64,000 nucleotides of DNA from assembly GCA_023418505.1 (NCBI GenBank), contig JAEZZR010000002.1, positions 48,585 to 112,584 of the forward strand, in the 5' to 3' direction. Below are positions 1 through 64,000 of the stretch, piece after piece. Origin of the DNA: Actinomycetes bacterium (lineage in GTDB: Bacteria; Actinomycetota; Actinomycetes; Mycobacteriales; Mycobacteriaceae). The notes beneath the pieces were generated by a model that did no database searches, was not told where the DNA came from, and saw only the letters and a program-made list of their open reading frames with translations. Position 1 is the first letter of the stretch; each line of letters starts with the position of its first letter. A program made the translations under genes and the position numbers.

Positions 1-1371
1 GAATACTCTGGTTTCATTGGTTCGGCGATTCGTGGGGCGATTTCGAAGGTGAAGTCGCCAGTCATGCTGACCTTCGTGGTGGCACTTGCTGGCGTTACCG
101 GTTCGATTGCTTCAGACGCCGTGTACGTGATCCTGATTCCGCTAGGTGCTGCGTCTTTCCGCGCGGTGGGCCGTAGCCCGATCGTAGGCGCGATGGTGGC
201 CTTTGCTGCTTCTTCGGCTGGCTTCAACTCCTCGCTGGTTTTGAATATCACCGACGTGCTGCTGGCTGGTATCTCCACGCAGGCTGCACAGTTCGTTGAT
301 CCGGAATACGTGGTCTCGCCTTTGGCGAACTACTTCTTCACGATGGCGTCGGCAATTGTGTTGGCGATTATCATCACCGCTGTCACGGAGCTGTTCGTGA
401 CTAAGCACGTGCGCAAGACCATCGACGAAAGCCAGGTACAAAACGAAGCTGCCGAGTTCGTCAAGCCCGATACCGGCGAGGACGCAGACCAGGCTGACGA
501 AGCTAGCGCCGACGAACCTGCCACCGACACCGACGCAGGCAAAGAGGATACCTTCGCAACAAAGACCGATTCGGCTAACGACGATTCCGCTGAAGGTACC
601 GAAGAGCTAGCTTTGGATTCCTCGGAGACTCGCGGCCTGAAGGTCGCTGGTTTAGTAGCACTAGCTTTCCTTGCGGGCTGGGCAGCACTGTTGTTCGTAC
701 CTGGTTCGCCACTGCGTGGTGAGGGCGATGGCATTTTGAACTCGCCACTGCTCACCGACATCGTGGTGTCCATCGCCCTATTCTTCGCCGTAGTTGGTAT
801 CGCCTACGGCCTGGCTGCGAAAACCATTCGCTCCTCTGCCGATGTGCCTGCCTTCATGGAAAAGGGCTTGGGCACTCTAACTGCCATGATGGTGCTGTTC
901 TTCGCAGTCGCACAGTTCACTGCATACTTCAGCTGGTCGAATCTGGGCACATGGACGGCGATCCGTGGCGCTGAGTTGCTGACCTCCGCAGATCTGCCAC
1001 CGCTGGTACTCTTCGCAGCATTCGTATTGATGGTTGCAGTGTTGAACTTACTGATTACTTCAGGTTCGGCGCAGTGGGCTTTGATGGCACCAGTGGTCAT
1101 TCCGATGCTGATGTACGTGGACATTGCCCCAGAAGTGGCACAGCAGTTGTTCCGTATTGGTGACTCGCCAACGAACATCATCACCCCAATGTCGCCCTAC
1201 TTCGCTTTGGCATTGACGTTCCTGCAGAAGTACTACAAGCCAGCCGGCGTGGGTACGTTGATGTCGCTGGCTATTCCGTACTCGATTGCGATGGTGCTGG
1301 GCTGGTTCGCATTCTTCGTGGTCTGGTACTTGCTAGGCATTCCATTGGGCCCGGGTGTACCAATCCGGTAG
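1..1371 (+). CDS. AbgT family transporter (p-aminobenzoyl-glutamate type); 5' end lies outside the window
   Basis: Frame 1 is open from base 1, so ORF-track 49..1371 is only the in-window part. Polytopic membrane protein with AbgT-like stretches (GSIASDAVYVILIPLGA, GDSPTNIITPMSPYF). It carries a ~65-aa D/E/A/T-rich loop insert. Confidence 0.8.
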   Translation, partial: EYSGFIGSAIRGAISKVKSPVMLTFVVALAGVTGSIASDAVYVILIPLGAASFRAVGRSPIVGAMVAFAASSAGFNSSLVLNITDVLLAGISTQAAQFVDPEYVVSPLANYFFTMASAIVLAIIITAVTELFVTKHVRKTIDESQVQNEAAEFVKPDTGEDADQADEASADEPATDTDAGKEDTFATKTDSANDDSAEGTEELALDSSETRGLKVAGLVALAFLAGWAALLFVPGSPLRGEGDGILNSPLLTDIVVSIALFFAVVGIAYGLAAKTIRSSADVPAFMEKGLGTLTAMMVLFFAVAQFTAYFSWSNLGTWTAIRGAELLTSADLPPLVLFAAFVLMVAVLNLLITSGSAQWALMAPVVIPMLMYVDIAPEVAQQLFRIGDSPTNIITPMSPYFALALTFLQKYYKPAGVGTLMSLAIPYSIAMVLGWFAFFVVWYLLGIPLGPGVPIR

Positions 1372-1424
1372 GTTTAGATTCTTTTACTAAACATTTTTGC
1401 CTAGCTGCACTAGGCTAAGGGGCA

Positions 1425-2843
1425 ATGAACACTTCAGATTCTTCTGCCCCTTCTGCCCCTTCTTGGTCCACTTCTTCTGGTGGTCTGATCATCGGGTTTG
1501 CTGATCAGGTAGATCACGATGATCCGCGCACCGTTTTCCGCGCCACCGGCATTCCTTATGCCAACGCCCCGCGTGGCCGGCTGCCTCAAATCCTCCATCC
1601 GGGTGTGGCTCCGATTCAGGCCACCACCCCAGGTCCTACTTGTCCGCAGGGGCCGATCTCTCCGATTTCGCGATTGCTCTCGCCGAAGGCTCAGCCTCAG
1701 GAGCACAGCGAAGATTGCTTGCGCTTAAGCATCACTACTCCCCCGGATCTGGCTGACGAAGAAAAACTGCCCGTCATCGTCTGGATCCACGGTGGCGGCA
1801 ATAACTCCGGCGGTGGCGATCTGCCCCGCTTCGCGCCCCATCGCATGGTCGCTGATCATCGCGTGATCGTGGTGGGGGTGACCTTCCGCTTAGGCTTCTT
1901 CGGATTCTTAGGGACGCACGATTCCGAGCTTGCCGACGACGTTTCAGTTACTCCCGGCAACAGCCACAGCAACTTGGCGATTTACGATGTGCGCACTGCT
2001 TTGCAGTGGGTTGCCGAGCACATCGCAGACTTTGGTGGCGATCCAGAAAAGATCACTGCCTTAGGTCAGTCCGCTGGTGCCGATCTAATCCTTGCGGTTT
2101 TAGCAGCTGCTGGACATGAAGACAGCGACATTCCTTTCCAGCGTGCGATCTTGCACAGCCCACCGTTGTCTTTTATTGAAGGACTCTTCCCAGAGCGTAA
2201 GGCTCAGCGCGCCGAAATCTTTGAGCACATGCGCCAATGCCAAAAAGACAATACCGATCTGGTGGCAGCAGAAATCGAAGCTTCCAAAGCTACGCTAGAG
2301 AAATACCCCGACGCCGGAATGCCGCTCGGGCCGGAATACGGGCGGGCACCACTTCCCGCAGATGAGAATGTCATCGATGCGCTAACGGCGTCGTTAAGCA
2401 AAATCGACGTCGTATTCGGGCATACCCCGCGCGAGGCAGGCTTGTTTATTTGGCCGCATCCGAAGGCGCAGAAGGCGCGGAAGATTCCGTTGGTGGGTAA
2501 GTCGCTGGTGGAAAAAGCGATCCACAAAGCCACAGAGAAAACCTACTTGAGCGCCAAGTTCGCCGAGATTTCCAGCTCCGCCCGGCGCGCCTATCAATTC
2601 GAGTTCGATTGGGGTGCGGCCGACAACCCATACCGGGGCGTGCATACCAGTGAGTTGCCGTTGTTGTTCGGCAAGCAGGAAAGCTGGGAAGATTCGGTGC
2701 TGCTGGAAGATACGCGGTGGGAGCTGGTCATCGAAGACGGGCGTGCGCTGTCGCAGTTGTGGGCGCAGTTTGCTCGCGACGGTGAACTTGCCAGTGGTGC
2801 CACGAAGTTCCATTACGGGCAGTTGGATCTCAAGCAGCGCTAG
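1425..2843 (+). CDS. Carboxylesterase/lipase family protein (type B, para-nitrobenzyl esterase-like)
   Basis: 472-aa ORF. Oxyanion-hole motif VIVWIHGGGNNSGGG and nucleophile elbow GQSAGA. N-terminus contains a 9-bp tandem repeat encoding SAPSAPS. Confidence 0.85.
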   Translation: MNTSDSSAPSAPSWSTSSGGLIIGFADQVDHDDPRTVFRATGIPYANAPRGRLPQILHPGVAPIQATTPGPTCPQGPISPISRLLSPKAQPQEHSEDCLRLSITTPPDLADEEKLPVIVWIHGGGNNSGGGDLPRFAPHRMVADHRVIVVGVTFRLGFFGFLGTHDSELADDVSVTPGNSHSNLAIYDVRTALQWVAEHIADFGGDPEKITALGQSAGADLILAVLAAAGHEDSDIPFQRAILHSPPLSFIEGLFPERKAQRAEIFEHMRQCQKDNTDLVAAEIEASKATLEKYPDAGMPLGPEYGRAPLPADENVIDALTASLSKIDVVFGHTPREAGLFIWPHPKAQKARKIPLVGKSLVEKAIHKATEKTYLSAKFAEISSSARRAYQFEFDWGAADNPYRGVHTSELPLLFGKQESWEDSVLLEDTRWELVIEDGRALSQLWAQFARDGELASGATKFHYGQLDLKQR

Positions 2844-2887
2844 CTATTCTGTACCGCTAGCTATTCTGTGCGGCTAGCTATTCCGTT
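2838..2887. repeat. Three tandem ~17-bp copies (CGCTAGCTATTCTGT...) spanning the esterase stop codon
   Basis: TAGCTATT(C/C)(T/C)GT starts at 2841, 2858 and 2875. The first TAG is the stop of CDS 1425..2843. Confidence 0.9.
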
Positions 2888-2915
2888 GGGGAGGGTTCTG
2901 TGTTAAACTCACCCT

Positions 2916-3863
2916 ATGCTTTCCCACCACCACGACCACGGGGATCATGGCGGACACGATCACGGCCACGGGCATAGTCATGCGCCGGCTACGGTTTCAC
3001 CGAAACGCCTGATCGCGGTAACAGCGCTGACGCTGACGATCTTCTTCGCAGAGCTCATCGGTGGTTTGGTCTCTGGGTCGTTGGCGCTGCTCGCAGACGC
3101 TGGTCACATGCTTACCGACGCAGCTGGCCTACTCATGGCATTGGCTGCGATCTTCATTGGCCGCAAGCAGGCGTCGAACGCGGCGACCTATGGTTACCGT
3201 CGCGCTGAGGTTTTCGCCGCTCTGCTAAATGCGATCAGTGTGCTGGCTATTGGTGTGTTCATTGTCTTCGAAGCGTTCCGGCGTTTTGGCTCGCATACGG
3301 ACATCAACACCACCCAGATGCTGATCATCGCCATCATCGGTTTGATTGCCAACTTGATTGGTATGTGGGTGCTGGCCGATTCTGCGAAGTCTTCGGTAAA
3401 TATCCGTGGCGCTTACCTGCATATTCTCACCGACGCTGCCGGTTCGGTAGCTGTGATTGTTTCCGCACTGGTGATTAGTAGTACCGGTTGGGTTGCCATC
3501 GACGCCGTGGTCTCCCTCCTGATCGCCGGCCTGATTGTCCCTCGTTCGATCAAGCTAGCTGCCACCTGTGTTTCGATTCTGATGGAACGCACCCCACAAG
3601 GGGTGAACGTGCAGGCCATCGAAGCTGATTTATTAGCTATCGACGACATTGACGCCGTCCATGACCTGCATGTTTGGTCTGTCTCCGGTACGGAAACTCT
3701 ATTGACTGCTCACATTGTGCTGGCGGAAGATACTCCGTACCCAGACTGCGATGTGCTAGATCAAGCTCAGACTGTGTTGCGAGACAAGCACAATATTGGC
3801 CATTCGACCTTGCAGATCGAACCACAAGGCCACAGCCAGCACGAGCCCGAAACCTGCCATTAG
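2916..3863 (+). CDS. Cation diffusion facilitator (CDF) family metal efflux transporter, CzcD/ZitB-like
   Basis: 315 aa. His-rich N-terminus (HHHDHGDHGGHDHGHGHSH), six TM segments, and HMLTDAAG and HILTDAAGS metal-site motifs. Confidence 0.9.
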   Translation: MLSHHHDHGDHGGHDHGHGHSHAPATVSPKRLIAVTALTLTIFFAELIGGLVSGSLALLADAGHMLTDAAGLLMALAAIFIGRKQASNAATYGYRRAEVFAALLNAISVLAIGVFIVFEAFRRFGSHTDINTTQMLIIAIIGLIANLIGMWVLADSAKSSVNIRGAYLHILTDAAGSVAVIVSALVISSTGWVAIDAVVSLLIAGLIVPRSIKLAATCVSILMERTPQGVNVQAIEADLLAIDDIDAVHDLHVWSVSGTETLLTAHIVLAEDTPYPDCDVLDQAQTVLRDKHNIGHSTLQIEPQGHSQHEPETCH

Positions 3864-3883
3864 GCTGTTGCCTTCTTAAGCTT

Positions 3884-5677
3884 CTAGCCTTCGAGCTGCT
3901 CGCCTAGCTCGAGCCATTCCATTTCTAGCTCTTCCCGTTGCTGGCGCACCTCATTCAGTTCGCGATCCAACCGAGCTAGTTTTTCGGTATCGATTCCCGC
4001 TGGATCGGCACTGGCCTCGGCTAGCTGCTGCTCAAGCTTGGCTTCATTATCAGAAAGCTTGGTCATCTTTCGCTCAAGGGCATTCATCTGTTTGCGCAAA
4101 GCATGCGCCTGCTGGTTCGAAGTCGCCACTACGGCTGACGCTTTTGTCGCTTGCCCGCTGCCTTCAGCACGTGCAGCCAATTCCGCCCGGCGCTGCAGGT
4201 ACTGCTCGATTCCACCTGGCAGATTGGTAATCTTTCCATCGCCGAATAGCGCCCAAGTACTGTCACAGATTCGCTCGATCAGGTAGCGGTCGTGGCTAAT
4301 CACCACCAACGTTCCCGCCCAAGAATCCAGCAGATCTTCTAGCTCCTGCAGCGTGTCGATATCTAAATCGTTTGTTGGCTCGTCGAGAAGCAAGAAATTC
4401 GGCTCACTCATCAACACGCGGGTCAGTTGCAAGCGACGTCGCTCGCCGCCGGAAAGATCCCCCACCGGAGTGCGCTGACGCTTCGGGCTAAATCCCAGAC
4501 GCTCCGCCAACTGCGAGGCACTAATCTGCTTATCGCCCACGGTGATGTAGCTGGCGATATCCTCGATCGCATTGATCACTCGGGTATCGGTGGGCAGATC
4601 ATCGAGCTCCTGGCGCAGCCAACCCTGCTGCACGGTTTTGCCCTCAATGCGGCGGCCACTTTGCAGCGGATAGGTTCCCGCCAGGGCAGACAGCAATGTG
4701 GTCTTGCCAGAGCCATTCACACCGACCAAACCGATACGCTCGCCAGGCCCAAGGCGCCACGTTTGCTGATCAACCAGGATGTTGCCGGCTGGATCGGCGA
4801 TGGTGGCGTCTTCGAGCTCTACGACCACTTTGCCCTGGCGTCGTTTAGCAAAAGCCAACAACTCCACGCTATCGCGCGGGCTTGGCACGTTGGCGATGAG
4901 TGCCTCGGCGGCCTCGATGCGATACCGCGGCTTCGACGTCCGCGCCGGCGCACCGCGACGCAACCACGCCAACTCCTTGCGCGCGAGATTCTGCCGGCGT
5001 TGCTCTGCCGCATCCGCCTGGCGCGCCCGCTCCGCCCGTGCGAACGTCCAATCGTTGTAGCCGCCGTCGTACATATCCACGGCGCCGTCATGCACTTCCC
5101 ACGTACGCGTTGCCACCGTATCTAAAAACCAACGATCGTGGGTGACCACCACCAGAGCTGCTTTACGACGGATCAAATGCTCGGCCAACCACTGCACACC
5201 TTCAATGTCGAGGTGGTTGGTGGGCTCGTCCAGAATCAATAGGTCGAGGTCTTTGACCAGTGCAGCGGCCAGATTCACGCGGCGGCGTTCCCCACCAGAG
5301 AGTCCACCCAGCTGGCTATCCATACCTAGCTCGGTGACACCAAGGCCACCCAACACTTCGCGAATGCGGCTATTGCCTGCCCACTCGTGTTCGGCAACAC
5401 CCAGCGGGGCGACGACGACGTCGTAGATGGTGGCGGTGTCGTCGAAATCTGCGGCTTGCGCGACGTAGGCCATTGCGAGATCCCCAGTACGCGCGACGCG
5501 TCCTTCGTCGGGTGGCTCTAAACCCGCCAAAATCTTCAACAGCGTTGATTTACCACCGCCATTAAGACCTACCACCCCGATCCGATCGCCAGTTTGGATT
5601 CCTAGACTGACCTGGTCTAACAGGACTTTCAACCCAAACGACTTCGAGATATTTTCGCAATTGATTAAATTCGCCAT
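3884..5677 (-). CDS. ABC-F family ATPase (Uup-like, two ABC domains, no TM domain)
   Basis: 597 aa. Two Walker A motifs (GLNGGGKST, GVNGSGKTT), two LSGGERRR signatures and a C-terminal coiled-coil tail. Confidence 0.9.
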   Translation of the reverse strand: MANLINCENISKSFGLKVLLDQVSLGIQTGDRIGVVGLNGGGKSTLLKILAGLEPPDEGRVARTGDLAMAYVAQAADFDDTATIYDVVVAPLGVAEHEWAGNSRIREVLGGLGVTELGMDSQLGGLSGGERRRVNLAAALVKDLDLLILDEPTNHLDIEGVQWLAEHLIRRKAALVVVTHDRWFLDTVATRTWEVHDGAVDMYDGGYNDWTFARAERARQADAAEQRRQNLARKELAWLRRGAPARTSKPRYRIEAAEALIANVPSPRDSVELLAFAKRRQGKVVVELEDATIADPAGNILVDQQTWRLGPGERIGLVGVNGSGKTTLLSALAGTYPLQSGRRIEGKTVQQGWLRQELDDLPTDTRVINAIEDIASYITVGDKQISASQLAERLGFSPKRQRTPVGDLSGGERRRLQLTRVLMSEPNFLLLDEPTNDLDIDTLQELEDLLDSWAGTLVVISHDRYLIERICDSTWALFGDGKITNLPGGIEQYLQRRAELAARAEGSGQATKASAVVATSNQQAHALRKQMNALERKMTKLSDNEAKLEQQLAEASADPAGIDTEKLARLDRELNEVRQQREELEMEWLELGEQLEG

Positions 5678-5684
5678 GACGTGA

Positions 5685-6770
5685 TTAGTCTGCCACAGTT
5701 ACGTGAGCTCCGGTACGCACACTGTGCACCATCCGCACCTGGCTGACATTGCCAAATGTGGCGGCATCAGTGATGAAATCCACGGCATCTTCCTTGTTGC
5801 CATCGGAGAACAAATACAGCAATCCCGGCCCCGTCCAATTCACTACTCCGTAGGCAGGCGCGCGCAGACTGCGGTACGGATTGCTTTGCGACGGGCGCTG
5901 CGCCAAGGTGGATCCAGTTTGCGGCGCTACTTCGATCTGGTTTTGCTGGGCGTCTCGGCGTCGGGAGTAAAACTGAACCGTTTCGCTGAGCAATGACTGC
6001 TGCACATCGCGCATTATCGGCCGGGCCTTAATTACTTCCGGTTGCATGGCGTTGACGAAGTTGCTGCCGACGGCATCCGCATCCCCACCGGCTAATCCTT
6101 GTTGCAACTGGCGCAGACGCGGTGGCTGCTGTGGTTGCTTGGCTTCGAGGGCTTCAAGCAGCAACTCTGGTAGGAAATCTGCTTCTGTTTTCTCTGGCTC
6201 ATCCGTTTCGGTATCAACAAACCGCAGCCAGGAGGACGCCACCGACACCAACACCCATTGCAACTGTTCACGTGAAAGCATTTGGGCGAAGTCCGCTACG
6301 AAAGCAGCGCCGGATTCTTCGCTGCTGTCATCGCTGCTGTCTTCCTTGAGCTGGAACCGCACGATAGTGGCACCACCGCACATGCTTGCTGGCGCTAACG
6401 GATCGAACGTAGCTAGATCGCTTTCGCCGTCGTCAAGCGCAAACGCCAATGCTGCCAAGGTAGCTGCCGTCCGCCCAAACCCAACTGGTACTTGCTTATC
6501 GTGAATCACGATCTTCACAGGGATTTGCGCTAAACCCCCGAAAATGTCTCGCAGATAAGCCCCTACTGGCGCTGCCGCGTACGCCAAATCCGACCACTCG
6601 GTGCGTCCGGGCAGGAGCTGGACCGTAACAAAAGCAGAAATAGTCTGAGCCACCGCAACTTGACCATCAAAATAGGGCACTACCACGCCGGGAGCGGAAA
6701 AAGAGCCAAAAGAAATCCCGGGATTTTCAGCCGGATTTGCACTTTTGAAGCTAGACATGTTCTCTCCCAA
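5685..6770 (-). CDS. Divergent GHMP-kinase/IspE-like protein at the canonical ispE position (downstream of rsmA)
   Basis: 361 aa. Alignable by eye to mycobacterial IspE along its whole length (PVKIVIHDKQVPVGFGRTAATLAALAFAL; QWVLVSVAS; NWTGPGLLYLF...VRMVHSVRTGAHV). The N-terminal Lys motif and the Gly/Ser-rich phosphate loop appear lost. See finding. Confidence 0.55.
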   Translation of the reverse strand: MGENMSSFKSANPAENPGISFGSFSAPGVVVPYFDGQVAVAQTISAFVTVQLLPGRTEWSDLAYAAAPVGAYLRDIFGGLAQIPVKIVIHDKQVPVGFGRTAATLAALAFALDDGESDLATFDPLAPASMCGGATIVRFQLKEDSSDDSSEESGAAFVADFAQMLSREQLQWVLVSVASSWLRFVDTETDEPEKTEADFLPELLLEALEAKQPQQPPRLRQLQQGLAGGDADAVGSNFVNAMQPEVIKARPIMRDVQQSLLSETVQFYSRRRDAQQNQIEVAPQTGSTLAQRPSQSNPYRSLRAPAYGVVNWTGPGLLYLFSDGNKEDAVDFITDAATFGNVSQVRMVHSVRTGAHVTVAD

Positions 6771-6822
6771 TTAGTAGGCTCGGCCACGGTAACTAACCAA
6801 TATTGATAGAAGGATTTAAATC

Positions 6823-7050
6823 ATGGGACTTTTTGACAAGGCAAAGCAGAAGGCACAGGAATTTGCCAATAGCGACCAGGGTAAGGAAAAAGTTGACGGT
6901 CTGCTAGACCAGGCTGAACAGACTGCTACCGACAAGCTGGGCGAAGACAAGTCCGATCAGGTTAAGAAGGTTCGCGACGGCATTGAAGGCCAGCTAGGCA
7001 ACAACGACCAGGGTGGCGAAGAGCCAGAGCAGAACCCAGAGCAGAACTAA
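6823..7050 (+). CDS. Small hydrophilic protein, MT0933-like 'antitoxin' family (Rv0909-type)
   Basis: 75 aa. N-terminus [14 protein letters not shown]..., then a charged helical body typical of this actinobacterial small-protein family. SD-like GAAGGA upstream. 3' end overlaps the rsmA stop by 4 nt. Ends in a perfect 12-bp tandem repeat encoding PEQNPEQN. Confidence 0.6.
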
Positions 7051-7903
7051 TCTGACAAGCGGACAAAGTCCGCCACAGTTAAAGCTTCTCCCCGCAATTT
7101 GGGATCAATTCCCGCGGCGAGGAGCTTTTCTTCTGCCGCAGCACCCGAACCAAAGTGGCCAGATAGTGCGGCTCGTAGGGTCTTGCGACGCTGGGCAAAA
7201 GCAGCATCAATAATCGGCCACACTTTGCTGCGAAGTTCTTCGTCTACTGGCCAAGGGGCTTCGTCACGCTCGAAGACATCAATGCGCACCAGCCCAGAAT
7301 CTACCTTCGGCGCAGGCCAGAACACCTGCCGGCCAATCGCACCCGCTTTAGATACCTGGCCGTAGAAGCCCGCTTTCACACTAGGCACACCGTAAATCTT
7401 GGATCCTGGCTGAGCACTTAGGCGATCAGCAACCTCTTTTTGCACCATCACCAGTACCCGCCGGATCGAAGGAAACGTCTGCAGCATGTGCAACAGCACC
7501 GGCACAGAGACGTTATACGGCAAGTTCGCTACCAAGGCCGTTGGCTCCTGGGCAAAATCACCCGCCTGCACCGTCAATGCATCCTTATGCACGATCTCTA
7601 ACTCAGCACCAGGGGCATACGTCTGGATCGTTTCGGGCAGCTGCGACGCCAGCCGATCATCGATTTCTACGGCTGCCATGCGGCCACAGCGCTCTAGAAT
7701 TGCCAAGGTCAAAGAGCCGAGGCCGGGGCCTACTTCGACTGGGTAGTCGTCGTCAGCTAAATCCGCGGCCGTCACAATCCGGCGCACGGTATTGGGGTCG
7801 TGCACGAAATTCTGGCCGAGCTTCTTCGTAGGGCTGACATCTAGCTGCTCGGCTAGTTGTCGAATCTCTACCGGGCCTAGGAATTTCACTTCCAACTGCG
7901 GCA

Positions 7904-7904
<1 letters not shown>
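7047..7904 (-). CDS. rsmA: 16S rRNA (adenine1518/1519-N6)-dimethyltransferase
   Basis: 285 aa. [10 protein letters not shown] start region and SAM motif [14 protein letters not shown] start overlaps the rpfB stop by 1 nt. Confidence 0.95.
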
Positions 7905-9064
<1,160 letters not shown>

Positions 9065-9107
9065 TCAGGTAACAATACGATAAAGATCTACCGTTGTCTA
9101 CTGCACT

Positions 9108-9941
9108 TTAGGGCAGCTGAACACCATAAATTCGACAAGCATTATCAACAAGCTGCTGTGCCATTTCTGCTGGTTCCATGCCACGGGCTTCCGCCATGGT
9201 GCGCACTTGCCAGCCAATGTAAGTCGGTTCGTTGCGGGTGCCACGGTAGGGCTCGGGCGTCATATAAGGCGCATCGGTTTCTACCAGCAGATTCTCTAGT
9301 GGCGCATCGGCTACTGCCTGCCGCAAATCATCGTTGCGCTTAAACGTCACATTGCCGGTGAAGCTCAAGATATAACCACGGTCAATCGCTTCATGGGCAA
9401 CCTCGAGCGGAGAGGAAAAGCAGTGCAAGATCACTGTGCCTTCGAAATTTTGTAATTGATCTAACAGATCCGCATCGGCCTCACGGTTGTGAATCATCAG
9501 CGGCTTATTCACTGCGCGGGCTAATTCAGCATGCCACTGCATCGCTTCGATCTGCTGCTCGCGGGAGGCCACACCTTCCTTTTTGCCGATCCAGTACCAA
9601 TCCAATCCGGTCTCGCCGATGGCAACCACACGTGGATCTCGAGCCATTTCGCTCAAGCGGGTTTTTGCTTCGTCGTCAAGCTCTCCTGCCCTGGTGGGAT
9701 GGATCGCAGTGGCCGCCCACACACGTGGATCGGCGTGCGCTGCGGCGTAGGCGAGCTCAGTTTCTTCCAAGCCATCGCCAATCGTGCATACACCTACGAC
9801 GCCAGCATCGGCCGCGCGATCGAGCAGCGCCTGCACCTGGTCAGCACTACGCGCACCACACGATGCCAGGTGCGTGTGTGCATCAAATAACGGACCGAAC
9901 TTGGGGGCTGGTTGAGGTTCCGGGCGTTTCTTCTTAGCCAT
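9108..9941 (-). CDS. tatD: TatD family metal-dependent hydrolase/DNase
   Basis: 277 aa. FDAHTHL start motif, then IGETGLDWYW and the VETDAPYMTP motif. Confidence 0.9.
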   Translation of the reverse strand: MAKKKRPEPQPAPKFGPLFDAHTHLASCGARSADQVQALLDRAADAGVVGVCTIGDGLEETELAYAAAHADPRVWAATAIHPTRAGELDDEAKTRLSEMARDPRVVAIGETGLDWYWIGKKEGVASREQQIEAMQWHAELARAVNKPLMIHNREADADLLDQLQNFEGTVILHCFSSPLEVAHEAIDRGYILSFTGNVTFKRNDDLRQAVADAPLENLLVETDAPYMTPEPYRGTRNEPTYIGWQVRTMAEARGMEPAEMAQQLVDNACRIYGVQLP

Positions 9942-10116
9942 AATTCCACGGTAGTACGTCTGACACTGTTAATATTATTTAATACTCAACTTACTGGTGT
10001 AATAATAACTGCCTACCGCACCCAGGAAAGTGCAGTTAGGTTCCGGCTACTCCATCAGCCCAAGCAGGAGCCATACACCGGGACGTTTCTTCTGCTGACA
10101 ACCTCAAGGAGATTGC

Positions 10117-10839
10117 ATGCTCGACAACAACACCCCACCGAAAAGAGTATCCCGGTGGGAAAAACCCCGTTCCGGCAATTACGGACATAGCAATCCCCAC
10201 GGCAAGAAGACCGGCCCTAAGCCCACGTTTTCCACCGAAGAGGCGGTACAGGCTGCACTAGACGTAGGCATCGATCGCTTTACGCTTGCACAGGTGTCGA
10301 AGCGACTGGGCGTATCTTCGCCATCGCTGTATCGCATCGCGCGCTCGCGTGCCGAGCTGGTAGATAAGTGCATCGCGTACATCGCCGATAGCACGCCCAC
10401 CACCGCATTGGGCAGCAGCTGGCAGGAAGTTTTGCTGCATTTCGCCGAAGAAGCGTGGAAGGTCTACGAAAAGTACCCGGGCATGGATCGCATTGTGATC
10501 AGCCATCCATGCGCCTGCGTGTACTTCCAACCGCATTTGAGCGCCTACGCCGAAGCTATGCAAGCCGGTAATTTCCCGGGTGATGCCGAGCAGCGCGCGT
10601 TTTTGCTGGGCTTTGTTAATGACATCACCGCTGTGACCCACCTAGGCAAGACCGCCTCGGAGCTTAACGACGGCTGCATGATCAGCACCGAAGACGAATT
10701 CAAGAAGTTCGCCATGAAGCACGCCGAACGACGCCGCTTTACACCAGTGCTGGTAGAAAGCCTCTACGAGTCCAACGTTGATGCTTTACGACGTAAAGTG
10801 AACTTCGCTATCGCAGCAATGGAAGCACAGCTGAGCTAG
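10117..10839 (+). CDS. TetR-family-like transcriptional regulator
   Basis: 240 aa. N-terminal HTH resembling TetR_N (FTLAQVSKRLGVSSPSLYRIARSRAELV). The C-terminal domain is not recognisable. Confidence 0.65.
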   Translation: MLDNNTPPKRVSRWEKPRSGNYGHSNPHGKKTGPKPTFSTEEAVQAALDVGIDRFTLAQVSKRLGVSSPSLYRIARSRAELVDKCIAYIADSTPTTALGSSWQEVLLHFAEEAWKVYEKYPGMDRIVISHPCACVYFQPHLSAYAEAMQAGNFPGDAEQRAFLLGFVNDITAVTHLGKTASELNDGCMISTEDEFKKFAMKHAERRRFTPVLVESLYESNVDALRRKVNFAIAAMEAQLS

Positions 10840-10883
10840 CCGAACTGGGCTAGCTGAGCCGGGCTAACTGAGCCCGGCTAGCC
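10829..10883. repeat. Degenerate tandem copies of GCTGAGC/GGCTAGC after the TetR-like stop codon
   Basis: CAGCTGAGCTAGCC, GGGCTAGCTGAGCC, GGGCTAACTGAGCC and CGGCTAGCC. The array also forms the hairpin AGCCGGGCT-AACTG-AGCCCGGCT. Confidence 0.8.
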
Positions 10884-10891
10884 CTACTGGC

Positions 10892-12727
10892 TTACTTCTG
10901 CACCGGCGCCCATTCGGGGCCGGTCTCTGCGAGCTCTGGATCGAGCTTGCTAAACAGTGGCTTTGGCTTAGCCAGTGGGGTGCCAGGTTTCATTTCCCAG
11001 CGTGCCCATGAAGCTAACTGATCGGCGTAATCACCCATGATTACCGGGTAGCTACGTCCTTGTTCTGGCAACCCGGTACCTACTGGTGCCACTGGCATAT
11101 CATCGGCCACTTCGTGGATCTGTGGCATCGCTGCCCAGGTGCCTTCGCCGCCTAAGGTTTCGAAGACCTTCTGTGCACTTTCTGGCAGGTACGGAGTGAG
11201 CATCACATTGCAGTCGCTGACTACCTGCAGCGCAGTCCACAACACAGTAGCCAGGCGCTCACGCTGTGATTCATCCTTTGCCAGCTTCCATGGCTCTTGA
11301 GCTGCAATATAGGCATTGGCCTCGCCAACCACATGCATAATCGCCACAATGCCTGCACGGAACTTCGAAGCGGCGATAGCCTGACCGGCAGTTTCGAACG
11401 TTTGCTCGGCGAGGTCGAGCAAACGTTTATCGTCGTCAAGCAACTGCCCTGGTTGTGGTACCTCAGAGAAATTCTTAAACGCCATCGACACTGTGCGATT
11501 CACCAAGTTGCCCCAGCCGTTGGCGAGCTCGTTATTAATGCGGCGGACGAACTCATCCCACGTGAAATCGGTGTCCTGGTTTTCCGGACCGGCCACAGCG
11601 ATGAAATACCGCAGCGGATCGGCGCCGAAATCCTTCAGGAAGTCCTTCACGTAGATCACCACGCCCTTGGACGAAGAGAACTTCGAACCAGACATGGTGA
11701 GGTATTCGGAAGAGACAACCTCGGTAGGCAATTGGAGCTCACCCAATTCGCCCCCATTACCACCCTTAGAGCCCTGGCCGGAGTACCCCAGCAGCTCTGC
11801 TGGCCAGATCTGAGAGTGGAAGGTGATGTTGTCTTTGCCCATGAAGTAGTAGGACAGCGCATCTTCGCTATTCCACCACTTCCGCCAGGCATCTGGCTGC
11901 CCGGTGCGATACGCCCACTCAATCGAGGCGGACAGATAGCCAACTACGGCGTCGAACCACACGTAAAGCTTCTTGGCATTGTTATCTGCCCAGCCGTCCA
12001 GTGGAATTGGCACACCCCAGTCGATGTCGCGGGACATCGCACGCGGACGGATATCCTCCAGCAGATTCAGGGAGAACTTCAGCACGTTCGGGCGCCAGTC
12101 TTGCCGCTGCTGGAGCCATTCGGACAGTGCTTCGGCGAGTGCTGGCAGATCCAACAAGAAGTGTTCGGTTTCGATGAACTGTGGGGTCTCGCCATTGATC
12201 TTCGATTCTGGATCGATCAGATCGGCTGGATCTAGCTGGTTACCGCAGTTATCGCACTGGTCACCGCGTGCACCGGAGGCGCCACAAATCGGACAGGTGC
12301 CTTCGATGTAACGATCCGGCAAGGTACGGCCAGTCGAAGGCGAGATCGCACCCATTGTGGTTTGACGCACCATGTAGCCATTGTCGTAGAGGCCACGAAA
12401 CAGCTCTTGCACCACGGCGTAGTGGTTGCGGGTAGTGGTGCGGGTGAAAATGTCGTAAGACAGCCCCAGACCTGCTAGATCCTGCACAATTTGGCGGTTG
12501 TAACGGTCGGCCAGCTCAGTGACGCTAACCCCTTCCTTTTCCGCCTGGACTAGCAGCGGTGTGCCGTGCTCGTCGGTGCCCGAAATCATCAATACTTCGT
12601 TGCCACGCATTCGGTGGTACCTGGCGAAAACATCGGAAGGAACACCAAAGCCTGCGACATGTCCGATGTGACGCGGACCGTTCGCATAAGGCCAAGCAAC
12701 TGCAGTAAGGATTCGAGACATAACCAA
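10892..12727 (-). CDS. metG: Methionine--tRNA ligase
   Basis: 611 aa. HIGH-type motif ([12 protein letters not shown]), KMSKS-type motif ([10 protein letters not shown]) and a Zn knuckle CPICG...CDNCG. Confidence 0.97.
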
Positions 12728-12760
12728 TAGATTAATGCATCTAGCTCGCAGTTCTGATTC

Positions 12761-14038
12761 GTGGTTCCTTCGGGATTGGATGCCGTAGTCTTAGCTGTTG
12801 TGAAGTTGCCTTCGGCTGCCGCATCTGACCCTGCGCCTCAACGTGGCGAACCTGCCACCGCGTTTTTATTGCGCTGCGTGGCTGCTGGTTTTCGCCCTGC
12901 TGCACTGGTAGGGTCCTGGTTTGGCTACGACGCCGTGGTGGCACCGCACGTGCTTCTCGACGACCAGACCAGCCATGGCGGCAGATGGTTCTTCGGTTAT
13001 CGCGCATATGAGGCAGCCGATGCAATGCCGGAGGAAGCCCCAAACCAGACCCAGCTCCTTGGCGGCCATGCGGATAGAGTTTTCGCTCTTCGTGATGGCG
13101 TGTGGTTCCAGTTGCTCCCGGTAGAGACTGGCGGGAGTTTCCGCGAAATTGAGCTTGCCGACGCCGTGGTGGAACTCCAGCCCGAAACACTGTCGCCTTC
13201 GGTACCCATTCGCTGGGATCTATCCGCGACTCGGTTGGAGAAGCTACAACAGGAACACCGTCATGCGGTCGAACAATGCTTGGAAGCCATCCGCGCCGGT
13301 GAGGTCTACCAGACCTGCATTTCTACCCGGTTCACTGTCAGTTACGGCGAACCACTTTCCTACTCCGAACGTCTACGTACTGCTGCTAAGTGGTTTTGCA
13401 CCAAAGCAGAGCACTACCAACCCTCACGCGCTGCATTTTTACCCGGCGATGAAGCCCACCCCACCCTGGCATCACTATCGCCGGAGGAGTTTCTAATCCG
13501 CCGAGGAAACGTCGTACGCGAATCTCCCATTAAAGGAACGGTGCCCGCGGATCACGATCCCGAAGAGCTACTGCGCAGCCGCAAGGATGTGGCCGAAAAC
13601 ATCATGATTGTGGATTTGGTGCGTCATGATCTCGGGCAGGTGGCCAACGTCGGCGGCGTGAAAGTTACGGATCTGCTTGCGATCCGCCCGGCGCCTGGCG
13701 TGTGGCATTTGGTCTCTGAGGTAACCGCTGAGCTTCCCCCGAAGCTGACTCATCACGAGCTTATCGACGCCTGTTTCCCACCCGCCTCTGTTACCGGAAC
13801 ACCGAAACTGCGAGCAGCAGAATTGCTGCGCGGGTGGGAGCTCCAACGCCGTGGCGTCCACTGTGGCGCGATTGGCGCTGCCGTTGGCGACGCGCTAGAG
13901 CTCAACGTCGCCATCCGTACCGTGGAGTTTTATCCCGATTGCGTGGCAGCTGGTGTGGGCGGTGGAATCACGATCGATTCCACCCCCGAAGGTGAATGGC
14001 AAGAGATTCTGGCCAAAGCCAGGCCGCTGCTGGGCTAG
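12761..14038 (+). CDS. Chorismate-binding enzyme, aminodeoxychorismate synthase component I-like (PabB/TrpE family)
   Basis: 425 aa, GTG start. C-terminal chorismate-binding core ([45 protein letters not shown]). Confidence 0.8.
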
Positions 14039-14072
14039 CTCTCTAGCGGCTAGCTCTTTATCGGCTAGCTCT
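14033..14072. repeat. Three tandem 15-bp copies with core GGCTAGCTCT between convergent genes
   Basis: Cores at 14033, 14048 and 14063. The first TAG (14036-14038) stops the pabB-like gene. The CTA at 14065-14067 in copy 3 is the stop of the minus-strand BCCT gene. Confidence 0.9.
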
Positions 14073-15837
14073 CGGCCTCTGGATCCTTCTTGCGCTTAGC
14101 TTTCCGTGGCGTCTTGGGCTTTTCTGGTCCCACACCCGGTTTGAAGCCAACGGGTTTATCCATCAGTGGTGGGCCAACTTCCATCATCTTGTTCTCACGC
14201 ACCAAGCGCAGATAACTACGGCGCGCTTCGCGTTCCGCCTGATAAGTCGGATCTTGCTGCACGCCCTTGATCAGAGCCAGCATCATGATCACCACTACGA
14301 TCATGAATGGCGAACCAGACACGATGATGATGCGCTGCAGTGGCGTCAGGATCTCTTCGCCACCGGTGAGCAGCAAAGCCACAGCAATCAAGGTGGTCAT
14401 CAGACCCCAGATGCCGGTGACAATCGGGGTTGGATTCACGCGACCCCGCTGGCTCATCGAGCCCATCACAGTGGAAGCAGAGTCTGCCGTGGTGATGAAG
14501 AACGTCGCCAGCAACATAATCGTAAACGCAGAGATAATGCCTGGCCACGGCAGGTTACCCAAAAGCTCAAACAACATGGCCTCTGGGCGACCGTCGCCCC
14601 AAATGCTGCGATCGGTCTGTTCGAAATGAATTGCGGTGCCACCGAAGATCGCAAACCACAGCACAATCAAGCTGGAAGGCACTACTACGATGCCCACGAC
14701 GAATTCTCGGATGGTGCGGCCACGGGAAATACGTGCCAAGAACATGCCCACGAATGGAGTCCAGGCAATCCACCAGACCCAGTAGAAGATCGTCCAGCCG
14801 GCCATCCAGTCGGCTACGCCCGGGTCACTACTAGAGGCAGAACGTCCCAGCATCTCTGGCAGCTGCGAAATGAAATCACCAATAGACAGCGGGATGGTGT
14901 TCAGGATGAAGATGGTCGGCCCGAAGATCAGAATGAAGATCGACAACATCGCTGCAGTAGCCATGTTGAAGTTCGAAACCCACTGCACACCACGTGCCAC
15001 ACCAGACATCGCGGATACCAAGTAGCCCACCGACAGCAAGCCGATAATTACCAGCATCACGCCCACGGTGGCTTCTTTGATGGCACCAATTGATGCTGCA
15101 CCGGCAGCGATCTGCGAGGCGCCCAAACCCAAAGACATCGCGGTACTAAAGACGGTGGCGAAGATAGCAAGAATGTCGATCAACTTGCCGATTGGCCCTT
15201 CCGCCCGTCGTACGCCAATCAACGGTGCACACGCCGCAGAGATCAGCTGCGGGCGACCCAGACGGAAAGTCGTATAAGCGATAGATACGCCAACGACGGC
15301 GTAAGTAGCCCAAGCAATCGGACCAAAGTGCAGCAGGGTCTGTGCGAATGCAGTTCCTGTGTCCTCTGGTGGATGGCCTGGTACGCCGTCGCGGTAGTGA
15401 GACAAAGGCTCGTAGCCACCGTAGAACAGCAACCCGATGCCCATACCAGCTGCGAACATCATTGCGATCCAGCTGGGGGTGGAAAACTCTGGCAACTCGT
15501 CGTCGCGGCCTAATTTGATGTGGCCATAACGGGAAAATGCCAAGGCGATCATCACCGCGAAGAACACGGTTGCCATGATGATGAACAGCCAGCCGAAGTT
15601 GGTAACCAGAAATTCAAAGGCTGCGGTAGATGCTTCCTCGAATGGCTCCGGCAATCCGATCGCCCAGGTAGCGATACCAACAATGAACAACAGTGCCGGA
15701 ATAGCAATCCACAGATCAACCGTAGATTTCAGCTTCGCCCAGGCGCCTTGCGGATGCTCTTGTCCACCTGTGTACCGAGGCGCATCGTCACCGGTTGGTG
15801 GCGATGAAACCGAACTGGATTTCTTCGACTCGCTCAT
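14065..15837 (-). CDS. BCCT family (betaine/carnitine/choline) osmolyte transporter, paralogue 1
   Basis: 590 aa, 12 TM. BCCT signature region [32 protein letters not shown]. Confidence 0.92.
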   Translation of the reverse strand: MSESKKSSSVSSPPTGDDAPRYTGGQEHPQGAWAKLKSTVDLWIAIPALLFIVGIATWAIGLPEPFEEASTAAFEFLVTNFGWLFIIMATVFFAVMIALAFSRYGHIKLGRDDELPEFSTPSWIAMMFAAGMGIGLLFYGGYEPLSHYRDGVPGHPPEDTGTAFAQTLLHFGPIAWATYAVVGVSIAYTTFRLGRPQLISAACAPLIGVRRAEGPIGKLIDILAIFATVFSTAMSLGLGASQIAAGAASIGAIKEATVGVMLVIIGLLSVGYLVSAMSGVARGVQWVSNFNMATAAMLSIFILIFGPTIFILNTIPLSIGDFISQLPEMLGRSASSSDPGVADWMAGWTIFYWVWWIAWTPFVGMFLARISRGRTIREFVVGIVVVPSSLIVLWFAIFGGTAIHFEQTDRSIWGDGRPEAMLFELLGNLPWPGIISAFTIMLLATFFITTADSASTVMGSMSQRGRVNPTPIVTGIWGLMTTLIAVALLLTGGEEILTPLQRIIIVSGSPFMIVVVIMMLALIKGVQQDPTYQAEREARRSYLRLVRENKMMEVGPPLMDKPVGFKPGVGPEKPKTPRKAKRKKDPEAES

Positions 15838-15875
15838 CGGAGTTTTCCTTTATTTACTTAGGGTTAGAGGGATAT

Positions 15876-17570
15876 TTATTCAGTTGCGTGCGCTTGGTTG
15901 TGAGGAGTTCGGCGCAGACGACGCGCATCCCGCTGCGCTTCCATTTCCGAGATCCGACGCTCGCGTGCCATGCGTAGTGCAAAACGACGCTGCTCGCGTT
16001 CGTCGAGGTACAACGGATCTTCGCTGAGGCCTTTCACCAGCGACACCATCAAAGCCAGGATAACCACAACGAATGGGCTAGCGGCCAAAATAGTCATGTT
16101 CTGTAGGTTGCCCAAAGCATCTGGACCACCCGTGACCAACAGGATGATGGCGATAGTTGCGGTAGACAGACCCCACATGGCGGTAACCGGGCGGGAAGCG
16201 ACCTCACGGCCGTGCTGGCTCATGGTGCCCATCACCGTAGAGGCAGAGTCTGCCGAGGTAATGAAGAACGTTGCCAGCAAAACTGCCGCCAGTACCGAAG
16301 CGATGCTGCCCAGTGGCATCGTGCCCAGCAGTGCGAAGAGCTGGTTTTCAGCGTTGCCGTCACCCCAAATGGATTCACCAATCTGCTCGAGGTGGATTGC
16401 AGTGCCACCGAAGATCGAGAACCACACCAACGAAACTGCCGATGGAACGAGTACCACGGTGAAGACGAATTCGCGGATCGTGCGGCCACGCGAAATGCGG
16501 GCGATGAACATACCCACGAATGGCGACCAAGAAACCCACCATGCCCAATAGAAGATGGTCCAACCGCTCAACCAATCGCCGGCGGTGCCATCCGCAGAGT
16601 TAGAGGTACGCGCTGCCATCTCGAAGAACTGAGACAAGTAGGTGTTCGCAGCCGTTGGGATCATGTTCAAGATGATCACAGTAGGGCCGACTACCAAGAC
16701 GAAGACAGCCAAAATCAGAGCTGCCACCATGTTGAAGTTCGATACGTACTGGATGCCGCGACCCACACCAGACAAAGCAGACAGCAAGAATGCCACACCA
16801 AGTACGCAGATAATGGTGATCCACAGACCAGTGGACGATTCTTCAATTACACCGATGTTCTGCAAACCAGCAGAAATCTGCATTACGCCCAAGCCCAGGG
16901 AAGCTGCCGTACCAAAGACCGTGGCGAAGATAGCCAGCACGTCGATAGTCTTACCCAGCCAACCTTCAGCGCGGCGCACACCGATCAGCGGGATGAACGC
17001 AGCGGAAATCAACTGCTTGCGGCCCAATCGGTAGGTGCCATAAGCAATAGCCAAGCCCACAATCGCGTAAAGAGACCAAGGATGCAGCGTCCAGTGGAAC
17101 ATGGTGGTTGCCATCGCGGTGCCGACTTCTTTTTCTTCATGGTTCGGCACACCATCGCGATAGAAATTCAGTGGCTCGGCTACACCGTAGAACATCAAAC
17201 CGATGCCCATACCGGCGGCGAACATCATCGCAATCCAGCTCGGCGTGGAAAATTCGGGCGATTCGGCATCTTTGCCCAGGCGAATGTGTCCGAACTTCGA
17301 TAGTGCGATACCGAAGATGAAGAACACGAAAATGGTTCCGGCCAGCACGAACAACCAACCAAGGTTGCCCACTACCCATCCCAGGGATTCGCTAGCGAAG
17401 GACGAAAATCCTTCGCCATCTGCCAAGCCCCAGATGACAATGGCCAAGACCAGCACCACCGCAGGGATCGTCACCCCGAGGTTTAGCGCTGGTGCAGTTT
17501 CTTCGTCAGCCGAAGGCGTTGGTGGAACATCTTCGTATGACTCGATTCTCACTTCTTGCTGGTCATCCAT
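15876..17570 (-). CDS. BCCT family osmolyte transporter, paralogue 2
   Basis: 564 aa. Same signature ([32 protein letters not shown]). Directly upstream of paralogue 1 with a 38-bp spacer. Confidence 0.92.
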
Positions 17571-17747
17571 TCTTTTAACGTGACCAGAAACTAGGAGTTA
17601 TTTCAAATGGAAACTGAAAAATCGCCTGGAAAAGGCACTAAATATGGGCGAATAAGCAAACTCTGCAGGTGGTTAAGGTTTCTATAGCTACTGTTCAGCT
17701 AGGAAATGCGCACGGTTTGATTACAATTCCTTAACGATTTCTCATAA

Positions 17748-18620
17748 TTACTGCTCGCGACGTGAAATCACCGCGTCGTAGAGCTGCCTATGCTTGGCCA
17801 ATCCAGCAATCGCAGCCACTTCCTTACACGCATCTTTGAGCTTCATGCCGGCGCCCACGCGCTGCTCGACGTGCTCGACCAGCTCGTCGATAGGCACTTG
17901 TACCGGATCATTAGTACTGCCTTCGATCACTACGGTGATTTCGCCGCGCACGCCGTCGGCAGCCCAATCGGCGAGTTCCTGCAAGGTACCCCGCCGGGTT
18001 TCCTCGTAGAGCTTGGTGAGCTCCCTACTCACCGCCGCGCGACGCCCACCACCGAGAATCTCGGCTGCATCTGCCAGAGTGGTAGCCAAGCGATGCGGGG
18101 ATTCGAAGAAGCACACGGCGCGGTGCTCAGTCTTCAGGCTTTCCAACCAACTACGTCGGGCACCGGATTTGCGCGGCGCAAAACCATCGAAACAAAAGTG
18201 CCCCACACGCAAACCCGATAATGCCAAGGCAGTGGTTACGGCGCTCGGCCCTGGCAGGCAGGTCACTGGGAGGTTTTCGTCGTGACCGGCAGCCACTACC
18301 GCCAAGCCCGGATCAGAGACCACCGGCATCCCTGCGTCGGTGACCACCAACACGCGTTTGCCAGCACGGGCGGCGGTGAGCAGCTCGTCGATACGCGCTT
18401 GCTCGTTGTGATCGAAATTCGACACCACCCGGCCGGTGATCTCTACGCCCAGCGCGTGGGCGAGGTTAAACGTGCGCCGAGTATCTTCCGCCGCAATCAC
18501 ATCTGCCTGCGCCAACGCAGCGCACAACCGTGGCGAAGCATCAGCAATATTGCCCAAAGGCGTGGCCGCCAGCGTAATACCTGCCACCATTTCCGACGAA
18601 GAATCCGACATGGCTTTCAT
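17748..18620 (-). CDS. rsmI: 16S rRNA (cytidine1402-2'-O)-methyltransferase
   Basis: The conserved part starts at MKAMSD..GITLAATPLGNIADASPR. The ORF-track start at 18812 would overlap pmt, so I chose the ATG at 18620. The tetrapyrrole-methylase-like fold is typical of RsmI. Confidence 0.88.
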   Translation of the reverse strand: MKAMSDSSSEMVAGITLAATPLGNIADASPRLCAALAQADVIAAEDTRRTFNLAHALGVEITGRVVSNFDHNEQARIDELLTAARAGKRVLVVTDAGMPVVSDPGLAVVAAGHDENLPVTCLPGPSAVTTALALSGLRVGHFCFDGFAPRKSGARRSWLESLKTEHRAVCFFESPHRLATTLADAAEILGGGRRAAVSRELTKLYEETRRGTLQELADWAADGVRGEITVVIEGSTNDPVQVPIDELVEHVEQRVGAGMKLKDACKEVAAIAGLAKHRQLYDAVISRREQ

Positions 18621-20241
18621 GCTAGCGTCCGATTGGGGCTTTGCCTGCACGCTGCGGTGGTTATGCTTGTCTCTTGTGTCCACCTCTGCCGTGAGAGCCG
18701 GCGCCGAGCCGAAGCTGTCGAAACCGCCGAAGCCGGCTAAGCCGCCGAAGCCGTTGCGCACCCCCGAGCCACTGACCCGCATGCATTGGTGGATTTTTGG
18801 TGTCTTGGGCACGTTGGCTGCACTTTCGCGCCTGGTGATGTTGGGCTACCCCACCCATAGTGGAACGCCGCTGTTCGACGAAAAACACTACGTCCCCCAA
18901 GCGTGGCAGATCCTGCAGTCTGGCCATGGGCTGCCGTTTCCGTTTTCCAGTGGCATTGAGGATAACCCCGGCTATGGCCTGATCGTCCACCCTCCGGTGG
19001 CTAAGCAGGTGATGGCTATTGGCCAGTGGCTGTTTGCGGATTCTGCGGTGGGTTGGCGTTTTATGTCCGCGGTTTTCGGCATCGCAGTGGTGCTCATGAT
19101 TACGGATCTGACCCGCCGGATCACGGGCTCACATCTGGCGATGCTGGTTGCTGGTGGTTATGCGGTAGTCGATGGCGTGCTGCTGGTGACGTCTCGCTCT
19201 GGCATGTTGGACATGATCCAAACCGGCTTCATCATCGCCGGCGTCTGGCTGCTGATGGTGGATCGGGATCAGACGGCACGACGTTTGCACCAGTGGCGTG
19301 ACATGCCTGACGACGATACTCGCCTCGGGCCGTACCTGGGTTGGCGGTGGTGGCGCTTGGCAGCCGGAGTGATGTTTGGCCTGGCACTCGGGGTGAAATG
19401 GTCGGGCTTGTATTACATCGCGGCCTTTGGCTTGTTCAGTGTGTTTTCCGATTTGGTAGACCGCAAGCGTGCCGGAGTGCAATTGCCTACGTGGGCTGCA
19501 TTGGCCAAGGACACCTTGCCCGCACTCCGCGACCTGGTACTAGCGCCGTTGATGGTCTACGTGCTGTCGTGGCGCTCGTGGTTTGCCGAAGAGACTTCCG
19601 TCTACCGGCACTTACCCGCCGATAAGCGCGATCTGCCTTTCGAGTTACCTACCTGGCTACCCGATTCCTTGGCTAATTACCTGCACTATCAGTCTGGTGT
19701 GCTGGAGTTCCATGGTTCGCTAACCACCTCTACCGGCCATAATCACCCCTGGGAATCAAAGCCCTGGGAATGGTTGGTCTCGTGGCGTCCGATTCTGTAC
19801 TACTCCGCCGAAAACACCTGCATGGGCGAGCGCAAATGCGACGCCTGGCTGATGCTGTTCGGCACTCCCCCGATCTGGTGGCTGCTAGTACCAGTAATGC
19901 TGTGGGCGATGTGGCGCTACTTAGCGCGTCGCGATGGCCGGTTTGCGGTGCCGGTGATCGGCTTTATCGCCTCTTGGCTGCCGTGGGTGATCGCTTTCGA
20001 TCGGCAGATGTATTTCTTCTATGCCACGGCATTGATTCCATTTGTACTGATTGCCTACGGCATCATCGCAGCGGATCTAGTGAAGTGGACGCCACGTGGC
20101 AAACCGATAGGCCAAATCTTGGTAGCAATTCACATCGGCTTGGTAATTTGCGGCTTCCTATTTTGGATGCCGTTGCTCTACGCGATTCCACTCCCCGAAC
20201 CGCTATTCAACCTAATGTTCTGGCTGCCCAGCTGGAGTTAA
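18610..20241 (+). CDS. pmt: Dolichyl-phosphate-mannose--protein mannosyltransferase (GT39, Pmt)
   Basis: GTPLFDEKHYVPQAWQ, EDNPGYGLIVHPPVAKQ and the multi-TM body match actinobacterial Pmt. Start is ambiguous: ATG 18610, GTG 18676 or ATG 18781. Alignment to M. tuberculosis Pmt as I remember it argues for a start upstream of 18781. Confidence 0.85.
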   Translation: MAFMLASDWGFACTLRWLCLSLVSTSAVRAGAEPKLSKPPKPAKPPKPLRTPEPLTRMHWWIFGVLGTLAALSRLVMLGYPTHSGTPLFDEKHYVPQAWQILQSGHGLPFPFSSGIEDNPGYGLIVHPPVAKQVMAIGQWLFADSAVGWRFMSAVFGIAVVLMITDLTRRITGSHLAMLVAGGYAVVDGVLLVTSRSGMLDMIQTGFIIAGVWLLMVDRDQTARRLHQWRDMPDDDTRLGPYLGWRWWRLAAGVMFGLALGVKWSGLYYIAAFGLFSVFSDLVDRKRAGVQLPTWAALAKDTLPALRDLVLAPLMVYVLSWRSWFAEETSVYRHLPADKRDLPFELPTWLPDSLANYLHYQSGVLEFHGSLTTSTGHNHPWESKPWEWLVSWRPILYYSAENTCMGERKCDAWLMLFGTPPIWWLLVPVMLWAMWRYLARRDGRFAVPVIGFIASWLPWVIAFDRQMYFFYATALIPFVLIAYGIIAADLVKWTPRGKPIGQILVAIHIGLVICGFLFWMPLLYAIPLPEPLFNLMFWLPSWS

Positions 20242-20263
20242 TCGCTACCGGGGTGAGGTTCGC

Positions 20264-21034
20264 TTACGACGGTGGCACACCCCGAATTGGGCTGCCAGCT
20301 GCTGCGCGCCAGGCACCTGCAATAGCAGCCGGTGTGTAACCACCCAACCACACCATGGCCAGCACCACAGCCGAGGCAATCATTAACGCCAGTGCCCCAA
20401 TCGTGGCTGGCTGGATGCCACTGATTACCCATTCGATGGTGCTAAAGCCAGTAGAGAACATCGCAATCGCACCATAAACCGGAGCAATCCCCGCAGCCAC
20501 GCGTGTACGCCACGCTGCCCACAGCAATCCGGCACCCAGCGCAATTCGGATGGCTGCCATTTGAGCGGCATAGCCGCCTAGCTCTTCGCCAACGTTGGCT
20601 GCTGCCACGCCTAAGGTGGTGCCACCCCAAATAATCCAAATGAAACCCAGCACGACAAGCACTGTGCGGGCAGTTCCGGACATAATCCGCCACCGTCGCG
20701 CCCGAGCCCGACGTTTGGGCTCTACACTGGCTAGGATTTTTTCTTCGAGTAGCTCATCGCGAGCAGTTGCTGGATCGGCATCGTTCGTAGGCACATTGTC
20801 GGAGCCGACTTCTGCTTCTTCAATTCCAGCATCCGTGACAGGGTCAGATTTCTCGGATACTCGATCTTGCACTGCATGAATTAGTAAAGACCGGTTCAGC
20901 GAAACCGTACGTTCAAACCACAGCTGGCAGTCTTTGCAAATACTTAAGTGTGCGTCTACTACGTCGTCGGCAATTCCGGGATCTTCCCCATCCAGCCGGG
21001 CTGATAACGCGGCCTGAATTGCATCACATTCCAT
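20264..21034 (-). CDS. Membrane anti-sigma factor with N-terminal zf-HC2 domain
   Basis: 256 aa. H-x3-C-x2-C motif (AHLSICKDC) near the N-terminus, an acidic linker, and about 4-5 C-terminal TM segments. No sigma factor gene is adjacent. Confidence 0.7.
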   Translation of the reverse strand: MECDAIQAALSARLDGEDPGIADDVVDAHLSICKDCQLWFERTVSLNRSLLIHAVQDRVSEKSDPVTDAGIEEAEVGSDNVPTNDADPATARDELLEEKILASVEPKRRARARRWRIMSGTARTVLVVLGFIWIIWGGTTLGVAAANVGEELGGYAAQMAAIRIALGAGLLWAAWRTRVAAGIAPVYGAIAMFSTGFSTIEWVISGIQPATIGALALMIASAVVLAMVWLGGYTPAAIAGAWRAAAGSPIRGVPPS

Positions 21035-21058
21035 AACGTCTGCTACCTCAACGCAATA

Positions 21059-21463
21059 TCAGCTGGAAAATACACGATCCAAGCTAAACCGCCCCGAGCC
21101 AAAGACCGCCACCATCAGCAAACCACCGATCAGCGCGAGCACAAGTTCAGCACCATTGTCACGCACAAACAAGCCGTTACCAAGATGCACTGCCCACCAG
21201 GCACCCAGCATCTGAATGATGAAAATACCGGCCACAGCAGGTGCCAGCAGGCCTACGATCAGCAGTGCGCCACCGATAAGCTCTAAAAGTGCGACCAACC
21301 AAACCGTCAGCTCTGCTTGGGGGATTCCGCTTGCGACGAAATAGCCCGTCGTCTTATCGACGCCGGTCAGAAATAGCTTGTCCCATCCATGTGCCACGAA
21401 GATGACGCCAAGGATCAATCGCAGAACAAGCAAAGCTCCATCACGTACACCTGGGCGATCCAT
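21059..21463 (-). CDS. DoxX family membrane protein
   Basis: 134 aa, four TM segments. LLVLRLILGVIFVAHGWDKL is typical of DoxX. Confidence 0.8.
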   Translation of the reverse strand: MDRPGVRDGALLVLRLILGVIFVAHGWDKLFLTGVDKTTGYFVASGIPQAELTVWLVALLELIGGALLIVGLLAPAVAGIFIIQMLGAWWAVHLGNGLFVRDNGAELVLALIGGLLMVAVFGSGRFSLDRVFSS

Positions 21464-21484
21464 GCGGCTAATGCTACCCGAACG

Positions 21485-22927
21485 CTATCCGGCGAAACGA
21501 TCGCCGTGATCGCGGCTTGGTCGCACCGAACGTAAGTGGTGATCTGCTGGCTCGGCGGTTTCGAGCTCTAGTTCTTCTGGCTCTAAACCGAAATCGGCAG
21601 CAGATGCGAATGGCAGGTCGGCGAAATCAGCTGCTTCGTCGTCAAGCTCTACTACTACTGCTCCTGGACGGCGCAGACGCTGTGGTACACCGAGCTCGTC
21701 GTCTTCGTAATTGCGCACGCCTAAGCGAGCCATCTTGATGCGCTGGATGCGGCGGGCGTTGAGCTCGCGTTCCGCGATCACCGTGCGCCGCAGAGTAACC
21801 AGGTAGACGGTCAAGATTGCCACTCCTGCCAGTGGCAGCCACCAAGTCCAACCGCCGAAGAAGAAGCCAACTGCAGTAGCAATCACTACCGCCATCACCA
21901 GGATCATTACGCTGCGGCGCCGGCGATCATAGCGAGTCGCTGCGTAACGCTGTGCTGCCTCTGGATCGAAGCCACCGCGACCACGGCGACGCTCGGCGAA
22001 AGCGAGATCTTCCTCGGTCAGATCATCTTCGGTGAGCTCTTCTTGCACGAAGTGATCGCGCGATTGAGGCTCGGTGTCTTCGGCGAGCTCTTCGGACTGG
22101 GACTCGGGCTCGGCTACATCGTCTTCATCAGCTTCATCGTCTTCGACAATGCCCATACCCATGGCATCTTCGAGCACCAAACGTGGATCTTCTTCAACCG
22201 TGCGAGTAACTTCATCGCGACTTTGATCGGCTCGGGTCTGCGAGGCACGGTTCAAGCTAGTGACGTTCTGACGACCTGCTTGCTCTGTGTCTTCCTGGTT
22301 CGAGTCTTCCTGCTCTGTGTCTTCCTGGTCCGAAGCGGTCGCAGCTTCAAGATCTGCTTCCGACGATTCTTCGGCACTAGAAGCGTCAGCGCTCGCGGCT
22401 TGGTTACCTTCAGCGGCCTCAGCCTCAGCCTCATCGTCAGTGATAGCCACAATTTCACCGGTAACTGGTGCATCGTCGCCGAGGTCTAGTTCCTCATCGG
22501 CATCGTTTTTACGTCCGAAAGTCCGCGCTAGGCGGCGGCGTGCCACTTCCAAGCTGGCGGTCGAAGCGGATTCATCAGTGTCGTCAATCAGCACTAATTC
22601 TTGACTATCAGTGGCGTGGTCACTCTCGGGCGCAGATGGCTGAGCATTAGTTTCCTTGGCGCCGTCGTCGGCAGCGTTGTCAACGAGCTCTGCATCAACG
22701 AGCTCCACGTCGTCCTGATTGTCCTCCCGCGCGCGACGCACATCGCGCTGCGAAAACGTAGGCTTGCGACGCGAACGAGTCACCTCATCGCCACCCCGGT
22801 GAAGCAGGCGCGTCTTACCCAACGCATCTGAGGTGCGGCGGATCGGCTCCCGATCACTGACCACCAACGGAGCCAGCACAAAGAGCCAAACCACCACAAA
22901 CAGCACCAGCAGCAGTGAGGTTGACAT
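21485..22927 (-). CDS. GlpR/SepX-like divisome membrane protein with a long acidic linker
   Basis: 480 aa. N-terminal TM (LLLVLFVVVWLFVLAPLVV), a central D/E-rich low-complexity region of ~300 aa with a 30-bp-period repeat, then two TM segments. Its position after moeA-like and rimJ-like genes matches Rv0996 and C. glutamicum GlpR. Confidence 0.6.
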   Translation of the reverse strand: MSTSLLLVLFVVVWLFVLAPLVVSDREPIRRTSDALGKTRLLHRGGDEVTRSRRKPTFSQRDVRRAREDNQDDVELVDAELVDNAADDGAKETNAQPSAPESDHATDSQELVLIDDTDESASTASLEVARRRLARTFGRKNDADEELDLGDDAPVTGEIVAITDDEAEAEAAEGNQAASADASSAEESSEADLEAATASDQEDTEQEDSNQEDTEQAGRQNVTSLNRASQTRADQSRDEVTRTVEEDPRLVLEDAMGMGIVEDDEADEDDVAEPESQSEELAEDTEPQSRDHFVQEELTEDDLTEEDLAFAERRRGRGGFDPEAAQRYAATRYDRRRRSVMILVMAVVIATAVGFFFGGWTWWLPLAGVAILTVYLVTLRRTVIAERELNARRIQRIKMARLGVRNYEDDELGVPQRLRRPGAVVVELDDEAADFADLPFASAADFGLEPEELELETAEPADHHLRSVRPSRDHGDRFAG

Positions 22928-23044
22928 TCACGGACCTCCTACAAAAGACAACAAAAGCCACAACAGCTAACTTTTCCCAGGGTAATGGCAATTGAAAGCG
23001 ATGCGGCTAAGGCACGCCGCGGATTTCGTTGCCGTGGCCACTAA

Positions 23045-23659
23045 CTAATCGCCATGCCACGCCTCTGGTTCGGCGTAGCCTGCCTGGGTCACTCTGCCTA
23101 CTACAGCAGCCGGAGCAATCGTGGACAGCAGCTGATGATCGCGCCACGCGCCATCCATGTGGAACGCCTCGCGTACCACACCCTCTAGCTGGAAACCGCA
23201 ACGTCGCAACACTTCCAGAGACGCAAAATTATCCTCTCGCACGGTTGCTTCCACCCGGTGCACACCGAGTTTCGCTGCCGCATCACACGCCAGTGCCACT
23301 GCTGCTGTAGCAATGCCTGCGCCATAGTACGGCGAGCCCACCCAATAGCCCACCCAGCACGAAGCCACGGGATACGGCCGAATCGAGCCGAGCGTGACCA
23401 TGCCACGGCACTGGCCATCAACATCGATTGCGGTTACTACCGCAGTGCGGTCGCGCTCCATGAGTTTCCATTGCCGGCGCAACCGGCGAAACTCACCTGC
23501 CGAATGCAACTCTTCCCACGATCCGTGCACCGTGGGCTCGACCCGTCGTAAAGCGTGTTCATCTAGCAACCGCAACCGGCGCCACTGCTGATAATCACCG
23601 CGCACCAACGGCCGCAAACGCACTGCCCCGGCGGGTACGATCAAACGCTCCGAGCGCAT
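23045..23659 (-). CDS. GNAT family N-acetyltransferase (RimJ/RimL-like)
   Basis: 204 aa. Acetyl-CoA binding region (VGYWVGSPYYGAGIATAA). Synteny with rimJ (Rv0995). Confidence 0.85.
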   Translation of the reverse strand: MRSERLIVPAGAVRLRPLVRGDYQQWRRLRLLDEHALRRVEPTVHGSWEELHSAGEFRRLRRQWKLMERDRTAVVTAIDVDGQCRGMVTLGSIRPYPVASCWVGYWVGSPYYGAGIATAAVALACDAAAKLGVHRVEATVREDNFASLEVLRRCGFQLEGVVREAFHMDGAWRDHQLLSTIAPAAVVGRVTQAGYAEPEAWHGD

Positions 23660-23672
23660 CGCCGCAACGCTC

Positions 23673-24977
23673 TTACGCCTGGCGCGCCAGGAACAGCACC
23701 TGCACCTGATCGCCTGGGCGCACGTGCGTGACCTCGGGCTCGATCATGATGAGGCAATTCGATTCGGTCATGCCGGCAAGTAGGTGCTGCTGCGCTGCCG
23801 ATGTTCCACCCAACGGTTGTACCAGGTAATCCCCAGTTTCCCGATCGCGCATTAGCTGCCCGCGAATATAACCGCGCCGGCCAGCCACGCTATCAATCGA
23901 CGCCACAACCCGAGCTTGTACTGCTTTACGACGCGGATTGCGCTTGCCCAACGCCAACCGAATCAACGGGCGCACCATAACCTCGAAGACCACCAGCGCA
24001 GCTACTGGGTTACTAGGCAGCAAGAACACTGGGATCTTTTCTTCTCCCAGCAATCCGAAGCCTTGGACGGAACCAGGATGCATTGCCACTCGCGACACAT
24101 CGATTTCGCCAATTTCTGCCAGGATGCGGCGAATCTCGTCGCCTGCTTGGCCACCGACCGCGCCGGTAATCACCAGCAACTCGCTTTTAATCAGTTGGCC
24201 TTCGATGATTTCGCGAATCCGGCGCGGCTCGCCGGCGGCAATACCCACGCGGTGCACATTGGCGCCGGCATCGCGGCCAGCAGCACTTAAGGCATACGAG
24301 TTCACATCGAATACCTGGCCAAGTCCAGGAGCACGATCAATATCCACTAGCTCCTTGCCCACCGATAGCACTGCCATGCGTGGCCGCGGGTGCACCAACA
24401 CCTTCGAGCGACCCACTGCAGCCAGCAGTCCCACATGCGAGGCATGGATGACGGTGCCAGCAGAAACTGCGACGTCGCCAGGCTGCACATCGTCACCGAT
24501 CTTGCGCACAAAATCGCCCGAGCGCACCGGACGGATCGCCCGCACGCGACGGCGCTGATTGCTGCCCCCAGCCATGCGATCGGTAGCGGGATCATAGTCA
24601 GTCCAAGTCAACGGCAATACAGCATCGGCCAAGGTAGGCAGAGGCGCCCCCGTTTGTACCCGCACGGCCTGGTTCGGCTGCAAGCGCATCGGATGATGCG
24701 AACCAGCCGCTACTTCGCCAACAACCGGCAGCTCTACTTCAGAGAAGTCAGTTAAGCGCGAGCGCTCCCCTGATCGCATGGCGGCTTCGCCTGCCACATC
24801 AACGGCGCGTACGGCATAGCCATCGATAGCTGCCTGGTTAAAGCCTGGGAGCGGATTTTCCGCCAGCACATCCTCGGCACACAGCAAGCCTAAAGATTCA
24901 GAGATCGCGATCCGCACAGGATCGGGGCGAACCGCATTAGCGGTAATTACTGCTAGTTGCTCTTCTACCGATCGCAT
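23673..24977 (-). CDS. moeA: MoeA-family / gephyrin-like protein (Glp-type)
   Basis: 434 aa. MoeA N, MoCF-binding and C-terminal domains are recognisable (ELLVITGAVGGQAGD, FLLPSNPVAALV). ATGA start/stop overlap with galU. Confidence 0.88.
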   Translation of the reverse strand: MRSVEEQLAVITANAVRPDPVRIAISESLGLLCAEDVLAENPLPGFNQAAIDGYAVRAVDVAGEAAMRSGERSRLTDFSEVELPVVGEVAAGSHHPMRLQPNQAVRVQTGAPLPTLADAVLPLTWTDYDPATDRMAGGSNQRRRVRAIRPVRSGDFVRKIGDDVQPGDVAVSAGTVIHASHVGLLAAVGRSKVLVHPRPRMAVLSVGKELVDIDRAPGLGQVFDVNSYALSAAGRDAGANVHRVGIAAGEPRRIREIIEGQLIKSELLVITGAVGGQAGDEIRRILAEIGEIDVSRVAMHPGSVQGFGLLGEEKIPVFLLPSNPVAALVVFEVMVRPLIRLALGKRNPRRKAVQARVVASIDSVAGRRGYIRGQLMRDRETGDYLVQPLGGTSAAQQHLLAGMTESNCLIMIEPEVTHVRPGDQVQVLFLARQA

Positions 24978-25930
24978 CAGTCCGCCTTCAACCGTTCTGT
25001 GAGATAGTTACGCAACCCCGGACCATAATCCGGATCCTGCAGCGCAAAATCTACACACGCACGGATAAAGCCACCAGGATTGCCCAAATCATGTCGGTGC
25101 CCATGATGCACCACAATGTGGACTGGGTGGCCTTCTTGAATCAGCAGTTCGATAGCGTCGGTGAGCTGGTACTCGCCACCTTTGCCACGCGGAATGCGTC
25201 GTAAAGCATCAAAAATGGCGCGATCCAAAAGGTAGCGCCCGGTAGCAACAAAGTTCGATGGTGCTTCGCTAATCGCAGGCTTTTCCACCATGCCCCGCAC
25301 CGCTTTGACCTCTGCGCCTACGGCTTCGGAAATATCGGCCTCAGGGGCTTCAATATCGAACACGCCGTAATTAGAGACCTCTTCATCAGGCAGCTCCAGC
25401 GCACACAACACCGAGCCACCAAATTCACGACGTACCTGCGCCATCTTGTCCATCACACCCACAGGTAGGACTAGATCGTCTGGGAGCATGACAGCCACGG
25501 CGGTTTCGTCGTCGTCAAGCAAAGGCTCTGCCACTAACACCGCATGGCCAAGACCAAGCGGAGTTTCCTGTACCACCGACTTGACGTCGATAAGCTCCGG
25601 CGCACGACGCACCTTCGCCGCAATCGCGTCCTTCCCGCGCTGGGTGAGCAACTCCTCCAAATCACGACGCGGCACGAAATGCCCCAGCACCCCGTCCTTC
25701 TGCGGCGCAGTTACCACTGCCAGGCGCGCAGCACCCGCACTAGCTGCCTCTGCGGCGATGATCTCGATACCCGGCGTATCTACTACCGGCAACAATTCCT
25801 TCGGCACAGTTTTCGTAGCCGGCAAGAAACGCGTACCCATACCCGCAGCAGGCACAATCACCGTACGCAGACGAAAACCATCCGTGCCATCAGCAGAGAA
25901 ATGAGCAGAGGAATCGGTAGTAGAGGTCAT
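24977..25930 (-). CDS. galU: UTP--glucose-1-phosphate uridylyltransferase
   Basis: Conserved core starts at MTSTTD...VIVPAAGMGTRFLPATKTVPKELLPVVD, so I trimmed the start from the ORF-track 26437 to the ATG at 25930. Confidence 0.93.
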   Translation of the reverse strand: MTSTTDSSAHFSADGTDGFRLRTVIVPAAGMGTRFLPATKTVPKELLPVVDTPGIEIIAAEAASAGAARLAVVTAPQKDGVLGHFVPRRDLEELLTQRGKDAIAAKVRRAPELIDVKSVVQETPLGLGHAVLVAEPLLDDDETAVAVMLPDDLVLPVGVMDKMAQVRREFGGSVLCALELPDEEVSNYGVFDIEAPEADISEAVGAEVKAVRGMVEKPAISEAPSNFVATGRYLLDRAIFDALRRIPRGKGGEYQLTDAIELLIQEGHPVHIVVHHGHRHDLGNPGGFIRACVDFALQDPDYGPGLRNYLTERLKAD

Positions 25931-25999
25931 AGCCACACGATACCTATCAGACCTACGAAACGGCTTGAGGCGTGCGCAGATTCGGGTAACTTGTATCTC

Positions 26000-26878
26000 A
26001 TGGCCACTGAGAAGAATGAATTGCGGGCAGCTACGGCCACCCAACGCGCGAATTACTCTCTGTCGATGCGGGTTCGCTCGGACGTGTTCTTGTTTATCAA
26101 CGTCATTACCTGGATTCATTCTCGGCTTAGCGACGCTTCCGGTTACAGCCCAGCTTCCCGAAATGCAGTTGCTCACGACGATGGAGCTGCCGACGAAACT
26201 CCCGTCGCAGAGACCACCATCGATGAACTGGGCAATCGCCTGGAAACACTGCGCAGTTTCGATAAGCCACTGGTAGTGGCAGCCTATGTTCCGGCCGAGG
26301 ACGAGCCCGGCGCGGCGTTGAAGCTCGAAGTTATTGACCGCATCATCGCGAATAAGGGCGCGGCGAAGGCGGTGCCGGAGCGGGGTCAGCAGGCAGCGTC
26401 TGATCGGGATGAGCACCATGCTTCCGTGCCCGACCACCTGCGCAGTGCTTTTATTGAAGCTCTCGACGCATTCCTACCGGAGGGCTCCACGATTTTGCTA
26501 CCCCAGTGCCCACCGGGGCCGGCAGCGCCGTTGCACTGGGCCCAATACGAAGGTGTGGGCTCGTTGCGCGTCGGCCGCTACGGCCTGCTGGAGCCCATCG
26601 GCCAGAATCTAGGCGCCGAAGCGGCAAACTCTGCTGATCTGGTGCTGGTTCCGGGTCTGGCAGGCGATCGTCACGGCAATCGTCTGGGCCGCGGTGAAGG
26701 CTACTTCGATCGTTCCATGGAGATCTTTACCTCTGAAGTGGCAGATCGTATCGTGCCTACCCGTACTGCTTTACTGTTATTCCCCGATGAGCTTTACGAC
26801 GCTATTGCCGTAGAAGAACACGACCTACCGGTAGATACGATCATCACCTCGAAGGAAATCCTGGAAATTCCTGCCTAA
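26000..26878 (+). CDS. 5-formyltetrahydrofolate cyclo-ligase family protein
   Basis: Start chosen at MATEKNELR (ATG 26000). C-terminal motif LVLVPGLAGDRHGNRLGRGEGYFDR. Divergent from galU as in M. tuberculosis. Contains extra low-complexity inserts. Confidence 0.8.
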   Translation: MATEKNELRAATATQRANYSLSMRVRSDVFLFINVITWIHSRLSDASGYSPASRNAVAHDDGAADETPVAETTIDELGNRLETLRSFDKPLVVAAYVPAEDEPGAALKLEVIDRIIANKGAAKAVPERGQQAASDRDEHHASVPDHLRSAFIEALDAFLPEGSTILLPQCPPGPAAPLHWAQYEGVGSLRVGRYGLLEPIGQNLGAEAANSADLVLVPGLAGDRHGNRLGRGEGYFDRSMEIFTSEVADRIVPTRTALLLFPDELYDAIAVEEHDLPVDTIITSKEILEIPA

Positions 26879-26896
26879 TTTTTAATTCCTGCCTAG
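26866..26896. repeat. Two 13-bp copies AATTCCTGCCTAR, 18 bp apart, spanning the stop codon
   Basis: Copies at 26866-26878 (ends in the TAA stop) and 26884-26896 (ends in an in-frame TAG). Confidence 0.85.
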
Positions 26897-26999
26897 TTGT
26901 GGCGAACCGAACTGGGTGAAGCTACGTCTGTCTTTTGTAACGATGCAGGCGTATCTGCGGGTTGCAGATCTTTTATAAGGGCGGGAGCGATCATTTCCA

Positions 27000-27629
27000 G
27001 TGGTGTTTTCCAGGGCTATTCCAGAGGTATCGCCATACCGAATTCGGTTTTTCTTGCGGCGCAGGTGGCGCCATCTGGCCGCCATCGCTTTAGTGGTGCT
27101 GGCCATCATTGTGGCAATTCAAGATGCCACCGGAGCTACGAAGGGTGCGGTACCGGTTGTGGTAGCTACGAAGAATATTGATGCTGGGGTAGGCATCACC
27201 GAAGCTGATGTTGCTATCAGGCATCTCCCCCGCGAATACGCCACAGAAACGGCGCTGAGCGAGGTGGCTGCAGTAGTTGGCAAACGCGCCGCAGTGCCAA
27301 TTACCACTGGTGAGGCACTTACTTCCCACCGGATCATTGATTCTGAATTGGCAGCTGCGGTCACGGGCGATGCCGAAGCTAGCATCGTGGCAATTACCCC
27401 GTCAGATGGCGGCTTATTACCGGTACTGAACGCCGGCGATCGCGTTGACATTATTCGAAGTGGCGATGATCACCTCACTCCGATTCCCGTTGCCACCGAT
27501 ACCCGGGTACTATTCGCTGATACCGACAGTGGCGTGGTTTATTTGGCCGCACAACCGCATGTTGCGGTACTTTTGGCTGCCAGTTCAATCGAAATACCGC
27601 TAACTTTGGTGATGGCTGCACGCCACTAG
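27000..27629 (+). CDS. SAF domain-containing membrane-anchored protein (CpaB/RcpC-like N-terminus)
   Basis: 209 aa, GTG start. One N-terminal TM segment, then a SAF-like segment (VVVATKNIDAGVGITEADV...PITTGEALT). Confidence 0.55.
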   Translation: MVFSRAIPEVSPYRIRFFLRRRWRHLAAIALVVLAIIVAIQDATGATKGAVPVVVATKNIDAGVGITEADVAIRHLPREYATETALSEVAAVVGKRAAVPITTGEALTSHRIIDSELAAAVTGDAEASIVAITPSDGGLLPVLNAGDRVDIIRSGDDHLTPIPVATDTRVLFADTDSGVVYLAAQPHVAVLLAASSIEIPLTLVMAARH

Positions 27630-27667
27630 AGTTTTCACACGATTTTTATTTCAAAAAGGAAGACACC

Positions 27668-28081
27668 ATGCTTAAGGGCTTTAAAGATTTCATCCTGCGC
27701 GGCAACGTCATCGACTTGGCAGTTGGTGTGGTCATCGGTGCTGCATTCACCTCTATCGTCAGCGCCTTCACCGACAACCTGCTACAGCCACTGATTAACT
27801 CCATCGGCGGCGCCGAAGTAGAAGGCCTAGGTTTCCGCATTCTGTCCGACAACCCAGCAACCTACTTGGACTTCGCAGCTGTTATCACCGCGGTAATCAA
27901 CTTCCTGTTGGTCGCTGCCGTGGTCTACTTCGTAGTGGTCATGCCAATGAACAAGTTCAACGAAATGCGTGAAGCTCGCATCGAAACCGCTGCCGAGCCA
28001 GAGGTCACCGAAGCTGATCTGCTCACCGAGATCCGCGACCTACTAAAGGAAAACAACGCCAACAACGGCACTAAGCAATAA
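27668..28081 (+). CDS. mscL: Large-conductance mechanosensitive channel
   Basis: 137 aa. MLKGFKDFILRGNVIDLAVGVVIGAAF is the canonical MscL N-terminus. Confidence 0.96.
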   Translation: MLKGFKDFILRGNVIDLAVGVVIGAAFTSIVSAFTDNLLQPLINSIGGAEVEGLGFRILSDNPATYLDFAAVITAVINFLLVAAVVYFVVVMPMNKFNEMREARIETAAEPEVTEADLLTEIRDLLKENNANNGTKQ

Positions 28082-28104
28082 AGCGCACTAAGCGATAAAG
28101 CGCA
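28068..28104. repeat. Two tandem 17-bp copies GCACTAAGCRATAAAGC between mscL and the convergent SDR gene
   Basis: Copy 1 contains the mscL TAA (28079-28081). Copy 2 contains the SDR stop on the other strand (CTA 28088-28090). Confidence 0.9.
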
Positions 28105-28852
28105 TCACTACCTTCACTACCTGGTCTGGTGCTAGACGGCGGCTAAACCGCAGAGCTTTCTCCACTAAGGAAACTCCGAAGTGAATCTGCTGTTTACGCC
28201 ACGGATTCTTCGTAGTTACGCTACGCCAGACCTGGGTAGCTACCTCTTCGGGTGTGATGTTCACACCCAACTTATCGATACTGCGGGCATCGGCTTCCGC
28301 AAGCTTTGTATCGGTCCATAATGGCGCCACAGTGGTAACGCGGATCTTATCCTTGCGCCACTCTTGGCCCAGGCCTTCGGTCAAACCTTCCACATAGAAC
28401 TTTGTTGCCGAGTAGACGGTGATATCTGGTTGGCCGAAAATAGCCGACGCACTACTGATGTTCACCAGATGGCCACCACCACGTAGGTACCGGTGGCCAT
28501 ACCGGGCGCCAAAGGTGACGCCCAAAGCATTAACGTCGAGGATCTTGCGAATCCGATTCGGATCTTCTTCGGCTACCGGACCGCTAATGATGATGCCGGC
28601 GTTATTGTCCAGCACATCAATATGCCCACCAACTTTGCTGGCAAATTCGGCCAGTGCCTCTTGCCACGAATTCTCGTCCGTGACATCCAAGTATCCCGTA
28701 TGAACACGGGACTGCTGTGCTGGTGGCAGGTTATCTGCCCACTCCACTTCGGCGAGATCGTAAGCGCCTACCGTCCAGCCTTCGGAAAGAAACTTCCACG
28801 CAGTAGCTTTACCGATTCCGGACGCTGCGCCTGTAATGAAAATTGACTTCAT
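28088..28852 (-). CDS. SDR family oxidoreductase
   Basis: Start trimmed to MKSIFITGAASGIGKA (Rossmann TGxxxGIG). NNAG and YSATK catalytic motifs present. Confidence 0.88.
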   Translation of the reverse strand: MKSIFITGAASGIGKATAWKFLSEGWTVGAYDLAEVEWADNLPPAQQSRVHTGYLDVTDENSWQEALAEFASKVGGHIDVLDNNAGIIISGPVAEEDPNRIRKILDVNALGVTFGARYGHRYLRGGGHLVNISSASAIFGQPDITVYSATKFYVEGLTEGLGQEWRKDKIRVTTVAPLWTDTKLAEADARSIDKLGVNITPEEVATQVWRSVTTKNPWRKQQIHFGVSLVEKALRFSRRLAPDQVVKVVMRFIA

Positions 28853-28937
28853 GCACCACAGGCTACCCCGCAGCTGCATAAATTTGTTCAATTACAGAAA
28901 ATCTTTAGTGGCAGATTTAAAGCGGACACCCCACCAA

Positions 28938-29186
28938 TTAGTCCCGCCAATGCGGTGGCCGTTGTTCTTGCCAGAATTCCTCGTCAAAGCCGAAGCCACC
29001 TGCATCCGAACCATGCGCCCAACGCCGCTGCGCCTGCTGCCGCTGCGCATTCATATAGCGCTCAGCGCTCTCCCGGCGCTGCTGCTCCTGCGATTTCGGT
29101 CGCGCCCCTGCTCGACGACGTACGCGCCGGGCGCCTCGGCGGTCCTGCCTCTCCGCCGCGCCGTCGTTAGACTTGCCAGCAGTCAA
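28938..29186 (-). CDS. Hypothetical small Arg/Gln-rich protein; start uncertain (TTG 29186 or internal ATG)
   Basis: This is the only frame in the moaB-to-SDR gap with a protein-like C-terminus (WAHGSDAGGFGFDEEFWQEQRPPHWRD). Codon usage is atypical (many CGA/CGG/AGG). No family recognised. Confidence 0.25.
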   Translation of the reverse strand: MTAGKSNDGAAERQDRRGARRVRRRAGARPKSQEQQRRESAERYMNAQRQQAQRRWAHGSDAGGFGFDEEFWQEQRPPHWRD

Positions 29187-29715
29187 GATCTTGAATGATG
29201 TGGTGAGCCAAAGGGCCAAGCGTTGCCATACCGTCGCGCACTGCCGCACGAGTGCGAGCTAGGTTGACGATCACCGTCTGCCCAGATACCCCTGCCATAC
29301 CCCGCGATAGTCCTGCTTCGGGGGAACCAGCTGCCAACCCAGAGGCACGCAGTGCTTGTTCCAAACCCATCAGCCGTTTGTCAAGCACCTTCTTGGTGGC
29401 CTCAGGCGTTGCATCACGCGGTCCCACACCAGTGCCACCAACTACCAGCACCAGGTCAGCGCCACCGACCACAGCGGTTTCCAAAGCTTGTCGGATCTTG
29501 CGCTTTACCAAAGGGGTAGAGACTACTGCGTCAACAGTGAAGTTATCTTCTTCTAGCAGCTCGATTAGTAGGCGCTGATAGCTTTCGTCATCATCATTGT
29601 TATCGCCTACCAACACCACCATGGCGCTACGCGGTAGTTGGTCGCTGGAGTGCTTTTCAATCTCAGCGAGTTCTCCTGGGTCGGGTTCCTGAAAAATTAC
29701 TGTTTGGGCATTCAC
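29167..29715 (-). CDS. MoaB/MogA family molybdenum cofactor biosynthesis protein
   Basis: 182 aa, GTG start. ADLVLVVGGTGVGPRD motif. Synteny with moaB2 after pepD. Confidence 0.85.
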   Translation of the reverse strand: MNAQTVIFQEPDPGELAEIEKHSSDQLPRSAMVVLVGDNNDDDESYQRLLIELLEEDNFTVDAVVSTPLVKRKIRQALETAVVGGADLVLVVGGTGVGPRDATPEATKKVLDKRLMGLEQALRASGLAAGSPEAGLSRGMAGVSGQTVIVNLARTRAAVRDGMATLGPLAHHIIQDLDCWQV

Positions 29716-29730
29716 CAGTGGCTCGACTTT

Positions 29731-29791
29731 CTAATTGGCGGTGTCTATTTGGCAGTATCTGATTGGCAGCTAATTGGAAGCTAGTTGGCAG
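29731..29791. repeat. Five tandem copies of CTNNTTGGNAG (periods 14, 14, 11, 11 bp); the last is the real 3' end of the HtrA-like gene
   Basis: CTAATTGGCGGTGT, CTATTTGGCAGTAT, CTGATTGGCAG, CTAATTGGAAG, CTAGTTGGCAG. On the minus strand each reads ..CTGCCAANTAG like the gene end AAN-stop. Confidence 0.9.
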
Positions 29792-31115
29792 CTTCCAACG
29801 TGACATCCACATTGCGGGCGTCCGCGCCGTAACGATCGGATACTGTCAGTGTGACAGTATCGCCCACTTTATGCGAGCGAATTGCCGCAATTAGTCCCAC
29901 TCCACTATCAATTGTTCGGCCATCCACCGCAGTAATCAGATCGCCTTCGCGCAAACCAGCTTGATCTGCTGGTCCTCCTGCCTGCACCTGACCAATCATC
30001 GCGCCCGGCTCTGTGCTTTGCACACTGACGTTAGCCAGGATTGCAGGCATGGTTACGGTACCGGTTTCAATCAGCTCGTCAGCGATACGCCGCGCCTGTT
30101 CAATCGGAATGGCAAATCCAAGACCGATTGAACCTGCTTCCGATTCAGAGCTATTCGACGCAATAACACTCGGCACACCAATCAGGTGGCCTTCCATATC
30201 CACCAGCGCGCCACCAGAGTTGCCGGGGTTAATTGCAGCGTCAGTCTGAATCGCGTCGATAAATGCGGTTGCTTCGCCACGGCCTGCTACCACTGGGCGG
30301 TTCTTCGCAGAGACAATGCCCGTAGTCACAGTAGAGCTCAGCCCCAATGGCGAACCGATCGCTACCACTTCCTGGCCTACCTGGAGATTCTCAGAGGTGC
30401 CCAACGAAATCGGAGTGAGATCCGAAACGCCTTCAATACGAATCACAGCGATATCGGTAGCGGCATCGCCGGCAACCAGGGTGGCCGCGTGGCGAGTTCC
30501 GTCGCTAAGCAACACCTGCATCTGCGCGTTCGGATCGGCAGCAGCGGCGACCACGTGATTATTGGTGAGCACCAACCCGTCCGAAGACAGGATCGAGCCC
30601 GAACCCGAATAACCCGCGGTAGGAGTGGTGACCTGGATGGAGACCACGGAAGGCAAGACCTTCTCGGCGACTTCGGCGACCGAGCCTTCTGGAATTGCGG
30701 CAGCTTCGGCACCTGGTTCGTCCAAGGCATTGCGCTGCTCGCCGGAGGTGCGCACCGAAGACGTAGAAGAATCATTGCTTGACGACGCCAAGTACACGCC
30801 AGCACCACCAGCGACACCGCCGACTACGGCACCGGCGAGCACCAAAGCAGAAATCGCAAGCATGCTTACTTTACGTCCGCCAGAGTGCTGGGCTTGTTGG
30901 GACTCGGGGGTAGCCTGAGGAGCAGCGAATTGCTGTGGTTCGGCTTTTGGCGCGGCATGTGGTTCGGCATCAGGGTTCGTGTAGAACTCCTGCGTTGACT
31001 CGGTGGACGACCACTGCGGCTGGGCGCCCTGCTGAGCGCCCTGCGGATTGTTCGGCTGATCGCCACCTTGCGGCTGATACGGGGAATTTGGCATGCCACC
31101 CACTGTGCCTGACAT
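29781..31115 (-). CDS. HtrA/PepD-like trypsin-family serine protease with PDZ domain
   Basis: 444 aa. P/Q-rich N-terminus, one TM segment, catalytic TNNHV, D(A)TDIAV and GNSGGAL motifs, and a C-terminal PDZ domain. Confidence 0.9.
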   Translation of the reverse strand: MSGTVGGMPNSPYQPQGGDQPNNPQGAQQGAQPQWSSTESTQEFYTNPDAEPHAAPKAEPQQFAAPQATPESQQAQHSGGRKVSMLAISALVLAGAVVGGVAGGAGVYLASSSNDSSTSSVRTSGEQRNALDEPGAEAAAIPEGSVAEVAEKVLPSVVSIQVTTPTAGYSGSGSILSSDGLVLTNNHVVAAAADPNAQMQVLLSDGTRHAATLVAGDAATDIAVIRIEGVSDLTPISLGTSENLQVGQEVVAIGSPLGLSSTVTTGIVSAKNRPVVAGRGEATAFIDAIQTDAAINPGNSGGALVDMEGHLIGVPSVIASNSSESEAGSIGLGFAIPIEQARRIADELIETGTVTMPAILANVSVQSTEPGAMIGQVQAGGPADQAGLREGDLITAVDGRTIDSGVGLIAAIRSHKVGDTVTLTVSDRYGADARNVDVTLEAAN

Positions 31116-31192
31116 CGCTGTTAAATAGATAAGAAGCTGCTGGAACTTTCCTCAATTATCTCGAATAATTAGCCCGGCAATTTCTGCGCGCT

Positions 31193-32674
31193 TTAAGTGA
31201 GATTATTATCTTCTAATAAATGTGGTGCCGGCTGGCCAGGAAGGCGAACTCGCAGTTGAGCGCCGCCATCGTCGGATTCTTGCACCACGATCGTGCCCCC
31301 ATTGCGCACAATAACTTGCTTAACAATCGCCAAACCAAGGCCCGAACCCGGCATGGAACGCGACTGAATCGAACGGTAGAAACGCTCGAAGACTTTTTCG
31401 CGATCGGCTTCCGGAATGCCCGGACCCGAATCGGCCACAATAAATTCGGCAATGCCGGCGCTTTCTTCATCTGCGCGCAAGCGCACTCGCACCACGCCAT
31501 TTTCTGGCGACCACTTTGCCGCATTATCCAGCAGATTCAGCACTGCCCTACCCAACGCTGCCGGATCACCGTAGAGGTACCAGGGCTGCAACTCCGTATC
31601 GAATTCCACATCAGGACGGCGACGGCGGGCGCGCTCTAGAGAGGTATCGATGACTTCGCGCAGATCCACTTCCTCAATCACCTGCTGCGGGCCGTCCTCG
31701 CGCGCCAGATCGACTAGATCGCCCACCAAGGTGGAGAGTTCCTCGATCTGTGCGATCACATCTGCTTCTAAGTCTTGGAGATCTTGCTCCGAGATCGAAC
31801 CTGAAGGCGAACGCGACGCCATCATCAACAACTCGATGTTTGTGCGCAACGACGTCAGTGGCGTCTTTAGCTCGTGCCCTGCATCTGCAACGAGTTCCGA
31901 TTGCTTACGACGCGAGGCCGCCAAAGCCACCACCATGGCATTGAAGCTTCGGGTGAGGTTGGCTAATTCGTCGTCACCTTCGACTGGAAGCTGGCGCAAT
32001 TCATCCGTTTCTGCAATGCGATCAGCTGCCCTGCGCAGCCGTGCCACCGGTGTTAAACCGGCTGTGGCCACCGTGATACCGGCGCCGATGGCGAACAGCA
32101 CGCCGAACGCCGAAATAATAATCAGCACAAAGGCCAGTGATTGCAGGATCGCCTGCGTCGAGCTCAAATCTTGTGCCAGCACCAGCGTGGCACCAGAAGG
32201 ATCGTGCACAGCATAGATGCGACGGCGATTTTCCTCGTCGGTACGGAACGAATCCGGACGATAGCCACGTAACACGGCAAGCTCAGGCCCGCCGATAGTA
32301 ATGGAGTCACCTTTGCCAGTCACGCTGCCCTGGCCGAAGTACATCGCATCCAAGTCCGGGTTCAGGATCTTCAACCGATCCGAAGTAATCACCGGTTCAA
32401 TGGCGAATTCGGAGGCATACGGCGAATTGAGCAGCTGATTAGCTTGGTTCGCCAGGTTTTCATCGACCTCGCGATACAGCGTGGCCTGCACAGTGATGTA
32501 GGCGACCATGGTGAGCAAACCCACGGTAAACGCCACAATCAGTGCAGTAAGAGTGGTCAGCCGCCACCGCAGCGTAACGATACGCAGCCTGCGGAAGAAC
32601 ATATTGTCCAAGAAGCTGGACTTTTCTTCCTGCATATCGAATTCAGGAACATCGACCTTCGCTACGTCTGACAC
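31193..32674 (-). CDS. Two-component sensor histidine kinase (MprB-like; HAMP + HisKA + HATPase_c)
   Basis: 493 aa. Two TM segments, H-box ADAGHELKTPLT, N-box LDNAAKW and G-boxes DSGPGI/GSGLGLAI. Confidence 0.9.
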   Translation of the reverse strand: MSDVAKVDVPEFDMQEEKSSFLDNMFFRRLRIVTLRWRLTTLTALIVAFTVGLLTMVAYITVQATLYREVDENLANQANQLLNSPYASEFAIEPVITSDRLKILNPDLDAMYFGQGSVTGKGDSITIGGPELAVLRGYRPDSFRTDEENRRRIYAVHDPSGATLVLAQDLSSTQAILQSLAFVLIIISAFGVLFAIGAGITVATAGLTPVARLRRAADRIAETDELRQLPVEGDDELANLTRSFNAMVVALAASRRKQSELVADAGHELKTPLTSLRTNIELLMMASRSPSGSISEQDLQDLEADVIAQIEELSTLVGDLVDLAREDGPQQVIEEVDLREVIDTSLERARRRRPDVEFDTELQPWYLYGDPAALGRAVLNLLDNAAKWSPENGVVRVRLRADEESAGIAEFIVADSGPGIPEADREKVFERFYRSIQSRSMPGSGLGLAIVKQVIVRNGGTIVVQESDDGGAQLRVRLPGQPAPHLLEDNNLT

Positions 32675-32750
32675 AGTGTCATCCTAGGCGCGCTACTAGG
32701 CCAGATTGAAACTGGCCTACGCCGTGCCCATAAGTTTTACGGCCACAGAT

Positions 32751-33443
32751 TTACGGCGCAGTCTCACGCAACACATAGCCCACACCGCGCACCGTGTGGA
32801 TCAAACGGGTCTCGCCACCCTGCTCGGTCTTGCGACGCAAGTAGCCGATGTAGACCTCAAGCGCGTTGCCCGAGGTTGGGAAGTCATAACCCCATACGTC
32901 TTCCAAAATCGCATTGCGCGACAGCACGCGACGCGGATTGCTCATCAACAATTCCAAAAGCGCGAACTCGGTACGAGTTAGGCTGATCCGTCGCGAGCCA
33001 CGGTGTACCTCGCGGGTTTCTGGATCCAAGGTGAGATCTTCAAAAGTCAGCTGCGCTTCGTCGCCTAAAGCAGTCGGCTCCAGAGCCGCACGACGCAACA
33101 ACGAACGAACGCGGGCAAGCAGCTCTTCCAAAGCAAATGGCTTCGGCAGGTAGTCATCAGCACCGGCGTCCAATCCGGCAACGCGCTCCGAGACGGAATC
33201 GCGCGCCGTCAGCATCAACACCGGCAGATCATCGCCTTCACTACGCAAACGACGGCACACGTCCAAACCATCCAACTTCGGCATCATCACATCCAAGATG
33301 GCCAAATCCGGACGATCCTCTTCGATGCGAGCGAGCACCTCTGCTCCGTCGCTAGCTAGCTCCACCGAATAACCGTTGAACGAAAGCGACCGACGCAGGG
33401 ATTCGCGAACCGCCTGATCGTCGTCGACTACCAAAATTTTCAT
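32751..33443 (-). CDS. OmpR-family response regulator (MprA-like)
   Basis: Start trimmed to MKILVVDDD (ATG 33443). Receiver Asp in LAILDVMMP. Winged-helix C-terminus [10 protein letters not shown]. Confidence 0.92.
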
Positions 33444-33460
33444 ACCCACCATTGTGCACA

Positions 33461-33501
33461 ACAAAACCCCCGCCTGCCCGGAACACCCAAGCAGACGGGG
33501 G
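33461..33501 (-). terminator. Rho-independent terminator downstream of rpmF
   Basis: On the minus strand: CCCCCGTCTGC-loop-GCAGGCGGGGG (11-bp stem, one mismatch) followed by TTTTGTTGT. It ends about 20 nt before the response-regulator ATG. Confidence 0.7.
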
Positions 33502-33529
33502 TAGAAAATATTGAGAAAACTCTAAGTGA

Positions 33530-33703
33530 TTAGAACTTTTCTACGTCTACCAAGCCAAGCTTTGCAGCCTTGACCAGACGACGTGGAACGCGAACAACCT
33601 CACCGTTGATCTTCACTTCCTGGAGGGCGACATTGTCAGCCTTCCACTGCGAACGACGGAGACGGGTGTTGGCACGCGACATGCGGCGCTTTGGAACTGC
33701 CAT
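33530..33703 (-). CDS. rpmF: 50S ribosomal protein L32 (Cys-less form)
   Basis: 57 aa, below the ORF-track cutoff. Manual translation: [57 protein letters not shown]. Strong SD AAGGAGGG upstream. Confidence 0.9.
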
Positions 33704-33721
33704 TGTGGAAAACCCTCCTTC

Positions 33722-33985
33722 TTACTTCTTGGAGCGACGTAGGCGGTTGCCGTAACGACGCTGGAACTTCTCGACGCGACCAGCGGTATCCATCACGCGC
33801 TGTGCACCAGTCCAGAATGGGTGCGATTCGCTAGTAACGTCAACCACGATCAATGGGTACTCTTTGCCGTCTTCCCACTCAACGGTGCGCTCGGAAGTAG
33901 CAGTAGAGCGGGTCAAGAACTGGTGACCCGTGCTTGCGTCCTTGAATACCACTGGGTGGTAGTCAGGGTGGATGTCCTTCTTCAT
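33722..33985 (-). CDS. rpmE2: 50S ribosomal protein L31 type B (zinc-independent paralogue)
   Basis: 87 aa. [16 protein letters not shown] start, no CxxC motif, and the extended C-terminus typical of type B. Confidence 0.93.
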
Positions 33986-34338
33986 TAACTCTCGTTTCCC
34001 TCAGGATTGAAACTTCGGGTCGCTTCCTGGACGATTATTATTGCTTTGCGTTTTCGCTTACGCGGGTATCGCATGCAGCCCAGAATCGTGCCCGAGTTGG
34101 GTAACAGATTGCGAGACAACAATACAGCCCACAAGGCTTAATGCCTAATCTAATACTGTTTCCCCTACTGTTTGCTGCGGGGATTAGCAATTTCAGGGGC
34201 GTACCTGTATGCTCGACAGTCGCTGTTGTCTATTTATTCGTTAGAGTTTGCATTCAACACTGCAGCAACCCGCGGATCGATAGATGCCACGCATCGCAAG
34301 AAGAGTAACTGCCACGAAGGTAGTTGCTAGTAAGAGCC

Positions 34339-34364
34339 AAAAGCCCAGTGGGCTTTTTTCTTTT
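34339..34364 (+). terminator. Terminator-like hairpin (AAAAGCCC-AGT-GGGCTTTT + TTCTTTT) inside the rpmE2/rpmB spacer
   Basis: 8-bp stem with a T-rich tail on the plus strand and an A-tract upstream (potentially bidirectional). No annotated gene ends here. Confidence 0.45.
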
Positions 34365-34439
34365 GCAGGCAGCCGAAGGCAGTTACCACGATGCTTGGAT
34401 ATCTAACGGTCCCCAACTGGGGCGCGATATGCGTCGTTA

Positions 34440-34453
34440 GCAGTTGCAACTGC
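34440..34453. promoter_or_regulatory. Perfect 14-bp palindrome GCAGTTGCAACTGC, 40 nt upstream of the rpmB start
   Basis: Read directly from the sequence. Candidate operator or 5'-UTR hairpin. It does not resemble the A/T-rich Zur boxes I recall. Confidence 0.3.
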
Positions 34454-34492
34454 CTTGCTGGGTGCAGACCACTAGGAAGCAAAGGAAATCCC

Positions 34493-34729
34493 ATGTCGGC
34501 GATTTGCCAGGTCACGGGACGGAAGCCGTCGTTCGGCAAGTCCGTATCCCACTCGCACCGGCGTACCTCGCGCCGTTGGAACCCCAACGTGCAGCGTAAG
34601 AAGTTCTACCTCGCATCTGAAGGTCGCACTATCACCCTGAACGTTTCTCCAAAGGGTTTGAAGACCATCGACAAGCTCGGTATCGAAGCTGTAGTTGCTC
34701 AGATCCGCGCACGTGGGGAGAAGATCTAA
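34493..34729 (+). CDS. rpmB: 50S ribosomal protein L28
   Basis: Start trimmed to [25 protein letters not shown] (ATG 34493). 78 aa. Confidence 0.93.
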
Positions 34730-34894
34730 ATGGCACGTAACGATATTCGTCCAATCATCAAGCTTAAGTCGACCGCTGGCACTGGTTACACCTATGTCAC
34801 GCGTAAGAACAAGCGGAACACTCCAGATCGCATCACCATCAAGAAGTACGATCCAGTAGTCCGCAAGCACGTCGAATTCCGCGAGGAGCGCTAA
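34730..34894 (+). CDS. rpmG: 50S ribosomal protein L33 (Cys-less form)
   Basis: 54 aa, below the ORF-track cutoff. Manual translation: [54 protein letters not shown]. The ATG immediately follows the rpmB TAA. Confidence 0.9.
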
Positions 34895-34897
34895 TTC

Positions 34898-35203
34898 ATG
34901 GCCAAGAAATCTAAGATTGCCAAGAACGAGCAGCGCAAAGAAATCGTCGCTCGTTACGCAGAGCGTCGCGCTGAACTCAAGCGCATCATCAAGTCCCCTA
35001 ACAGCACCGACGAAGAGCGGATGGATGCACAGTACGAGCTGAACCGTCAGCCTCGTAACGCTTCCCCAGTTCGCGTTCGTAACCGTGACGCAGCCGATGG
35101 CCGCCCACGTGGTTACCTCCGCAAGTTCGGTTTGTCCCGTGTTCGCATGCGTGAAATGGCTCACCGTGGCGAACTTCCGGGTGTACGTAAGTCCAGCTGG
35201 TAA
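34898..35203 (+). CDS. rpsN: 30S ribosomal protein S14 (long, Cys-less form)
   Basis: 101 aa. [20 protein letters not shown]...[11 protein letters not shown]. Confidence 0.95.
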
Positions 35204-35215
35204 GGAAGGCACCTC

Positions 35216-35467
35216 ATGAAGCGCAATCAGAAGAATTCCAAGGCGCGGATGGAGCAGACCCGCCGCCCGAAGAAGAACCCACTCAAGGCCGCTGGCGTTG
35301 AGAAGGTTGACTACAAGGACATTAACTTGCTGCGTCAGTTCATCTCTGACCGTGGCAAGATCCGCTCTCGTCGCGTGACGGGCTTGACCCCACAGCAGCA
35401 GCGTCAGGTTGCTACTGCAGTCAAGAACGCCCGCGAGATGGCTTTGCTGCCATTCACCAGCCGCTAA
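35216..35467 (+). CDS. rpsR: 30S ribosomal protein S18 (probable second, Cys-less copy)
   Basis: 83 aa. [50 protein letters not shown]. Confidence 0.93.
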
Positions 35468-35493
35468 TTTGGCTCTCCCGCTGATTTGGCGCT
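35463..35493. repeat. Two copies GCTRATTTGGCNCT, 17 bp apart, spanning the rpsR stop
   Basis: GCTAATTTGGCTCT (contains the TAA stop) and GCTGATTTGGCGCT. Confidence 0.75.
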
Positions 35494-35537
35494 GGCTCGC
35501 ATGACGAACATGTGACGACAGCGTGAAACTTTTCACA

Positions 35538-35572
35538 AACCACATCCACCACCTCGGTGGGTGTGGTTTTTT
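35538..35572 (+). terminator. Rho-independent terminator of the rpmB-rpmG-rpsN-rpsR operon
   Basis: AACCACATCCACC-ACCTC-GGTGGGTGTGGTT (13-bp stem with one G-U pair) followed by TTTT. Confidence 0.8.
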
Positions 35573-35619
35573 AATGTATATACCCATAACTGCCGGGGCG
35601 CTTACTAGAGAGATTTCTT

Positions 35620-36834
35620 ATGGCTTTACGACGCTGCTTATCCGCACCCTTGATCGCGCTAGTGGCAATGATTGCATTGCTCGGGATATTGGTGGCGGGG
35701 TGTGGTAGCGGCGGGGATGACGGTGGAAACGGGAACAGCGCTGGTAATGCAAGCGATGCTGCAAATGCCCACACGATCGAGGACGTCGCCGGACGGGAGG
35801 TGTCCGTGCCAGAGCAGATCGAGCGCGTAATCCTCGGCGAAGGCCGAGCTGTGTTTGCTACTGCGGTGCTCAATCCTGATGATCCTTTCCAGCACGTCGT
35901 AGGCGTAGGCAGCGATCTGCACGAAGCTGCACCCACGTTCGAAGAACAAGTACTCGAAGTAGCGCCACATGGCAGCGATATCGCCGTAGTTGGCAACTTC
36001 GGCAAGGGTGATGTGACGGTAGAAAACCTTCTCTCCCTGGATCCCGATGTATTGGTGCTCACGCTCGACCACCGGGATACTCTGGCCGATACTGGCTTCT
36101 TAACTCAGCTGGATTCTGTGGACATTCCCTATGTGTTTATCGATTTTCGCCAAGACCCCATCGCCAATACGCCTAAATCTGCGGAACTGTTAGGCAAGCT
36201 TTTTGGCGCGGAAGAGCGCGCTGCCGATTTCGCTGGCTATTACGAAAACCAAGTATCCCAAGTGACTGATCGATTGGCTCAGCTGGAAGATCCTGCCGCT
36301 GAGAAACCAGAGGTCTTCCTGTGGCGTGCCGCTGGCATGATGGATTGCTGCTCCACGATGAAGGATGTGAATCTGGGTAACCTGCTTACCGTTGCTGGTG
36401 GCCGCAATATGGGCGACGAGCTACTGGATACCGAATTCGGCCAGATCACTCCAGAAAAACTCATCTCGATTCAGCCGGAGCAAATCATTGTTACTGGTGG
36501 TGCCTGGGCAACGGATAATGATCAGCCAACGTCTTACGTACCACTGGGCTACAACGCCACACAGGATAAGGCCGAAGCAGGTTTGGCAGGTTTGCTGGAA
36601 ACTCCTGGGTTTTCCGAGCTGACCGCTCCAGCGTCGGGAGGCTTCCATGCCATCTACCACCAGTTCTATCACTCGCCATATAACTTCATAGCACTAGCGC
36701 AATACGCGAAATGGCTGCACCCCGAACTGTTCGCGGATCTAGATCCAGAGCAGATTTTCGTAGACTTCCACCAGCAGTGGTTGCCATTTGCATACTCTGG
36801 CACGTTTTTCGTAACCGATACTCCAGCCGAGTAA
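35620..36834 (+). CDS. ABC transporter substrate-binding lipoprotein (iron-chelate/cobalamin-type periplasmic binding fold)
   Basis: 404 aa. Signal peptide with lipobox LVAGC. Followed by a FecCD permease and an ATPase. Confidence 0.8.
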   Translation: MALRRCLSAPLIALVAMIALLGILVAGCGSGGDDGGNGNSAGNASDAANAHTIEDVAGREVSVPEQIERVILGEGRAVFATAVLNPDDPFQHVVGVGSDLHEAAPTFEEQVLEVAPHGSDIAVVGNFGKGDVTVENLLSLDPDVLVLTLDHRDTLADTGFLTQLDSVDIPYVFIDFRQDPIANTPKSAELLGKLFGAEERAADFAGYYENQVSQVTDRLAQLEDPAAEKPEVFLWRAAGMMDCCSTMKDVNLGNLLTVAGGRNMGDELLDTEFGQITPEKLISIQPEQIIVTGGAWATDNDQPTSYVPLGYNATQDKAEAGLAGLLETPGFSELTAPASGGFHAIYHQFYHSPYNFIALAQYAKWLHPELFADLDPEQIFVDFHQQWLPFAYSGTFFVTDTPAE

Positions 36835-36846
36835 GGTTCGCGATTC

Positions 36847-37917
36847 GTGGCTCAGAAGACAACTCGCGACGGCGTCGCTAGCTATCGCAGCCGCAGCAGA
36901 CGCAAGCTAGTTGCGATCGCAGTGCTGTGCTGTATGGCATTTGGCGCGTTCGTGGTGGCCACGATGGTAGGTCCCTTCACAATCCCCGGTGGCACCGTAA
37001 TCCGCGGGTTGTTTCAACCGGAAGCGCTCGATACCACCACCCGAACCGTGCTGTGGGAGCTGCGCTTTCCGATGTCCGTGATGGCAGTGCTGATCGGCGC
37101 ATCGCTGGCGCTGGCGGGCTGCCAGATGCAAACTATTTTGGACAATCCCCTGGCTGAACCTTTCACCCTCGGCGTATCTGCTGCAGCGGCCTGCGGTGGT
37201 GCAGCTGCCATTGTGCTGAATTGGCACTTGGTAGCCCAGCCACAATTCAATCTGAGCCTAATCGCCTGGCTCTCGTCCTTCTTAGCCGTAGCGATTATCG
37301 TCAGTGCTTCGATCTGGCGTGGTGCTGGTGCTGAATCGATGATTCTGCTTGGCATCGCATTGGTGTTTCTCTTCCAGGCGTTACTGGCACTGCTGCAATA
37401 TCGTGCTTCTCCGGAAGCTCTGCAGCAGATCATCTTCTGGACGATGGGATCACTCCAACGTGCCACGTGGACTGCGAATGGAATAATCCTGGCTGCACTG
37501 ATGATCGCGGTTCCGTTTACCTTTGCGATGTCCTGGCAACTCACTGCACTGCGCCTGGGATCGGAGCGTGCTGCTGCCCTGGGTATCAATGTCACGGCCT
37601 TACGCGTAATCACGATGGTGGTAGCAAGCCTGTTGGCCGCAACCGCCGTAGCTTTTGCGGGCATCATCGGTTTTATCGGCTTGGTGGCCCCGCACATTGC
37701 CCGGCTTTTAGTCGGCGAGGATCAGCGCTACTTTGCGCCGGCCTCGATGGCAGCAGGCGCTGCGGTGATGGCAATCGCACATGCCGTATCCATCACTGTG
37801 GTACCTGGTGTTGCCATTCCGATCGGCATTGTCACCGCGCTGGTCGGTGTGCCGTTCTTCGTCGTGTTAATTTTCTCCCGGCGCGGAAATCACAGCCGAG
37901 CTAGGCAGCAAGGTTAA
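36847..37917 (+). CDS. FecCD-family ABC transporter permease (iron chelate uptake type)
   Basis: 356 aa, GTG start, about 9-10 TM segments. LGINV...L and GIIGFIGLVAPHIARLLVG motifs are typical of FecCD/BtuC. Confidence 0.9.
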   Translation: MAQKTTRDGVASYRSRSRRKLVAIAVLCCMAFGAFVVATMVGPFTIPGGTVIRGLFQPEALDTTTRTVLWELRFPMSVMAVLIGASLALAGCQMQTILDNPLAEPFTLGVSAAAACGGAAAIVLNWHLVAQPQFNLSLIAWLSSFLAVAIIVSASIWRGAGAESMILLGIALVFLFQALLALLQYRASPEALQQIIFWTMGSLQRATWTANGIILAALMIAVPFTFAMSWQLTALRLGSERAAALGINVTALRVITMVVASLLAATAVAFAGIIGFIGLVAPHIARLLVGEDQRYFAPASMAAGAAVMAIAHAVSITVVPGVAIPIGIVTALVGVPFFVVLIFSRRGNHSRARQQG

Positions 37918-37928
37918 GGGGTGCACTC

Positions 37929-38774
37929 ATGCAGAATCATTCGAATCGACATTCCCGTGCGACCCCAGAGTCTGTTTCCTCCCCGGAGTCCGTCACCTTG
38001 AGTATCGACAATCTCACCGTCTCTTACGGCACGCGGAAGGTGCTCTCGAATGCGACGATTACTCCCGTGGAAACTGGAACTATTGCCGGCATCATCGGCC
38101 CGAATGCCACTGGTAAATCCACGTTGCTAAAAACTATTGCTGGGATTAAGAAAGCTGACGACGGAAAAGTCACCCTATCCGTCAACGGCCAGGCTCTCTC
38201 GTCGAAAGCGAAGAAAAGCGCGATCGGCTACGTGCCACAGGATTTTTTGTCTAGCGCTGCGCTCACCGCGTTCGAATCTGTGCTGATCGCGGCCCGGCGC
38301 CACACAAGCACGCACAACCGCCTCCTTCTCAGCATCGGCAAAGAACCCCTCCATGCCGTGGCAGCTGTCCTCGAGCGCCTCGGGATCACGCACCTCTCCG
38401 ATCGATATATCGGCGAACTATCCGGTGGCCAGCGCCAATTAATTGCTATCGCGCAGATGCTCGTGCGCCAGCCAGCGGTCATGCTGCTGGATGAACCAAC
38501 CTCAGCTTTGGATCTGCGCCACCAGGTGGAGCTACTGCAAACCATTCGCCACGAGGTTGCCACTCGGTCGTGCCTCGCGCTAGTCGCGATTCATGATCTG
38601 AATCTTGCGGCACGCTATTGCGATTATCTGATTGTGCTCAGTGGCCAGCACATCGCAGCCGAAGGCCGCCCGAAAGACATCATTTCCTCTGAATTGCTCG
38701 AGGAGGTCTACGGCTTCCGCGCCCGAGTTTTAGACGACCAGGGTACGCCGGTAGTGTCCCCCGTCGTAAGCTAA
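37929..38774 (+). CDS. ABC transporter ATP-binding protein (FecE/FhuC-like)
   Basis: 281 aa. Walker A GPNATGKST, signature LSGGQRQ, Walker B MLLDEPTSALD. Confidence 0.9.
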   Translation: MQNHSNRHSRATPESVSSPESVTLSIDNLTVSYGTRKVLSNATITPVETGTIAGIIGPNATGKSTLLKTIAGIKKADDGKVTLSVNGQALSSKAKKSAIGYVPQDFLSSAALTAFESVLIAARRHTSTHNRLLLSIGKEPLHAVAAVLERLGITHLSDRYIGELSGGQRQLIAIAQMLVRQPAVMLLDEPTSALDLRHQVELLQTIRHEVATRSCLALVAIHDLNLAARYCDYLIVLSGQHIAAEGRPKDIISSELLEEVYGFRARVLDDQGTPVVSPVVS

Positions 38775-38852
38775 ATCCACGTACCAACCTACCTACCAAC
38801 TCAAGTAACAACACTGCCCCATTACCATCCACACAGATTTGGAGAGCCCACC

Positions 38853-39842
38853 ATGGTGTCGCTGAGCGAAGTCCTGATTGGTTTCGGCTCGGTGGCGATC
38901 ATCATTGTGGTGGGGTGGCTGGTGGCGCGGCGTGGACTGCTGGGCGCGCACGGTGCGCAGGCACTGAACATGACGGTGTACTGGGTGGCACTGCCGTGCA
39001 TGTTGGTCAGCACGCTGGCTACCGCTGATGTGGGGCATGTGTTTGGTAGCCAGTTTGGAGTAGCTGCGCTGTCGGCGCTCGCGGTGATGGCGGTGTATCT
39101 GCTGGTCGCACCACGTTTGGTACAGCAGCGTTCCACGACCGCGGTGGTTGGCGGCATGGCGGCGAGCTACAACAACGTTGCGAATCTGGGTATCCCAATC
39201 GCTGCCGCCGTATTGCACGACACCACCGCCGTGATCCCCGCGCTGATCTTCCAGATTGCGTTCTACGCGCCGATTTGCCTCACGGTGATGGACATTCTGG
39301 AATCCCGCCACTCCTCTGGAGGTGCTTTACGACGGGTGCGTCTGCGCGACAGCTTGCTCACTCCCCTGCGCAATCCCATTTTCCTCGCTGCGATGACAGG
39401 CTTGGTGATTGGTTTGGCACGCACTCGCTTCGAGCCGATCGCGAATTTCCCGGAGCATCCCGCTTCGGCGCTGGTTCTCAAACCCGTAGAACTGCTCAGT
39501 GGCGCAGCTGTACCGATGGCGTTACTTGCGTTCGGTGCGAGTTTGGCGGGAGCTCCTGCTTTACGACGGGGAATCTCCCCACGCCGGGCAGTCGCGCTGT
39601 CCACGCTGGGCAAAAACATTTTGCAACCTGCACTTGCGGCTGCGATCGGCTATTTCCTCTTTGGACTCACCGATCATGCGTTGCTTTCCGTGGTGGTCGT
39701 CGCTGCGCTGCCTACAGCACAAAATGTCTATACGTTTGCTTCGCGGTTTGGGATGAATACCGTACAAGCACGGGACACTGGCATCGTGACCACTCTGAGC
39801 TGTGTACCTGTGATCCTGCTTATTGCGTTGGTGCTGGGCTAG
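38853..39842 (+). CDS. AEC (auxin efflux carrier) family transporter
   Basis: 329 aa, about 10 TM segments in a two-half architecture. YNNVANLGIPIA and the C-terminal PTAQNVYTFASRFG resemble AEC/membrane transport family proteins. Confidence 0.8.
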   Translation: MVSLSEVLIGFGSVAIIIVVGWLVARRGLLGAHGAQALNMTVYWVALPCMLVSTLATADVGHVFGSQFGVAALSALAVMAVYLLVAPRLVQQRSTTAVVGGMAASYNNVANLGIPIAAAVLHDTTAVIPALIFQIAFYAPICLTVMDILESRHSSGGALRRVRLRDSLLTPLRNPIFLAAMTGLVIGLARTRFEPIANFPEHPASALVLKPVELLSGAAVPMALLAFGASLAGAPALRRGISPRRAVALSTLGKNILQPALAAAIGYFLFGLTDHALLSVVVVAALPTAQNVYTFASRFGMNTVQARDTGIVTTLSCVPVILLIALVLG

Positions 39843-39904
39843 GAGCTGGAACTGCTAGCGCTGCCCCGACATGCGAACAGCGGTTTTGTCTATCCTGGGT
39901 GAGC

Positions 39905-40705
39905 ATGGACTTCCTTTCGCGTCTATTAGCAGTTGATCCGGCCTCACCTCGGCTGGTTTGTTATGACGAAACCACAGGCGGTCGCACCGATATGTCCGGT
40001 ACCACGTTGGATAACTGGGCTAGCAAGATCGCCAATTTCATGGTGGCTGAATTAGAGCTCGAACCTGGCGATACTGTGGTGTTGGATCTGCCCGCTACCT
40101 GGCAGGCGCTGTGCATCATTTTGGGAGCCCAACGCGCCGGTGTTCGCATCATCACTGCTGCTGATGCTGCCGATTCCGAGGAGCCTTTCGCCATTTTCAC
40201 CGTGGTGGATCGCGCGGATTCCTGGGCTTCTACCTGCGAGGACGCCTACATCGTGGTGGTAACCGATGATGTTTTTGGACGTGGCGTTGTGGAATGCGGG
40301 ATTTCGCTTCCCGACGGAGCAATCGACTTCGGCCCCGAAGTCCGCCTACAGCCTGATGCTTATTTGGGCATATTCGACGTGAAAAATGACACCACCGCGG
40401 CACTCATTGGCGCCTTATCCACCGCTGAGATCAATAAAATGGCCAGCGACTCCACCCGAGCGAATGCGCAAACGAGCACCAGCGAAAGCGAATCACTACG
40501 CCTAGTCAGCTGGGGGTGGCAAGATCCGACCACCTTAAGCAACGATCAGTTGGCAGAGTTTGTTGCCGGGGCACTGTGTTACCCGTGGCTGAATAATGGG
40601 TGCGCTATCGTCGTGCGCAAAAATCCTGAGGTCGATGCTGAAGCGCAAAGTGCACGGCTGCATCGCATTGCCGAGGTAGAGAAAGCAACGATCGCCGGCA
40701 CTTAG
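39905..40705 (+). CDS. TIGR03089-like conserved actinobacterial protein
   Basis: Start trimmed to MDFLSRLL (ATG 39905), because the upstream part of ORF 39275..40705 overlaps the AEC gene out of frame. LDNWASKIANFMVAELELEPGDTVVLDLPATWQ resembles that family as I recall it. Confidence 0.6.
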   Translation: MDFLSRLLAVDPASPRLVCYDETTGGRTDMSGTTLDNWASKIANFMVAELELEPGDTVVLDLPATWQALCIILGAQRAGVRIITAADAADSEEPFAIFTVVDRADSWASTCEDAYIVVVTDDVFGRGVVECGISLPDGAIDFGPEVRLQPDAYLGIFDVKNDTTAALIGALSTAEINKMASDSTRANAQTSTSESESLRLVSWGWQDPTTLSNDQLAEFVAGALCYPWLNNGCAIVVRKNPEVDAEAQSARLHRIAEVEKATIAGT

Positions 40706-40726
40706 GTTTCAGGGCCAGTCTCGCGC

Positions 40727-41242
40727 CTAACCTAGCAGGCTCTCTTTGAGTTTGCGGTCCTTTTCCAGGACGGCGTTTTTCATCTGCTCTTGGTATTTCT
40801 CCATGGCAACGATCAACTTGGGCTCCCCTGCAGAGAGAATCCGCACCGCCAGCAAACCGGCGTTCTTCGCGCCACCGACGCTGACCGTAGCCACGGGAAC
40901 CCCAGCTGGCATCTGCACGATTGACAGCAAAGAATCAATGCCCTCGAGATTTTCTAACGGGCGTGGCACACCAATCACCGGCAGCGGCGTGGCTGCTGCC
41001 ACCATGCCAGGCAGGTGGGCTGCACCACCTGCACCAGCGATAATGCACTTCAAGCCACGATCAGCAGCCGTGGACGCGTATTCCAGCATCCGCTCTGGAG
41101 TGCGATGCGCAGAGACCACCCCCACTTCAAAGCGAATACCAAACTCAGCGAGCACTTCTGCTGCTGGGCGCATGGTTGGCCAATCCGAATCGCTGCCCAT
41201 GATCAAACCGACCAAGGGTTGCTCTGAATTTTGCTCACTCAC
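40727..41242 (-). CDS. purE: 5-(carboxyamino)imidazole ribonucleotide mutase
   Basis: [22 protein letters not shown] and [14 protein letters not shown] motifs. I prefer the GTG at 41242 (3 nt after the purK stop, GAAGGG upstream) over the overlapping TTG at 41275. Confidence 0.92.
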
Positions 41243-41244
41243 TG

Positions 41245-42561
41245 TTAGTTGTTCCCTTCGGATTGATCGTGCCAAACGCCATCAACGATATAGCCTGCAG
41301 CTAGCTCAGCGATTTCACGCAGCCGTGCCACACCGGCTTCGGAAGCATCATCGCCGCAAATATTGACATGCCCCATCTTGCGGCCAGGACGCCATCCCTT
41401 GCCGTACCAGTGAATTTTCACCTCTGGGAAGCGCTGCCACACCGCAGCAAAGCGTTGCGCCAAAGGTAGCTCTGGATCGACTTCGCCACCCAGGGTATTG
41501 CGCATCACCGTCACTGGAGCCACAGTTTGCGTGGCTCCCAATGGGTAGTCCAACACTGCGCGTAAGTGCTGTTCGAACTGGTCAGTAACGCACCCGTCTT
41601 GAGTCCAGTGCCCGGTATTATGTGGGCGCATAGCAAGCTCGTTGACGAAGATTTGCGGCTGGCCTGCGTCGTCAAGCACTTCGAAAAGCTCGACCGCAAG
41701 CACACCTGTCACGCCCAGCGATTCGGCGATGCGCACCGAGAGTTCTTCAGCCTCCTGGCGTAACTCATCGCTCATATCCGGCGCGGGTGCGATGGCCTCG
41801 ACACAAATGCCGTCTTTCTGCACCGACTGCAAAACCGGCCACGGCTGCACCTGCCCGGAAGGGGTGCGTGCACACATGGCAGAAAGCTCACGACGGAGGG
41901 CAACTTTCTTCTCCGCCATCAGTGGCACGCCTTGATCGAGTAGGTCTTGAACCAGTTCGGTGCGGCCTGGGGCTGAACCTTCGGCGGTGGAATCGTCCGC
42001 GACCGGGAACCACACGCCATGACCATCGTAGCCACCCCGGCGCGCCTTCAAACACACCTGGCCGTCTACCTGGTCGGCGAATTGCTGCGCATCTTCCACC
42101 GACTCGATCTGAGCAAACGGCGGCACGGGCGCACCGATCTCGGCGAGTTTCTGGCGCATCAGCAACTTATCTTGGGCATAAATTAACGCCTGCGGGCCGG
42201 GTTGAACGGAGATGTTCTGGCTCTGCAGGCGTTGGAGGAATTCGTTGGGGACGTGTTCGTGGTCGAAGGTCACCGCATCGGCGCCGGCAGCGACCTTTTG
42301 CACGTCGGCTTCGTTTTTATAGTCACCGATGGTCACATCAGCGCATACTTGTGCGGCACTGGCGGAGTGATCGGCGGCAAGCAATCGAACAGTCTGTCCC
42401 AGTTCAATCGCTGCGGTTTGCATCATTCGTGCCAGCTGGCCGTCACCAATAACTGCCACTACTGGCGAACCCGGCGCGTGCTGGGGAGGCAGCTCTGGCT
42501 GGCGCTCTGAATGCTCGGTGCTGATTTGGTCTGTGTTCGTCTGTTTCACGTTCGAAGCCAC
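41245..42561 (-). CDS. purK: 5-(carboxyamino)imidazole ribonucleotide synthase
   Basis: 438 aa. ATP-grasp with [13 protein letters not shown] and [14 protein letters not shown] motifs. Confidence 0.92.
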
Positions 42562-42608
42562 GGTGCCATCATAACGGGACAGCCGGATTTCCTTGAGCGA
42601 AACCGAAT

Positions 42609-42632
42609 CACACTACAGCTCACGCTACAGCT
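42609..42632. repeat. Two tandem 12-bp copies CACRCTACAGCT spanning the stop of the PH-domain gene
   Basis: Minus strand reads AGCTGTAGCGTG AGCTGTAGTGTG. The two TAG codons are in frame. Confidence 0.85.
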
Positions 42633-43134
42633 GCTGGATGGCCTGTCGGATAGCTTTTGCTACTTTGCGGGGTTTGGGGATCCCGTCGATAGCTATCGGC
42701 ACCCCATAGGGATAGACGGTGAGCACCACGGATTTCTTCTGCTTTTCAACGTTGCCAATCGAACGCAGATCATAAATCGTGCAGTGGCGCCGGAACACGC
42801 CTTGGCGCAGGATGATCTGAAAATTCGTGACTACCAACCGGTGCGACAGCCATTCCGCGGTAGGTTTCGCAGCCCGCCACGCAGCCAGGATGAGCCACAG
42901 CGCAATCAGGCCGGTGCGCAACGGCGAGCCGCCCGCCGTCGGATCAGCTGCCATTGCCTCTGCAGGACCGGCAAACACCGAATGATCCATTAGCCCAATG
43001 ATCAGCCAAATCACACCGGTGAGCGCCAGCACTTCCAGCAACGGCCACAACAATTGAGAAAAGTTTGGATTGGTATCAACGATGACGTATTCGCCTTCAT
43101 GCATATGCGCCCACGGAAATTGCTGCTGTGCCAT
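42625..43134 (-). CDS. Bacterial PH (bPH_2/YdbS-like) domain membrane protein
   Basis: 169 aa. Two N-terminal TM segments followed by a PH-like segment. Position next to purK resembles Rv3277/Rv3278c. Confidence 0.65.
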   Translation of the reverse strand: MAQQQFPWAHMHEGEYVIVDTNPNFSQLLWPLLEVLALTGVIWLIIGLMDHSVFAGPAEAMAADPTAGGSPLRTGLIALWLILAAWRAAKPTAEWLSHRLVVTNFQIILRQGVFRRHCTIYDLRSIGNVEKQKKSVVLTVYPYGVPIAIDGIPKPRKVAKAIRQAIQQL

Positions 43135-43206
43135 CGTTGCTACCCTCCTACTCGAATTTGCTGCTTCTGCTCGAACTTAAGCCACCTAAACTATGCTGGC
43201 TAAACC

Positions 43207-43872
43207 ATGAGCCAACATACTCTGATTCTGGCGTCGTCTTCACCTTCGCGTCGGCAGGTGCTGCGTTCTGGTGGCGTAGAACCCCTGATTATCAGCCCTG
43301 GCATTGATGAAGATGCCTTGCTGCACTCCCTGGCCGATCAGCCGGCTGCGCACAAGGTTGCTGCATTGGCGCGCAGTAAAGCGCACGCGGTAATCGAGCA
43401 GTTGGCGCCCGATCAGCACCCGGAACTCGCAGTAGGTGGCGGGCGGATCATTGTGGTGGCGTGCGATTCTATGCTGCTTTACGACGGGGAACTATCCGGC
43501 AAACCATATACGGAAACAGAAACTATTCGGCGTTGGCAGCTCCAGCGTGGCAAAGCCGCTGAATTGCTCACTGGCCACTGCGTGATCGAAGCAGAGGTTA
43601 CGGATGGCGAGGTCACCCAGCTGCGCCAACACTGTGAAACCATTGCCACCACAGTGCACTTCGGCTCCCCTACTAATGCTGATATTGCTGTCTACGCGGC
43701 TACCGGTGAGCCATTGGGCTGCGCCGGAGCGTTCACCTTGGAGGCACTGGGCGGCTGGTTCATCGACCGCATCGAAGGCGACACCACAAGCGTGCTCGGC
43801 CTTTCGCTGCCACTGCTGCGTCGCACGCTAAACGGATGGGGTTATCAGGTTTCGGAATTTTGGCGGGACTAA
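43207..43872 (+). CDS. maf: Maf family nucleoside triphosphate pyrophosphatase
   Basis: 221 aa. LILASSSPSRRQVL start and CDSMLLYDGELSGKP motif. Confidence 0.9.
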   Translation: MSQHTLILASSSPSRRQVLRSGGVEPLIISPGIDEDALLHSLADQPAAHKVAALARSKAHAVIEQLAPDQHPELAVGGGRIIVVACDSMLLYDGELSGKPYTETETIRRWQLQRGKAAELLTGHCVIEAEVTDGEVTQLRQHCETIATTVHFGSPTNADIAVYAATGEPLGCAGAFTLEALGGWFIDRIEGDTTSVLGLSLPLLRRTLNGWGYQVSEFWRD

Positions 43873-43885
43873 GAACCACAACCAA

Positions 43886-43914
43886 TAAAAAAGCTCCCAC
43901 CAATCGGCGGGAGC
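43886..43914 (-). terminator. Rho-independent terminator for the minus-strand gene ending at 43948
   Basis: Minus strand: GCTCCCGCC-GATT-GGTGGGAGC followed by TTTTTT. Confidence 0.7.
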
Positions 43915-43947
43915 CTAAACGCTAACAGTTGCTTAGCTTGTTGCTGA

Positions 43948-45003
43948 TTACTTAGCTTCGCAGCGCGTGATCGCTTCGTCAGCCACCATTTCCTGGATGC
44001 CCATGTCCAGTTCAGAGGTAAAGCCCACGCAAGAGCAGTTGATTTCACCTAGGACGTAGGTGTCTTCGCCGTCTTCTCCGTCGGCAAGCATGAAATCGGC
44101 AGTCCAGATCAATGGGATGTTGTCGCCGCCGAGCTTCTCTGCAATTACCGGGCGAGCTTCGGCGAACATGTCGATCAGTTCCTGCCACTGTTCTGGCTTG
44201 TCGTAGGAGTACTTCGCACCAGAGAACAGCGTGGCCGAGAAGTTATCGCCACCGGCAGCTGGCTTCTTGTGGACCACGAATACTGGGTGTGGGCCGACCA
44301 GCAGAATGCGGATTTCGCCTTCCACGATGCGAGGCATGAAGCGCATATCTACCAGCATGCCGTTGTCGCCGATAATGTACTGGTCACAGAAGTCCATGAA
44401 CTCGCCTAGTTCGCGAATTTCGGTGTGGTTATCCACGGCCTCAGTGCACTTCAACTTCGTATCCAGTGGCAGTGCGGTGCCTGGTTCTACCTTGGCGGCG
44501 AGTTCCTTATCTTCTAGCTGCACGCGCCAGATGCCGGAACCCGTGGAGCCACGGTTTTGCTTCAGCACACGCTCGCCGTACGACAGCGAGGTTGGGAAGG
44601 TCTGGTGGAAGCTTTCGACGTCGTAGTAAGCGGCAGTGTCCGCAGGTACCAAGTCGGTGTCGTTGAGCTTAACCAGCGCGTCCTTTGCGCCGTAGGCCAT
44701 CATCTCTTCTGGGGTAGACATGCCTACTAGGCCGGCTTCGTTGCTCAACTTGGTTAGCAAGTTGAAGTAGCCCTTTTCGCCACCTGGGATGTTGCCTGGG
44801 TTTACGCGGGAGATGTAGCCGTCGAAGTTTGCCGAAACATAGTCGAACAATGCTTCGGACCACTCTGGACGGTAGTAAACCACCTCTGCGTTCCAGCCCT
44901 TTGCCTTGATGGCGTTGACGATTGGCATGGTGTCTTTACGGTGGCCGTCGAAGTACTTGTCTGATCCGCCTTCAACTTCGAATACCACGATGCTTTGCTT
45001 CAA
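43948..45003 (-). CDS. Uncharacterised ATP-grasp-like protein (possibly the 'Cj0069 family')
   Basis: TTG start at 45003 sits 6 nt after an AAGGAG SD. VLKQNRGSTGSGIWRV and GEINCSCVG resemble ATP-grasp nucleotide-binding elements. The family name is from memory only. Confidence 0.55.
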   Translation of the reverse strand: MKQSIVVFEVEGGSDKYFDGHRKDTMPIVNAIKAKGWNAEVVYYRPEWSEALFDYVSANFDGYISRVNPGNIPGGEKGYFNLLTKLSNEAGLVGMSTPEEMMAYGAKDALVKLNDTDLVPADTAAYYDVESFHQTFPTSLSYGERVLKQNRGSTGSGIWRVQLEDKELAAKVEPGTALPLDTKLKCTEAVDNHTEIRELGEFMDFCDQYIIGDNGMLVDMRFMPRIVEGEIRILLVGPHPVFVVHKKPAAGGDNFSATLFSGAKYSYDKPEQWQELIDMFAEARPVIAEKLGGDNIPLIWTADFMLADGEDGEDTYVLGEINCSCVGFTSELDMGIQEMVADEAITRCEAK

Positions 45004-45077
45004 CTTGCACTCCTTCGCACTGCGGCGCACATGGGTTTTTCCAGCGCCGGTTGGGAAATAAAAATCTAAAACAACCT

Positions 45078-45093
45078 CTTAAAATATTTTAAG
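45078..45093. promoter_or_regulatory. Perfect 16-bp A/T-rich palindrome CTTAAAATATTTTAAG in the divergent promoter region
   Basis: Read directly from the sequence. It lies about 75 nt upstream of the ATP-grasp-like gene start and about 190 nt upstream of sseA. Candidate operator. Confidence 0.35.
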
Positions 45094-45280
45094 GTGCAAA
45101 TTTCGCAGATGCAGCATGCGCGATGTGCTGAGCTTCGAAATTCACCCCCGAATGTGATCTAAGTCAAGTTTCCAACCTGCCTGAGACCCTGGGAATACTG
45201 AACGCAGTTTCCTACCCTTCTAAGGCAACCCGTAGACTAGCCGTACAACACGAATAATTTTTCCTAGCAGGAGCAATAAC

Positions 45281-46267
45281 ATGCCGGTACCAGCGGATCC
45301 GAACCCCGAGTTCGCGCAGTATGCTCACCCCGAACGGGTGGTGTCTAGCCAGTGGTTAGCTAGCAATCTGGGAAGCCCTGGGCTTCGCGTGGTGGAATCC
45401 GACGAGGATATGTTGCTCTACGACATCGGCCACATCCCCGGCGCGGTTCGCATTGATTGGCATCGCGATCTGAACGATCCCACCGTGCGCGATTACATCG
45501 ACGCCGAGTCTTTTGCGCAGCTGATGCGCTCGAAGGGCATTTCTCGCGACGATACCGTGGTGATTTATGGCGATAAGTCCAACTGGTGGGCGGCTTATAC
45601 CCTTTGGGTTTTCGAGCTTTTCGGCCACCCAGATGTGCGTCTACTCAATGGCGGTCGCGATGCGTGGATGGCTGAGGAACGCGAAACCAGCTTCGATACC
45701 CCGTCGTACGCCGAATCTGATTACCCGGTTCCCGAGCGGTTAGATGCCCAGCTCCGCGTCTCTTCCGCGCAGGTGCGTGAATTATTAGATGAAGCTGCCG
45801 ACGACGACGCGCAACCGGCCGCCGCTTTGCTCGACGTGCGTACTTTCGAGGAATACGTCGGCCATCGCACGCATATGGTGGATTACCCACAAGAAGGCGT
45901 GCTGCGCGGTGGCCATATTCCTACTGCGGTGAATGTGCCGTGGAATCTTGCGGTGCATCCTAATTCGCGGTTTAAGTCTTACGACGAGCTGGTGGAGATC
46001 TACCAGAAATACGCTACTGGCGGCTCTAGCGCTGATGCGGCTGGCTCTGCTGCCGGCGCCAATAGCGAAGGCACCATCGTCTATTGCCGTATTGGCGAGC
46101 GCAGTGCGCATACCTGGTTTGTGTTGACCTACCTGTTGGGCTGGAAGAATGTCCGTAATTATGACGGCTCGTGGGTGGAATGGGGCAACATGATCCGCGT
46201 GCCTATCACCCAGGGCAAGGAACCAGGATCCGCTACCGAGGCCGTTTCGCGAGTTCGAGGCAAATAA
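45281..46267 (+). CDS. sseA: Thiosulfate/3-mercaptopyruvate sulfurtransferase (two rhodanese domains)
   Basis: 328 aa. HIPGAV in domain 1 and active-site loop [12 protein letters not shown] in domain 2. Contains an Ala/Gly/Ser-rich insert. Confidence 0.88.
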
Positions 46268-46273
46268 TTCACC

Positions 46274-47857
46274 ATGATGGCGAAGCTGCCGAATCAGTTT
46301 GAAAAAGAGTTCGACGCTCTTACGCGCGCGTGGCGTACCCGCCGTGATGAGCCCATTATCGCTGCGATCGATCAGGGCACCACTTCTACCCGATGCATCC
46401 TGTTTGATCGCGACGGCAAAAAGCAGGGTATCAGCCAGCTCGAACACCGCCAGATCATGCCGCAACCGGGTTGGGTGGAACACGATCCGAAAGAGATCTG
46501 GCGTAACACCCGGCGCGTAGTGGCCGACGTGATGGCTAATTCGGATTGGAATGCCGACGATGTAGCCGCCCTAGGTATTACCAACCAGCGCGAGACCACC
46601 ATCGTGTGGAATAAGAACACTGGCAAACCGGTATATAACGCCATCGTGTGGCAGGACACTCGCACTACGGAATTGTGCCGGCATCTGGAGGAAACTCTCG
46701 GCGAGGCTCATATCCGTAAAGTTACGGGTCTGCCGATTTCGACGTATTTCTCTGGCCCGAAGATCTCGTGGATTCTGGATAACGTTTCCGGCGCACGCGA
46801 GGCTGCCGAAGCTGGTGATCTACTCTTTGGCACCGTTGATTCGTGGTTGATGTGGAATCTCACCCGGCGCGACAAGCAGGATAAGAAGGGCTTGCACGTC
46901 ACTGACGTCACCAATGCGTCGCGCACGATGCTAATGAACGTCGAGACCCTCGAGTGGGATGAAGAGCTTTGCGACGCCATGGGCATACCGATGTCTATGC
47001 TGCCGACGATCGTTAGCTCCTCGCAGTATTTGGGCAAGGTGCGATGGCAAGGCAGCCTGGCAGGCGTGCCAATTGGTGGCATTTTGGGCGACCAGCAAGC
47101 TGCATCCTTCGGGCAAGCGTGTCTAGAACCGGGTGAAGCGAAAAATACCTACGGCACCGGTAACTTCCTGCTGCTAAACACTGGGACAGTGCCGCAGCGC
47201 TCTGATCATGGGTTAATCACCACGATTGCCTACCGCATTGGTGATGAAATGCCGGTCTACGCCTTGGAGGGTTCCATCGCGGTGACCGGATCGCTGGTGC
47301 AATGGCTGCGTGACAATATGGGGCTGATTGCTACTGCCCCAGAGGTAGAACCATTAGCGCGCACTGTGCCCGATAACGGTGGCTGCTATATCGTGCCGGC
47401 GTTTTCAGGTTTGTTGGCACCACATTGGCGGCCTGATGCCCGTGGTGTAATCGCCGGACTGACGCGCTTTGTGAACAAAGGCCATATTGCTCGCGCCACT
47501 TTAGAGGCAACCGCCTATCAAACCCGCGAAGTTGTCGATGCCATGAATGCCGATTCTGGCGTTTCTTTGACTGCACTTCGCGTAGACGGTGGCATGGTCC
47601 CCAATAACCTGTTGATGCAGTTCCAAGCCGATATCCTTGGCGTGCCCGTGACCCGGCCTGTGATTACTGAAACTACTGCTCTCGGGGCTGCCTATGCAGC
47701 GGGATTGACCGTAGGGGTGTGGCGTTCTTTGGATGAGATTCGCCAAATGTGGAAAGAAGACCAAACCTTCACCCCTGATATGGATGGCCAAGAACGCGAG
47801 CGCCTGTTCGACGAATGGAACAAGGCAGTATCGCGCACCTTGAATTGGGTGGACTAG
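46274..47857 (+). CDS. glpK: Glycerol kinase
   Basis: 527 aa. [27 protein letters not shown] and [10 protein letters not shown] motifs. About 25 extra N-terminal residues relative to typical GlpK, so the start is uncertain. Confidence 0.95.
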
Positions 47858-47917
47858 TACGTGGCGCAGTGTTGTAAACTACGTTCCGGCTTAGCTTTCA
47901 ATAGCGAGTCGGATTTT

Positions 47918-47990
47918 GCCCTAGTAGCTCAGTGGATAGAGCACGGCTCTCCTAAAGCCGGTGTCGGAGGTTCGATTCCTCTCTGGGGCG
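47918..47990 (+). tRNA. tRNA-Arg (anticodon CCT)
   Basis: Hand-folded cloverleaf of 73 nt. Acceptor GCCCTAG/CTGGGGC, D stem GCTC/GAGC, anticodon stem CGGCT/AGCCG with loop CTCCTAA, T arm GGAGG-TTCGATT-CCTCT. CCA is not encoded. Confidence 0.9.
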
Positions 47991-47993
47991 CAA

Positions 47994-48019
47994 CTATAAA
48001 GGTCAGCTATAAAGGTCAG
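47994..48019. repeat. Perfect tandem duplication of 13 bp (CTATAAAGGTCAG x2), 4 nt after the tRNA-Arg 3' end
   Basis: Read directly: copies at 47994-48006 and 48007-48019. Confidence 0.9.
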
Positions 48020-48145
48020 CACTTCAACGTATGAATTGAAAATGCTTTCGGCGCATCTGCCTGAAGAATGCACTTCGAAGCCCCGCTGTACAAATCACAT
48101 TTTTCTATAAAGCTATTACGGCAGAATCAGCCTAGGATAGCTTTC

Positions 48146-48604
48146 ATGACGAACCCACAAGATCAGCATTCGCAGGATCAATACCCACAAAATCAATACA
48201 CGTATCCAGAGAACCCACCGGCTAATCAGGGCTATGGCAATCAGGGCTACAGCAACCAGGATTACGGCAACCAGGGCTACGCTCCGGGTTCGTATAACTA
48301 CGTCCCACCACAGGGCAATGGCTTTCCGGGTGGCTACCAAGGTCAGTCGAAGAATAAGATCCTTGCCGCTGTATTGGCCTTCTTCCTGGGCGGTTTTGGT
48401 GTACACAACTTTTACCTTGGCTATAACGGCCGTGGAGCCACCCAGCTAATTCTCACTATCGTGGGCTACCTCACTGTACTCGTGATGATCGGATTCCTGT
48501 TCCTCGGGATCGTATGGCTCTGGGCGTTCATTGAATTTGTGATGATCCTGCTCGGCGCCGGTGGACTAAATAAGGACGCCAAAGGTGTCCCACTATCCAC
48601 CTAA
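48146..48604 (+). CDS. TM2 domain-containing membrane protein with a Q/N/G/Y-rich N-terminus
   Basis: Start trimmed to MTNPQDQ (ATG 48146). AAVLAFFLGGFGVHNFYLGY is the TM2 signature. Confidence 0.85.
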   Translation: MTNPQDQHSQDQYPQNQYTYPENPPANQGYGNQGYSNQDYGNQGYAPGSYNYVPPQGNGFPGGYQGQSKNKILAAVLAFFLGGFGVHNFYLGYNGRGATQLILTIVGYLTVLVMIGFLFLGIVWLWAFIEFVMILLGAGGLNKDAKGVPLST

Positions 48605-48655
48605 ACGCATATCTCAGATACGCATTTAGGTGCTGGCTGAATTAAACTAGGATTC

Positions 48656-51388
48656 ATGCCTCCCGGCGCAATGAATCTCCCTAGCCCCAGCCCACGCAAC
48701 ACTGAAGGCACTCACGCTACCGACGCAGGTTCTCTGCGCAAGCCAGCGCGAGTGCCTTATCTGAAGGTGCCGATTACCTGGCTCATCATCTTGGTATTGG
48801 CCGGGTTAACTCACCCCTTCTTGCCCGAAAATCGCTGGCTGATGATCCACATCTTCACCCTTGGTGTGTTGGTGAATTCGATCATCATTTGGTCGGCACA
48901 AATTACGGAGCAGATTTATCATCAGCGCCCTGTCCCACAGGTAGTTCGCCAACGCGGGATCATCCTTGCAGTTCTCAACCTTGGCATTATTGCAGTTATC
49001 GCAGGGCAATTGCTCTCACCGGATTTGGGATGGGACTCCCCTCTCATGGCCACCGGCGCGATACTTATCGCCGCGATGGTGCTAGTGCACTTATGGCAAC
49101 TGTGGCGACTCCGTCGTGAAGCACCTATCCAATCACGCGCACGTTTCGATCCCACACTGTGGCTCTTTAGTGCCGGCCAGCTGCTACTCGTCCTAGATTT
49201 GGTCGATACAGCGTTGGTGCAGTTCGGCTCGGACGGGGCACAAGTGGGTGTCAAGGCAACAGAGTTTGCCACGCTTAGCCATCTGATTACCAATATTTTT
49301 GGCTTCATTGGCCTTACTGCAGCCGGTGCGCTGGCGCTGCTATTTCCGACTATTTGGCGCACGCGGGGCGACTTCTGCAAAGACCGGATGGTGGCTGTCA
49401 TCCTCATCGCGGGTATCAGCATCGCGACGTTGGTGGTGCACCTCGGCTCACTGCTCCCCGCCCGCCTGGCGTTCACGCTTACTGCAATTGCGCTACTGAT
49501 TTATGCCGGCGGCTGGTTGCTTCGCTTTGCCACGTGGATTCCGCTTATCCGGAAAGTTAGTGCCGATCCGCGCGATCGGGTTTCCTTTGCCGCACTTTCG
49601 ATCACGGCCGCGCGGGCATGGTTGTTCTTTACAGTGCTCACCGTCGCCGGCACTCTTTTCCGCGGCGAGCACCCCACCTTGCCCGCGGTCGCACTTCTGG
49701 TGGGCTTTGCAGCGCAACTGCTGATCGGCACGATGTCCTTCCTGCTACCCAACATGATGGGTGGACCGGCGCATGCGGTGCGGGCTGGACTCTATCGCCT
49801 CGACGCAGCGGGACTCTATCGCTTCACACTGGTCAATGGTGGACTGGCACTGTGGCTACTACCAGCTAGTTCCTCATGGTTGAAGGTTGTTGCCTCATTG
49901 TTGTGCGTGGCGTCGTTGGCAGCATTTCTGCCTTTGCTGCTTAGTGCGCGTCGCCTGCAGCGAAAGGCACTCGCCGAACAGCAGACGCACGCAAGCGCCA
50001 AATCCCACTCACGCACCGAACTTCGCACTCACTCTCGTACCGGCCAGATCACTGCTGGTGTTGCCACGTTGGCGCTGGTACTGGGGCTCTTCACCTTGGC
50101 AGATTCGACTCCGAACGCCGCTTCCACTGCCTCTCAGAGCACTACCGAAGCTACTGGCACCACAGAGGTCACCGTCACCGCCGAGGACATGCACTTCACC
50201 CCCGATCACATCGAGGTCCCTTCCGGCCATCGCTTGCTGCTCACCGTGGTCAATGCGGATCCGCAGCAGGATCATGATTTGCGCCTGGCCAACGGGATGG
50301 AAACCGGTCGCATGAGCCCCGGCGACGAAATTGTGCTCGATGCAGGCGTGATCACCGCTCCCTTGGAGGGCTGGTGCACGATCGCCGGCCACCGCATTCA
50401 AGGCATGACCTTACAGATCACTACTGATGGCACTAGTGCTAACGACGACGCGTCAACCACCACAGACCACTCATCTTCGGCGCATTCGAATCATGCAAAC
50501 CATGCTGCTTCCAGTGGCTCTTTGGCCAACCCGGAAACTTTGGATCCAGAGTTGGTGCTTGATCCGTCGTTAGCGCCTGCTCCGCCGCAGCAAGTACACG
50601 AACTTGCCATCGACATCACCGAAACTACGTTCGACATCGACGGCATGACCCGCGGCCGCTGGACTTTCAACGGCGGCCTCATGGGGCCAACCATCCGAGG
50701 CAAAGTCGGCGATATTTTCGAAGTCACGGTAAGCAACCACGGTTCGATGAATCATTCCATCGACTTCCACGCGGGCATGGTCTCTCCGGATGAAGTGATG
50801 CGCAATATCCCGCCTGGGGATAGTTTGGTGTATCGCTTCCGCGCCGAACATGCCGGCGCATGGTTATACCACTGTGGCACGGCTCCAATGTCGATGCATG
50901 TCGCTGCTGGGATGTACGGTGCTGTGATTATTGATCCGCCTAATCTGGCGCCGGTGGATCACGAATATATTCTGGTGCAATCAGAGGTCTACGGCCTCAC
51001 CGGCACCAGCGACCACCCGGTGGAAGAAACCGCGCTGCAGGCCGGCACTCCAGATGCCACGGTGTTCAATGGTTTGGAATTCGGCTACCTAGCGCAACCT
51101 CTAACGATCAAGGCCGGTGAAACTGCACGCTTCTGGATCGTTAATGCAGGCCCTAACATCGCTACGGCCTTCCATATCGTGGGCACCCAGTTCCACACGG
51201 TTTACAAGGAAGGTGCATATCTGCTGAAAGACGCAGCTGGCGGCGGAGGCTCCCAAGCGCTCGATCTATTGGCCGCCCAAGGCGGCTTCGTCGAGGCGCG
51301 CTTCCCCGAGGCTGGCACCTACACTTTCGTCAATCACCAGTTCATTGATGCCGAGCGTGGCGCCAAGGGGCAGGTCATCGTCGAATAG
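48656..51388 (+). CDS. Fusion protein: polytopic membrane domain + cupredoxin domain + copper-containing nitrite reductase (NirK-type, two cupredoxin folds)
   Basis: 910 aa. About 12 TM segments in the first 460 aa. Cupredoxin with C-x4-H-x4-M (WCTIAGHRIQGM). NirK motifs HSIDFH, YHCGTAPMSMHVAAGM, FHIVGTQFH and VNHQF. Confidence 0.8.
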   Translation: MPPGAMNLPSPSPRNTEGTHATDAGSLRKPARVPYLKVPITWLIILVLAGLTHPFLPENRWLMIHIFTLGVLVNSIIIWSAQITEQIYHQRPVPQVVRQRGIILAVLNLGIIAVIAGQLLSPDLGWDSPLMATGAILIAAMVLVHLWQLWRLRREAPIQSRARFDPTLWLFSAGQLLLVLDLVDTALVQFGSDGAQVGVKATEFATLSHLITNIFGFIGLTAAGALALLFPTIWRTRGDFCKDRMVAVILIAGISIATLVVHLGSLLPARLAFTLTAIALLIYAGGWLLRFATWIPLIRKVSADPRDRVSFAALSITAARAWLFFTVLTVAGTLFRGEHPTLPAVALLVGFAAQLLIGTMSFLLPNMMGGPAHAVRAGLYRLDAAGLYRFTLVNGGLALWLLPASSSWLKVVASLLCVASLAAFLPLLLSARRLQRKALAEQQTHASAKSHSRTELRTHSRTGQITAGVATLALVLGLFTLADSTPNAASTASQSTTEATGTTEVTVTAEDMHFTPDHIEVPSGHRLLLTVVNADPQQDHDLRLANGMETGRMSPGDEIVLDAGVITAPLEGWCTIAGHRIQGMTLQITTDGTSANDDASTTTDHSSSAHSNHANHAASSGSLANPETLDPELVLDPSLAPAPPQQVHELAIDITETTFDIDGMTRGRWTFNGGLMGPTIRGKVGDIFEVTVSNHGSMNHSIDFHAGMVSPDEVMRNIPPGDSLVYRFRAEHAGAWLYHCGTAPMSMHVAAGMYGAVIIDPPNLAPVDHEYILVQSEVYGLTGTSDHPVEETALQAGTPDATVFNGLEFGYLAQPLTIKAGETARFWIVNAGPNIATAFHIVGTQFHTVYKEGAYLLKDAAGGGGSQALDLLAAQGGFVEARFPEAGTYTFVNHQFIDAERGAKGQVIVE

Positions 51389-51394
51389 CTACCC

Positions 51395-52456
51395 CTAACG
51401 CTTGCCGTGCGACGGAGGATCGCTAGGTACGTGAGCTGGACGACGACTTTCGAACCCTTCGCGCAACCGCGGGACAACCTCGGTACCCAGGATCTCAATC
51501 TGATCCAGCACGATGTCCAGCGGCAAGCCCGCATGATCGATCAAGAATAGTTGTCGCTGGTAGTCACCTACGGCGTCGGCATAGGTGAGGTAGCGATCCA
51601 CCACCTGATCCACGGTTCCTACGGTTAGTGGCGTGGCCTTTTCGAATTCCTCCAACGAAGGGCCGTGGCCGTACACCGGAGCATTATCGAAGTACGGTCG
51701 GAAAATCCGCTTCGCCTCCTTTTCCGTATCGGCGATAAAGACGTGACCACCTAACCCCACAATGGCCTGATCCGCTGCACCATGGCCGTGGCGCTCAAAC
51801 TGCTGCCGATAGCGCTGCACCATCTGCTGGGTGTGCTCGATATTCCAGAAAATGTGGTTATGGAAGAAGCCGTCACCGTAGAACGCGGCTTGGTCGGCGA
51901 TCTCTGGGGAGCGAATCGAACCATGCCACACGAACGGCGGCGCATCATTAAACGGTCGCGGGGTAGAAGTAAATTCACGCAATGGAGTGCGGAATTGCCC
52001 TTCCCAATTCACCGCCTCTTCGCGCCACAATCGATGCAATAGCTCGTAATTTTCTAGCGCCAGCGGAATGCCCTGGCGCAGATCCTTGCCAAACCACGGA
52101 TAGACCGTCGGCGTATTGCCGCGCCCGAACATCAAATCCATCTTGCCCTCGGTGAGTTGCTGCAGCATCGCGTAATCTTCAGCGATTTTCACCGGATCGT
52201 TAGTGGTGATCAAGGTGGTTGCCGTGGAATAGGTCAACTTTGGATATTTCGCAGCTAAGTAGGCTAACGACGTCGTTGGGCTCGACGAGAAGAACGGCTT
52301 GTTGTGGTGCTCGCCGATGGCGAAAACATCGAGGCCAACTTCTTCTGCCTTTTTCGCCATTGCATCCCAGGCTTGGATGCGCTGGTGTTCAATAGGAGTA
52401 ACACCGGTGGTGGGATCGGTGGTGATGTCGCTGACGCTGAAGATGCCGAATTGCAT
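51395..52456 (-). CDS. LLM-class (luciferase-like) flavin-dependent oxidoreductase
   Basis: Start trimmed to MQFGIFSV (ATG 52456). IGEHHNKPFFSSS and the TIM-barrel LLM pattern. Confidence 0.88.
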   Translation of the reverse strand: MQFGIFSVSDITTDPTTGVTPIEHQRIQAWDAMAKKAEEVGLDVFAIGEHHNKPFFSSSPTTSLAYLAAKYPKLTYSTATTLITTNDPVKIAEDYAMLQQLTEGKMDLMFGRGNTPTVYPWFGKDLRQGIPLALENYELLHRLWREEAVNWEGQFRTPLREFTSTPRPFNDAPPFVWHGSIRSPEIADQAAFYGDGFFHNHIFWNIEHTQQMVQRYRQQFERHGHGAADQAIVGLGGHVFIADTEKEAKRIFRPYFDNAPVYGHGPSLEEFEKATPLTVGTVDQVVDRYLTYADAVGDYQRQLFLIDHAGLPLDIVLDQIEILGTEVVPRLREGFESRRPAHVPSDPPSHGKR

Positions 52457-52711
52457 GGCACTAAGTCCTTTCAAAATTACTGTTCTATGACATGTCAACA
52501 ATATTAGCGTGGCATTATTCCCCGTCGCCGAGAGCCACTCTCCCACCACCAGTAGAGGCGTAAAATCCTGGTAGAGAACGTGGTAGCGGGAACTTCTTTT
52601 ACAGCTGCTGCGTTAAAACTGCTACCATCCACGTTTGCTTTTGCTCTGCACTTGGCAATCCGTAAATAGCTAACTAGATTAGGTAACTCATTTATTGAAA
52701 GGAAGACTGCA

Positions 52712-53377
52712 GTGACCACCACCGCTGTTCGCTCTATCGCTGCGCGCACTGCGCTGGCTCTTGCGATTGGTGCTAGTCATTGGGCAATTGTTGGTTGCGA
52801 CGGCGATAGCCAGCCCACCACACCAACATCGGCCATTTCCGATTCGGTTCAGTCTTCACCAGCATCCGAGAACACCGATGCTCAGGACAACGCAGATAGT
52901 TCTGCTGATTCCGAGACCAATTCCGACGAGCGTAAAAACGACGCCTCTGGTACAGATCAGGATGCATCTCTAGCTAACGACGGAAATACTGCCTCAAGCG
53001 ATGAGCCTGCGAATAGTTCAGCGAACAATGCTGAGTCCGGCGCTTCGCTTGGCGCGAGTGATGCTGGCGCTGCTGGCGCTGGGCAAGGTGGCTCAGGCAG
53101 ACAAAGTGGCCAAGCAGGATCCAATAATCCGGCTGGTTCTCAACCGGGCGATGCACCAGCTACAGAACCGGCGCCCGGCGCTAACAACCCTGCTGATCCA
53201 GCAGCCAATGACGGCGACAGCATGGCTTCCAGCAATCAGTCACCAAAAATCGGTCGCCCCTGCCCTGGCCAAGTGGGTCAAACCAAAACCGGTATGAATG
53301 GCCAACAACTGATTTGTAGCGATAACGGCAATGGTGCCACGTGGACTGTGGATGCCTCTGCCACCGAATGGCAATAA
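52712..53377 (+). CDS. Hypothetical lipoprotein, low-complexity (S/A/N/D/G-rich) with a Cys-containing C-terminal module
   Basis: 221 aa, GTG start after AAGGAAG. Lipobox IVGC. No family recognised. Confidence 0.55.
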   Translation: MTTTAVRSIAARTALALAIGASHWAIVGCDGDSQPTTPTSAISDSVQSSPASENTDAQDNADSSADSETNSDERKNDASGTDQDASLANDGNTASSDEPANSSANNAESGASLGASDAGAAGAGQGGSGRQSGQAGSNNPAGSQPGDAPATEPAPGANNPADPAANDGDSMASSNQSPKIGRPCPGQVGQTKTGMNGQQLICSDNGNGATWTVDASATEWQ

Positions 53378-53408
53378 AAAACGCGCACCTTTCGGTGCGC
53401 GTTTCTTA
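53376..53408. terminator. Bidirectional intrinsic terminator between convergent genes
   Basis: AAAAA-ACGCGCACC-TTTC-GGTGCGCGT-TTCTT. Perfect 9-bp GC-rich stem flanked by an A-tract and a T-tract. Confidence 0.8.
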
Positions 53409-53443
53409 ACAGCTACTTTCCTAACCTTTTCTACTTCCCTACC

Positions 53444-54604
53444 CTACTTCCGACGTGGTCTGCGGTAGAACGGCGTTGGTGCCACAGTAGCGGTCTGCTT
53501 TTCGCCATCAATATCCACGGTCAGTTCGGTGCCCACTGAACCCAACCAACGATCAATGTAGGCAAAAGCCAGTGGCTGCCCAAGCGTTGGCGATACCTTC
53601 GAAGACGTAATCGAACCAACCACGTTGCCCTCGGAATCAAAGACTTCAGCGCCAGTTTCAGCATCCTTGGAACCGCTTAGCTTCAAGCCCACCAGCTGCT
53701 GCTTCGGCTGCGGACGGTTCACTAGCGCATTGCGGCCAATGAAGTGTCCCTTGCTTGGCCCCATCACAGACTGGTTGCCTACCTCGAGTGGCGTGCGCTC
53801 CCGAGATAGTTCGTAGCCATACAGTGGCATACCTGCTTCCAAGCGCAAAGTATCCCGGCATGCCAAGCCACAAGGCAGACCATTAAATTCCTTGGCACCA
53901 TCAAGCAAAGCGCGCCAAGTTTGGGCTGCAACCTCGGACTTCGGGAAGAGCTCGAAACCATCTTCGCCGGTGTAGCCGGTGCGAGCGACGATCATCTCAG
54001 AGCCAGCAACTTCCAAAATCGTGCAGGAGAAGTACGGCAATTTACCCAACACTTCTTGAGAATCTTCTGCCACTACCTTGCGCATCAGATCCAGCGACTT
54101 CGGACCTTGGACGGCAATTAGAGCCCGGGTTTGTGAGCGATCATCGATCTCAACGTCGTAACCGCCCTGACGCTCCTGCAAGGTAGCCAGCACGGCATCG
54201 AAATTGCCGGCGTTTTGTACCAGCATGAAGTCATTGATTCCCAGGCGGTAGACGATCAAATCGTCAATGATGCCACCATCTTCTTGCACGATCATCGTGT
54301 ACTTGGCTTTGCCCAAGGCAATCGGCTTAATCGCCGAGATCAACGTATGAGCCAAAAATGATGGAGCTTCCGGGCCGGTGACTCGGATCTGTCCCATCAA
54401 GGACAGATCAAAGATACCCACCTTATTGCGCACTGCGTGGTGTTCTTCTACAGCATCTGAATAAAACTTTGGCACCACATAGCCGCCTACGTTGCGCATC
54501 TCTGCGCCTAAAGCCACATGCTCGTCGTAAAGCGCACTCTTGCGACCCTCTTCGAGGTTTTCTTGCGGGGTTTTCGTCTGCGAAGCAATATCAGCATCAG
54601 ACAT
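53444..54604 (-). CDS. gcvT: Glycine cleavage system aminomethyltransferase
   Basis: 386 aa. SALYDEHVALGA, GIFDLSLMGQIRVTG and ARTGYTGEDGFE motifs. Confidence 0.95.
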   Translation of the reverse strand: MSDADIASQTKTPQENLEEGRKSALYDEHVALGAEMRNVGGYVVPKFYSDAVEEHHAVRNKVGIFDLSLMGQIRVTGPEAPSFLAHTLISAIKPIALGKAKYTMIVQEDGGIIDDLIVYRLGINDFMLVQNAGNFDAVLATLQERQGGYDVEIDDRSQTRALIAVQGPKSLDLMRKVVAEDSQEVLGKLPYFSCTILEVAGSEMIVARTGYTGEDGFELFPKSEVAAQTWRALLDGAKEFNGLPCGLACRDTLRLEAGMPLYGYELSRERTPLEVGNQSVMGPSKGHFIGRNALVNRPQPKQQLVGLKLSGSKDAETGAEVFDSEGNVVGSITSSKVSPTLGQPLAFAYIDRWLGSVGTELTVDIDGEKQTATVAPTPFYRRPRRK

Positions 54605-54640
54605 GGGTGATTACAAATCCTTCGTTGTTCATGGGTGACA

Positions 54641-54676
54641 TAAAAATCGACGGTTACCTTTTAGCTTAGGTAACCG
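54641..54676 (-). terminator. Rho-independent terminator after the acetate/monocarboxylate symporter gene
   Basis: Minus strand: CGGTTACCT-AAGCTAAA-AGGTAACCG (perfect 9-bp stem) followed by TCGATTTTT. Confidence 0.7.
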
Positions 54677-54745
54677 CCGTGCTAATCGTCATGTTGGCAG
54701 CTACAGCTGGCCAAGATTATTCAGATCGCATGTTCCAGTGGGTTT

Positions 54746-56398
54746 TTAGTGGTCTACTGCCGCTTCCGTTCCCACGCCGGTGAGCGAGCGAACTTCCATC
54801 TCTGCAGCAAGATCCTCGAAGTTATCTGGCTTGCCCATGTAAGTACCGATGATTCCGGCCAAGAAGGCCAACGGAATACCTACCAGACCTGGGGAGGTCA
54901 ATGGGAAGATCGCGAAGTCCACGCCGGAGATCATCGACGAAGGCGAACCCGATACTGCCGGGGAGAAGGCGATCAAAAGCAGCGAGGCAATCACACCGGT
55001 GTACATCGAGGCCACCGCGCCCGTGGTGTTGAAGCGACGCCAGAACAACGACATCAAAATGGTTGGCACATTTGCCGATGCTGCCACCGCGAATGCCAGG
55101 GAGACCAAGAACGCCACGTTCTGACCCATCGCCAGGATGCCCAAGATAATGGAAACCACGCCCAGCACCACCACGGTGATACGGGAGACACGCACCTGCT
55201 CTGCCTCGGTAGCCTGCCCGCGACGGATCACAGCCTGGTAGAGATCCTGCCCCACGGAAGCCGAAGCGGTAATGGCTAGACCTGCCACCACGGCCAGCAC
55301 TGTTGCGAAGGCGACTGCCGAAATGATGGCCATCGAAATCGAGCCGCCGAGCTCGAAGGCCAGCAGCGGTGCGGCAGCGTTCGCGCCACCAGGAGCCGCC
55401 ATAATCTTGTCTGGCCCAACCAGTGCCGCAGCAGCGTAGCCCAGCACCAGGGTAAGCAAGTAGAAGCCACCGATCAGAACAATTGCCCAGGTTACAGAGC
55501 GGCGTGCTTCCAATGCAGTTGGCACGGTGTAGAAGCGCATCAGCACGTGTGGCAAACCAGCCACACCCAGCAGCAGCGAAAGGCCAAGGGAGATAAAGTC
55601 CAGCTTGCTGGTCAGGGTCTCACCGTACTTCAGACCTGGTTCCAGGATGGCAGCAGCTTCGTAGCCGTTTTCTGCTGCGTACTGCGAGGATGCGTGCATA
55701 TCCACTGCGTTTTGCAGCAGCTGCGAGAAGTTGCCACGCACACCGATGAAGATCACGATGGTCATGATCACCACGGCGCCTACCAGCAACACAGCCTTAA
55801 TCATCTGCACGTAGGTGGTGCCCTTCATGCCACCGATCAGCACGTAAGCCACCATGATCAGACCCACCACGGCCACCACAATCGCTTGACCCGAGGTGCT
55901 GTGAATATTCAGCAGCACCGACACCAGCGAGCCCGCACCAGCCATCTGGGCGATCAAGTAGAACAGGGTTACAGCCAAGGTAGAAATTGCCGCTGCAGTA
56001 CGCACTGGGCGCTGCTGCAGACGGAAGGACAGCACGTCGGCCATCGTGAACTTACCGACGTTACGCAGTGGTTCTGCCACCAGCAGCAACGCGATCAGCC
56101 AGGCGACGAAGAAGCCCATTGCGTAGAGGAAGCCGTCGTAGCCATTCAAAGCAATAGCGCCGACGATGCCCAGGAAGGATGCGGCCGAAAGGTAGTCACC
56201 TGCGATAGCTAGACCATTTTGACGGCCCGAGAACTGTGCGCCACCGGTGTAGAAATCCGAGGCGCCCTTGTTGCCACCTTTGCCGGCGCGGGTCACGATG
56301 ATCATCGTGCCCACAATGAAGGCCACGAAGACCGCGATGTTCAGGATCGGGTTGCCGGTAGCAGGTGCGTCGGCAGCGAGAAGAAGTGAGTTATTCAT
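54746..56398 (-). CDS. actP: Solute:sodium symporter family cation/acetate (monocarboxylate) symporter, ActP/MctC-like
   Basis: 550 aa, about 13-14 TM segments. FYTGGAQFSGRQNGLAIAGDYLSAASFLG is typical of ActP. Preceded by a DUF485 gene, as in actP-yjcH and mctB-mctC. Confidence 0.92.
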   Translation of the reverse strand: MNNSLLLAADAPATGNPILNIAVFVAFIVGTMIIVTRAGKGGNKGASDFYTGGAQFSGRQNGLAIAGDYLSAASFLGIVGAIALNGYDGFLYAMGFFVAWLIALLLVAEPLRNVGKFTMADVLSFRLQQRPVRTAAAISTLAVTLFYLIAQMAGAGSLVSVLLNIHSTSGQAIVVAVVGLIMVAYVLIGGMKGTTYVQMIKAVLLVGAVVIMTIVIFIGVRGNFSQLLQNAVDMHASSQYAAENGYEAAAILEPGLKYGETLTSKLDFISLGLSLLLGVAGLPHVLMRFYTVPTALEARRSVTWAIVLIGGFYLLTLVLGYAAAALVGPDKIMAAPGGANAAAPLLAFELGGSISMAIISAVAFATVLAVVAGLAITASASVGQDLYQAVIRRGQATEAEQVRVSRITVVVLGVVSIILGILAMGQNVAFLVSLAFAVAASANVPTILMSLFWRRFNTTGAVASMYTGVIASLLLIAFSPAVSGSPSSMISGVDFAIFPLTSPGLVGIPLAFLAGIIGTYMGKPDNFEDLAAEMEVRSLTGVGTEAAVDH

Positions 56399-56407
56399 TG
56401 CTATGTC

Positions 56408-56788
56408 CTACTTTCCGCTCGCGTTACCGTTGTTGCCCGCAGCTAGTTGCTCTGCGATTTGGCCAGTTTCCATCTCTTCGCGAATCTTGGCCTGCATTGG
56501 CTCTAACTTGTTATTCGCAAAGCTGATGTACAACCACGTGATTAAGAAGGTGGTTGCGAATTGCGCCAGCCCTAACACCATGCCCAGGTTCACGAGGCCA
56601 ACTACTTGCTTCGCCATAACATCTGGCATGAACATCGCAGCGGTTACGTATGCCACGAACCACACCAGGCCGGCGATCGTCATTGGAAACGTAAAGGAAC
56701 GAAAAGTGGTGCGCAGTTGTTGAAACTCTTCTGTCTGCCGCACATAGCGGTATTCCGCCGCACCAGGCTTATGCCGGTTTACCGGCAT
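56408..56788 (-). CDS. DUF485 (YjcH/MctB-like) small membrane protein
   Basis: FQQLRTTFRSFTFPMT plus two TM segments. Start is ambiguous: ATG 56788 or TTG 56827. Confidence 0.8.
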   Translation of the reverse strand: MPVNRHKPGAAEYRYVRQTEEFQQLRTTFRSFTFPMTIAGLVWFVAYVTAAMFMPDVMAKQVVGLVNLGMVLGLAQFATTFLITWLYISFANNKLEPMQAKIREEMETGQIAEQLAAGNNGNASGK

Positions 56789-56879
56789 TTGATGTGAGGT
56801 CACGATGGTGGCCTTTCCATTTCTCAACGTGGATCACAGGTTGCAGCCCCCGGCATGCGGTACCGGCAGCCCTCACCCA

Positions 56880-56895
56880 TGTGTCACACATCACA
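56880..56895. promoter_or_regulatory. Candidate CRP/GlxR-type site TGTGT-N6-TCACA upstream of the DUF485/symporter operon
   Basis: TGTGTCACACATCACA differs from TGTGA-N6-TCACA at one position. It overlaps a 13-bp palindrome ATGTGTCACACAT (56879-56891). Confidence 0.35.
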
Positions 56896-57045
56896 GGTTT
56901 TATGTGTGCACCTAAAGTTACCTGCAACACATAGAAAAACGAAACCAATTGGCCATTAAAACTTCTTAAACTAGCAACAACCCCTTATAAAACGCAGGTG
57001 AGCTGCTATTTTAAGAAATTCACAGGTTACCCCCGGCAGAATCAC

Positions 57046-59622
57046 TTACTGCTTTACGTGCTGTTCTGATTGCTGCTCTGACTGTTGCTCTGGCGAAGTT
57101 CGGCGTTTGCCGATCTGCCACACAATTTCAATCACTGCAGCGGCGACAGCCCCGGTAGCAAGCGACGCTGCCAACAGCCCATTAGAGACTGGATATAGCT
57201 TGACCAGTTCGGCCAGCACTGGCACCGAGAACAACACCACATACGCGGCAGCAGAGACTGCTAGCAACGCTATCTTCCAAGGCTCATACGGCCGAGCTAC
57301 CACCACCAGCACCCAAAATGCCGCGACAATCAAAACAATCAACGTTGCCGTGGAGGCCTCGCCCACCACTGCTTCATCGGCTTGCGGGCCGGGATTAACT
57401 TGGAGCCAGAACAAGAACGTCGCCAAGCCAATAATGAAACCCGACGGTGCGGCCAAACGGAAGACCCTGCGAACGAAACCACTGCGCGCGCGTTCGTGAT
57501 TCGGCGCCAAGGAGAGCACAAATGCCGGGATACCGATAGTGAACCAGCCAGTGATGGTGACGTGGATCGGCTGGAATGGGTACGTCATGCCCAGGATGCC
57601 TACCAGCAGCGCGAGCGTGATCGAATAGATCGTCTTGGTAAGGAAGAGGTTCGCGACGCGTTCGATGTTGCCGATCACCCGACGACCTTCGCCGACGACG
57701 GCTGGCATAACTGCGAATTTGTCGTCCAGCAATACCAATTGGGCAACCGAACGAGTAGCCGGAGCACCTGAGCCCATCGCCACGCCGATGTTGGCGTTTT
57801 TGAGTGCGAGGACGTCGTTGACACCATCGCCGGTCATGGCCACGTGGTGCTTGTTTTTCTGCAACGCGGTGACCATCTCTCGTTTTTGCTCGGCGGTCAC
57901 ACGACCGAAAACGGTGCCTTGCTGTACTTGGTTGGCGAACTCATCGGTGCCAACCATGGGCAGTTTACGAGCATCAACTGGATTTTCAGCACCTTCAATG
58001 CCCGCTTGGCGGCCGACGGCACCTACTGCTGCAGCGTTATCTCCGGAGATAACCTTGATCTGCACGTTTTCACGGCCAAAGTAGCGCACGGTATCGGCAG
58101 CATCGGAGCGCACGGTTTCTTTCAGCACTACCAGTGCTAGCGGGTGCAGTTTGAAACCTTGCTCGGCGGCATCAGCAGCTGAGGTGTGTGCGCCGTGGGG
58201 TAGTTGATCGATTTGGGCATCAGTTTCGGCGAGGACCAGGACGCGCACGCCAGAGGCCATGAGCTCGAGAGCACGATCAAGTGCCGGCGTGTTTTCCTCC
58301 ACGAGGACATCCGGTGCACCAAGGACGAACGCGCGGGATGATGTGGCGCTGCTAGAGGCAACGTCTTTGGCGGCCACATCGGACGAATCATCAGCCACAC
58401 TGAAGCCACTCCATTTGCGCTCGGAGGTAAACGCCACATCGGAGGCGACGTCGAAAGGCGTGATGTCGGTGGAGGTGGCGGCCGTATTGGCGGAGCCGTC
58501 GCCAGCTTCACCGTTACCGCTATCCCGCAACCCCGTTGCGATAGCGCGGGCGGTGGCGTTTGGTCGCTCATCTAGCGTCGCCAGCGTCCAGAGCGCGCGA
58601 CGCACCAGTGCCTCGGAATCATCCAGCACCTCAATCGATCCGAGGTACATCGTGTTTTCGGTTAGTGTGCCGGTTTTATCCACGCACATGGTGTCAACGC
58701 GGGCAAGGCCTTCGATTGCGGGCAATTCGTTAACCAGCACACGCTTTTTGCCCAATCGGATCACGCCGAGAGCAAACGCTATCGACGTCATCAGCACCAA
58801 GCCTTCAGGCACCATCGGCGCCAAAGATGCCACCATCGCCAGTAGCGAGTCATTCAGATCATCCCCAGCACGGAATAACTGCGTGTAAATCGTCAGCGCA
58901 CCTACTGGCACCAAGATCCACGAAATCACCCGCAAGATTTCATTAATCCCACGGAATAGCTCTGAATCTGTCAGTGTGAATTTACTAGCTTCGGCCGCCA
59001 GCTTTGCGGCGTAGGCCTGCGCACCTACTTTCGTTGCTTGATAGGTAGCACTACCGGCAATGACGTACGTGCCGGAAAAAACTTCGTCGCCAGCTTGCTT
59101 GAAAACTGGCTCAGACTCGCCGGTCAACGGTGATTCATCGACCTCCAGTCCGGCGACGTCGCGCGCCACACCGTCAACCACAATCTGATCGCCTGCGCCT
59201 ACCTGGATCAGATCATCGACCACAATTTCTTCGCGGTCGATCTCCTTCGCATCAGCGCCATCGCGAATCACCATCGGTTTCGCACGCCCCACGATGGACA
59301 GCTTGTCCAGCGTGCGCTTGGCTCGCAGCTCCTGGATGATGCCAATCGACGAGTTAGCAATAATCAACAGCCCAAACGCGCCGTTTACCCACGAACCGGT
59401 GTACGCAACGATCGCGAACAGCACCGCGAGAATACCGTTAATGCGCGTCACCACGTTGGCGCGAATGATTTGGCCAACGGTTCGTCCCGACGTTGGCGGT
59501 AGATGATTGACCTTTCCAGCTTTACGACGCTCGTCTACCTGGCGCTGGGTTAACCCCTGCGAATCTGTAACGAACGAAGTGCTGGTGGCGGTGTCAGTTT
59601 CAGTGGCGCTCACCCGCTCCAC
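57046..59622 (-). CDS. Cation-translocating P-type ATPase (HAD-IC family, CtpE/CtpF-like)
   Basis: 858 aa. TGESEP, DKTGTLTEN, SGDN and MTGDGVNDVLALK motifs. Ala/Ser/Asp-rich insert in the N domain. Confidence 0.92.
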   Translation of the reverse strand: MERVSATETDTATSTSFVTDSQGLTQRQVDERRKAGKVNHLPPTSGRTVGQIIRANVVTRINGILAVLFAIVAYTGSWVNGAFGLLIIANSSIGIIQELRAKRTLDKLSIVGRAKPMVIRDGADAKEIDREEIVVDDLIQVGAGDQIVVDGVARDVAGLEVDESPLTGESEPVFKQAGDEVFSGTYVIAGSATYQATKVGAQAYAAKLAAEASKFTLTDSELFRGINEILRVISWILVPVGALTIYTQLFRAGDDLNDSLLAMVASLAPMVPEGLVLMTSIAFALGVIRLGKKRVLVNELPAIEGLARVDTMCVDKTGTLTENTMYLGSIEVLDDSEALVRRALWTLATLDERPNATARAIATGLRDSGNGEAGDGSANTAATSTDITPFDVASDVAFTSERKWSGFSVADDSSDVAAKDVASSSATSSRAFVLGAPDVLVEENTPALDRALELMASGVRVLVLAETDAQIDQLPHGAHTSAADAAEQGFKLHPLALVVLKETVRSDAADTVRYFGRENVQIKVISGDNAAAVGAVGRQAGIEGAENPVDARKLPMVGTDEFANQVQQGTVFGRVTAEQKREMVTALQKNKHHVAMTGDGVNDVLALKNANIGVAMGSGAPATRSVAQLVLLDDKFAVMPAVVGEGRRVIGNIERVANLFLTKTIYSITLALLVGILGMTYPFQPIHVTITGWFTIGIPAFVLSLAPNHERARSGFVRRVFRLAAPSGFIIGLATFLFWLQVNPGPQADEAVVGEASTATLIVLIVAAFWVLVVVARPYEPWKIALLAVSAAAYVVLFSVPVLAELVKLYPVSNGLLAASLATGAVAAAVIEIVWQIGKRRTSPEQQSEQQSEQHVKQ

Positions 59623-59682
59623 AGTAATGGAAAGTAGCCCTATCTATTGACAAACTGTTGGGTTTATACAACACTCTGACGT

Positions 59683-59967
59683 ATGAGCCCTCCAAAAAAT
59701 CCGGCGAAGGAACCGATTTACAACCGGATCGCAGTGCTACGCGCCGAGCACAACCTGTCTCGTGCCCAGCTGGCGGAAAAGATTTCGGTCAATCGACAAA
59801 CGATCGGAGCGTTAGAACGAGGCGACCACTACCCCAGTTTGGATCTCGCGTTTCGGGTCTGCGAGGTTTTTCACCTCCCCGTCGAGGCGGTCTTTTCCCG
59901 ACAAGAATTCCAACCCATGTCGCGCGAGCTCTACGCCCCAGATTCCCCAAGCAGAGCGCACAACTAA
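59683..59967 (+). CDS. XRE-family helix-turn-helix transcriptional regulator
   Basis: 94 aa. NRIAVLRAEHNLSRAQLAEKISVNRQTIGALERGDHYPSLDLAFRVCEVF is a typical short Cro/CI-type HTH. Confidence 0.85.
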   Translation: MSPPKNPAKEPIYNRIAVLRAEHNLSRAQLAEKISVNRQTIGALERGDHYPSLDLAFRVCEVFHLPVEAVFSRQEFQPMSRELYAPDSPSRAHN

Positions 59968-60032
59968 GCAACGCATGCAATCGAGATCCGACACAAGACA
60001 GAATCCAACACACAACAGATCGGAGCCCTCTT

Positions 60033-60596
60033 ATGACTTCTCTCATTGAACGCTGGAACACCCGGCGCGCCAACCGGTATCTCAGAAGACGGCAGGCAAC
60101 CCAAAATGCGTTTCCTGGGCTGCGTCGTCACTCCGCACGTCGCAAGCTCTGCCTCGTGCACTACGGCTTGACACTAGCGATGCTGATCGTAGCCATCATC
60201 ATGGCAAGCACAGTGCACAATTCGGAACTGGCTGCCCCCGACACCCCAAACTCTTACATTATTGTAGGCCTCTGGATCTTCATGACCATCTCGATAATGT
60301 TCACCTACGGGTTGCTGAATGTTGTCACCAATTACTTGGGACAAACTCCGGTTAACATTCTGGATGAATATGAAGCTTCCCAGGTGGAGGCGTTCCGCAG
60401 CTTTACCTACCGCATCGCTGACGGTGTGATTTTAATCTTCGTAATCGGATTAACCCTGGTAGGAAGCAAAATTGTCTTAGATTCACCAAACTGGGGTGAG
60501 CTATTGCCCTATCGCCTCGGGCTGATCGGAATTCCAATCTACATCCTTATCTTTTCCTTGCCCACAGTATTGTGCGCTTGGACGATGAAGGACTAA
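60033..60596 (+). CDS. Hypothetical membrane protein (about 4 TM) downstream of the XRE regulator
   Basis: Start trimmed to MTSLIERW (ATG 60033), because the upstream part of ORF 59658..60596 overlaps the XRE gene out of frame. No family recognised. Confidence 0.5.
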   Translation: MTSLIERWNTRRANRYLRRRQATQNAFPGLRRHSARRKLCLVHYGLTLAMLIVAIIMASTVHNSELAAPDTPNSYIIVGLWIFMTISIMFTYGLLNVVTNYLGQTPVNILDEYEASQVEAFRSFTYRIADGVILIFVIGLTLVGSKIVLDSPNWGELLPYRLGLIGIPIYILIFSLPTVLCAWTMKD

Positions 60597-60636
60597 AAAA
60601 ACGTTAAACATAATTAGTTAAAAAGGATCCAAGCAT

Positions 60637-61560
60637 ATGGCTTTAGAGTTAAAGAACTTGCGTAAATCCTACGGCGATCTCACAGTATTGCAGGATTTGA
60701 GTTTAACCGTTCGCGCGGGTGAAATTTACGGATTTGTCGGTGCCAACGGTGCCGGTAAAACCACCACGATGCGTATCGCGCTAGGAGTTCTCAGCCGCGA
60801 TGGCGGTACCACCACACTTAACGGGGCGGATATCGACGACACCGTGCGTCGCACGATCGGCTACATGCCCGAAGAACGCGGGCTGTACCCCAACGAAAAA
60901 GTAGCCGACCAGCTGCACTACTTTGCGGGCCTTCATGGATTATCTAAGCAACACGCAGCAGAAAACGTCGACAAGCTGCTAGAAATGCTCGATCTTTCCC
61001 ATCGCCGGGATGACAATCTGAATGCGTTGTCGCTAGGCAATCAGCAACGCGTGCAATTGGCGGCGTCGTTGGTGCATGACCCTGCGGCGTTGATTCTTGA
61101 CGAGCCATTTTCTGGGCTCGATCCAATCGCCGTCGAGGTGATGGCAACCGTACTCCGGCAACGCGCCGAGCAAGGTGTGCCGGTGCTGTTTTCCTCGCAT
61201 CAGCTGGAGCTGGTGGAACGGCTCTGCGATCGGATTGGTATTTTGCGCGATGGTGCACTGATCGCCGAAGGCACGGTGGCCGAGTTGCGCAGCGGGGGCA
61301 ATCAGGTCATCGCACTCACTGTAGAAGGCGCTAGCGACGAATCAAGCACACCCGCCTGGACAGCCAATATTTCCGGAATTACCCAGGTAGAAGCCGATCC
61401 GCACAATGCGCGACGCTACTTGTTTACGGTAGCTGCCGACGCCGCGCCGGATACCGATCAAGCTTTGCTTGCCGCCGCCACCAAGGCGGGCACGGTGCGT
61501 GAGTTCGCACCTATTGCTGTACCTTTGACCAAGCTTTACCAGGAGGTAATTCACTCATGA
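60637..61560 (+). CDS. ABC transporter ATP-binding protein (ABC-2/NatA-like)
   Basis: 307 aa. Walker A GANGAGKTT, signature LSLGNQQR, Walker B LILDEPFSGLD, plus a C-terminal accessory domain. ATGA overlap with the permease gene. Confidence 0.9.
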   Translation: MALELKNLRKSYGDLTVLQDLSLTVRAGEIYGFVGANGAGKTTTMRIALGVLSRDGGTTTLNGADIDDTVRRTIGYMPEERGLYPNEKVADQLHYFAGLHGLSKQHAAENVDKLLEMLDLSHRRDDNLNALSLGNQQRVQLAASLVHDPAALILDEPFSGLDPIAVEVMATVLRQRAEQGVPVLFSSHQLELVERLCDRIGILRDGALIAEGTVAELRSGGNQVIALTVEGASDESSTPAWTANISGITQVEADPHNARRYLFTVAADAAPDTDQALLAAATKAGTVREFAPIAVPLTKLYQEVIHS

Positions 61561-62888
61561 GCAACAATCAGTACTCAGCTGCCAGTGCAATTGGCTTGGT
61601 CACGAAGCGTGAATTGCGGGTCAATCTGCTGAAGAAATCCTCCATCATCACCCTGATCATCGGTGTATTGCTTGCCGTAGGTGGCGTCTTAGTGGCGTCT
61701 TACCTCACCCGCGATTCCGATGAAGAGAAAACCTACCAAGTGGCAGTAGTTGGCGAAGCCCCATTTGCTGCTGCCACCGCTGATGGTATTAATGCGCACG
61801 CGGACGCAGCTGGTACCGAAGAGGGGCAATCCGGATCTGGCGGATCTGCCGAATCCGCTGGATCGACGACTGCTGGTTCCGCCTTCCTCCCTGGTATGGA
61901 TGGTGGGACCGACCGCATCGAGCTGGTACCTGCTGCCGATGAATCAGCAGCTCTACGCATGCTAGTAGATAAACAAGCCGATGCCGCACTGATCCCAACC
62001 AGTGATCCAAAAGTGTGGACGTTCATTGATCTCGACACACCCAATTGGCTGGCCACAGCTTTCGACCAAGGGCTCACCCAACAAGTGCAAGGCGAAGCCA
62101 TCGCCCTGGCTGGCGGCGATCCAGCGGAGTTCTTTGCAGCTGCCGCCCAATCCGGATTAGTTTTCGAGAACTTCGAAGACGATCAACCAGCACACTACAA
62201 CGTCGATCCCGCAGAAATGATTACCGGCTTAATCCTGGTCGCCCTGATTTTCATGGCAATTCTGACTTTCGGCAACGCAGTGGCAGTTTCCGTAATCGAA
62301 GAAAAATCGTCGCGAGTTATTGAAATTATTCTTAGTACCATCCGTCCGAAGCATCTGCTGGCCGGAAAAATTCTTGGTACCGGAATTGCAGGACTGGTTT
62401 ATACCTTCGTAATTGTCGCCGCTGCTGCAATCACCGCAATTGCTACCGGATTGCATCAAACATTTACCATTCCATGGCACGTGGTGGGCTGGTACTTCCC
62501 ATTCTTTATCTTGGGATATTTCTTCTTTGCCGCTTTATATGCGGCTACAGGTTCACTGGTCAGCCGGATGGAAGATTTCGGCGGCGTGCAATTCCCTGTG
62601 ATGATTTTAGCGCTGGGCAGCATTTATGTACCCGCATTCGGCTGGCATTCGCTGGATAGTAGCTTCATGCAGGCATCTGGCTGGATTCCACCGGTTTCGA
62701 TCGGTACTGCTCCGCTGCAATACCTGGTGGGCAATTTGAATACCGCACAGTTACTGATGTCCCTGGGGCTATTGGCCGTAGCTGTAGCCCTAGTGGTGCT
62801 ATTCGCCGCTCGCGTCTACCCTCGTAACGTCTTGCGCACGGGCAGCCGAGTGCCATGGAAGCAGGCACTTTCCGGCAAAGAGGACTAA
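61557..62888 (+). CDS. ABC-2 type transporter permease (NatB-like) with a large extracytoplasmic loop
   Basis: 443 aa. One N-terminal TM segment, a loop of ~200 aa, then 5-6 TM segments. SVIEEKSSRVIEIILSTIRP is typical of ABC-2 permeases. Confidence 0.85.
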   Translation: MSNNQYSAASAIGLVTKRELRVNLLKKSSIITLIIGVLLAVGGVLVASYLTRDSDEEKTYQVAVVGEAPFAAATADGINAHADAAGTEEGQSGSGGSAESAGSTTAGSAFLPGMDGGTDRIELVPAADESAALRMLVDKQADAALIPTSDPKVWTFIDLDTPNWLATAFDQGLTQQVQGEAIALAGGDPAEFFAAAAQSGLVFENFEDDQPAHYNVDPAEMITGLILVALIFMAILTFGNAVAVSVIEEKSSRVIEIILSTIRPKHLLAGKILGTGIAGLVYTFVIVAAAAITAIATGLHQTFTIPWHVVGWYFPFFILGYFFFAALYAATGSLVSRMEDFGGVQFPVMILALGSIYVPAFGWHSLDSSFMQASGWIPPVSIGTAPLQYLVGNLNTAQLLMSLGLLAVAVALVVLFAARVYPRNVLRTGSRVPWKQALSGKED

Positions 62889-62896
62889 GCGCTCAC

Positions 62897-63907
62897 TTAT
62901 CTGCCGGCCAATTTCTGCATGATTTGGTCGGTAGTGCCATAGGAGCGTTGTGCGCCTAACGACGACGCAGCATACCCAGACACCACCGCAGCCACCTGGG
63001 CTGCATCTACTAGCGATAATTCTGCACCAAGGCCGGCCAACAAAGCCGCCAGATAAGCATCCCCGCACCCAGTGGTATCCACAACGGAAACTGCTACTGC
63101 GGGGATTTCTGCTACCTCATAACCCTGCTGTGTCTTTTCCACTACTACAGATCCCGCAGCACCTAGGGTGACTACCAGCTGGCTAATGCCATAAGCGTCC
63201 TCAATCAGCTGGGCGGCATGCTCCCATTGCACTGCATCGGTGTAGTGGCTTGAACCAGCAAGATCAGCCCCGAGGCCTACCAGCAACCGGGCTAATTCGT
63301 GTTCATTCACGATCAGCACATCCACTGCACTAAATAGCTGTTCCGATACCTCTTTAATCGGCGAATAATTCAGCACCACGCTCACACCGCGCTGTTTGGC
63401 CGCCTTGGCAGCGGCTGCCACTGCGTCGGTGGCTACTTCTAGACACAGGCCAACCACAGCTGCTTCGTCGTAAAGCTGCTCTGCTACTTCGGCCACGAAA
63501 TCGGAAGTCACGTGGCTATTAGCGCCGGCAGAGATCACGATCGTGTTTTCCGCTTCGGCATCCACCACGATCAGCGCGGTACCGGTGGGAGTATCCGGGC
63601 GACCAACCAGCGACGTATCTACGCCCGCCTTCTGCAACGAATCGCACAGCAAATCGCCGTGAGCGTCGTTGCCTACGTTGCCGGCAAAACGCACCTGAGC
63701 ACCCAATAGCGCCGCAGCCACCGCCTGGTTCGCCGATTTCCCGCCCGGCAGCTGCGCCAAATCCGATCCGGGAACGGTCTCGCCTGCCTGCGGTAGCTCG
63801 CGCACTACCACCGTGAGATCCACGTTCGCAGACCCCACTACCGCAATCTTCGGAGCTGCTTGTTTAATCTGCTGGAGAAGCGCAGTGCTGTTGGCTGTGG
63901 TTTTCAT
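62897..63907 (-). CDS. rbsK: Ribokinase (PfkB family)
   Basis: 336 aa. GGKSANQAVAAA and the C-terminal DTTGCGDAYLAAL motif. Confidence 0.88.
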   Translation of the reverse strand: MKTTANSTALLQQIKQAAPKIAVVGSANVDLTVVVRELPQAGETVPGSDLAQLPGGKSANQAVAAALLGAQVRFAGNVGNDAHGDLLCDSLQKAGVDTSLVGRPDTPTGTALIVVDAEAENTIVISAGANSHVTSDFVAEVAEQLYDEAAVVGLCLEVATDAVAAAAKAAKQRGVSVVLNYSPIKEVSEQLFSAVDVLIVNEHELARLLVGLGADLAGSSHYTDAVQWEHAAQLIEDAYGISQLVVTLGAAGSVVVEKTQQGYEVAEIPAVAVSVVDTTGCGDAYLAALLAGLGAELSLVDAAQVAAVVSGYAASSLGAQRSYGTTDQIMQKLAGR

Positions 63908-63911
63908 CGGT

Positions 63912-64000
63912 TTACTTACCGATCACGCGGCCAATGCGCGTCATGAACTCGTTGAGGAAGCGCTCTACATCCACGCCAACAGCAACGCGGGTGGTCACTT
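63912..64000 (-). CDS. 3' end of an unidentified CDS running out of the window
   Basis: Open frame ending ...VTTRVAVGVDVERFLNEFMTRIGRVIGK-TAA. Too short to assign. A nucleoside hydrolase next to rbsK is only a guess. Confidence 0.35.
   Translation of the reverse strand, partial: VTTRVAVGVDVERFLNEFMTRIGRVIGK

Follow-up and report, generated by a model that had tools for sequence, protein, structure and literature searches.

Short tandem arrays copying last codons and stop codons in an uncultured Corynebacterium: most likely young, locus-specific duplications filtered by selection

Short tandem arrays lie at 13 of 85 gene ends (~15%, about one in seven) in 91 kb of DNA from an uncultured Corynebacterium, where many of them copy the last codons of a gene together with its stop codon. 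The most likely explanation is that these arrays are young duplications, specific to each locus, which arose by microhomology-mediated replication slippage and were then filtered by selection.

Materials and methods

The sequence is metagenome-assembled from short reads. The window is the whole stretch of 64,000 nucleotides under analysis; the search was widened 27 kb past it on the same contig, giving 91 kb in total, and positions past the window are given in extended window-scale coordinates. Arrays were called with Tandem Repeats Finder (TRF) and with a gapless lag-match detector. Six syntenic loci of sister species (~100 kb) were taken as relatives, and 1.36 Mb of other Actinobacteria as wider controls. 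All contigs recovered for the organism are identical, and its protein clusters contain one or two sequences, without strain variants.

Results

Anatomy of the arrays

The original prediction listed ten sites with tandem copies of terminal codons and stop, and eight of them proved to be real head-to-tail arrays by TRF and lag-match (Table 1). These eight begin 2-14 nt 5' of the stop codon or, in the like duplication that had been claimed for tRNA-Arg and is confirmed here, immediately past the tRNA. In the 2838 array, copy 1 spans the final codon of a carboxylesterase gene (1425-2843, Pfam COesterase) and its TAG stop (2841-2843). The 26866 duplication takes in the final three codons of the 5-formyl-THF cyclo-ligase (MTHFS) gene (26000-26878, Pfam) and its TAA stop, with 12 of 13 bases repeating at lag 18 and the second stop in frame. 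For the HtrA-like gene 29781-31094 the unit consists of the last codons plus TAG, and its copies fill the larger part of the 65-nt spacer ahead of gene 29167-29715; the orthologous spacer in the relative L089 is 19 nt long and without repeats. In the 42608 array, the final two codons of gene 42625-43134 are copied together with its TAG (42625-42627), the second TAG being also in frame; this gene had been labelled as PH-domain, for which there is no Pfam support (no family found).

At four convergent pairs (10829, 14033, 28068, 70416) the array extends from stop to stop, and its collapse to a single copy makes the genes abut or overlap. Between the convergent TetR-like (stop 10837-10839) and MetRS (stop 10892-10894, minus strand) genes, the 10829 array occupies the full 52-nt spacer, reaching from the former stop to 1 nt short of the latter. 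In the 14033 array, the chorismate-binding gene (12761-14038, plus strand) has its stop in the CTAG of copy 1, and a BCCT gene (14065-15837, minus strand), a lineage-specific paralogue, has its own in that of copy 3; with a single copy both genes share CTAG. At 28068, copy 1 provides the mscL stop TAA (28079-28081) and copy 2 the stop (28088-28090, minus strand) of an SDR gene (28088-28879) that is missing in sister species, and one copy only would leave a convergent overlap of 11 nt. The in-frame duplication at 7024-7047, in gene 6823-7050, adjoins the stop (7047-7049) of a convergent rRNA methyltransferase gene (7047-7904, minus strand), and the two genes overlap by 4 nt. Partial extra copies consist of GCA at 28068, CAGC at 47991 and 0-1 nt in the others, and with arms of only 1-4 nt, slippage cannot be told apart from chance or from a different duplication mechanism.

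The two remaining sites did not hold up. The repeat predicted at 35463-35493 (rpsR) is weak, with 1.9 copies, and its second "copy" has a homologue in a segment that is conserved 3' of rpsR in relatives, aligning with the downstream sequence of L089 and L091; it is probably not a recent duplication. At 43931-43958, presented as a weaker case, there is a mere 8-mer occurring twice, 20 nt apart, which is indistinguishable from chance, and neither TRF nor the lag-match detector reported this site as an array.

Table 1. Tandem arrays and weak repeats in the window and its extension
Feature	Coordinates	Strand	Unit and copies	Detection	Remarks
Esterase array	2838-2887	+	17 bp, CGCTAGCTATTCTGTAC, x 2.7-2.9, 90-93% identity	TRF (score 78-83)	
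In-frame duplication	7024-7047		12 bp, exact, x 2	TRF, lag-match	last four codons of gene 6823-7050 (+)
TetR-like/MetRS array	10829-10891		14 bp, GCTAGCyGAGCCGG-like, x 4.3	TRF	
Chorismate-binding (pabB-like)/BCCT array	14033-14073		15 bp, GGCTAGCTCTCTAGC, x 2.7, 88% identity	TRF, lag-match	
MTHFS duplication	26866-26896	+	period 18, AATTCCTGCCTAA-TTTTT-AATTCCTGCCTAG	lag score 11	
mscL/SDR array	28068-28104		17 bp, GCACTAAGCAATAAAGC, x 2.2, 95% identity	TRF, lag-match	
In-frame duplication	28105-28122	-	9 bp, exact, x 2		within 3' end of SDR gene; adjoins 28068 array
HtrA-like array	29730-29793	-	CTGCCAAyTAG, ~5 diverged copies (11, 11, 11, 14, 14 bp)		
rpsR weak repeat	35461-35493	+	period 17	TRF, permissive settings only	at stop 35465-35467
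Hypothetical-gene array	42608-42632	-	12 bp, AGCTGTAGCGTG / AGCTGTAGTGTG, x 2.1	TRF, lag-match	
8-mer pair	43931-43958		GCTTAGCT x 2		flanks stop of gene 43948-45003 (-)
tRNA-Arg array	47991-48020	+	13 bp, CAGCTATAAAGGT, x 2.3		starts at last base of tRNA-Arg(CCT) 47918-47991
Stop-spanning array past window	70416-70479			TRF	
Stop-spanning array past window	~73218-73249				
Stop-spanning array past window	~74750-74784				
Intergenic array	-1902				away from any stop
Intergenic array	65262				away from any stop

Frequency and placement

Gene ends with an array amount to ~1% in the 1.36 Mb of other Actinobacteria and to 1 of ~70 in syntenic sister species. We found 27 strict arrays in the 91 kb against 4 in ~100 kb of sister DNA (Fisher p = 6e-6), and short arrays are ~7-fold commoner than in sister species in every compartment. 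Dinucleotide-preserving shuffles yielded ~0 arrays at a score of at least 12, where 11 were observed. The idea of a pattern peculiar to this genome has to be moderated: arrays starting at a stop codon are also present at ~1% of gene ends in other Actinobacteria, and it is the frequency and the residual stop excess that are unusual here.

The expected enrichment at stop codons was recovered: a tandem score of at least 10 was reached by 12 of the 75 windows around stops, by 0 of the 75 around starts and by 3 of the 272 within genes. No strict or out-of-frame array crosses a start codon in those 75 start windows (score of at least 10), and the sole start-spanning duplication found is 12 bp long, in frame, at extended coordinate 67113. 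Convergent junctions carry an array in 5-7 of 16 cases and co-directional ones in 5-7 of ~50; a further array is placed in other intergenic DNA (L100:3337).

Reading frame, local origin and recency

Periods are multiples of three in 14 of the 15 in-gene arrays, while among the non-coding and stop-spanning arrays this holds for 3 of 12, approximately the chance share of one third. Array units were not found elsewhere in the 91 kb beyond their own array, allowing up to 2 mismatches. When the orthologous 3' ends were compared (L089, L091, L093, L096, L098 and L099, of 80-88% amino-acid identity and too distant for base-level reconstruction), the arrays were absent and the stop codons were at conserved positions.

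Fit to a neutral filter

In control Actinobacteria, stop-spanning arrays represent 10 of 52 non-coding arrays (19%), and a neutral filter model predicts 11.5-18%. In the 91 kb studied here they represent 10 of 20 (binomial p about 1e-3 against the same prediction), a share that within the range of the original prediction is subject to ascertainment bias, as the window was picked for having the pattern. The 46 kb beyond that range, free of such bias, give 3 of 11 (27%), which is not significant. Compared with wholly intergenic arrays, the stop-spanning ones are ~8 times denser per eligible position. The simple neutral model does not account for a residual excess at stop codons, ~3-8-fold and of uncertain size.

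The array-bearing stops also have a distinct context. GC-TAG junctions have an array in 4 of 7 cases, in comparison with 6 of 70 others (p = 0.004), and TAG-C stops in 7 of 10, in comparison with 2 of 19 other TAG stops. Because a pure filter does not predict such an association, this counts against it. Lineage-specific gene junctions (n = 13) bear four strong and two weak arrays and conserved junctions (n = 24) bear two, an excess that is significant only with weak arrays included. The strong arrays at 7024, 10829, 14033 and 28068 adjoin genes missing in sisters (SDR, BCCT paralogue, TetR-like and MT0933-like). The filter model predicts this junction trend as well, since less constraint is to be expected where a junction formed recently.

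Discussion

The original prediction had offered two readings, and the one in which short tandem duplications arise often and selection filters them best fits the observed anatomy of the arrays, the contrast in periods, the lineage excess, the local origin of the units and the absence in relatives. Microhomology-mediated tandem duplication is reported to be the dominant route to bacterial tandem duplications (bioRxiv 10.64898/2026.02.28.708716). In this sense, slippage would duplicate local segments of 9-20 bp, in events that may be unusually frequent or unusually well retained in the Corynebacterium lineage, and selection would purge the duplications that damage genes. Within genes, in-frame duplications alone would persist. 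At gene borders, the survivors would start in the last codons and extend past the stop codon, since the first copy of such a duplication still encodes the intact protein end. For convergent genes that abut or overlap, a unit with both stop codons would be the sole harmless choice, and its duplication would move both genes apart; additional slippage may then give more copies. We infer both that slippage is the mechanism and that selection alone explains the concentration at stop codons.

It is conceivable, although rather unlikely, that gene 3' ends, notably new convergent junctions, are true duplication hot spots or selected sites. The arrays may be by-products of the illegitimate recombination that inserted neighbouring genes, or of stalling at the point where translated RNA gives way to naked RNA; alternatively, duplications may be favoured for making spacer DNA that un-overlaps genes. 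The density of stop-spanning arrays above the neutral prediction points in this direction, as do the larger proportion of convergent than of co-directional junctions with arrays, the four strong arrays beside genes absent from sisters, and the association with GC-TAG or GCTAGC stop contexts. However, the counts are low and the pattern itself guided the choice of window, the stop share beyond the original range is near neutral, and arrays also turn up where the junction is conserved (26866, 29731), behind a tRNA and well away from any stop (-1902, 65262). Moreover, the junction excess reaches significance only with weak arrays counted, and less constraint at recent junctions gives the same trend under the filter model. 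We consider only tentatively that iteration of "last codons plus stop codon" might be a specific route to new 3' intergenic DNA in this compact genome, the duplications being generated or retained preferentially at gene ends to a greater degree than by a passive filter. If true, fresh convergent junctions and GCTAGC-type palindromic stop contexts would be foremost, genes would be un-overlapped, and occasional bidirectional hairpins would be created, for example at 10829-10891.

The other reading in the original prediction, that the arrays are functional (read-through insurance, transcript 3'-end definition or termination, or protein binding sites), is unsupported and we regard it as improbable. 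The three in-frame back-up stops that had been noted (periods 15, 18 and 12) are correct, and three or four arrays have an in-frame second stop (14033, 26866, 42609). Either strand of the 10826-10895 spacer folds into strong hairpins (z = -4.7 for the plus and -4.0 for the minus strand). In E. coli, a TAG with C after it is regarded as a weak stop context, and TAG-C stops are over-represented among array-bearing stops. Nevertheless, the in-frame share, whether taken as 3 of 12 or as 4 of 10 stop arrays, equals chance (p = 0.74), of the nine array regions folded a single one does better than its shuffles (the other eight have z between -0.9 and +1.1), the units have no common motif past the stop context and are each unique to their locus, and the same genes in sister species have no arrays. 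No Rfam family overlaps the arrays. Positions 1-20000 contain 22 terminator-like sites, against 18.6 expected by chance, and not one falls within an array. A family of dispersed repeats like REP/BIME or MIRU, lodged at gene ends, is very hard to reconcile with units that lack copies outside their own array in the 91 kb and whose length and sequence vary at every locus. The 8-mer GGCTAGCT common to three arrays would suggest one, as would a dispersed array family with core CGAGGTAG that does occur at gene ends in Promicromonospora and Isoptericola control loci, but the 8-mer is mostly stop context (xGC TAG C). REP/BIME or MIRU membership is largely refuted here: no consensus unit recurs at many loci in the 91 kb, and among the nine regions folded significant structure is confined to 10826-10895. 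The assembly from short metagenomic reads might raise the suspicion of assembly or sequencing artefacts, for which we see hardly any likelihood: the MEGAHIT contig and Logan contigs are 100% identical over the arrays. In addition, the arrays span 24-64 bp, less than the k=141 to which the contig name ("k141_") points and presumably less than a read, the substitutions and indels between copies look evolutionary, and in-gene arrays keep the reading frame.

Comparison with known systems

The arrays resemble microhomology-mediated (slipped-strand) duplications, the precursors of bacterial VNTRs, in their head-to-tail order, their local units of 9-20 bp and their 2-5 copies plus a partial extra one, and also in being young, lineage-specific and in frame inside genes. 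Unlike these duplications as known, about half of the non-coding arrays here straddle a stop codon and 15% of gene ends are involved. The terms "stop codon" and "intergenic" are absent from the preprint mentioned above (10.64898/2026.02.28.708716), and a targeted full-text search of the literature found no description of bacterial stop-spanning arrays. With MIRU they have in common that they are tandem repeats in actinobacterial intergenic spacers overlapping the stop of the upstream gene. The ends of MIRU overlap the upstream gene's stop codon and the downstream gene's start codon. These mycobacterial intergenic repeats, attributed to Supply et al. 1997, are reportedly a dispersed family with units of 40-100 bp and a common consensus, while the units described here are unique per locus, 9-20 bp long, and leave start codons uninvolved. 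The TAACTGA direct repeats of Beggiatoaceae and cyanobacteria consist of one fixed heptamer genome-wide, mostly just 5' of start codons, and were proposed to be regulatory binding sites (PMC4679880); in contrast, our arrays have no common unit and are associated with stop codons. As in tandem back-up stops, the first stop is followed 4-6 codons later by another one in frame in three or four arrays, although, unlike selected back-up stops, here these are a by-product, as in-frame periods are not above the chance share. What is unusual in this Corynebacterium is the involvement of 15% of gene ends together with the residual 3-8-fold excess at stop codons.

Genomic context and data sets

The window has a G+C content of 56% and carries a Corynebacteriaceae-type L31 leader in a gene order typical of actinobacteria. 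Its nearest database proteins come from uncultured and named Corynebacterium species (MscL 80-84% and MetRS 85-88% identical) and, because these 80-88% identical proteins belong to Corynebacterium, the source organism is, judged from sequence, an undescribed Corynebacterium-like species without close strain relatives on record. Logan contigs of SRR13400991 were 100% identical across the arrays, and exact protein matches placed the window on the 134-kb metagenomic contig ERZ27269269 k141_35724. The window and its flanks were joined using public gene calls, giving first 81.5 kb with 75 genes and then 91.2 kb with 85 genes. A search of genome contigs with the HtrA-like protein returned homologues only 44-54% identical, and those 80 loci served as controls. 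A GC3-based gene caller recovered 18/75 stops at 56% G+C and was therefore used on controls of 70% G+C or more only.

Tandem arrays at gene ends

The original prediction was that the last codons and stop codon are repeated in tandem at the ends of at least eight protein genes between 2838 and 48019. Both Tandem Repeats Finder and a gapless lag-match detector recovered the arrays at 2838, 10831, 14033, 28068, 29730, 42608 and 47991, and the period-18 repeat at 26866 matches at 12/13 bases. Arrays start 2-14 nt upstream of the stop codon, thus the last codons and the stop sit in copy 1. Two of the listed sites are weak, since the second "copy" at 35463 is homologous to conserved sequence 3' of rpsR in relatives and 43931 is merely an 8-mer present twice; the "PH-domain" label given to one gene found no Pfam support. 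A permissive TRF run also flagged 3861-3905, which was unconvincing when inspected. Dinucleotide shuffles yielded essentially zero arrays at the observed scores, and windows at stops by far outscored the others, a score of at least 10 being reached in 12/75 windows at stops, 0/75 at starts and 3/272 in gene interiors. As had been noted, the same kind of array follows a tRNA gene; other intergenic DNA carries arrays too. Past the end of the window, three further arrays span stops and one begins 1 nt after a stop (Table).

Collapsing the array at 10829, 14033, 28068 or 70416 to one copy would leave the flanking genes abutting or overlapping. The spacer that follows the HtrA-like gene has grown to 65 nt through five diverged copies of CTGCCAAyTAG, and its counterpart in one sister species has 19 nt and no repeats. 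Two gene calls deserve mention (Table): the 57-aa ORF at the tRNA-Arg array is probably spurious, and the genome may contain long overlaps between convergent genes, provided the calls are correct.

Table. Location of arrays and neighboring features. Plain coordinates follow the window scale, continued into the flanks; coordinates after a locus name are local to it (L088 and L100, flanks on the same contig; L093, syntenic sister-species locus; L023-L057, control Actinobacteria).
Location	Class	Description
14033	convergent array	copy 1 CTAG, chorismate-binding stop; copy 3 CTAG, BCCT stop on the opposite strand
28068	convergent array	mscL TAA in copy 1; SDR stop in copy 2
10829	convergent array	four 14-bp units occupy the entire TetR-like/MetRS stop-to-stop spacer
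70416-70479	convergent, stop-spanning array outside 2838-48019	fourth stop-to-stop array, with indels
L100 7848-7882	stop-spanning array outside 2838-48019	9 bp x 4
L100 9381-9412	stop-spanning array outside 2838-48019	16 bp x 2
L100 3337-3369	array	begins 1 nt past a stop
61681-61702	in-gene array	exact 11-bp x 2 (GTGGCGTCTTA) within ABC-2 permease gene 61557-62888
67113-67136 (L088 15557-15580)	start-spanning, outside window	12-bp in-frame duplication across aminotransferase gene start (ATGACCGAGAAC / ATGAGCGAGAAG)
L093 9074-9113	sister-species duplication	20-bp x 2 (TTTAATGAAACCGATTCCGG), starting 2 nt before 5-formyl-THF cyclo-ligase TAA
L027 2897-2975	stop-seeded array	CAACTGACCAG x 7.2, perfect
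L049 11575-11624	stop-seeded array	GCGACCTAGCA x 4.5
L023 6829-6894; L039 6865-6896	one gene end, two Promicromonospora species	differing units (13 bp; 11 bp)
L037 1846-1904, 13957-14015, 14025-14067	Promicromonospora/Isoptericola family
L031 14059-14110, 14178-14229	Promicromonospora/Isoptericola family
L052 1797-1862, 1943-1996	Promicromonospora/Isoptericola family
L057 1740-1851, 1960-2009	Promicromonospora/Isoptericola family
L040 1883-1922	Promicromonospora/Isoptericola family
47861-48034	public 57-aa ORF call	overlaps tRNA-Arg(CCT) 47918-47991 and adjoining array
L100 2650-2675	26-nt overlap as called	convergent genes 1578-2675 (+) and 2650-3315 (-)
33997-34097 (-)	Rfam match, 62.6 bits	L31-Corynebacteriaceae ribosomal-protein leader, upstream of rpmE
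28088-28879	absent from sister syntenic loci	SDR
35620-38774	absent from sister syntenic loci	Fec-type ABC transporter cluster after rpsR
6823-7050	absent from sister syntenic loci	MT0933-like small gene
5685-6758	absent from sister syntenic loci	hypothetical gene
14065-15837	absent from sister syntenic loci	second BCCT transporter, 53% identical to relatives' BCCT
15876-17570	neighbor of the former	orthologue of relatives' BCCT

Frequency in relatives and other Actinobacteria

Arrays were found at 13/85 gene ends over the 91.2 kb analyzed here, at 10/1104 in 1.36 Mb of the control Actinobacteria and, in the sister species (six syntenic loci), at 1 of about 70. With strict calling, 27 arrays occur in 91 kb here; DNA of the sister species with equal G+C (about 100 kb) has 4. 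Orthologous gene ends in relatives lack the arrays and have their stop codons at equivalent positions. The nearest relatives are 80-88% identical in protein and their intergenic DNA is unalignable, so that, for dating the duplications, presence or absence alone could be scored. Greater compactness was rejected as the cause, the median spacer being only slightly shorter than in the sisters (58 vs 69 nt, p = 0.07-0.10). The end of the 5-formyl-THF cyclo-ligase gene bears arrays both in the window and in L093, with unrelated sequences.

Selection, function and mutational origin

Periods divisible by three account for 14/15 of the arrays within genes, whereas among non-coding and stop-spanning arrays they amount to 3/12, the share expected by chance. 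This contrast indicates a selective filter more clearly than any other result. The sole in-gene exception, in the ABC-2 permease gene, keeps the frame open and encodes part of a hydrophobic helix. No start-spanning array was out of frame, and the aminotransferase duplication was the single start-spanning case found. The array units are local, mutually unrelated sequences with no other copies in the 91 kb.

Two readings had been put forward, one of frequent short duplication filtered by selection and the other of a function for the arrays. The period contrast, the excess of arrays in this lineage, the in-frame state at start codons, the local units, the arrays after a tRNA gene and in other intergenic DNA, and the absence of the arrays in relatives all match the former. 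Function went unsupported: in-frame back-up stops are as frequent as chance predicts, which also rules out selected tandem stops, and a hairpin or terminator role was rejected for 8 of 9 array regions, which fold no better than shuffles, the spacer 10826-10895 being the only one to fold significantly better. Terminator-like sites in 1-20000 were at chance level with none inside an array, and no Rfam family overlaps an array. Avoidance of CTAG or GCTAGC by a restriction system was also discarded (CTAG observed/expected 0.88; GCTAGC with 41 occurrences and no depletion). We conclude that the feature is real and well delimited, and that its most fitting interpretation is a burst, specific to this lineage, of a known mutational process, visible through selection. 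Slippage-type duplication would be frequent in this lineage, and duplications would survive solely where the gene product stays unchanged. The main route by which tandem duplications arise in bacteria is reported to be microhomology-mediated duplication (10.64898/2026.02.28.708716).

Apparent excess at stop codons

A neutral model in which simulated duplications were placed uniformly and harmless ones retained predicts that 11.5-18% span a stop, and the control Actinobacteria show 19%. The share here is 10/20 (p about 1e-3), and, per eligible position, stop-spanning arrays reach about 8 times the density of arrays lying entirely between genes. However, the share is 7/9 within 2838-48019 vs 3/11 outside, therefore ascertainment inflates the excess, which is modest and unproven. 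Arrays are much more common at GC-TAG stops than at other stops (GC-TAG-C genes, 4/4), and their frequency is raised at junctions with genes missing from the sisters (SDR, the extra BCCT paralogue, TetR-like and MT0933-like). Both associations are suggestive, and could arise from a true gene-end hot spot or from weaker constraint at recently formed junctions.

Implications

If the selective filter holds, this lineage constitutes a clean natural example of purifying selection shaping a mutational burst, stop-spanning duplications being the main "free" insertion class of a compact genome. The lineage illustrates how overlapping convergent genes become separated, with spacers that lengthen from about 15 nt to 65 nt. 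The burst suggests that replication or repair has changed in this lineage, e.g. in flap processing. The arrays are likely VNTR-type markers, and they affect annotation through spurious small ORFs and altered apparent 3' UTRs. Should the stop-codon excess be real genome-wide, it would imply an undescribed coupling of gene ends and duplication.

Comparison with known systems

The suggestion that the pattern is an unreported genome feature stands in part: full-text literature searches found no description of bacterial stop-spanning duplications as a distinct class, but stop-seeded arrays occur in other Actinobacteria (Table), therefore the event type is not unique to this genome. Promicromonospora and Isoptericola also contain 16-20-bp tandem arrays that form a dispersed family and have a core in common (CGAGGTAG or GGGGTAGGC); these arrays often lie as inverted pairs adjoining gene ends and look REP/BIME-like, with a GTAG core. 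For the arrays described here, dispersed repeats of the MIRU or REP type were ruled out, as the units have no copies elsewhere in the 91 kb. The arrays also differ from the TAACTGA repeats of Beggiatoaceae, which are a fixed heptamer (PMC4679880). Their behavior is that of common slipped-strand duplications, from which VNTRs arise.

What the first reader, a model, noticed from the sequence alone, without database searches (positions are those of the whole stretch)
5160..63476. Exact 11-mer GCTTTACGACG recurs 13 times inside unrelated genes, independent of reading frame and strand
Positions of the first base:
- Plus strand: 5160, 10783, 23923, 26791, 35623, 39324, 39558, 43476, 59519.
- Minus strand (CGTCGTAAAGC as read on plus): 23544, 25197, 54523, 63466.

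With an independent-base model at roughly 57% GC, I estimate about 0.03 expected copies on both strands in 64 kb. That estimate is rough and hand-made.

All 13 copies lie in CDSs of unrelated families and fall in three coding contexts:
- Sense, A-L-R-R (GCT TTA CGA CGN): TetR-like, SBP, AEC twice, galU, rimJ-like.
- Sense, L-Y-D (G CTT TAC GAC G): MTHFS, maf, gcvT, rbsK.
- Antisense, R-R-K-A: ABC-F, moeA-like, P-type ATPase.

So the DNA word is conserved, not a peptide. The five other L-R-R tripeptides I checked use CTG/TTG plus CGT/CGC/CGG and never TTA-CGA (maf LLRRT, ABC-F WLRRG, response regulator LLRRA, YLRRK, SLRRS). Other R-R-K triplets use AAG rather than AAA.

Some copies share longer identity:
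- 39556-39573 and 43474-43491 share an 18-nt identity (CTGCTTTACGACGGGGAA) read in different frames.
- 10780-10793 and the reverse complement of 25197-25212 share TTGATGCTTTACGACG.

Ten of the 13 copies are on the mRNA-sense strand.

A cloud of near variants is also over-represented:
- GCTTGACGACG x7: 6428-, 9671-, 11431-, 21637-, 25510-, 41667-, 30777+.
- GCTTTGCGACG x2: 5883, 46966.
- GCTTACGACG x3: 20262, 31893, 38762-.
- GCTAACGACG x4: 574, 50438, 52263, 52973.

This behaviour resembles genome words such as DNA uptake sequences, Chi or KOPS-like motifs, or an RNA-level recognition or cleavage motif. I know of no described function for this word.
Basis: seen in the sequence. Interest (0 to 1): 0.85.

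Follow-up and report, generated by a model that had tools for sequence, protein, structure and literature searches.

The report
Hyper-abundant DNA word family in Corynebacterium
A short DNA word (GCTT-NN-CGACG, here mostly GCTTTACGACG) is written into almost every place in this Corynebacterium's genes where the protein allows it. Related species carry the same word with their own "dialect", as happens with the DNA-uptake tags of Neisseria and Haemophilus, but no such word has been described for this genus.

Summary
All 13 exact copies are present, against 0.06 expected from dinucleotide shuffles and 0.14 from a synonymous-codon shuffle.

- **11-mer template:** GCTT-NN-CGACG, 39 copies against about 1 expected.
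- **Second family, this species only:** the 10-mer GCT-NN-CGACG, 42 copies against 4-6 expected.
- **Combined density:** one site per 790 bp.

The word acts at the DNA level:
- It occurs in several reading frames, on both strands, and twice outside genes.
- 13 of the 16 sites whose peptide can encode GCTTTACGACG carry it.
- It is built with rare codons and with amino-acid replacements (relatives ILRP, window ALRR).
- The peptides it encodes are enriched (ALRR 7 against 0.8).

The window is an uncultured Corynebacterium. More than 25 other Corynebacterium species are enriched 10-40-fold for the same template with other middle or outer bases. Nocardia, Rhodococcus and Amycolatopsis are not. Between species that are 79% identical, 11/12 to 14/15 words are unchanged, against 14-23% of control 11-mers, and the flanks are not conserved.

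The word shows no replication polarity, so it is not Chi- or KOPS-like. The closest analogues are DNA uptake sequences and cyanobacterial HIP1. The function is unproven. My best guess is a lineage-specific DNA recognition tag that biases DNA exchange (confidence about 0.35). I found no description of it in the literature.

The parts
5160..5170 (+). 11-mer word, NN=TA (GCTTTACGACG)
   Evidence: antisense of ABC-F, CGT CGT AAA GCA = RRKA
10783..10793 (+). 11-mer word, NN=TA
   Evidence: sense, TetR-like, GCT TTA CGA CGT = ALRR
23544..23554 (-). 11-mer word, NN=TA
   Evidence: sense, RimJ-like, ALRR; relatives have ILRP/WLRP, so two residues were replaced
23923..23933 (+). 11-mer word, NN=TA
   Evidence: antisense of MoeA, RRKA; close relatives have RRRA
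25197..25207 (-). 11-mer word, NN=TA
   Evidence: sense, GalU, ALRR; relatives encode it GCG CTG CGC CGC
26791..26801 (+). 11-mer word, NN=TA
   Evidence: sense, MTHFS, ELYDA
35623..35633 (+). 11-mer word, NN=TA
   Evidence: sense, periplasmic binding protein, codons 2-5, ALRR
39324..39334 (+). 11-mer word, NN=TA
   Evidence: sense, AEC/Mem_trans, ALRR
39558..39568 (+). 11-mer word, NN=TA
   Evidence: sense, AEC/Mem_trans, ALRR
43476..43486 (+). 11-mer word, NN=TA
   Evidence: sense, Maf, LLYDG
54523..54533 (-). 11-mer word, NN=TA
   Evidence: sense, GcvT, ALYDE
59519..59529 (+). 11-mer word, NN=TA
   Evidence: antisense of P-type ATPase, RRKA
63466..63476 (-). 11-mer word, NN=TA
   Evidence: sense, PfkB-like, QLYDE
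1928..1938 (+). 11-mer template, NN=GC
   Evidence: sense, carboxylesterase, ELADD
2389..2399 (-). 11-mer template, NN=AA
   Evidence: antisense, carboxylesterase, ASLS
3110..3120 (+). 11-mer template, NN=AC
   Evidence: sense, cation efflux, MLTDA
4381..4391 (-). 11-mer template, NN=CT
   Evidence: sense, ABC-F, LLLDE
5883..5893 (+). 11-mer template, NN=TG
   Evidence: antisense, unknown 357 aa, PSQS
6428..6438 (-). 11-mer template, NN=GA
   Evidence: sense, unknown 357 aa, ALDDG
8633..8643 (+). 11-mer template, NN=AA
   Evidence: antisense, RpfB-like, PSLS
9671..9681 (-). 11-mer template, NN=GA
   Evidence: sense, TatD, ELDDE; same word at the orthologous site of L086
10662..10672 (+). 11-mer template, NN=AA
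   Evidence: sense, TetR-like, ELNDG
11431..11441 (-). 11-mer template, NN=GA
   Evidence: sense, MetRS, LLDDD; same word at the orthologous site of L086
12952..12962 (+). 11-mer template, NN=CT
   Evidence: sense, chorismate-binding, VLLDD
13153..13163 (+). 11-mer template, NN=GC
   Evidence: sense, chorismate-binding, ELADA
13759..13769 (+). 11-mer template, NN=AT
   Evidence: sense, chorismate-binding, ELIDA
21637..21647 (-). 11-mer template, NN=GA
   Evidence: sense, GlpR-family, ELDDE
25510..25520 (-). 11-mer template, NN=GA
   Evidence: sense, GalU, LLDDD; motif also at this site in L051
25585..25595 (-). 11-mer template, NN=AT
   Evidence: sense, GalU, ELIDV; close relatives have EVIRV (V>L, R>D)
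26125..26135 (+). 11-mer template, NN=AG
   Evidence: sense, MTHFS, RLSDA
30500..30510 (-). 11-mer template, NN=AG
   Evidence: sense, HtrA-like, LLSDG; orthologous site carries the template in L007/L009 (NN=TC) and L011 (NN=AG)
30777..30787 (+). 11-mer template, NN=GA
   Evidence: antisense, HtrA-like, ASSS
40306..40316 (+). 11-mer template, NN=CC
   Evidence: sense, AMP-binding-like, SLPDG
41667..41677 (-). 11-mer template, NN=GA
   Evidence: sense, PurK, VLDDA
44079..44089 (-). 11-mer template, NN=GC
   Evidence: sense, DUF6815, MLADG
46966..46976 (+). 11-mer template, NN=TG
   Evidence: sense, FGGY kinase, ELCDA
49112..49122 (-). 11-mer template, NN=CA
   Evidence: antisense, multicopper oxidase, RREA
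57418..57428 (-). 11-mer template, NN=GG
   Evidence: sense, P-type ATPase, GLAT
60966..60976 (-). 11-mer template, NN=GT
   Evidence: antisense, ABC ATPase, NVDKL
574..583 (+). 10-mer family GCT-NN-CGACG, NN=AA
   Evidence: sense, ABG transporter, ANDD
2772..2781 (+). 10-mer family, NN=CG
   Evidence: sense, carboxylesterase, ARDG
3636..3645 (+). 10-mer family, NN=AT
   Evidence: sense, cation efflux, AIDD
6063..6072 (+). 10-mer family, NN=GC
   Evidence: antisense, unknown 357 aa
7748..7757 (-). 10-mer family, NN=GA
   Evidence: sense, KsgA, ADDD
14503..14512 (-). 10-mer family, NN=GG
   Evidence: sense, BCCT, LLAT
17753..17762 (+). 10-mer family, NN=CG
   Evidence: antisense, RsmI-like, RREQ
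17954..17963 (-). 10-mer family, NN=GC
   Evidence: sense, RsmI-like, AADG
20262..20271 (+). 10-mer family, NN=TA
   Evidence: between genes or at a gene edge (PMT / anti-sigma)
21329..21338 (+). 10-mer family, NN=TG
   Evidence: antisense, DoxX
22356..22365 (+). 10-mer family, NN=TC
   Evidence: antisense, GlpR-family
22666..22675 (-). 10-mer family, NN=GC
   Evidence: sense, GlpR-family, AADD
22762..22771 (+). 10-mer family, NN=TG
   Evidence: antisense, GlpR-family, RRKP
26171..26180 (+). 10-mer family, NN=CA
   Evidence: sense, MTHFS, AHDD
26186..26195 (+). 10-mer family, NN=GC
   Evidence: sense, MTHFS, AADE
26459..26468 (+). 10-mer family, NN=CT
   Evidence: sense, MTHFS, ALDA
31903..31912 (+). 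10-mer family, NN=TA
   Evidence: antisense, histidine kinase, RRKQ
32989..32998 (-). 10-mer family, NN=CG
   Evidence: sense, response regulator, GSRR
33347..33356 (-). 10-mer family, NN=AG
   Evidence: sense, response regulator, ASDG
34432..34441 (-). 10-mer family, NN=AA
   Evidence: intergenic
36873..36882 (-). 10-mer family, NN=AG
   Evidence: antisense, FecCD permease
38154..38163 (+). 10-mer family, NN=GA
   Evidence: sense, ABC ATPase, ADDG
38200..38209 (-). 10-mer family, NN=TT
   Evidence: antisense, ABC ATPase
38762..38771 (-). 10-mer family, NN=TA
   Evidence: antisense, ABC ATPase
41886..41895 (+). 10-mer family, NN=CA
   Evidence: antisense, PurK, RREL
42684..42693 (-). 10-mer family, NN=AT
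   Evidence: sense, unknown 169 aa, AIDG
44611..44620 (+). 10-mer family, NN=TT
   Evidence: antisense, DUF6815
45794..45803 (+). 10-mer family, NN=GC
   Evidence: sense, rhodanese, AADD
46999..47008 (+). 10-mer family, NN=GC
   Evidence: sense, FGGY kinase, MLPT
48716..48725 (+). 10-mer family, NN=AC
   Evidence: sense, multicopper oxidase, ATDA
50438..50447 (+). 10-mer family, NN=AA
   Evidence: sense, multicopper oxidase, ANDD
50565..50574 (-). 10-mer family, NN=AA
   Evidence: antisense, multicopper oxidase
52263..52272 (+). 10-mer family, NN=AA
   Evidence: antisense, luciferase-like
52973..52982 (+). 10-mer family, NN=AA
   Evidence: sense, unknown 221 aa, ANDG
56368..56377 (-). 10-mer family, NN=GC
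   Evidence: sense, SSF symporter, AADA
58497..58506 (-). 10-mer family, NN=GG
   Evidence: sense, P-type ATPase, AGDG
58576..58585 (-). 10-mer family, NN=GG
   Evidence: sense, P-type ATPase, TLAT
58778..58787 (+). 10-mer family, NN=AT
   Evidence: antisense, P-type ATPase
59085..59094 (-). 10-mer family, NN=GG
   Evidence: sense, P-type ATPase, AGDE
60138..60147 (-). 10-mer family, NN=TG
   Evidence: antisense, unknown 187 aa, RRKL
61330..61339 (+). 10-mer family, NN=AG
   Evidence: sense, ABC ATPase, ASDE
61432..61441 (+). 10-mer family, NN=GC
   Evidence: sense, ABC ATPase, AADA

Best explanation
**Shown.** GCTTTACGACG is the local dialect of a genus-wide Corynebacterium DNA word, GCTT-NN-CGACG.
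- The word is created by point substitutions wherever coding allows. These include rare codons and amino-acid replacements.
- Once made, it is held in place by a strong pressure that acts on the double-stranded DNA sequence itself, not on the peptide, the mRNA or the replication strand.
- The preferred middle dinucleotide, and in some lineages an outer base or the spacing, differs between species.

**Inferred.** The word is the recognition tag of a sequence-specific DNA-handling protein whose specificity drifts between lineages. It most likely works like a DNA uptake sequence:
1. DNA fragments carrying the tag are preferentially taken up, or otherwise transferred, between cells of the same lineage and recombined.
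2. Tag-creating alleles are therefore over-transmitted (molecular drive) and tag-destroying ones are replaced.
3. This saturates the codable sites and doubles as a species barrier.
For: **Enrichment against every null.**
- TA word: 13 copies against 0.06 and 0.14 (codon shuffle).
- 11-mer template: 39 copies against 0.87, 1.3-2.6 (Markov) and 1.26 (codon shuffle).
- 10-mer family: 42 copies against 3.7 and 6.0.
- Only spacings 2 and 3 after GCT are enriched.

**DNA level, not peptide or RNA.**
- Five of the six possible strand and reading-frame combinations are used.
- 13 of 16 TA-codable sites and 39 of 111 template-codable sites are occupied.
- For TA, sense and antisense sites are equally saturated: 10/12 against 3/4.
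- The rare codons TTA and CGA are used.
- Relatives show that the words arose by 3-4 synonymous changes or by residue replacements.
- The encoded peptides are enriched: ALRR 7 against 0.81, RRKA 3 against 0.18. Uptake sequences have the same effect on proteomes (PMC2817400).

**Dialects.** The evidence is.

| Lineage | Preferred form |
|---|---|
| C. amycolatum group | NN = AT, TC, GC |
| C. lactis | NN = GC |
| Corynebacterium sp. H113 | NN = CA |
| C. pelargi, C. tapiri | NN = TT |
| C. durum | NN = AT |
| C. ulceribovis | GCTTNNTGACG |
| L051 | GCGTNNCGACG |
| Corynebacterium sp. 335C | GCGTGACGACG, 13 against 0.26, mostly intergenic |

Non-Corynebacterium Mycobacteriales have 0-2 copies per 20 kb.

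**Maintenance.**
- 11/12 and 14/15 words are identical between species at 79% nucleotide identity.
- The controls are 14% of all 11-mers and 22.5% of 11-mers whose peptide is identical.
- Flanks are at background identity.

**Agreement with known uptake sequences.**
- The size of the enrichment (30-90-fold) matches.
- There is no mismatch cloud (35 against 28-34). In true uptake sequences, over-representation falls 82-92-fold at one mismatch (PMC1939737).
- One orientation is commoner in reading frames, as for uptake sequences (PMC2346458).
Against: - **No sign of competence.** I found no report that any Corynebacterium is naturally transformable. I could not examine competence or pilus genes of these genomes with the tools at hand.
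- **Not enriched in non-coding DNA.** Unlike Neisseria DUS and Haemophilus USS, the window's 11-mer copies are not enriched there: 0 of 39. The composition-adjusted expectation is only about 1.5, so this is weak evidence. There are no terminator inverted pairs in the window.
- **Unprecedented features.** Two spacing classes in one genome, and several co-preferred NN in one genome (AT, TC and GC in C. amycolatum), have no precedent among uptake sequences.
- **Selection explains the same data.** Strong positional conservation is equally expected for a selected chromosomal binding site. That is the argument made for HIP1 (PMC5861425).
- **Limited sampling.** All evidence comes from about 20 kb per species, in mostly syntenic regions.
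Confidence: 0.35

Rival explanations
1. HIP1-like chromosomal word. The word is the binding or modification site of a resident protein, such as a nucleoid-organising protein or an orphan methyltransferase and its reader. Ordinary natural selection keeps it at high density along the chromosome, and DNA exchange plays no part.
For: - Sites are conserved in place between species far beyond synonymous background, with unconserved flanks. The same argument was used to infer selection on HIP1 (PMC5861425).
- HIP1 is likewise 15-300-fold enriched, occurs inside genes, and has lineage variants.
- The density, one site per 0.8-1.6 kb, suits a protein that must act everywhere on the chromosome.
Against: - The word is not palindromic, unlike HIP1 and most methylation-linked words.
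- Nine specified bases is long for a methyltransferase site.
- Rapid change of preferred bases between close species, with turnover of sites, is odd for a housekeeping architectural protein.
- No candidate protein is known.
- Recent preprints link HIP1 itself to transformation and horizontal transfer (abstracts listed), so this rival may not be distinct from the main explanation.
Confidence: 0.25
2. Non-polar 'self' tag for a DNA-end-processing or defence nuclease/helicase. It would work like Chi does for RecBCD/AddAB, here perhaps for AdnAB or another system. DNA carrying the word is spared or channelled into recombination, and DNA lacking it (phage, plasmid) is degraded. Dialects would arise from an arms race.
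For: - Lineage-specific specificity changes and the apparent loss or shift of the canonical word in some species (C. ulceribovis, L079) fit an arms race.
- The one Corynebacterium phage examined (BFK20, 43 kb) has a single template copy, which is chance level.
Against: - Known Chi sites are 5-8 nt, only a few-fold enriched and co-oriented with replication (general knowledge).
- Here the word is 57% on the leading strand, against about 93% for Corynebacterium AIMS octamers in the same loci. In the window, the TA word is 9:4 in favour of the lagging strand.
- The dialect of BFK20's host is unknown, so the phage result is uninterpretable.
Confidence: 0.12
3. Neutral by-product of sequence-biased repair. 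A sequence-specific mismatch-correcting activity, similar to very-short-patch repair and perhaps tied to a mobile modification system, converts near-matches into the canonical word. The word piles up without having a function of its own.
For: - Such a process is independent of orientation and reading frame.
- Specificity changes between lineages are natural if the enzyme belongs to a fast-evolving modification system.
- It could leave several 'layers' of preferred NN in one genome.
Against: - One-mismatch neighbours are neither depleted nor enriched (35 against 28-34).
- Most words arose from sequences 3-4 changes away and included amino-acid replacements. A single-mismatch corrector does not explain that easily.
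- Known VSP effects on word frequencies are less than 2-fold (general knowledge), against 30-90-fold here.
- Nine specified bases is beyond known repair specificities.
Confidence: 0.1
4. RNA- or translation-level signal, such as a binding site for an RNA-binding protein or small RNA, an RNase site, a pause element, or codon-pair selection in the frame xxG CTT NNC GAC G.
For: - Raw counts favour the mRNA-sense strand: 30:9 for the 11-mer template.
- One reading frame dominates: 23/39 as L-x-D, and 21/42 of the 10-mers as A-x-D.
- In Corynebacterium sp. 335C, about 10 of 13 copies are in the sense orientation of neighbouring genes.
Against: - The TA word sits in three different coding contexts, and antisense sites are as saturated as sense sites (3/4 against 10/12).
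- Half of the 10-mers lie outside the main frame, still about 5-fold above the null.
- The frame bias follows from which peptides can encode the word. The same bias is seen for true uptake sequences (PMC2346458).
Confidence: 0.04
5. Chance, codon usage or an assembly artefact.
For: Most copies use the common peptide pattern L-x-D or A-x-D. The window is a metagenome assembly.
Against: - No shuffle out of 100-1000 reaches the observed counts under dinucleotide, Markov-3/5 or protein-preserving codon shuffles.
- The same template is enriched in isolate genomes of many species.
- CTT (10% of Leu), TTA (7% of Leu) and CGA (8% of Arg) are minor codons here.
Confidence: 0.01

Closest known systems
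DNA uptake sequences (Neisseriaceae DUS and its dialects; Pasteurellaceae USS)
   Same: - A 9-12-bp non-palindromic word.
- Enriched tens- to hundreds-fold on both strands.
- About one copy per 1-2 kb.
- Present inside genes in several reading frames.
- Made by point substitutions at poorly conserved residues.
- Raises the frequency of the peptides it encodes.
- Falls off steeply at one mismatch.
- Related species carry variants ('dialects') of one template (PMC3630211, PMC2817400, PMC1939737).
   Different: - It occurs in an actinobacterial genus with no reported natural transformation.
- The template has a free or variable central dinucleotide.
- One species has two spacing classes.
- The window shows no excess in non-coding DNA and no terminator inverted pairs.
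- The receptor and any uptake bias are untested.
HIP1 (GCGATCGC) of cyanobacteria
   Same: - A hyper-abundant word (15-300-fold).
- Scattered through genes.
- Conserved in place between genomes beyond codon constraints.
- Function long unknown.
- Has lineage variants (PMC5861425, PMC4390886).
   Different: - HIP1 is an 8-bp palindrome containing the sites of known orphan methyltransferases.
- The Corynebacterium word is asymmetric, has 9 specified bases and no known modifying enzyme.
Chi sites (RecBCD/AddAB)
   Same: A short asymmetric word, specific to a lineage, over-represented in the core genome.
   Different: Chi is 5-8 nt, only a few-fold enriched and co-oriented with replication. This word is 30-90-fold enriched and essentially unpolarised.
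KOPS / architecture-imparting sequences (AIMS)
   Same: Genome-wide oligomers read as DNA.
   Different: - AIMS are defined by strand skew.
- Corynebacterium already has its own AIMS, G(A/T/C)GGGGGA and (T/C)GGGGGAG, with 856 leading against 61 lagging copies in C. aurimucosum (PMC2830990).
- Those octamers are about 93% polar in my loci, while the word is 57%.
Dispersed repeats (REP, MITE-like elements)
   Same: Many copies of one short sequence.
   Different: - Flanks are unrelated right up to the word.
- Orthologues align codon for codon without indels at the sites.
- Copies therefore arise by substitution, not insertion.

Membership tests
DNA uptake sequence (DUS/USS) | A 9-12-bp word, tens- to hundreds-fold over-represented, on both strands | tested here: met
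   - TA word: 13 against 0.06-0.14.
- 11-mer template: 39 against 0.9-1.3.
- Strands: 21 plus, 18 minus.
DNA uptake sequence (DUS/USS) | Steep drop of over-representation at one mismatch | tested here: met
   One-mismatch variants: 35 against 28-34 expected. The published drop for DUS/USS is 82-92-fold (PMC1939737).
DNA uptake sequence (DUS/USS) | Arises by point substitution in weakly constrained coding positions and inflates the encoded peptides | tested here: met
   Ortholog comparisons. ALRR 7 against 0.81, RRKA 3 against 0.18, LYD[ADEGV] 5 against 0.95.
DNA uptake sequence (DUS/USS) | Related species carry dialects of one template | tested here: met
   NN and outer-base variants in more than 25 Corynebacterium species, and absence from other Mycobacteriales.
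DNA uptake sequence (DUS/USS) | Excess in non-coding DNA, or inverted pairs in terminators | tested here: inconclusive
   - Window: 0 of 39 11-mers and 2 of 42 10-mers are non-coding. Only about 1.5 are expected at equal fold-enrichment.
- Corynebacterium sp. 335C: about 8 of 13 are intergenic.
- One inverted pair in H113.
DNA uptake sequence (DUS/USS) | Competent cells preferentially take up DNA carrying the word | not testable with these tools
   This needs uptake or transformation competition experiments.
DNA uptake sequence (DUS/USS) | Competence machinery and a sequence-specific receptor are encoded | not tested
   No competence genes lie in the 82 kb examined. I found no literature on Corynebacterium competence.
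Chi | Co-orientation with replication (most copies on the leading strand) | tested here: not met
   163:122 (57%) across 27 loci. The window TA word is 9 lagging to 4 leading. AIMS in the same loci are about 93% polar.
Chi | Attenuates a RecBCD/AddAB/AdnAB-type nuclease | not testable with these tools
   This needs biochemistry or genetics.
KOPS/AIMS | Strong strand skew that switches at dif | tested here: not met
   Corynebacterium AIMS are different octamers (PMC2830990).
HIP1-like iterated word | Hyper-abundance, with sites conserved between genomes beyond codon constraint | tested here: met
   11/12 and 14/15 words conserved, against 22.5% of peptide-identical control 11-mers.
HIP1-like iterated word | Palindromic word containing the site of a cognate methyltransferase | tested here: not met
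   The word is asymmetric: its reverse complement is CGTCGNNAAGC. Methylation could not be tested.
Dispersed repeat / mobile element | Copies share flanking homology or are insertions relative to orthologues | tested here: not met
   Flank information is 0.2 bit or less per position. Orthologous alignments have no gaps.

The most novel reading that the evidence does not exclude
Corynebacterium has a previously unrecognised, sequence-specific system for exchanging DNA between cells of the same lineage. It could be cryptic natural transformation, or another transfer route with a sequence-reading component. Its recognition tag is GCTT-NN-CGACG, and its dialects act as species barriers. This would be the first uptake-sequence-type system outside Proteobacteria, in a genus that includes major pathogens, skin and nasal commensals and an industrial workhorse.
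Probability: 0.3. Interest if true: 0.92.

Novelty: new variant of a known kind. Interest (0 to 1): 0.86.

Why it matters
- **Scale of the effect.** A word that occupies up to 80% of the sites where it can be encoded, overrides codon preference, changes amino acids and is conserved across species is among the strongest non-coding constraints seen inside bacterial genes. Only uptake sequences and HIP1 are comparable.
- **Hidden biology.** Finding one across Corynebacterium points to an unknown sequence-specific DNA-handling system in a genus that includes C. diphtheriae relatives, the C. amycolatum, C. striatum and C. durum commensals and opportunists, and industrial strains.
- **If it is a transfer tag.** It would imply hidden gene exchange and a ready way to improve the genetic tractability of hard-to-transform species: add the right dialect to the donor DNA.
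- **Practical uses whatever the function.**
  - The dialects are a compact taxonomic and binning marker for metagenomes.
  - They can flag recently acquired DNA.
  - They are a caution for codon-usage and selection analyses in this genus.

Tried and rejected
- **Codon usage or peptide artefact: rejected.** The protein-preserving codon shuffles exclude it.
- **Decay cloud of variants: rejected.** One-mismatch variants are at expectation. The variants are template members and a 10-mer family.
- **Coding-specific mechanism: considered, then dropped.** I considered it because 0 of 39 11-mers are intergenic. The AT-richer intergenic DNA has a baseline of only 0.047 copies, so about 1.5 are expected at equal enrichment. 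Corynebacterium sp. 335C carries its word mostly between genes.
- **'Cold' region at 14-21 kb (0 of 13 codable sites) as foreign DNA: rejected.** The genes (two BCCT transporters, RsmI-like, PMT) are syntenic in relatives. Their codable sites are mostly non-preferred NN, so the gap is not significant.
- **Replication polarity: rejected.** Both GC skew and Corynebacterium AIMS show none.
- **Hitch-hiking of flanks between species: none seen**.
- **Strain-level polymorphism: not possible.** The Logan and ENA contigs are 100% identical to the window.
- **Phage and plasmid tests: led nowhere.**
  - No Corynebacterium plasmid turned up with the P-type ATPase query.
  - The prophage-like protein upstream of the window found no viral contig and no Corynebacterium phage.
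  - Phage BFK20 has a chance-level count, but its host's dialect is unknown.
- **Literature: nothing found.** Ten searches turned up nothing on these words or on competence in Corynebacterium. The exact-string hits were unrelated primers.
- **RNA polymerase pause consensus (G-10 Y-1 G+1):** the 11-mer fits it, but the 10-mer family does not, and antisense copies are just as saturated.

Full report
**1.

- GCTTTACGACG occurs 13 times at exactly the stated coordinates (9 plus, 4 minus). Dinucleotide shuffles give 0.06 copies, with at most 1 in any shuffle.
- It is the most frequent 9-, 10- and 11-mer of the window. It is sharply bounded, and its flanks carry almost no information.
- I built a curated set of 57 genes from the public gene calls of the source contig and the ORF list.
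- I then shuffled synonymous codons, keeping every protein sequence and the codon usage. The word is expected 0.14-0.16 times, with at most 3 in 1000 shuffles.
  - 6 copies as GCT TTA CGA CGN (ALRR). TTA is 7% of Leu codons and CGA is 8% of Arg codons.
  - 4 copies as CTT TAC GAC (LYD).
  - 3 copies antisense, as CGT CGT AAA GCN (RRKA).

**2. The unit is a template, and there is a second family**

- Substituting each position in turn shows that positions 1-4 and 7-11 are fixed. Only positions 5-6 vary.
- GCTT-NN-CGACG occurs 39 times, 21 plus and 18 minus.

| Null for the 11-mer template | Expected copies |
|---|---|
| Dinucleotide shuffle | 0.87 |
| Markov order 3 | 1.3 |
| Markov order 5 | 2.6 |
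| Codon shuffle | 1.26 (largest 6) |

- Variants with one mismatch at the nine fixed positions are not enriched: 35 against 28-34.
It has 42 copies, against 3.7 from dinucleotide shuffles and 6.0 from codon shuffles (largest 12).
- A spacing scan of GCT-Nk-CGACG is enriched only at two values. At k=2 there are 42 copies against 6.0. At k=3 there are 49 against 6.5, and 39 of those have T as the first spacer base. All other spacings are at baseline.
- Together the two families make 81 sites in 64 kb, one per 790 bp. They account for most of the excess of CGACG itself (311 against 206).

**3. The pressure acts on DNA and nearly saturates the codable sites**

- I counted every position where the encoded peptide could carry the word through synonymous codons alone.

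| Word | Sites carrying it / codable sites |
|---|---|
| GCTTTACGACG | 13/16 (81%) |
| GCTTGACGACG | 7/16 overall, 6/7 in the L-D-D frame |
| 11-mer template, any NN | 39/111 |
| 10-mer family | 40/172 |

- For the TA word, sense sites (10/12) and antisense sites (3/4) are equally filled.
- The raw excess of sense copies (30:9) and of one frame (xxG CTT NNC GAC G, 23/39) follows from which peptides can encode the word. The same effect is published for true uptake sequences (PMC2346458).
- The peptides the word encodes are themselves enriched in this proteome: ALRR 7 against 0.81, RRKA 3 against 0.18, LYD[ADEGV] 5 against 0.95.
- No 11-mer copy is intergenic. This is not significant, because the AT-richer 4.8 kb of intergenic DNA has a baseline of 0.047 copies, so about 1.5 are expected at the same fold-enrichment. 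Two 10-mers are non-coding.

**4. Source organism and relatives**

- The window is part of a 134-kb metagenome contig (ENA ERZ27269269).
- Its MetRS is 86-88% identical to the MetRS of unnamed Corynebacterium species and 83% identical to that of C. durum. The window is therefore an uncultured Corynebacterium.
- A scan of one genome per species with GalU returned 80 loci of about 20 kb. MetRS homologues gave four more.
- The exact TA word is essentially absent elsewhere. Even so, the top 11-mers of most Corynebacterium loci fit the same template with other middle bases.
- Normalised by codable sites, dialects also touch outer positions:

| Species or locus | Preferred form (sites carrying it / codable sites, or copies) |
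|---|---|
| C. amycolatum group | AT 3/3-4/5, TC 4/4, GC 3/5-3/7; TA 0/3 |
| C. lactis | GC 6/12, TC 3/6 |
| Corynebacterium sp. H113 | CA 3/3 |
| C. pelargi | TT 3/3 |
| C. tapiri | TT 3/5, GT 2/2 |
| C. durum | AT x4 |
| C. ulceribovis | GCTTNNTGACG x9, none canonical |
| MAG L051 | GCGTNNCGACG x13 |
| Corynebacterium sp. 335C (73.5% GC) | GCGTGACGACG x13 against 0.26 expected, about 8 between genes |
| C. propinquum | CTTGCCGACGC |

- Template counts are 5-16 per 20 kb in most Corynebacterium loci (16 against 0.44 expected in L009). They are 0-2 per 20 kb in Nocardia, Rhodococcus, Amycolatopsis, Mycolicibacterium and others.
- The 10-mer family is at baseline in every other species. It is therefore specific to the window lineage.

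**5. How the words arise and persist**

- At orthologous sites:
  - The conserved GalU peptide ALRR is GCG CTG CGC CGC in relatives and GCT TTA CGA CGC here.
  - RimJ-like ILRP/WLRP became ALRR.
  - MoeA RRRA became RRKA.
  - GalU EVIRV became ELIDV, creating GCTTATCGACG.
  - One HtrA site carries the template in four species, with Ser encoded as TCC (C. amycolatum dialect) or as AGC (window and H113).
- There are no indels at these sites, so the copies are made by substitution, not insertion.
- Once made, the words are held in place:
  - Between C. amycolatum DSM 6922 and a MAG at 79% nucleotide identity, 11/12 words are identical. In a second pair, 14/15 are identical.
  - The controls are 14% of all 11-mers and 22.5% of 11-mers whose peptide is unchanged.
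  - Against C. lactis, 5/11 words are identical, compared with 10% of all 11-mers.
  - Identity in the 300 bp on either side is at background (0.72-0.78), while the word itself is at 0.85.
- Two GA words of the window are shared with its closest relative, despite 65-77% nucleotide identity.

**6. What it is not**

- *Not Chi- or KOPS-like.* Corynebacterium genome papers use the octamers G(A/T/C)GGGGGA and (T/C)GGGGGAG as architecture-imparting sequences, with 856 leading against 61 lagging copies in C. aurimucosum (PMC2830990).
  - In the window these octamers are 0:5, so the minus strand is the leading strand.
  - In the loci they are about 93% polar, whereas the word family is 163:122. In the window, the TA word is 9:4 on the lagging strand.
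- *Not a dispersed repeat.* The flanks are unrelated.
- *Not an RNA family.* Rfam finds only a tRNA and the L31 leader.
- *Not a codon artefact.* See the nulls in sections 1 and 2.

**7. Most likely mechanism**

- The combination of features is matched only by DNA uptake sequences and by cyanobacterial HIP1:
  - 9-11 specified bases;
  - 30-90-fold enrichment;
  - both strands;
  - a steep mismatch fall-off;
  - encoded peptides inflated;
  - placement at poorly conserved residues;
  - lineage dialects of one template.
- Published figures for comparison:
  - 1471, 765 and 1892 uptake sequences in three genomes, with 65%, 49% and 34.5% of them in ORFs, and a doubling of the encoded tripeptides (PMC2817400).
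  - An 82-92-fold drop in over-representation at one mismatch (PMC1939737).
  - HIP1 at 15-300-fold enrichment and conserved between genomes (PMC5861425).
- I therefore favour a recognition tag for a sequence-specific DNA-handling protein that biases DNA exchange within a lineage. This is uptake-sequence-like molecular drive, and the dialects would act as barriers.
- *Shown:* DNA-level pressure, near-saturation of codable sites, conservation in place, dialects, and lack of polarity.
- *Inferred:* the existence of a reader protein, and the link to DNA exchange.
- *Against:* there is no reported competence in the genus. Competence genes could not be checked. The window shows no non-coding excess. 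Two spacing classes, and several co-preferred NN in one genome, have no precedent.
- A rough stationary-state estimate, which is my own inference, puts the advantage of a perfect word at about 2Ns = 5-6. It rests on 81% occupancy among roughly 100 synonymous alternatives. That is similar to the value implied by DUS and USS enrichments.

**8. Rivals**

- *A selected chromosomal binding or modification site (HIP1-like), 0.25.* It fits the conservation. It does not naturally explain the fast dialect turnover or the asymmetry.
- *A non-polar nuclease 'self' tag, 0.12.*
- *Biased repair, 0.10.* It is disfavoured by the unperturbed one-mismatch class and by multi-step origins that include residue replacements.
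- *An RNA- or translation-level signal, 0.04.*
- *Chance or artefact, 0.01.*

**9. Caveats**

- Each species is represented by about 20 kb, and most loci are syntenic, so they are not independent samples. Dialect assignments rest on 3-16 copies.
- Gene models outside the window are greedy ORF calls.
- The literature library is open-access only.

**10. Verdict**

The feature is real and strong, and as far as I can find it is undescribed. It is a new variant of the 'hyper-abundant genomic word' kind, in a new phylum and with an unusual bipartite, dialect-bearing architecture. The function is unproven.

Noticed in passing
window 47918-47991 (+): tRNA-Arg (anticodon CCT). The public gene call of a 57-aa ORF at 47861-48034 overlaps it and is probably spurious.
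   Followed up: partly
window 33997-34097 (-): L31-Corynebacteriaceae ribosomal-protein leader (Rfam RF03129, 62.6 bits), upstream of the 87-aa L31 gene at 33722-33985.
   Followed up: no
window, whole length: The Corynebacterium architecture-imparting octamers G(A/T/C)GGGGGA and (T/C)GGGGGAG occur 0 times on the plus strand and 5 times on the minus strand. GC skew is negative throughout. The minus strand is therefore the leading strand of this replichore.
   Followed up: yes
L001 1-1400 (8.5 kb upstream of the window on the same contig): An HTH_36 protein weakly similar to phage replication protein O, next to an excisionase-like HTH_17 gene. This suggests the edge of an integrated element next to UPF0182.
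   Followed up: partly
L011 (Corynebacterium sp. H113) 2429-2453: Two template words face each other: GCTTGACGACG, then AGT, then CGTCGCAAAGC. They form a potential hairpin in a stretch without a long ORF, reminiscent of the DUS inverted pairs in Neisseria terminators. It is the only such pair seen.
   Followed up: no
L089 (Corynebacterium sp. 335C) 4650/4695, 16018/16082, 17074/17134, 8377, 11860, 6491: In this 73.5% GC species the dialect GCGTGACGACG lies mostly between genes. Copies often come in pairs 45-65 bp apart, or next to stop codons and G+C-rich hairpins whose stems reuse the CGACGG part.
   Followed up: partly
L007 (NZ_JVVM01000020.1, labelled C. vitaeruminis strain 1285_CVIT): The locus is 91% identical over 20.8 kb to C. 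amycolatum DSM 6922 (L006), has 58.5% GC and carries the same dialect. The species label of this record looks wrong.
   Followed up: partly
window 14065-17570 (-): Two tandem BCCT-family transporters. Relatives have one to three copies at the same place.
   Followed up: no
L091 (Corynebacterium phage BFK20): The phage carries a 10-copy repeat containing ACCAGTTCCAG and 15 copies of GCTCGACG. It has only one copy of the GCTT-NN-CGACG template.
   Followed up: no
L039 (Rhodococcus sp. NPDC058521); L022 (R. tibetensis): Other locally repeated 11-mers that I did not examine: GATCGGCCGGA x12 in L039, and ACGGCTCCGTG/CCACGGAGCCG x6 in L022. They may be tandem or REP-like repeats.
   Followed up: no
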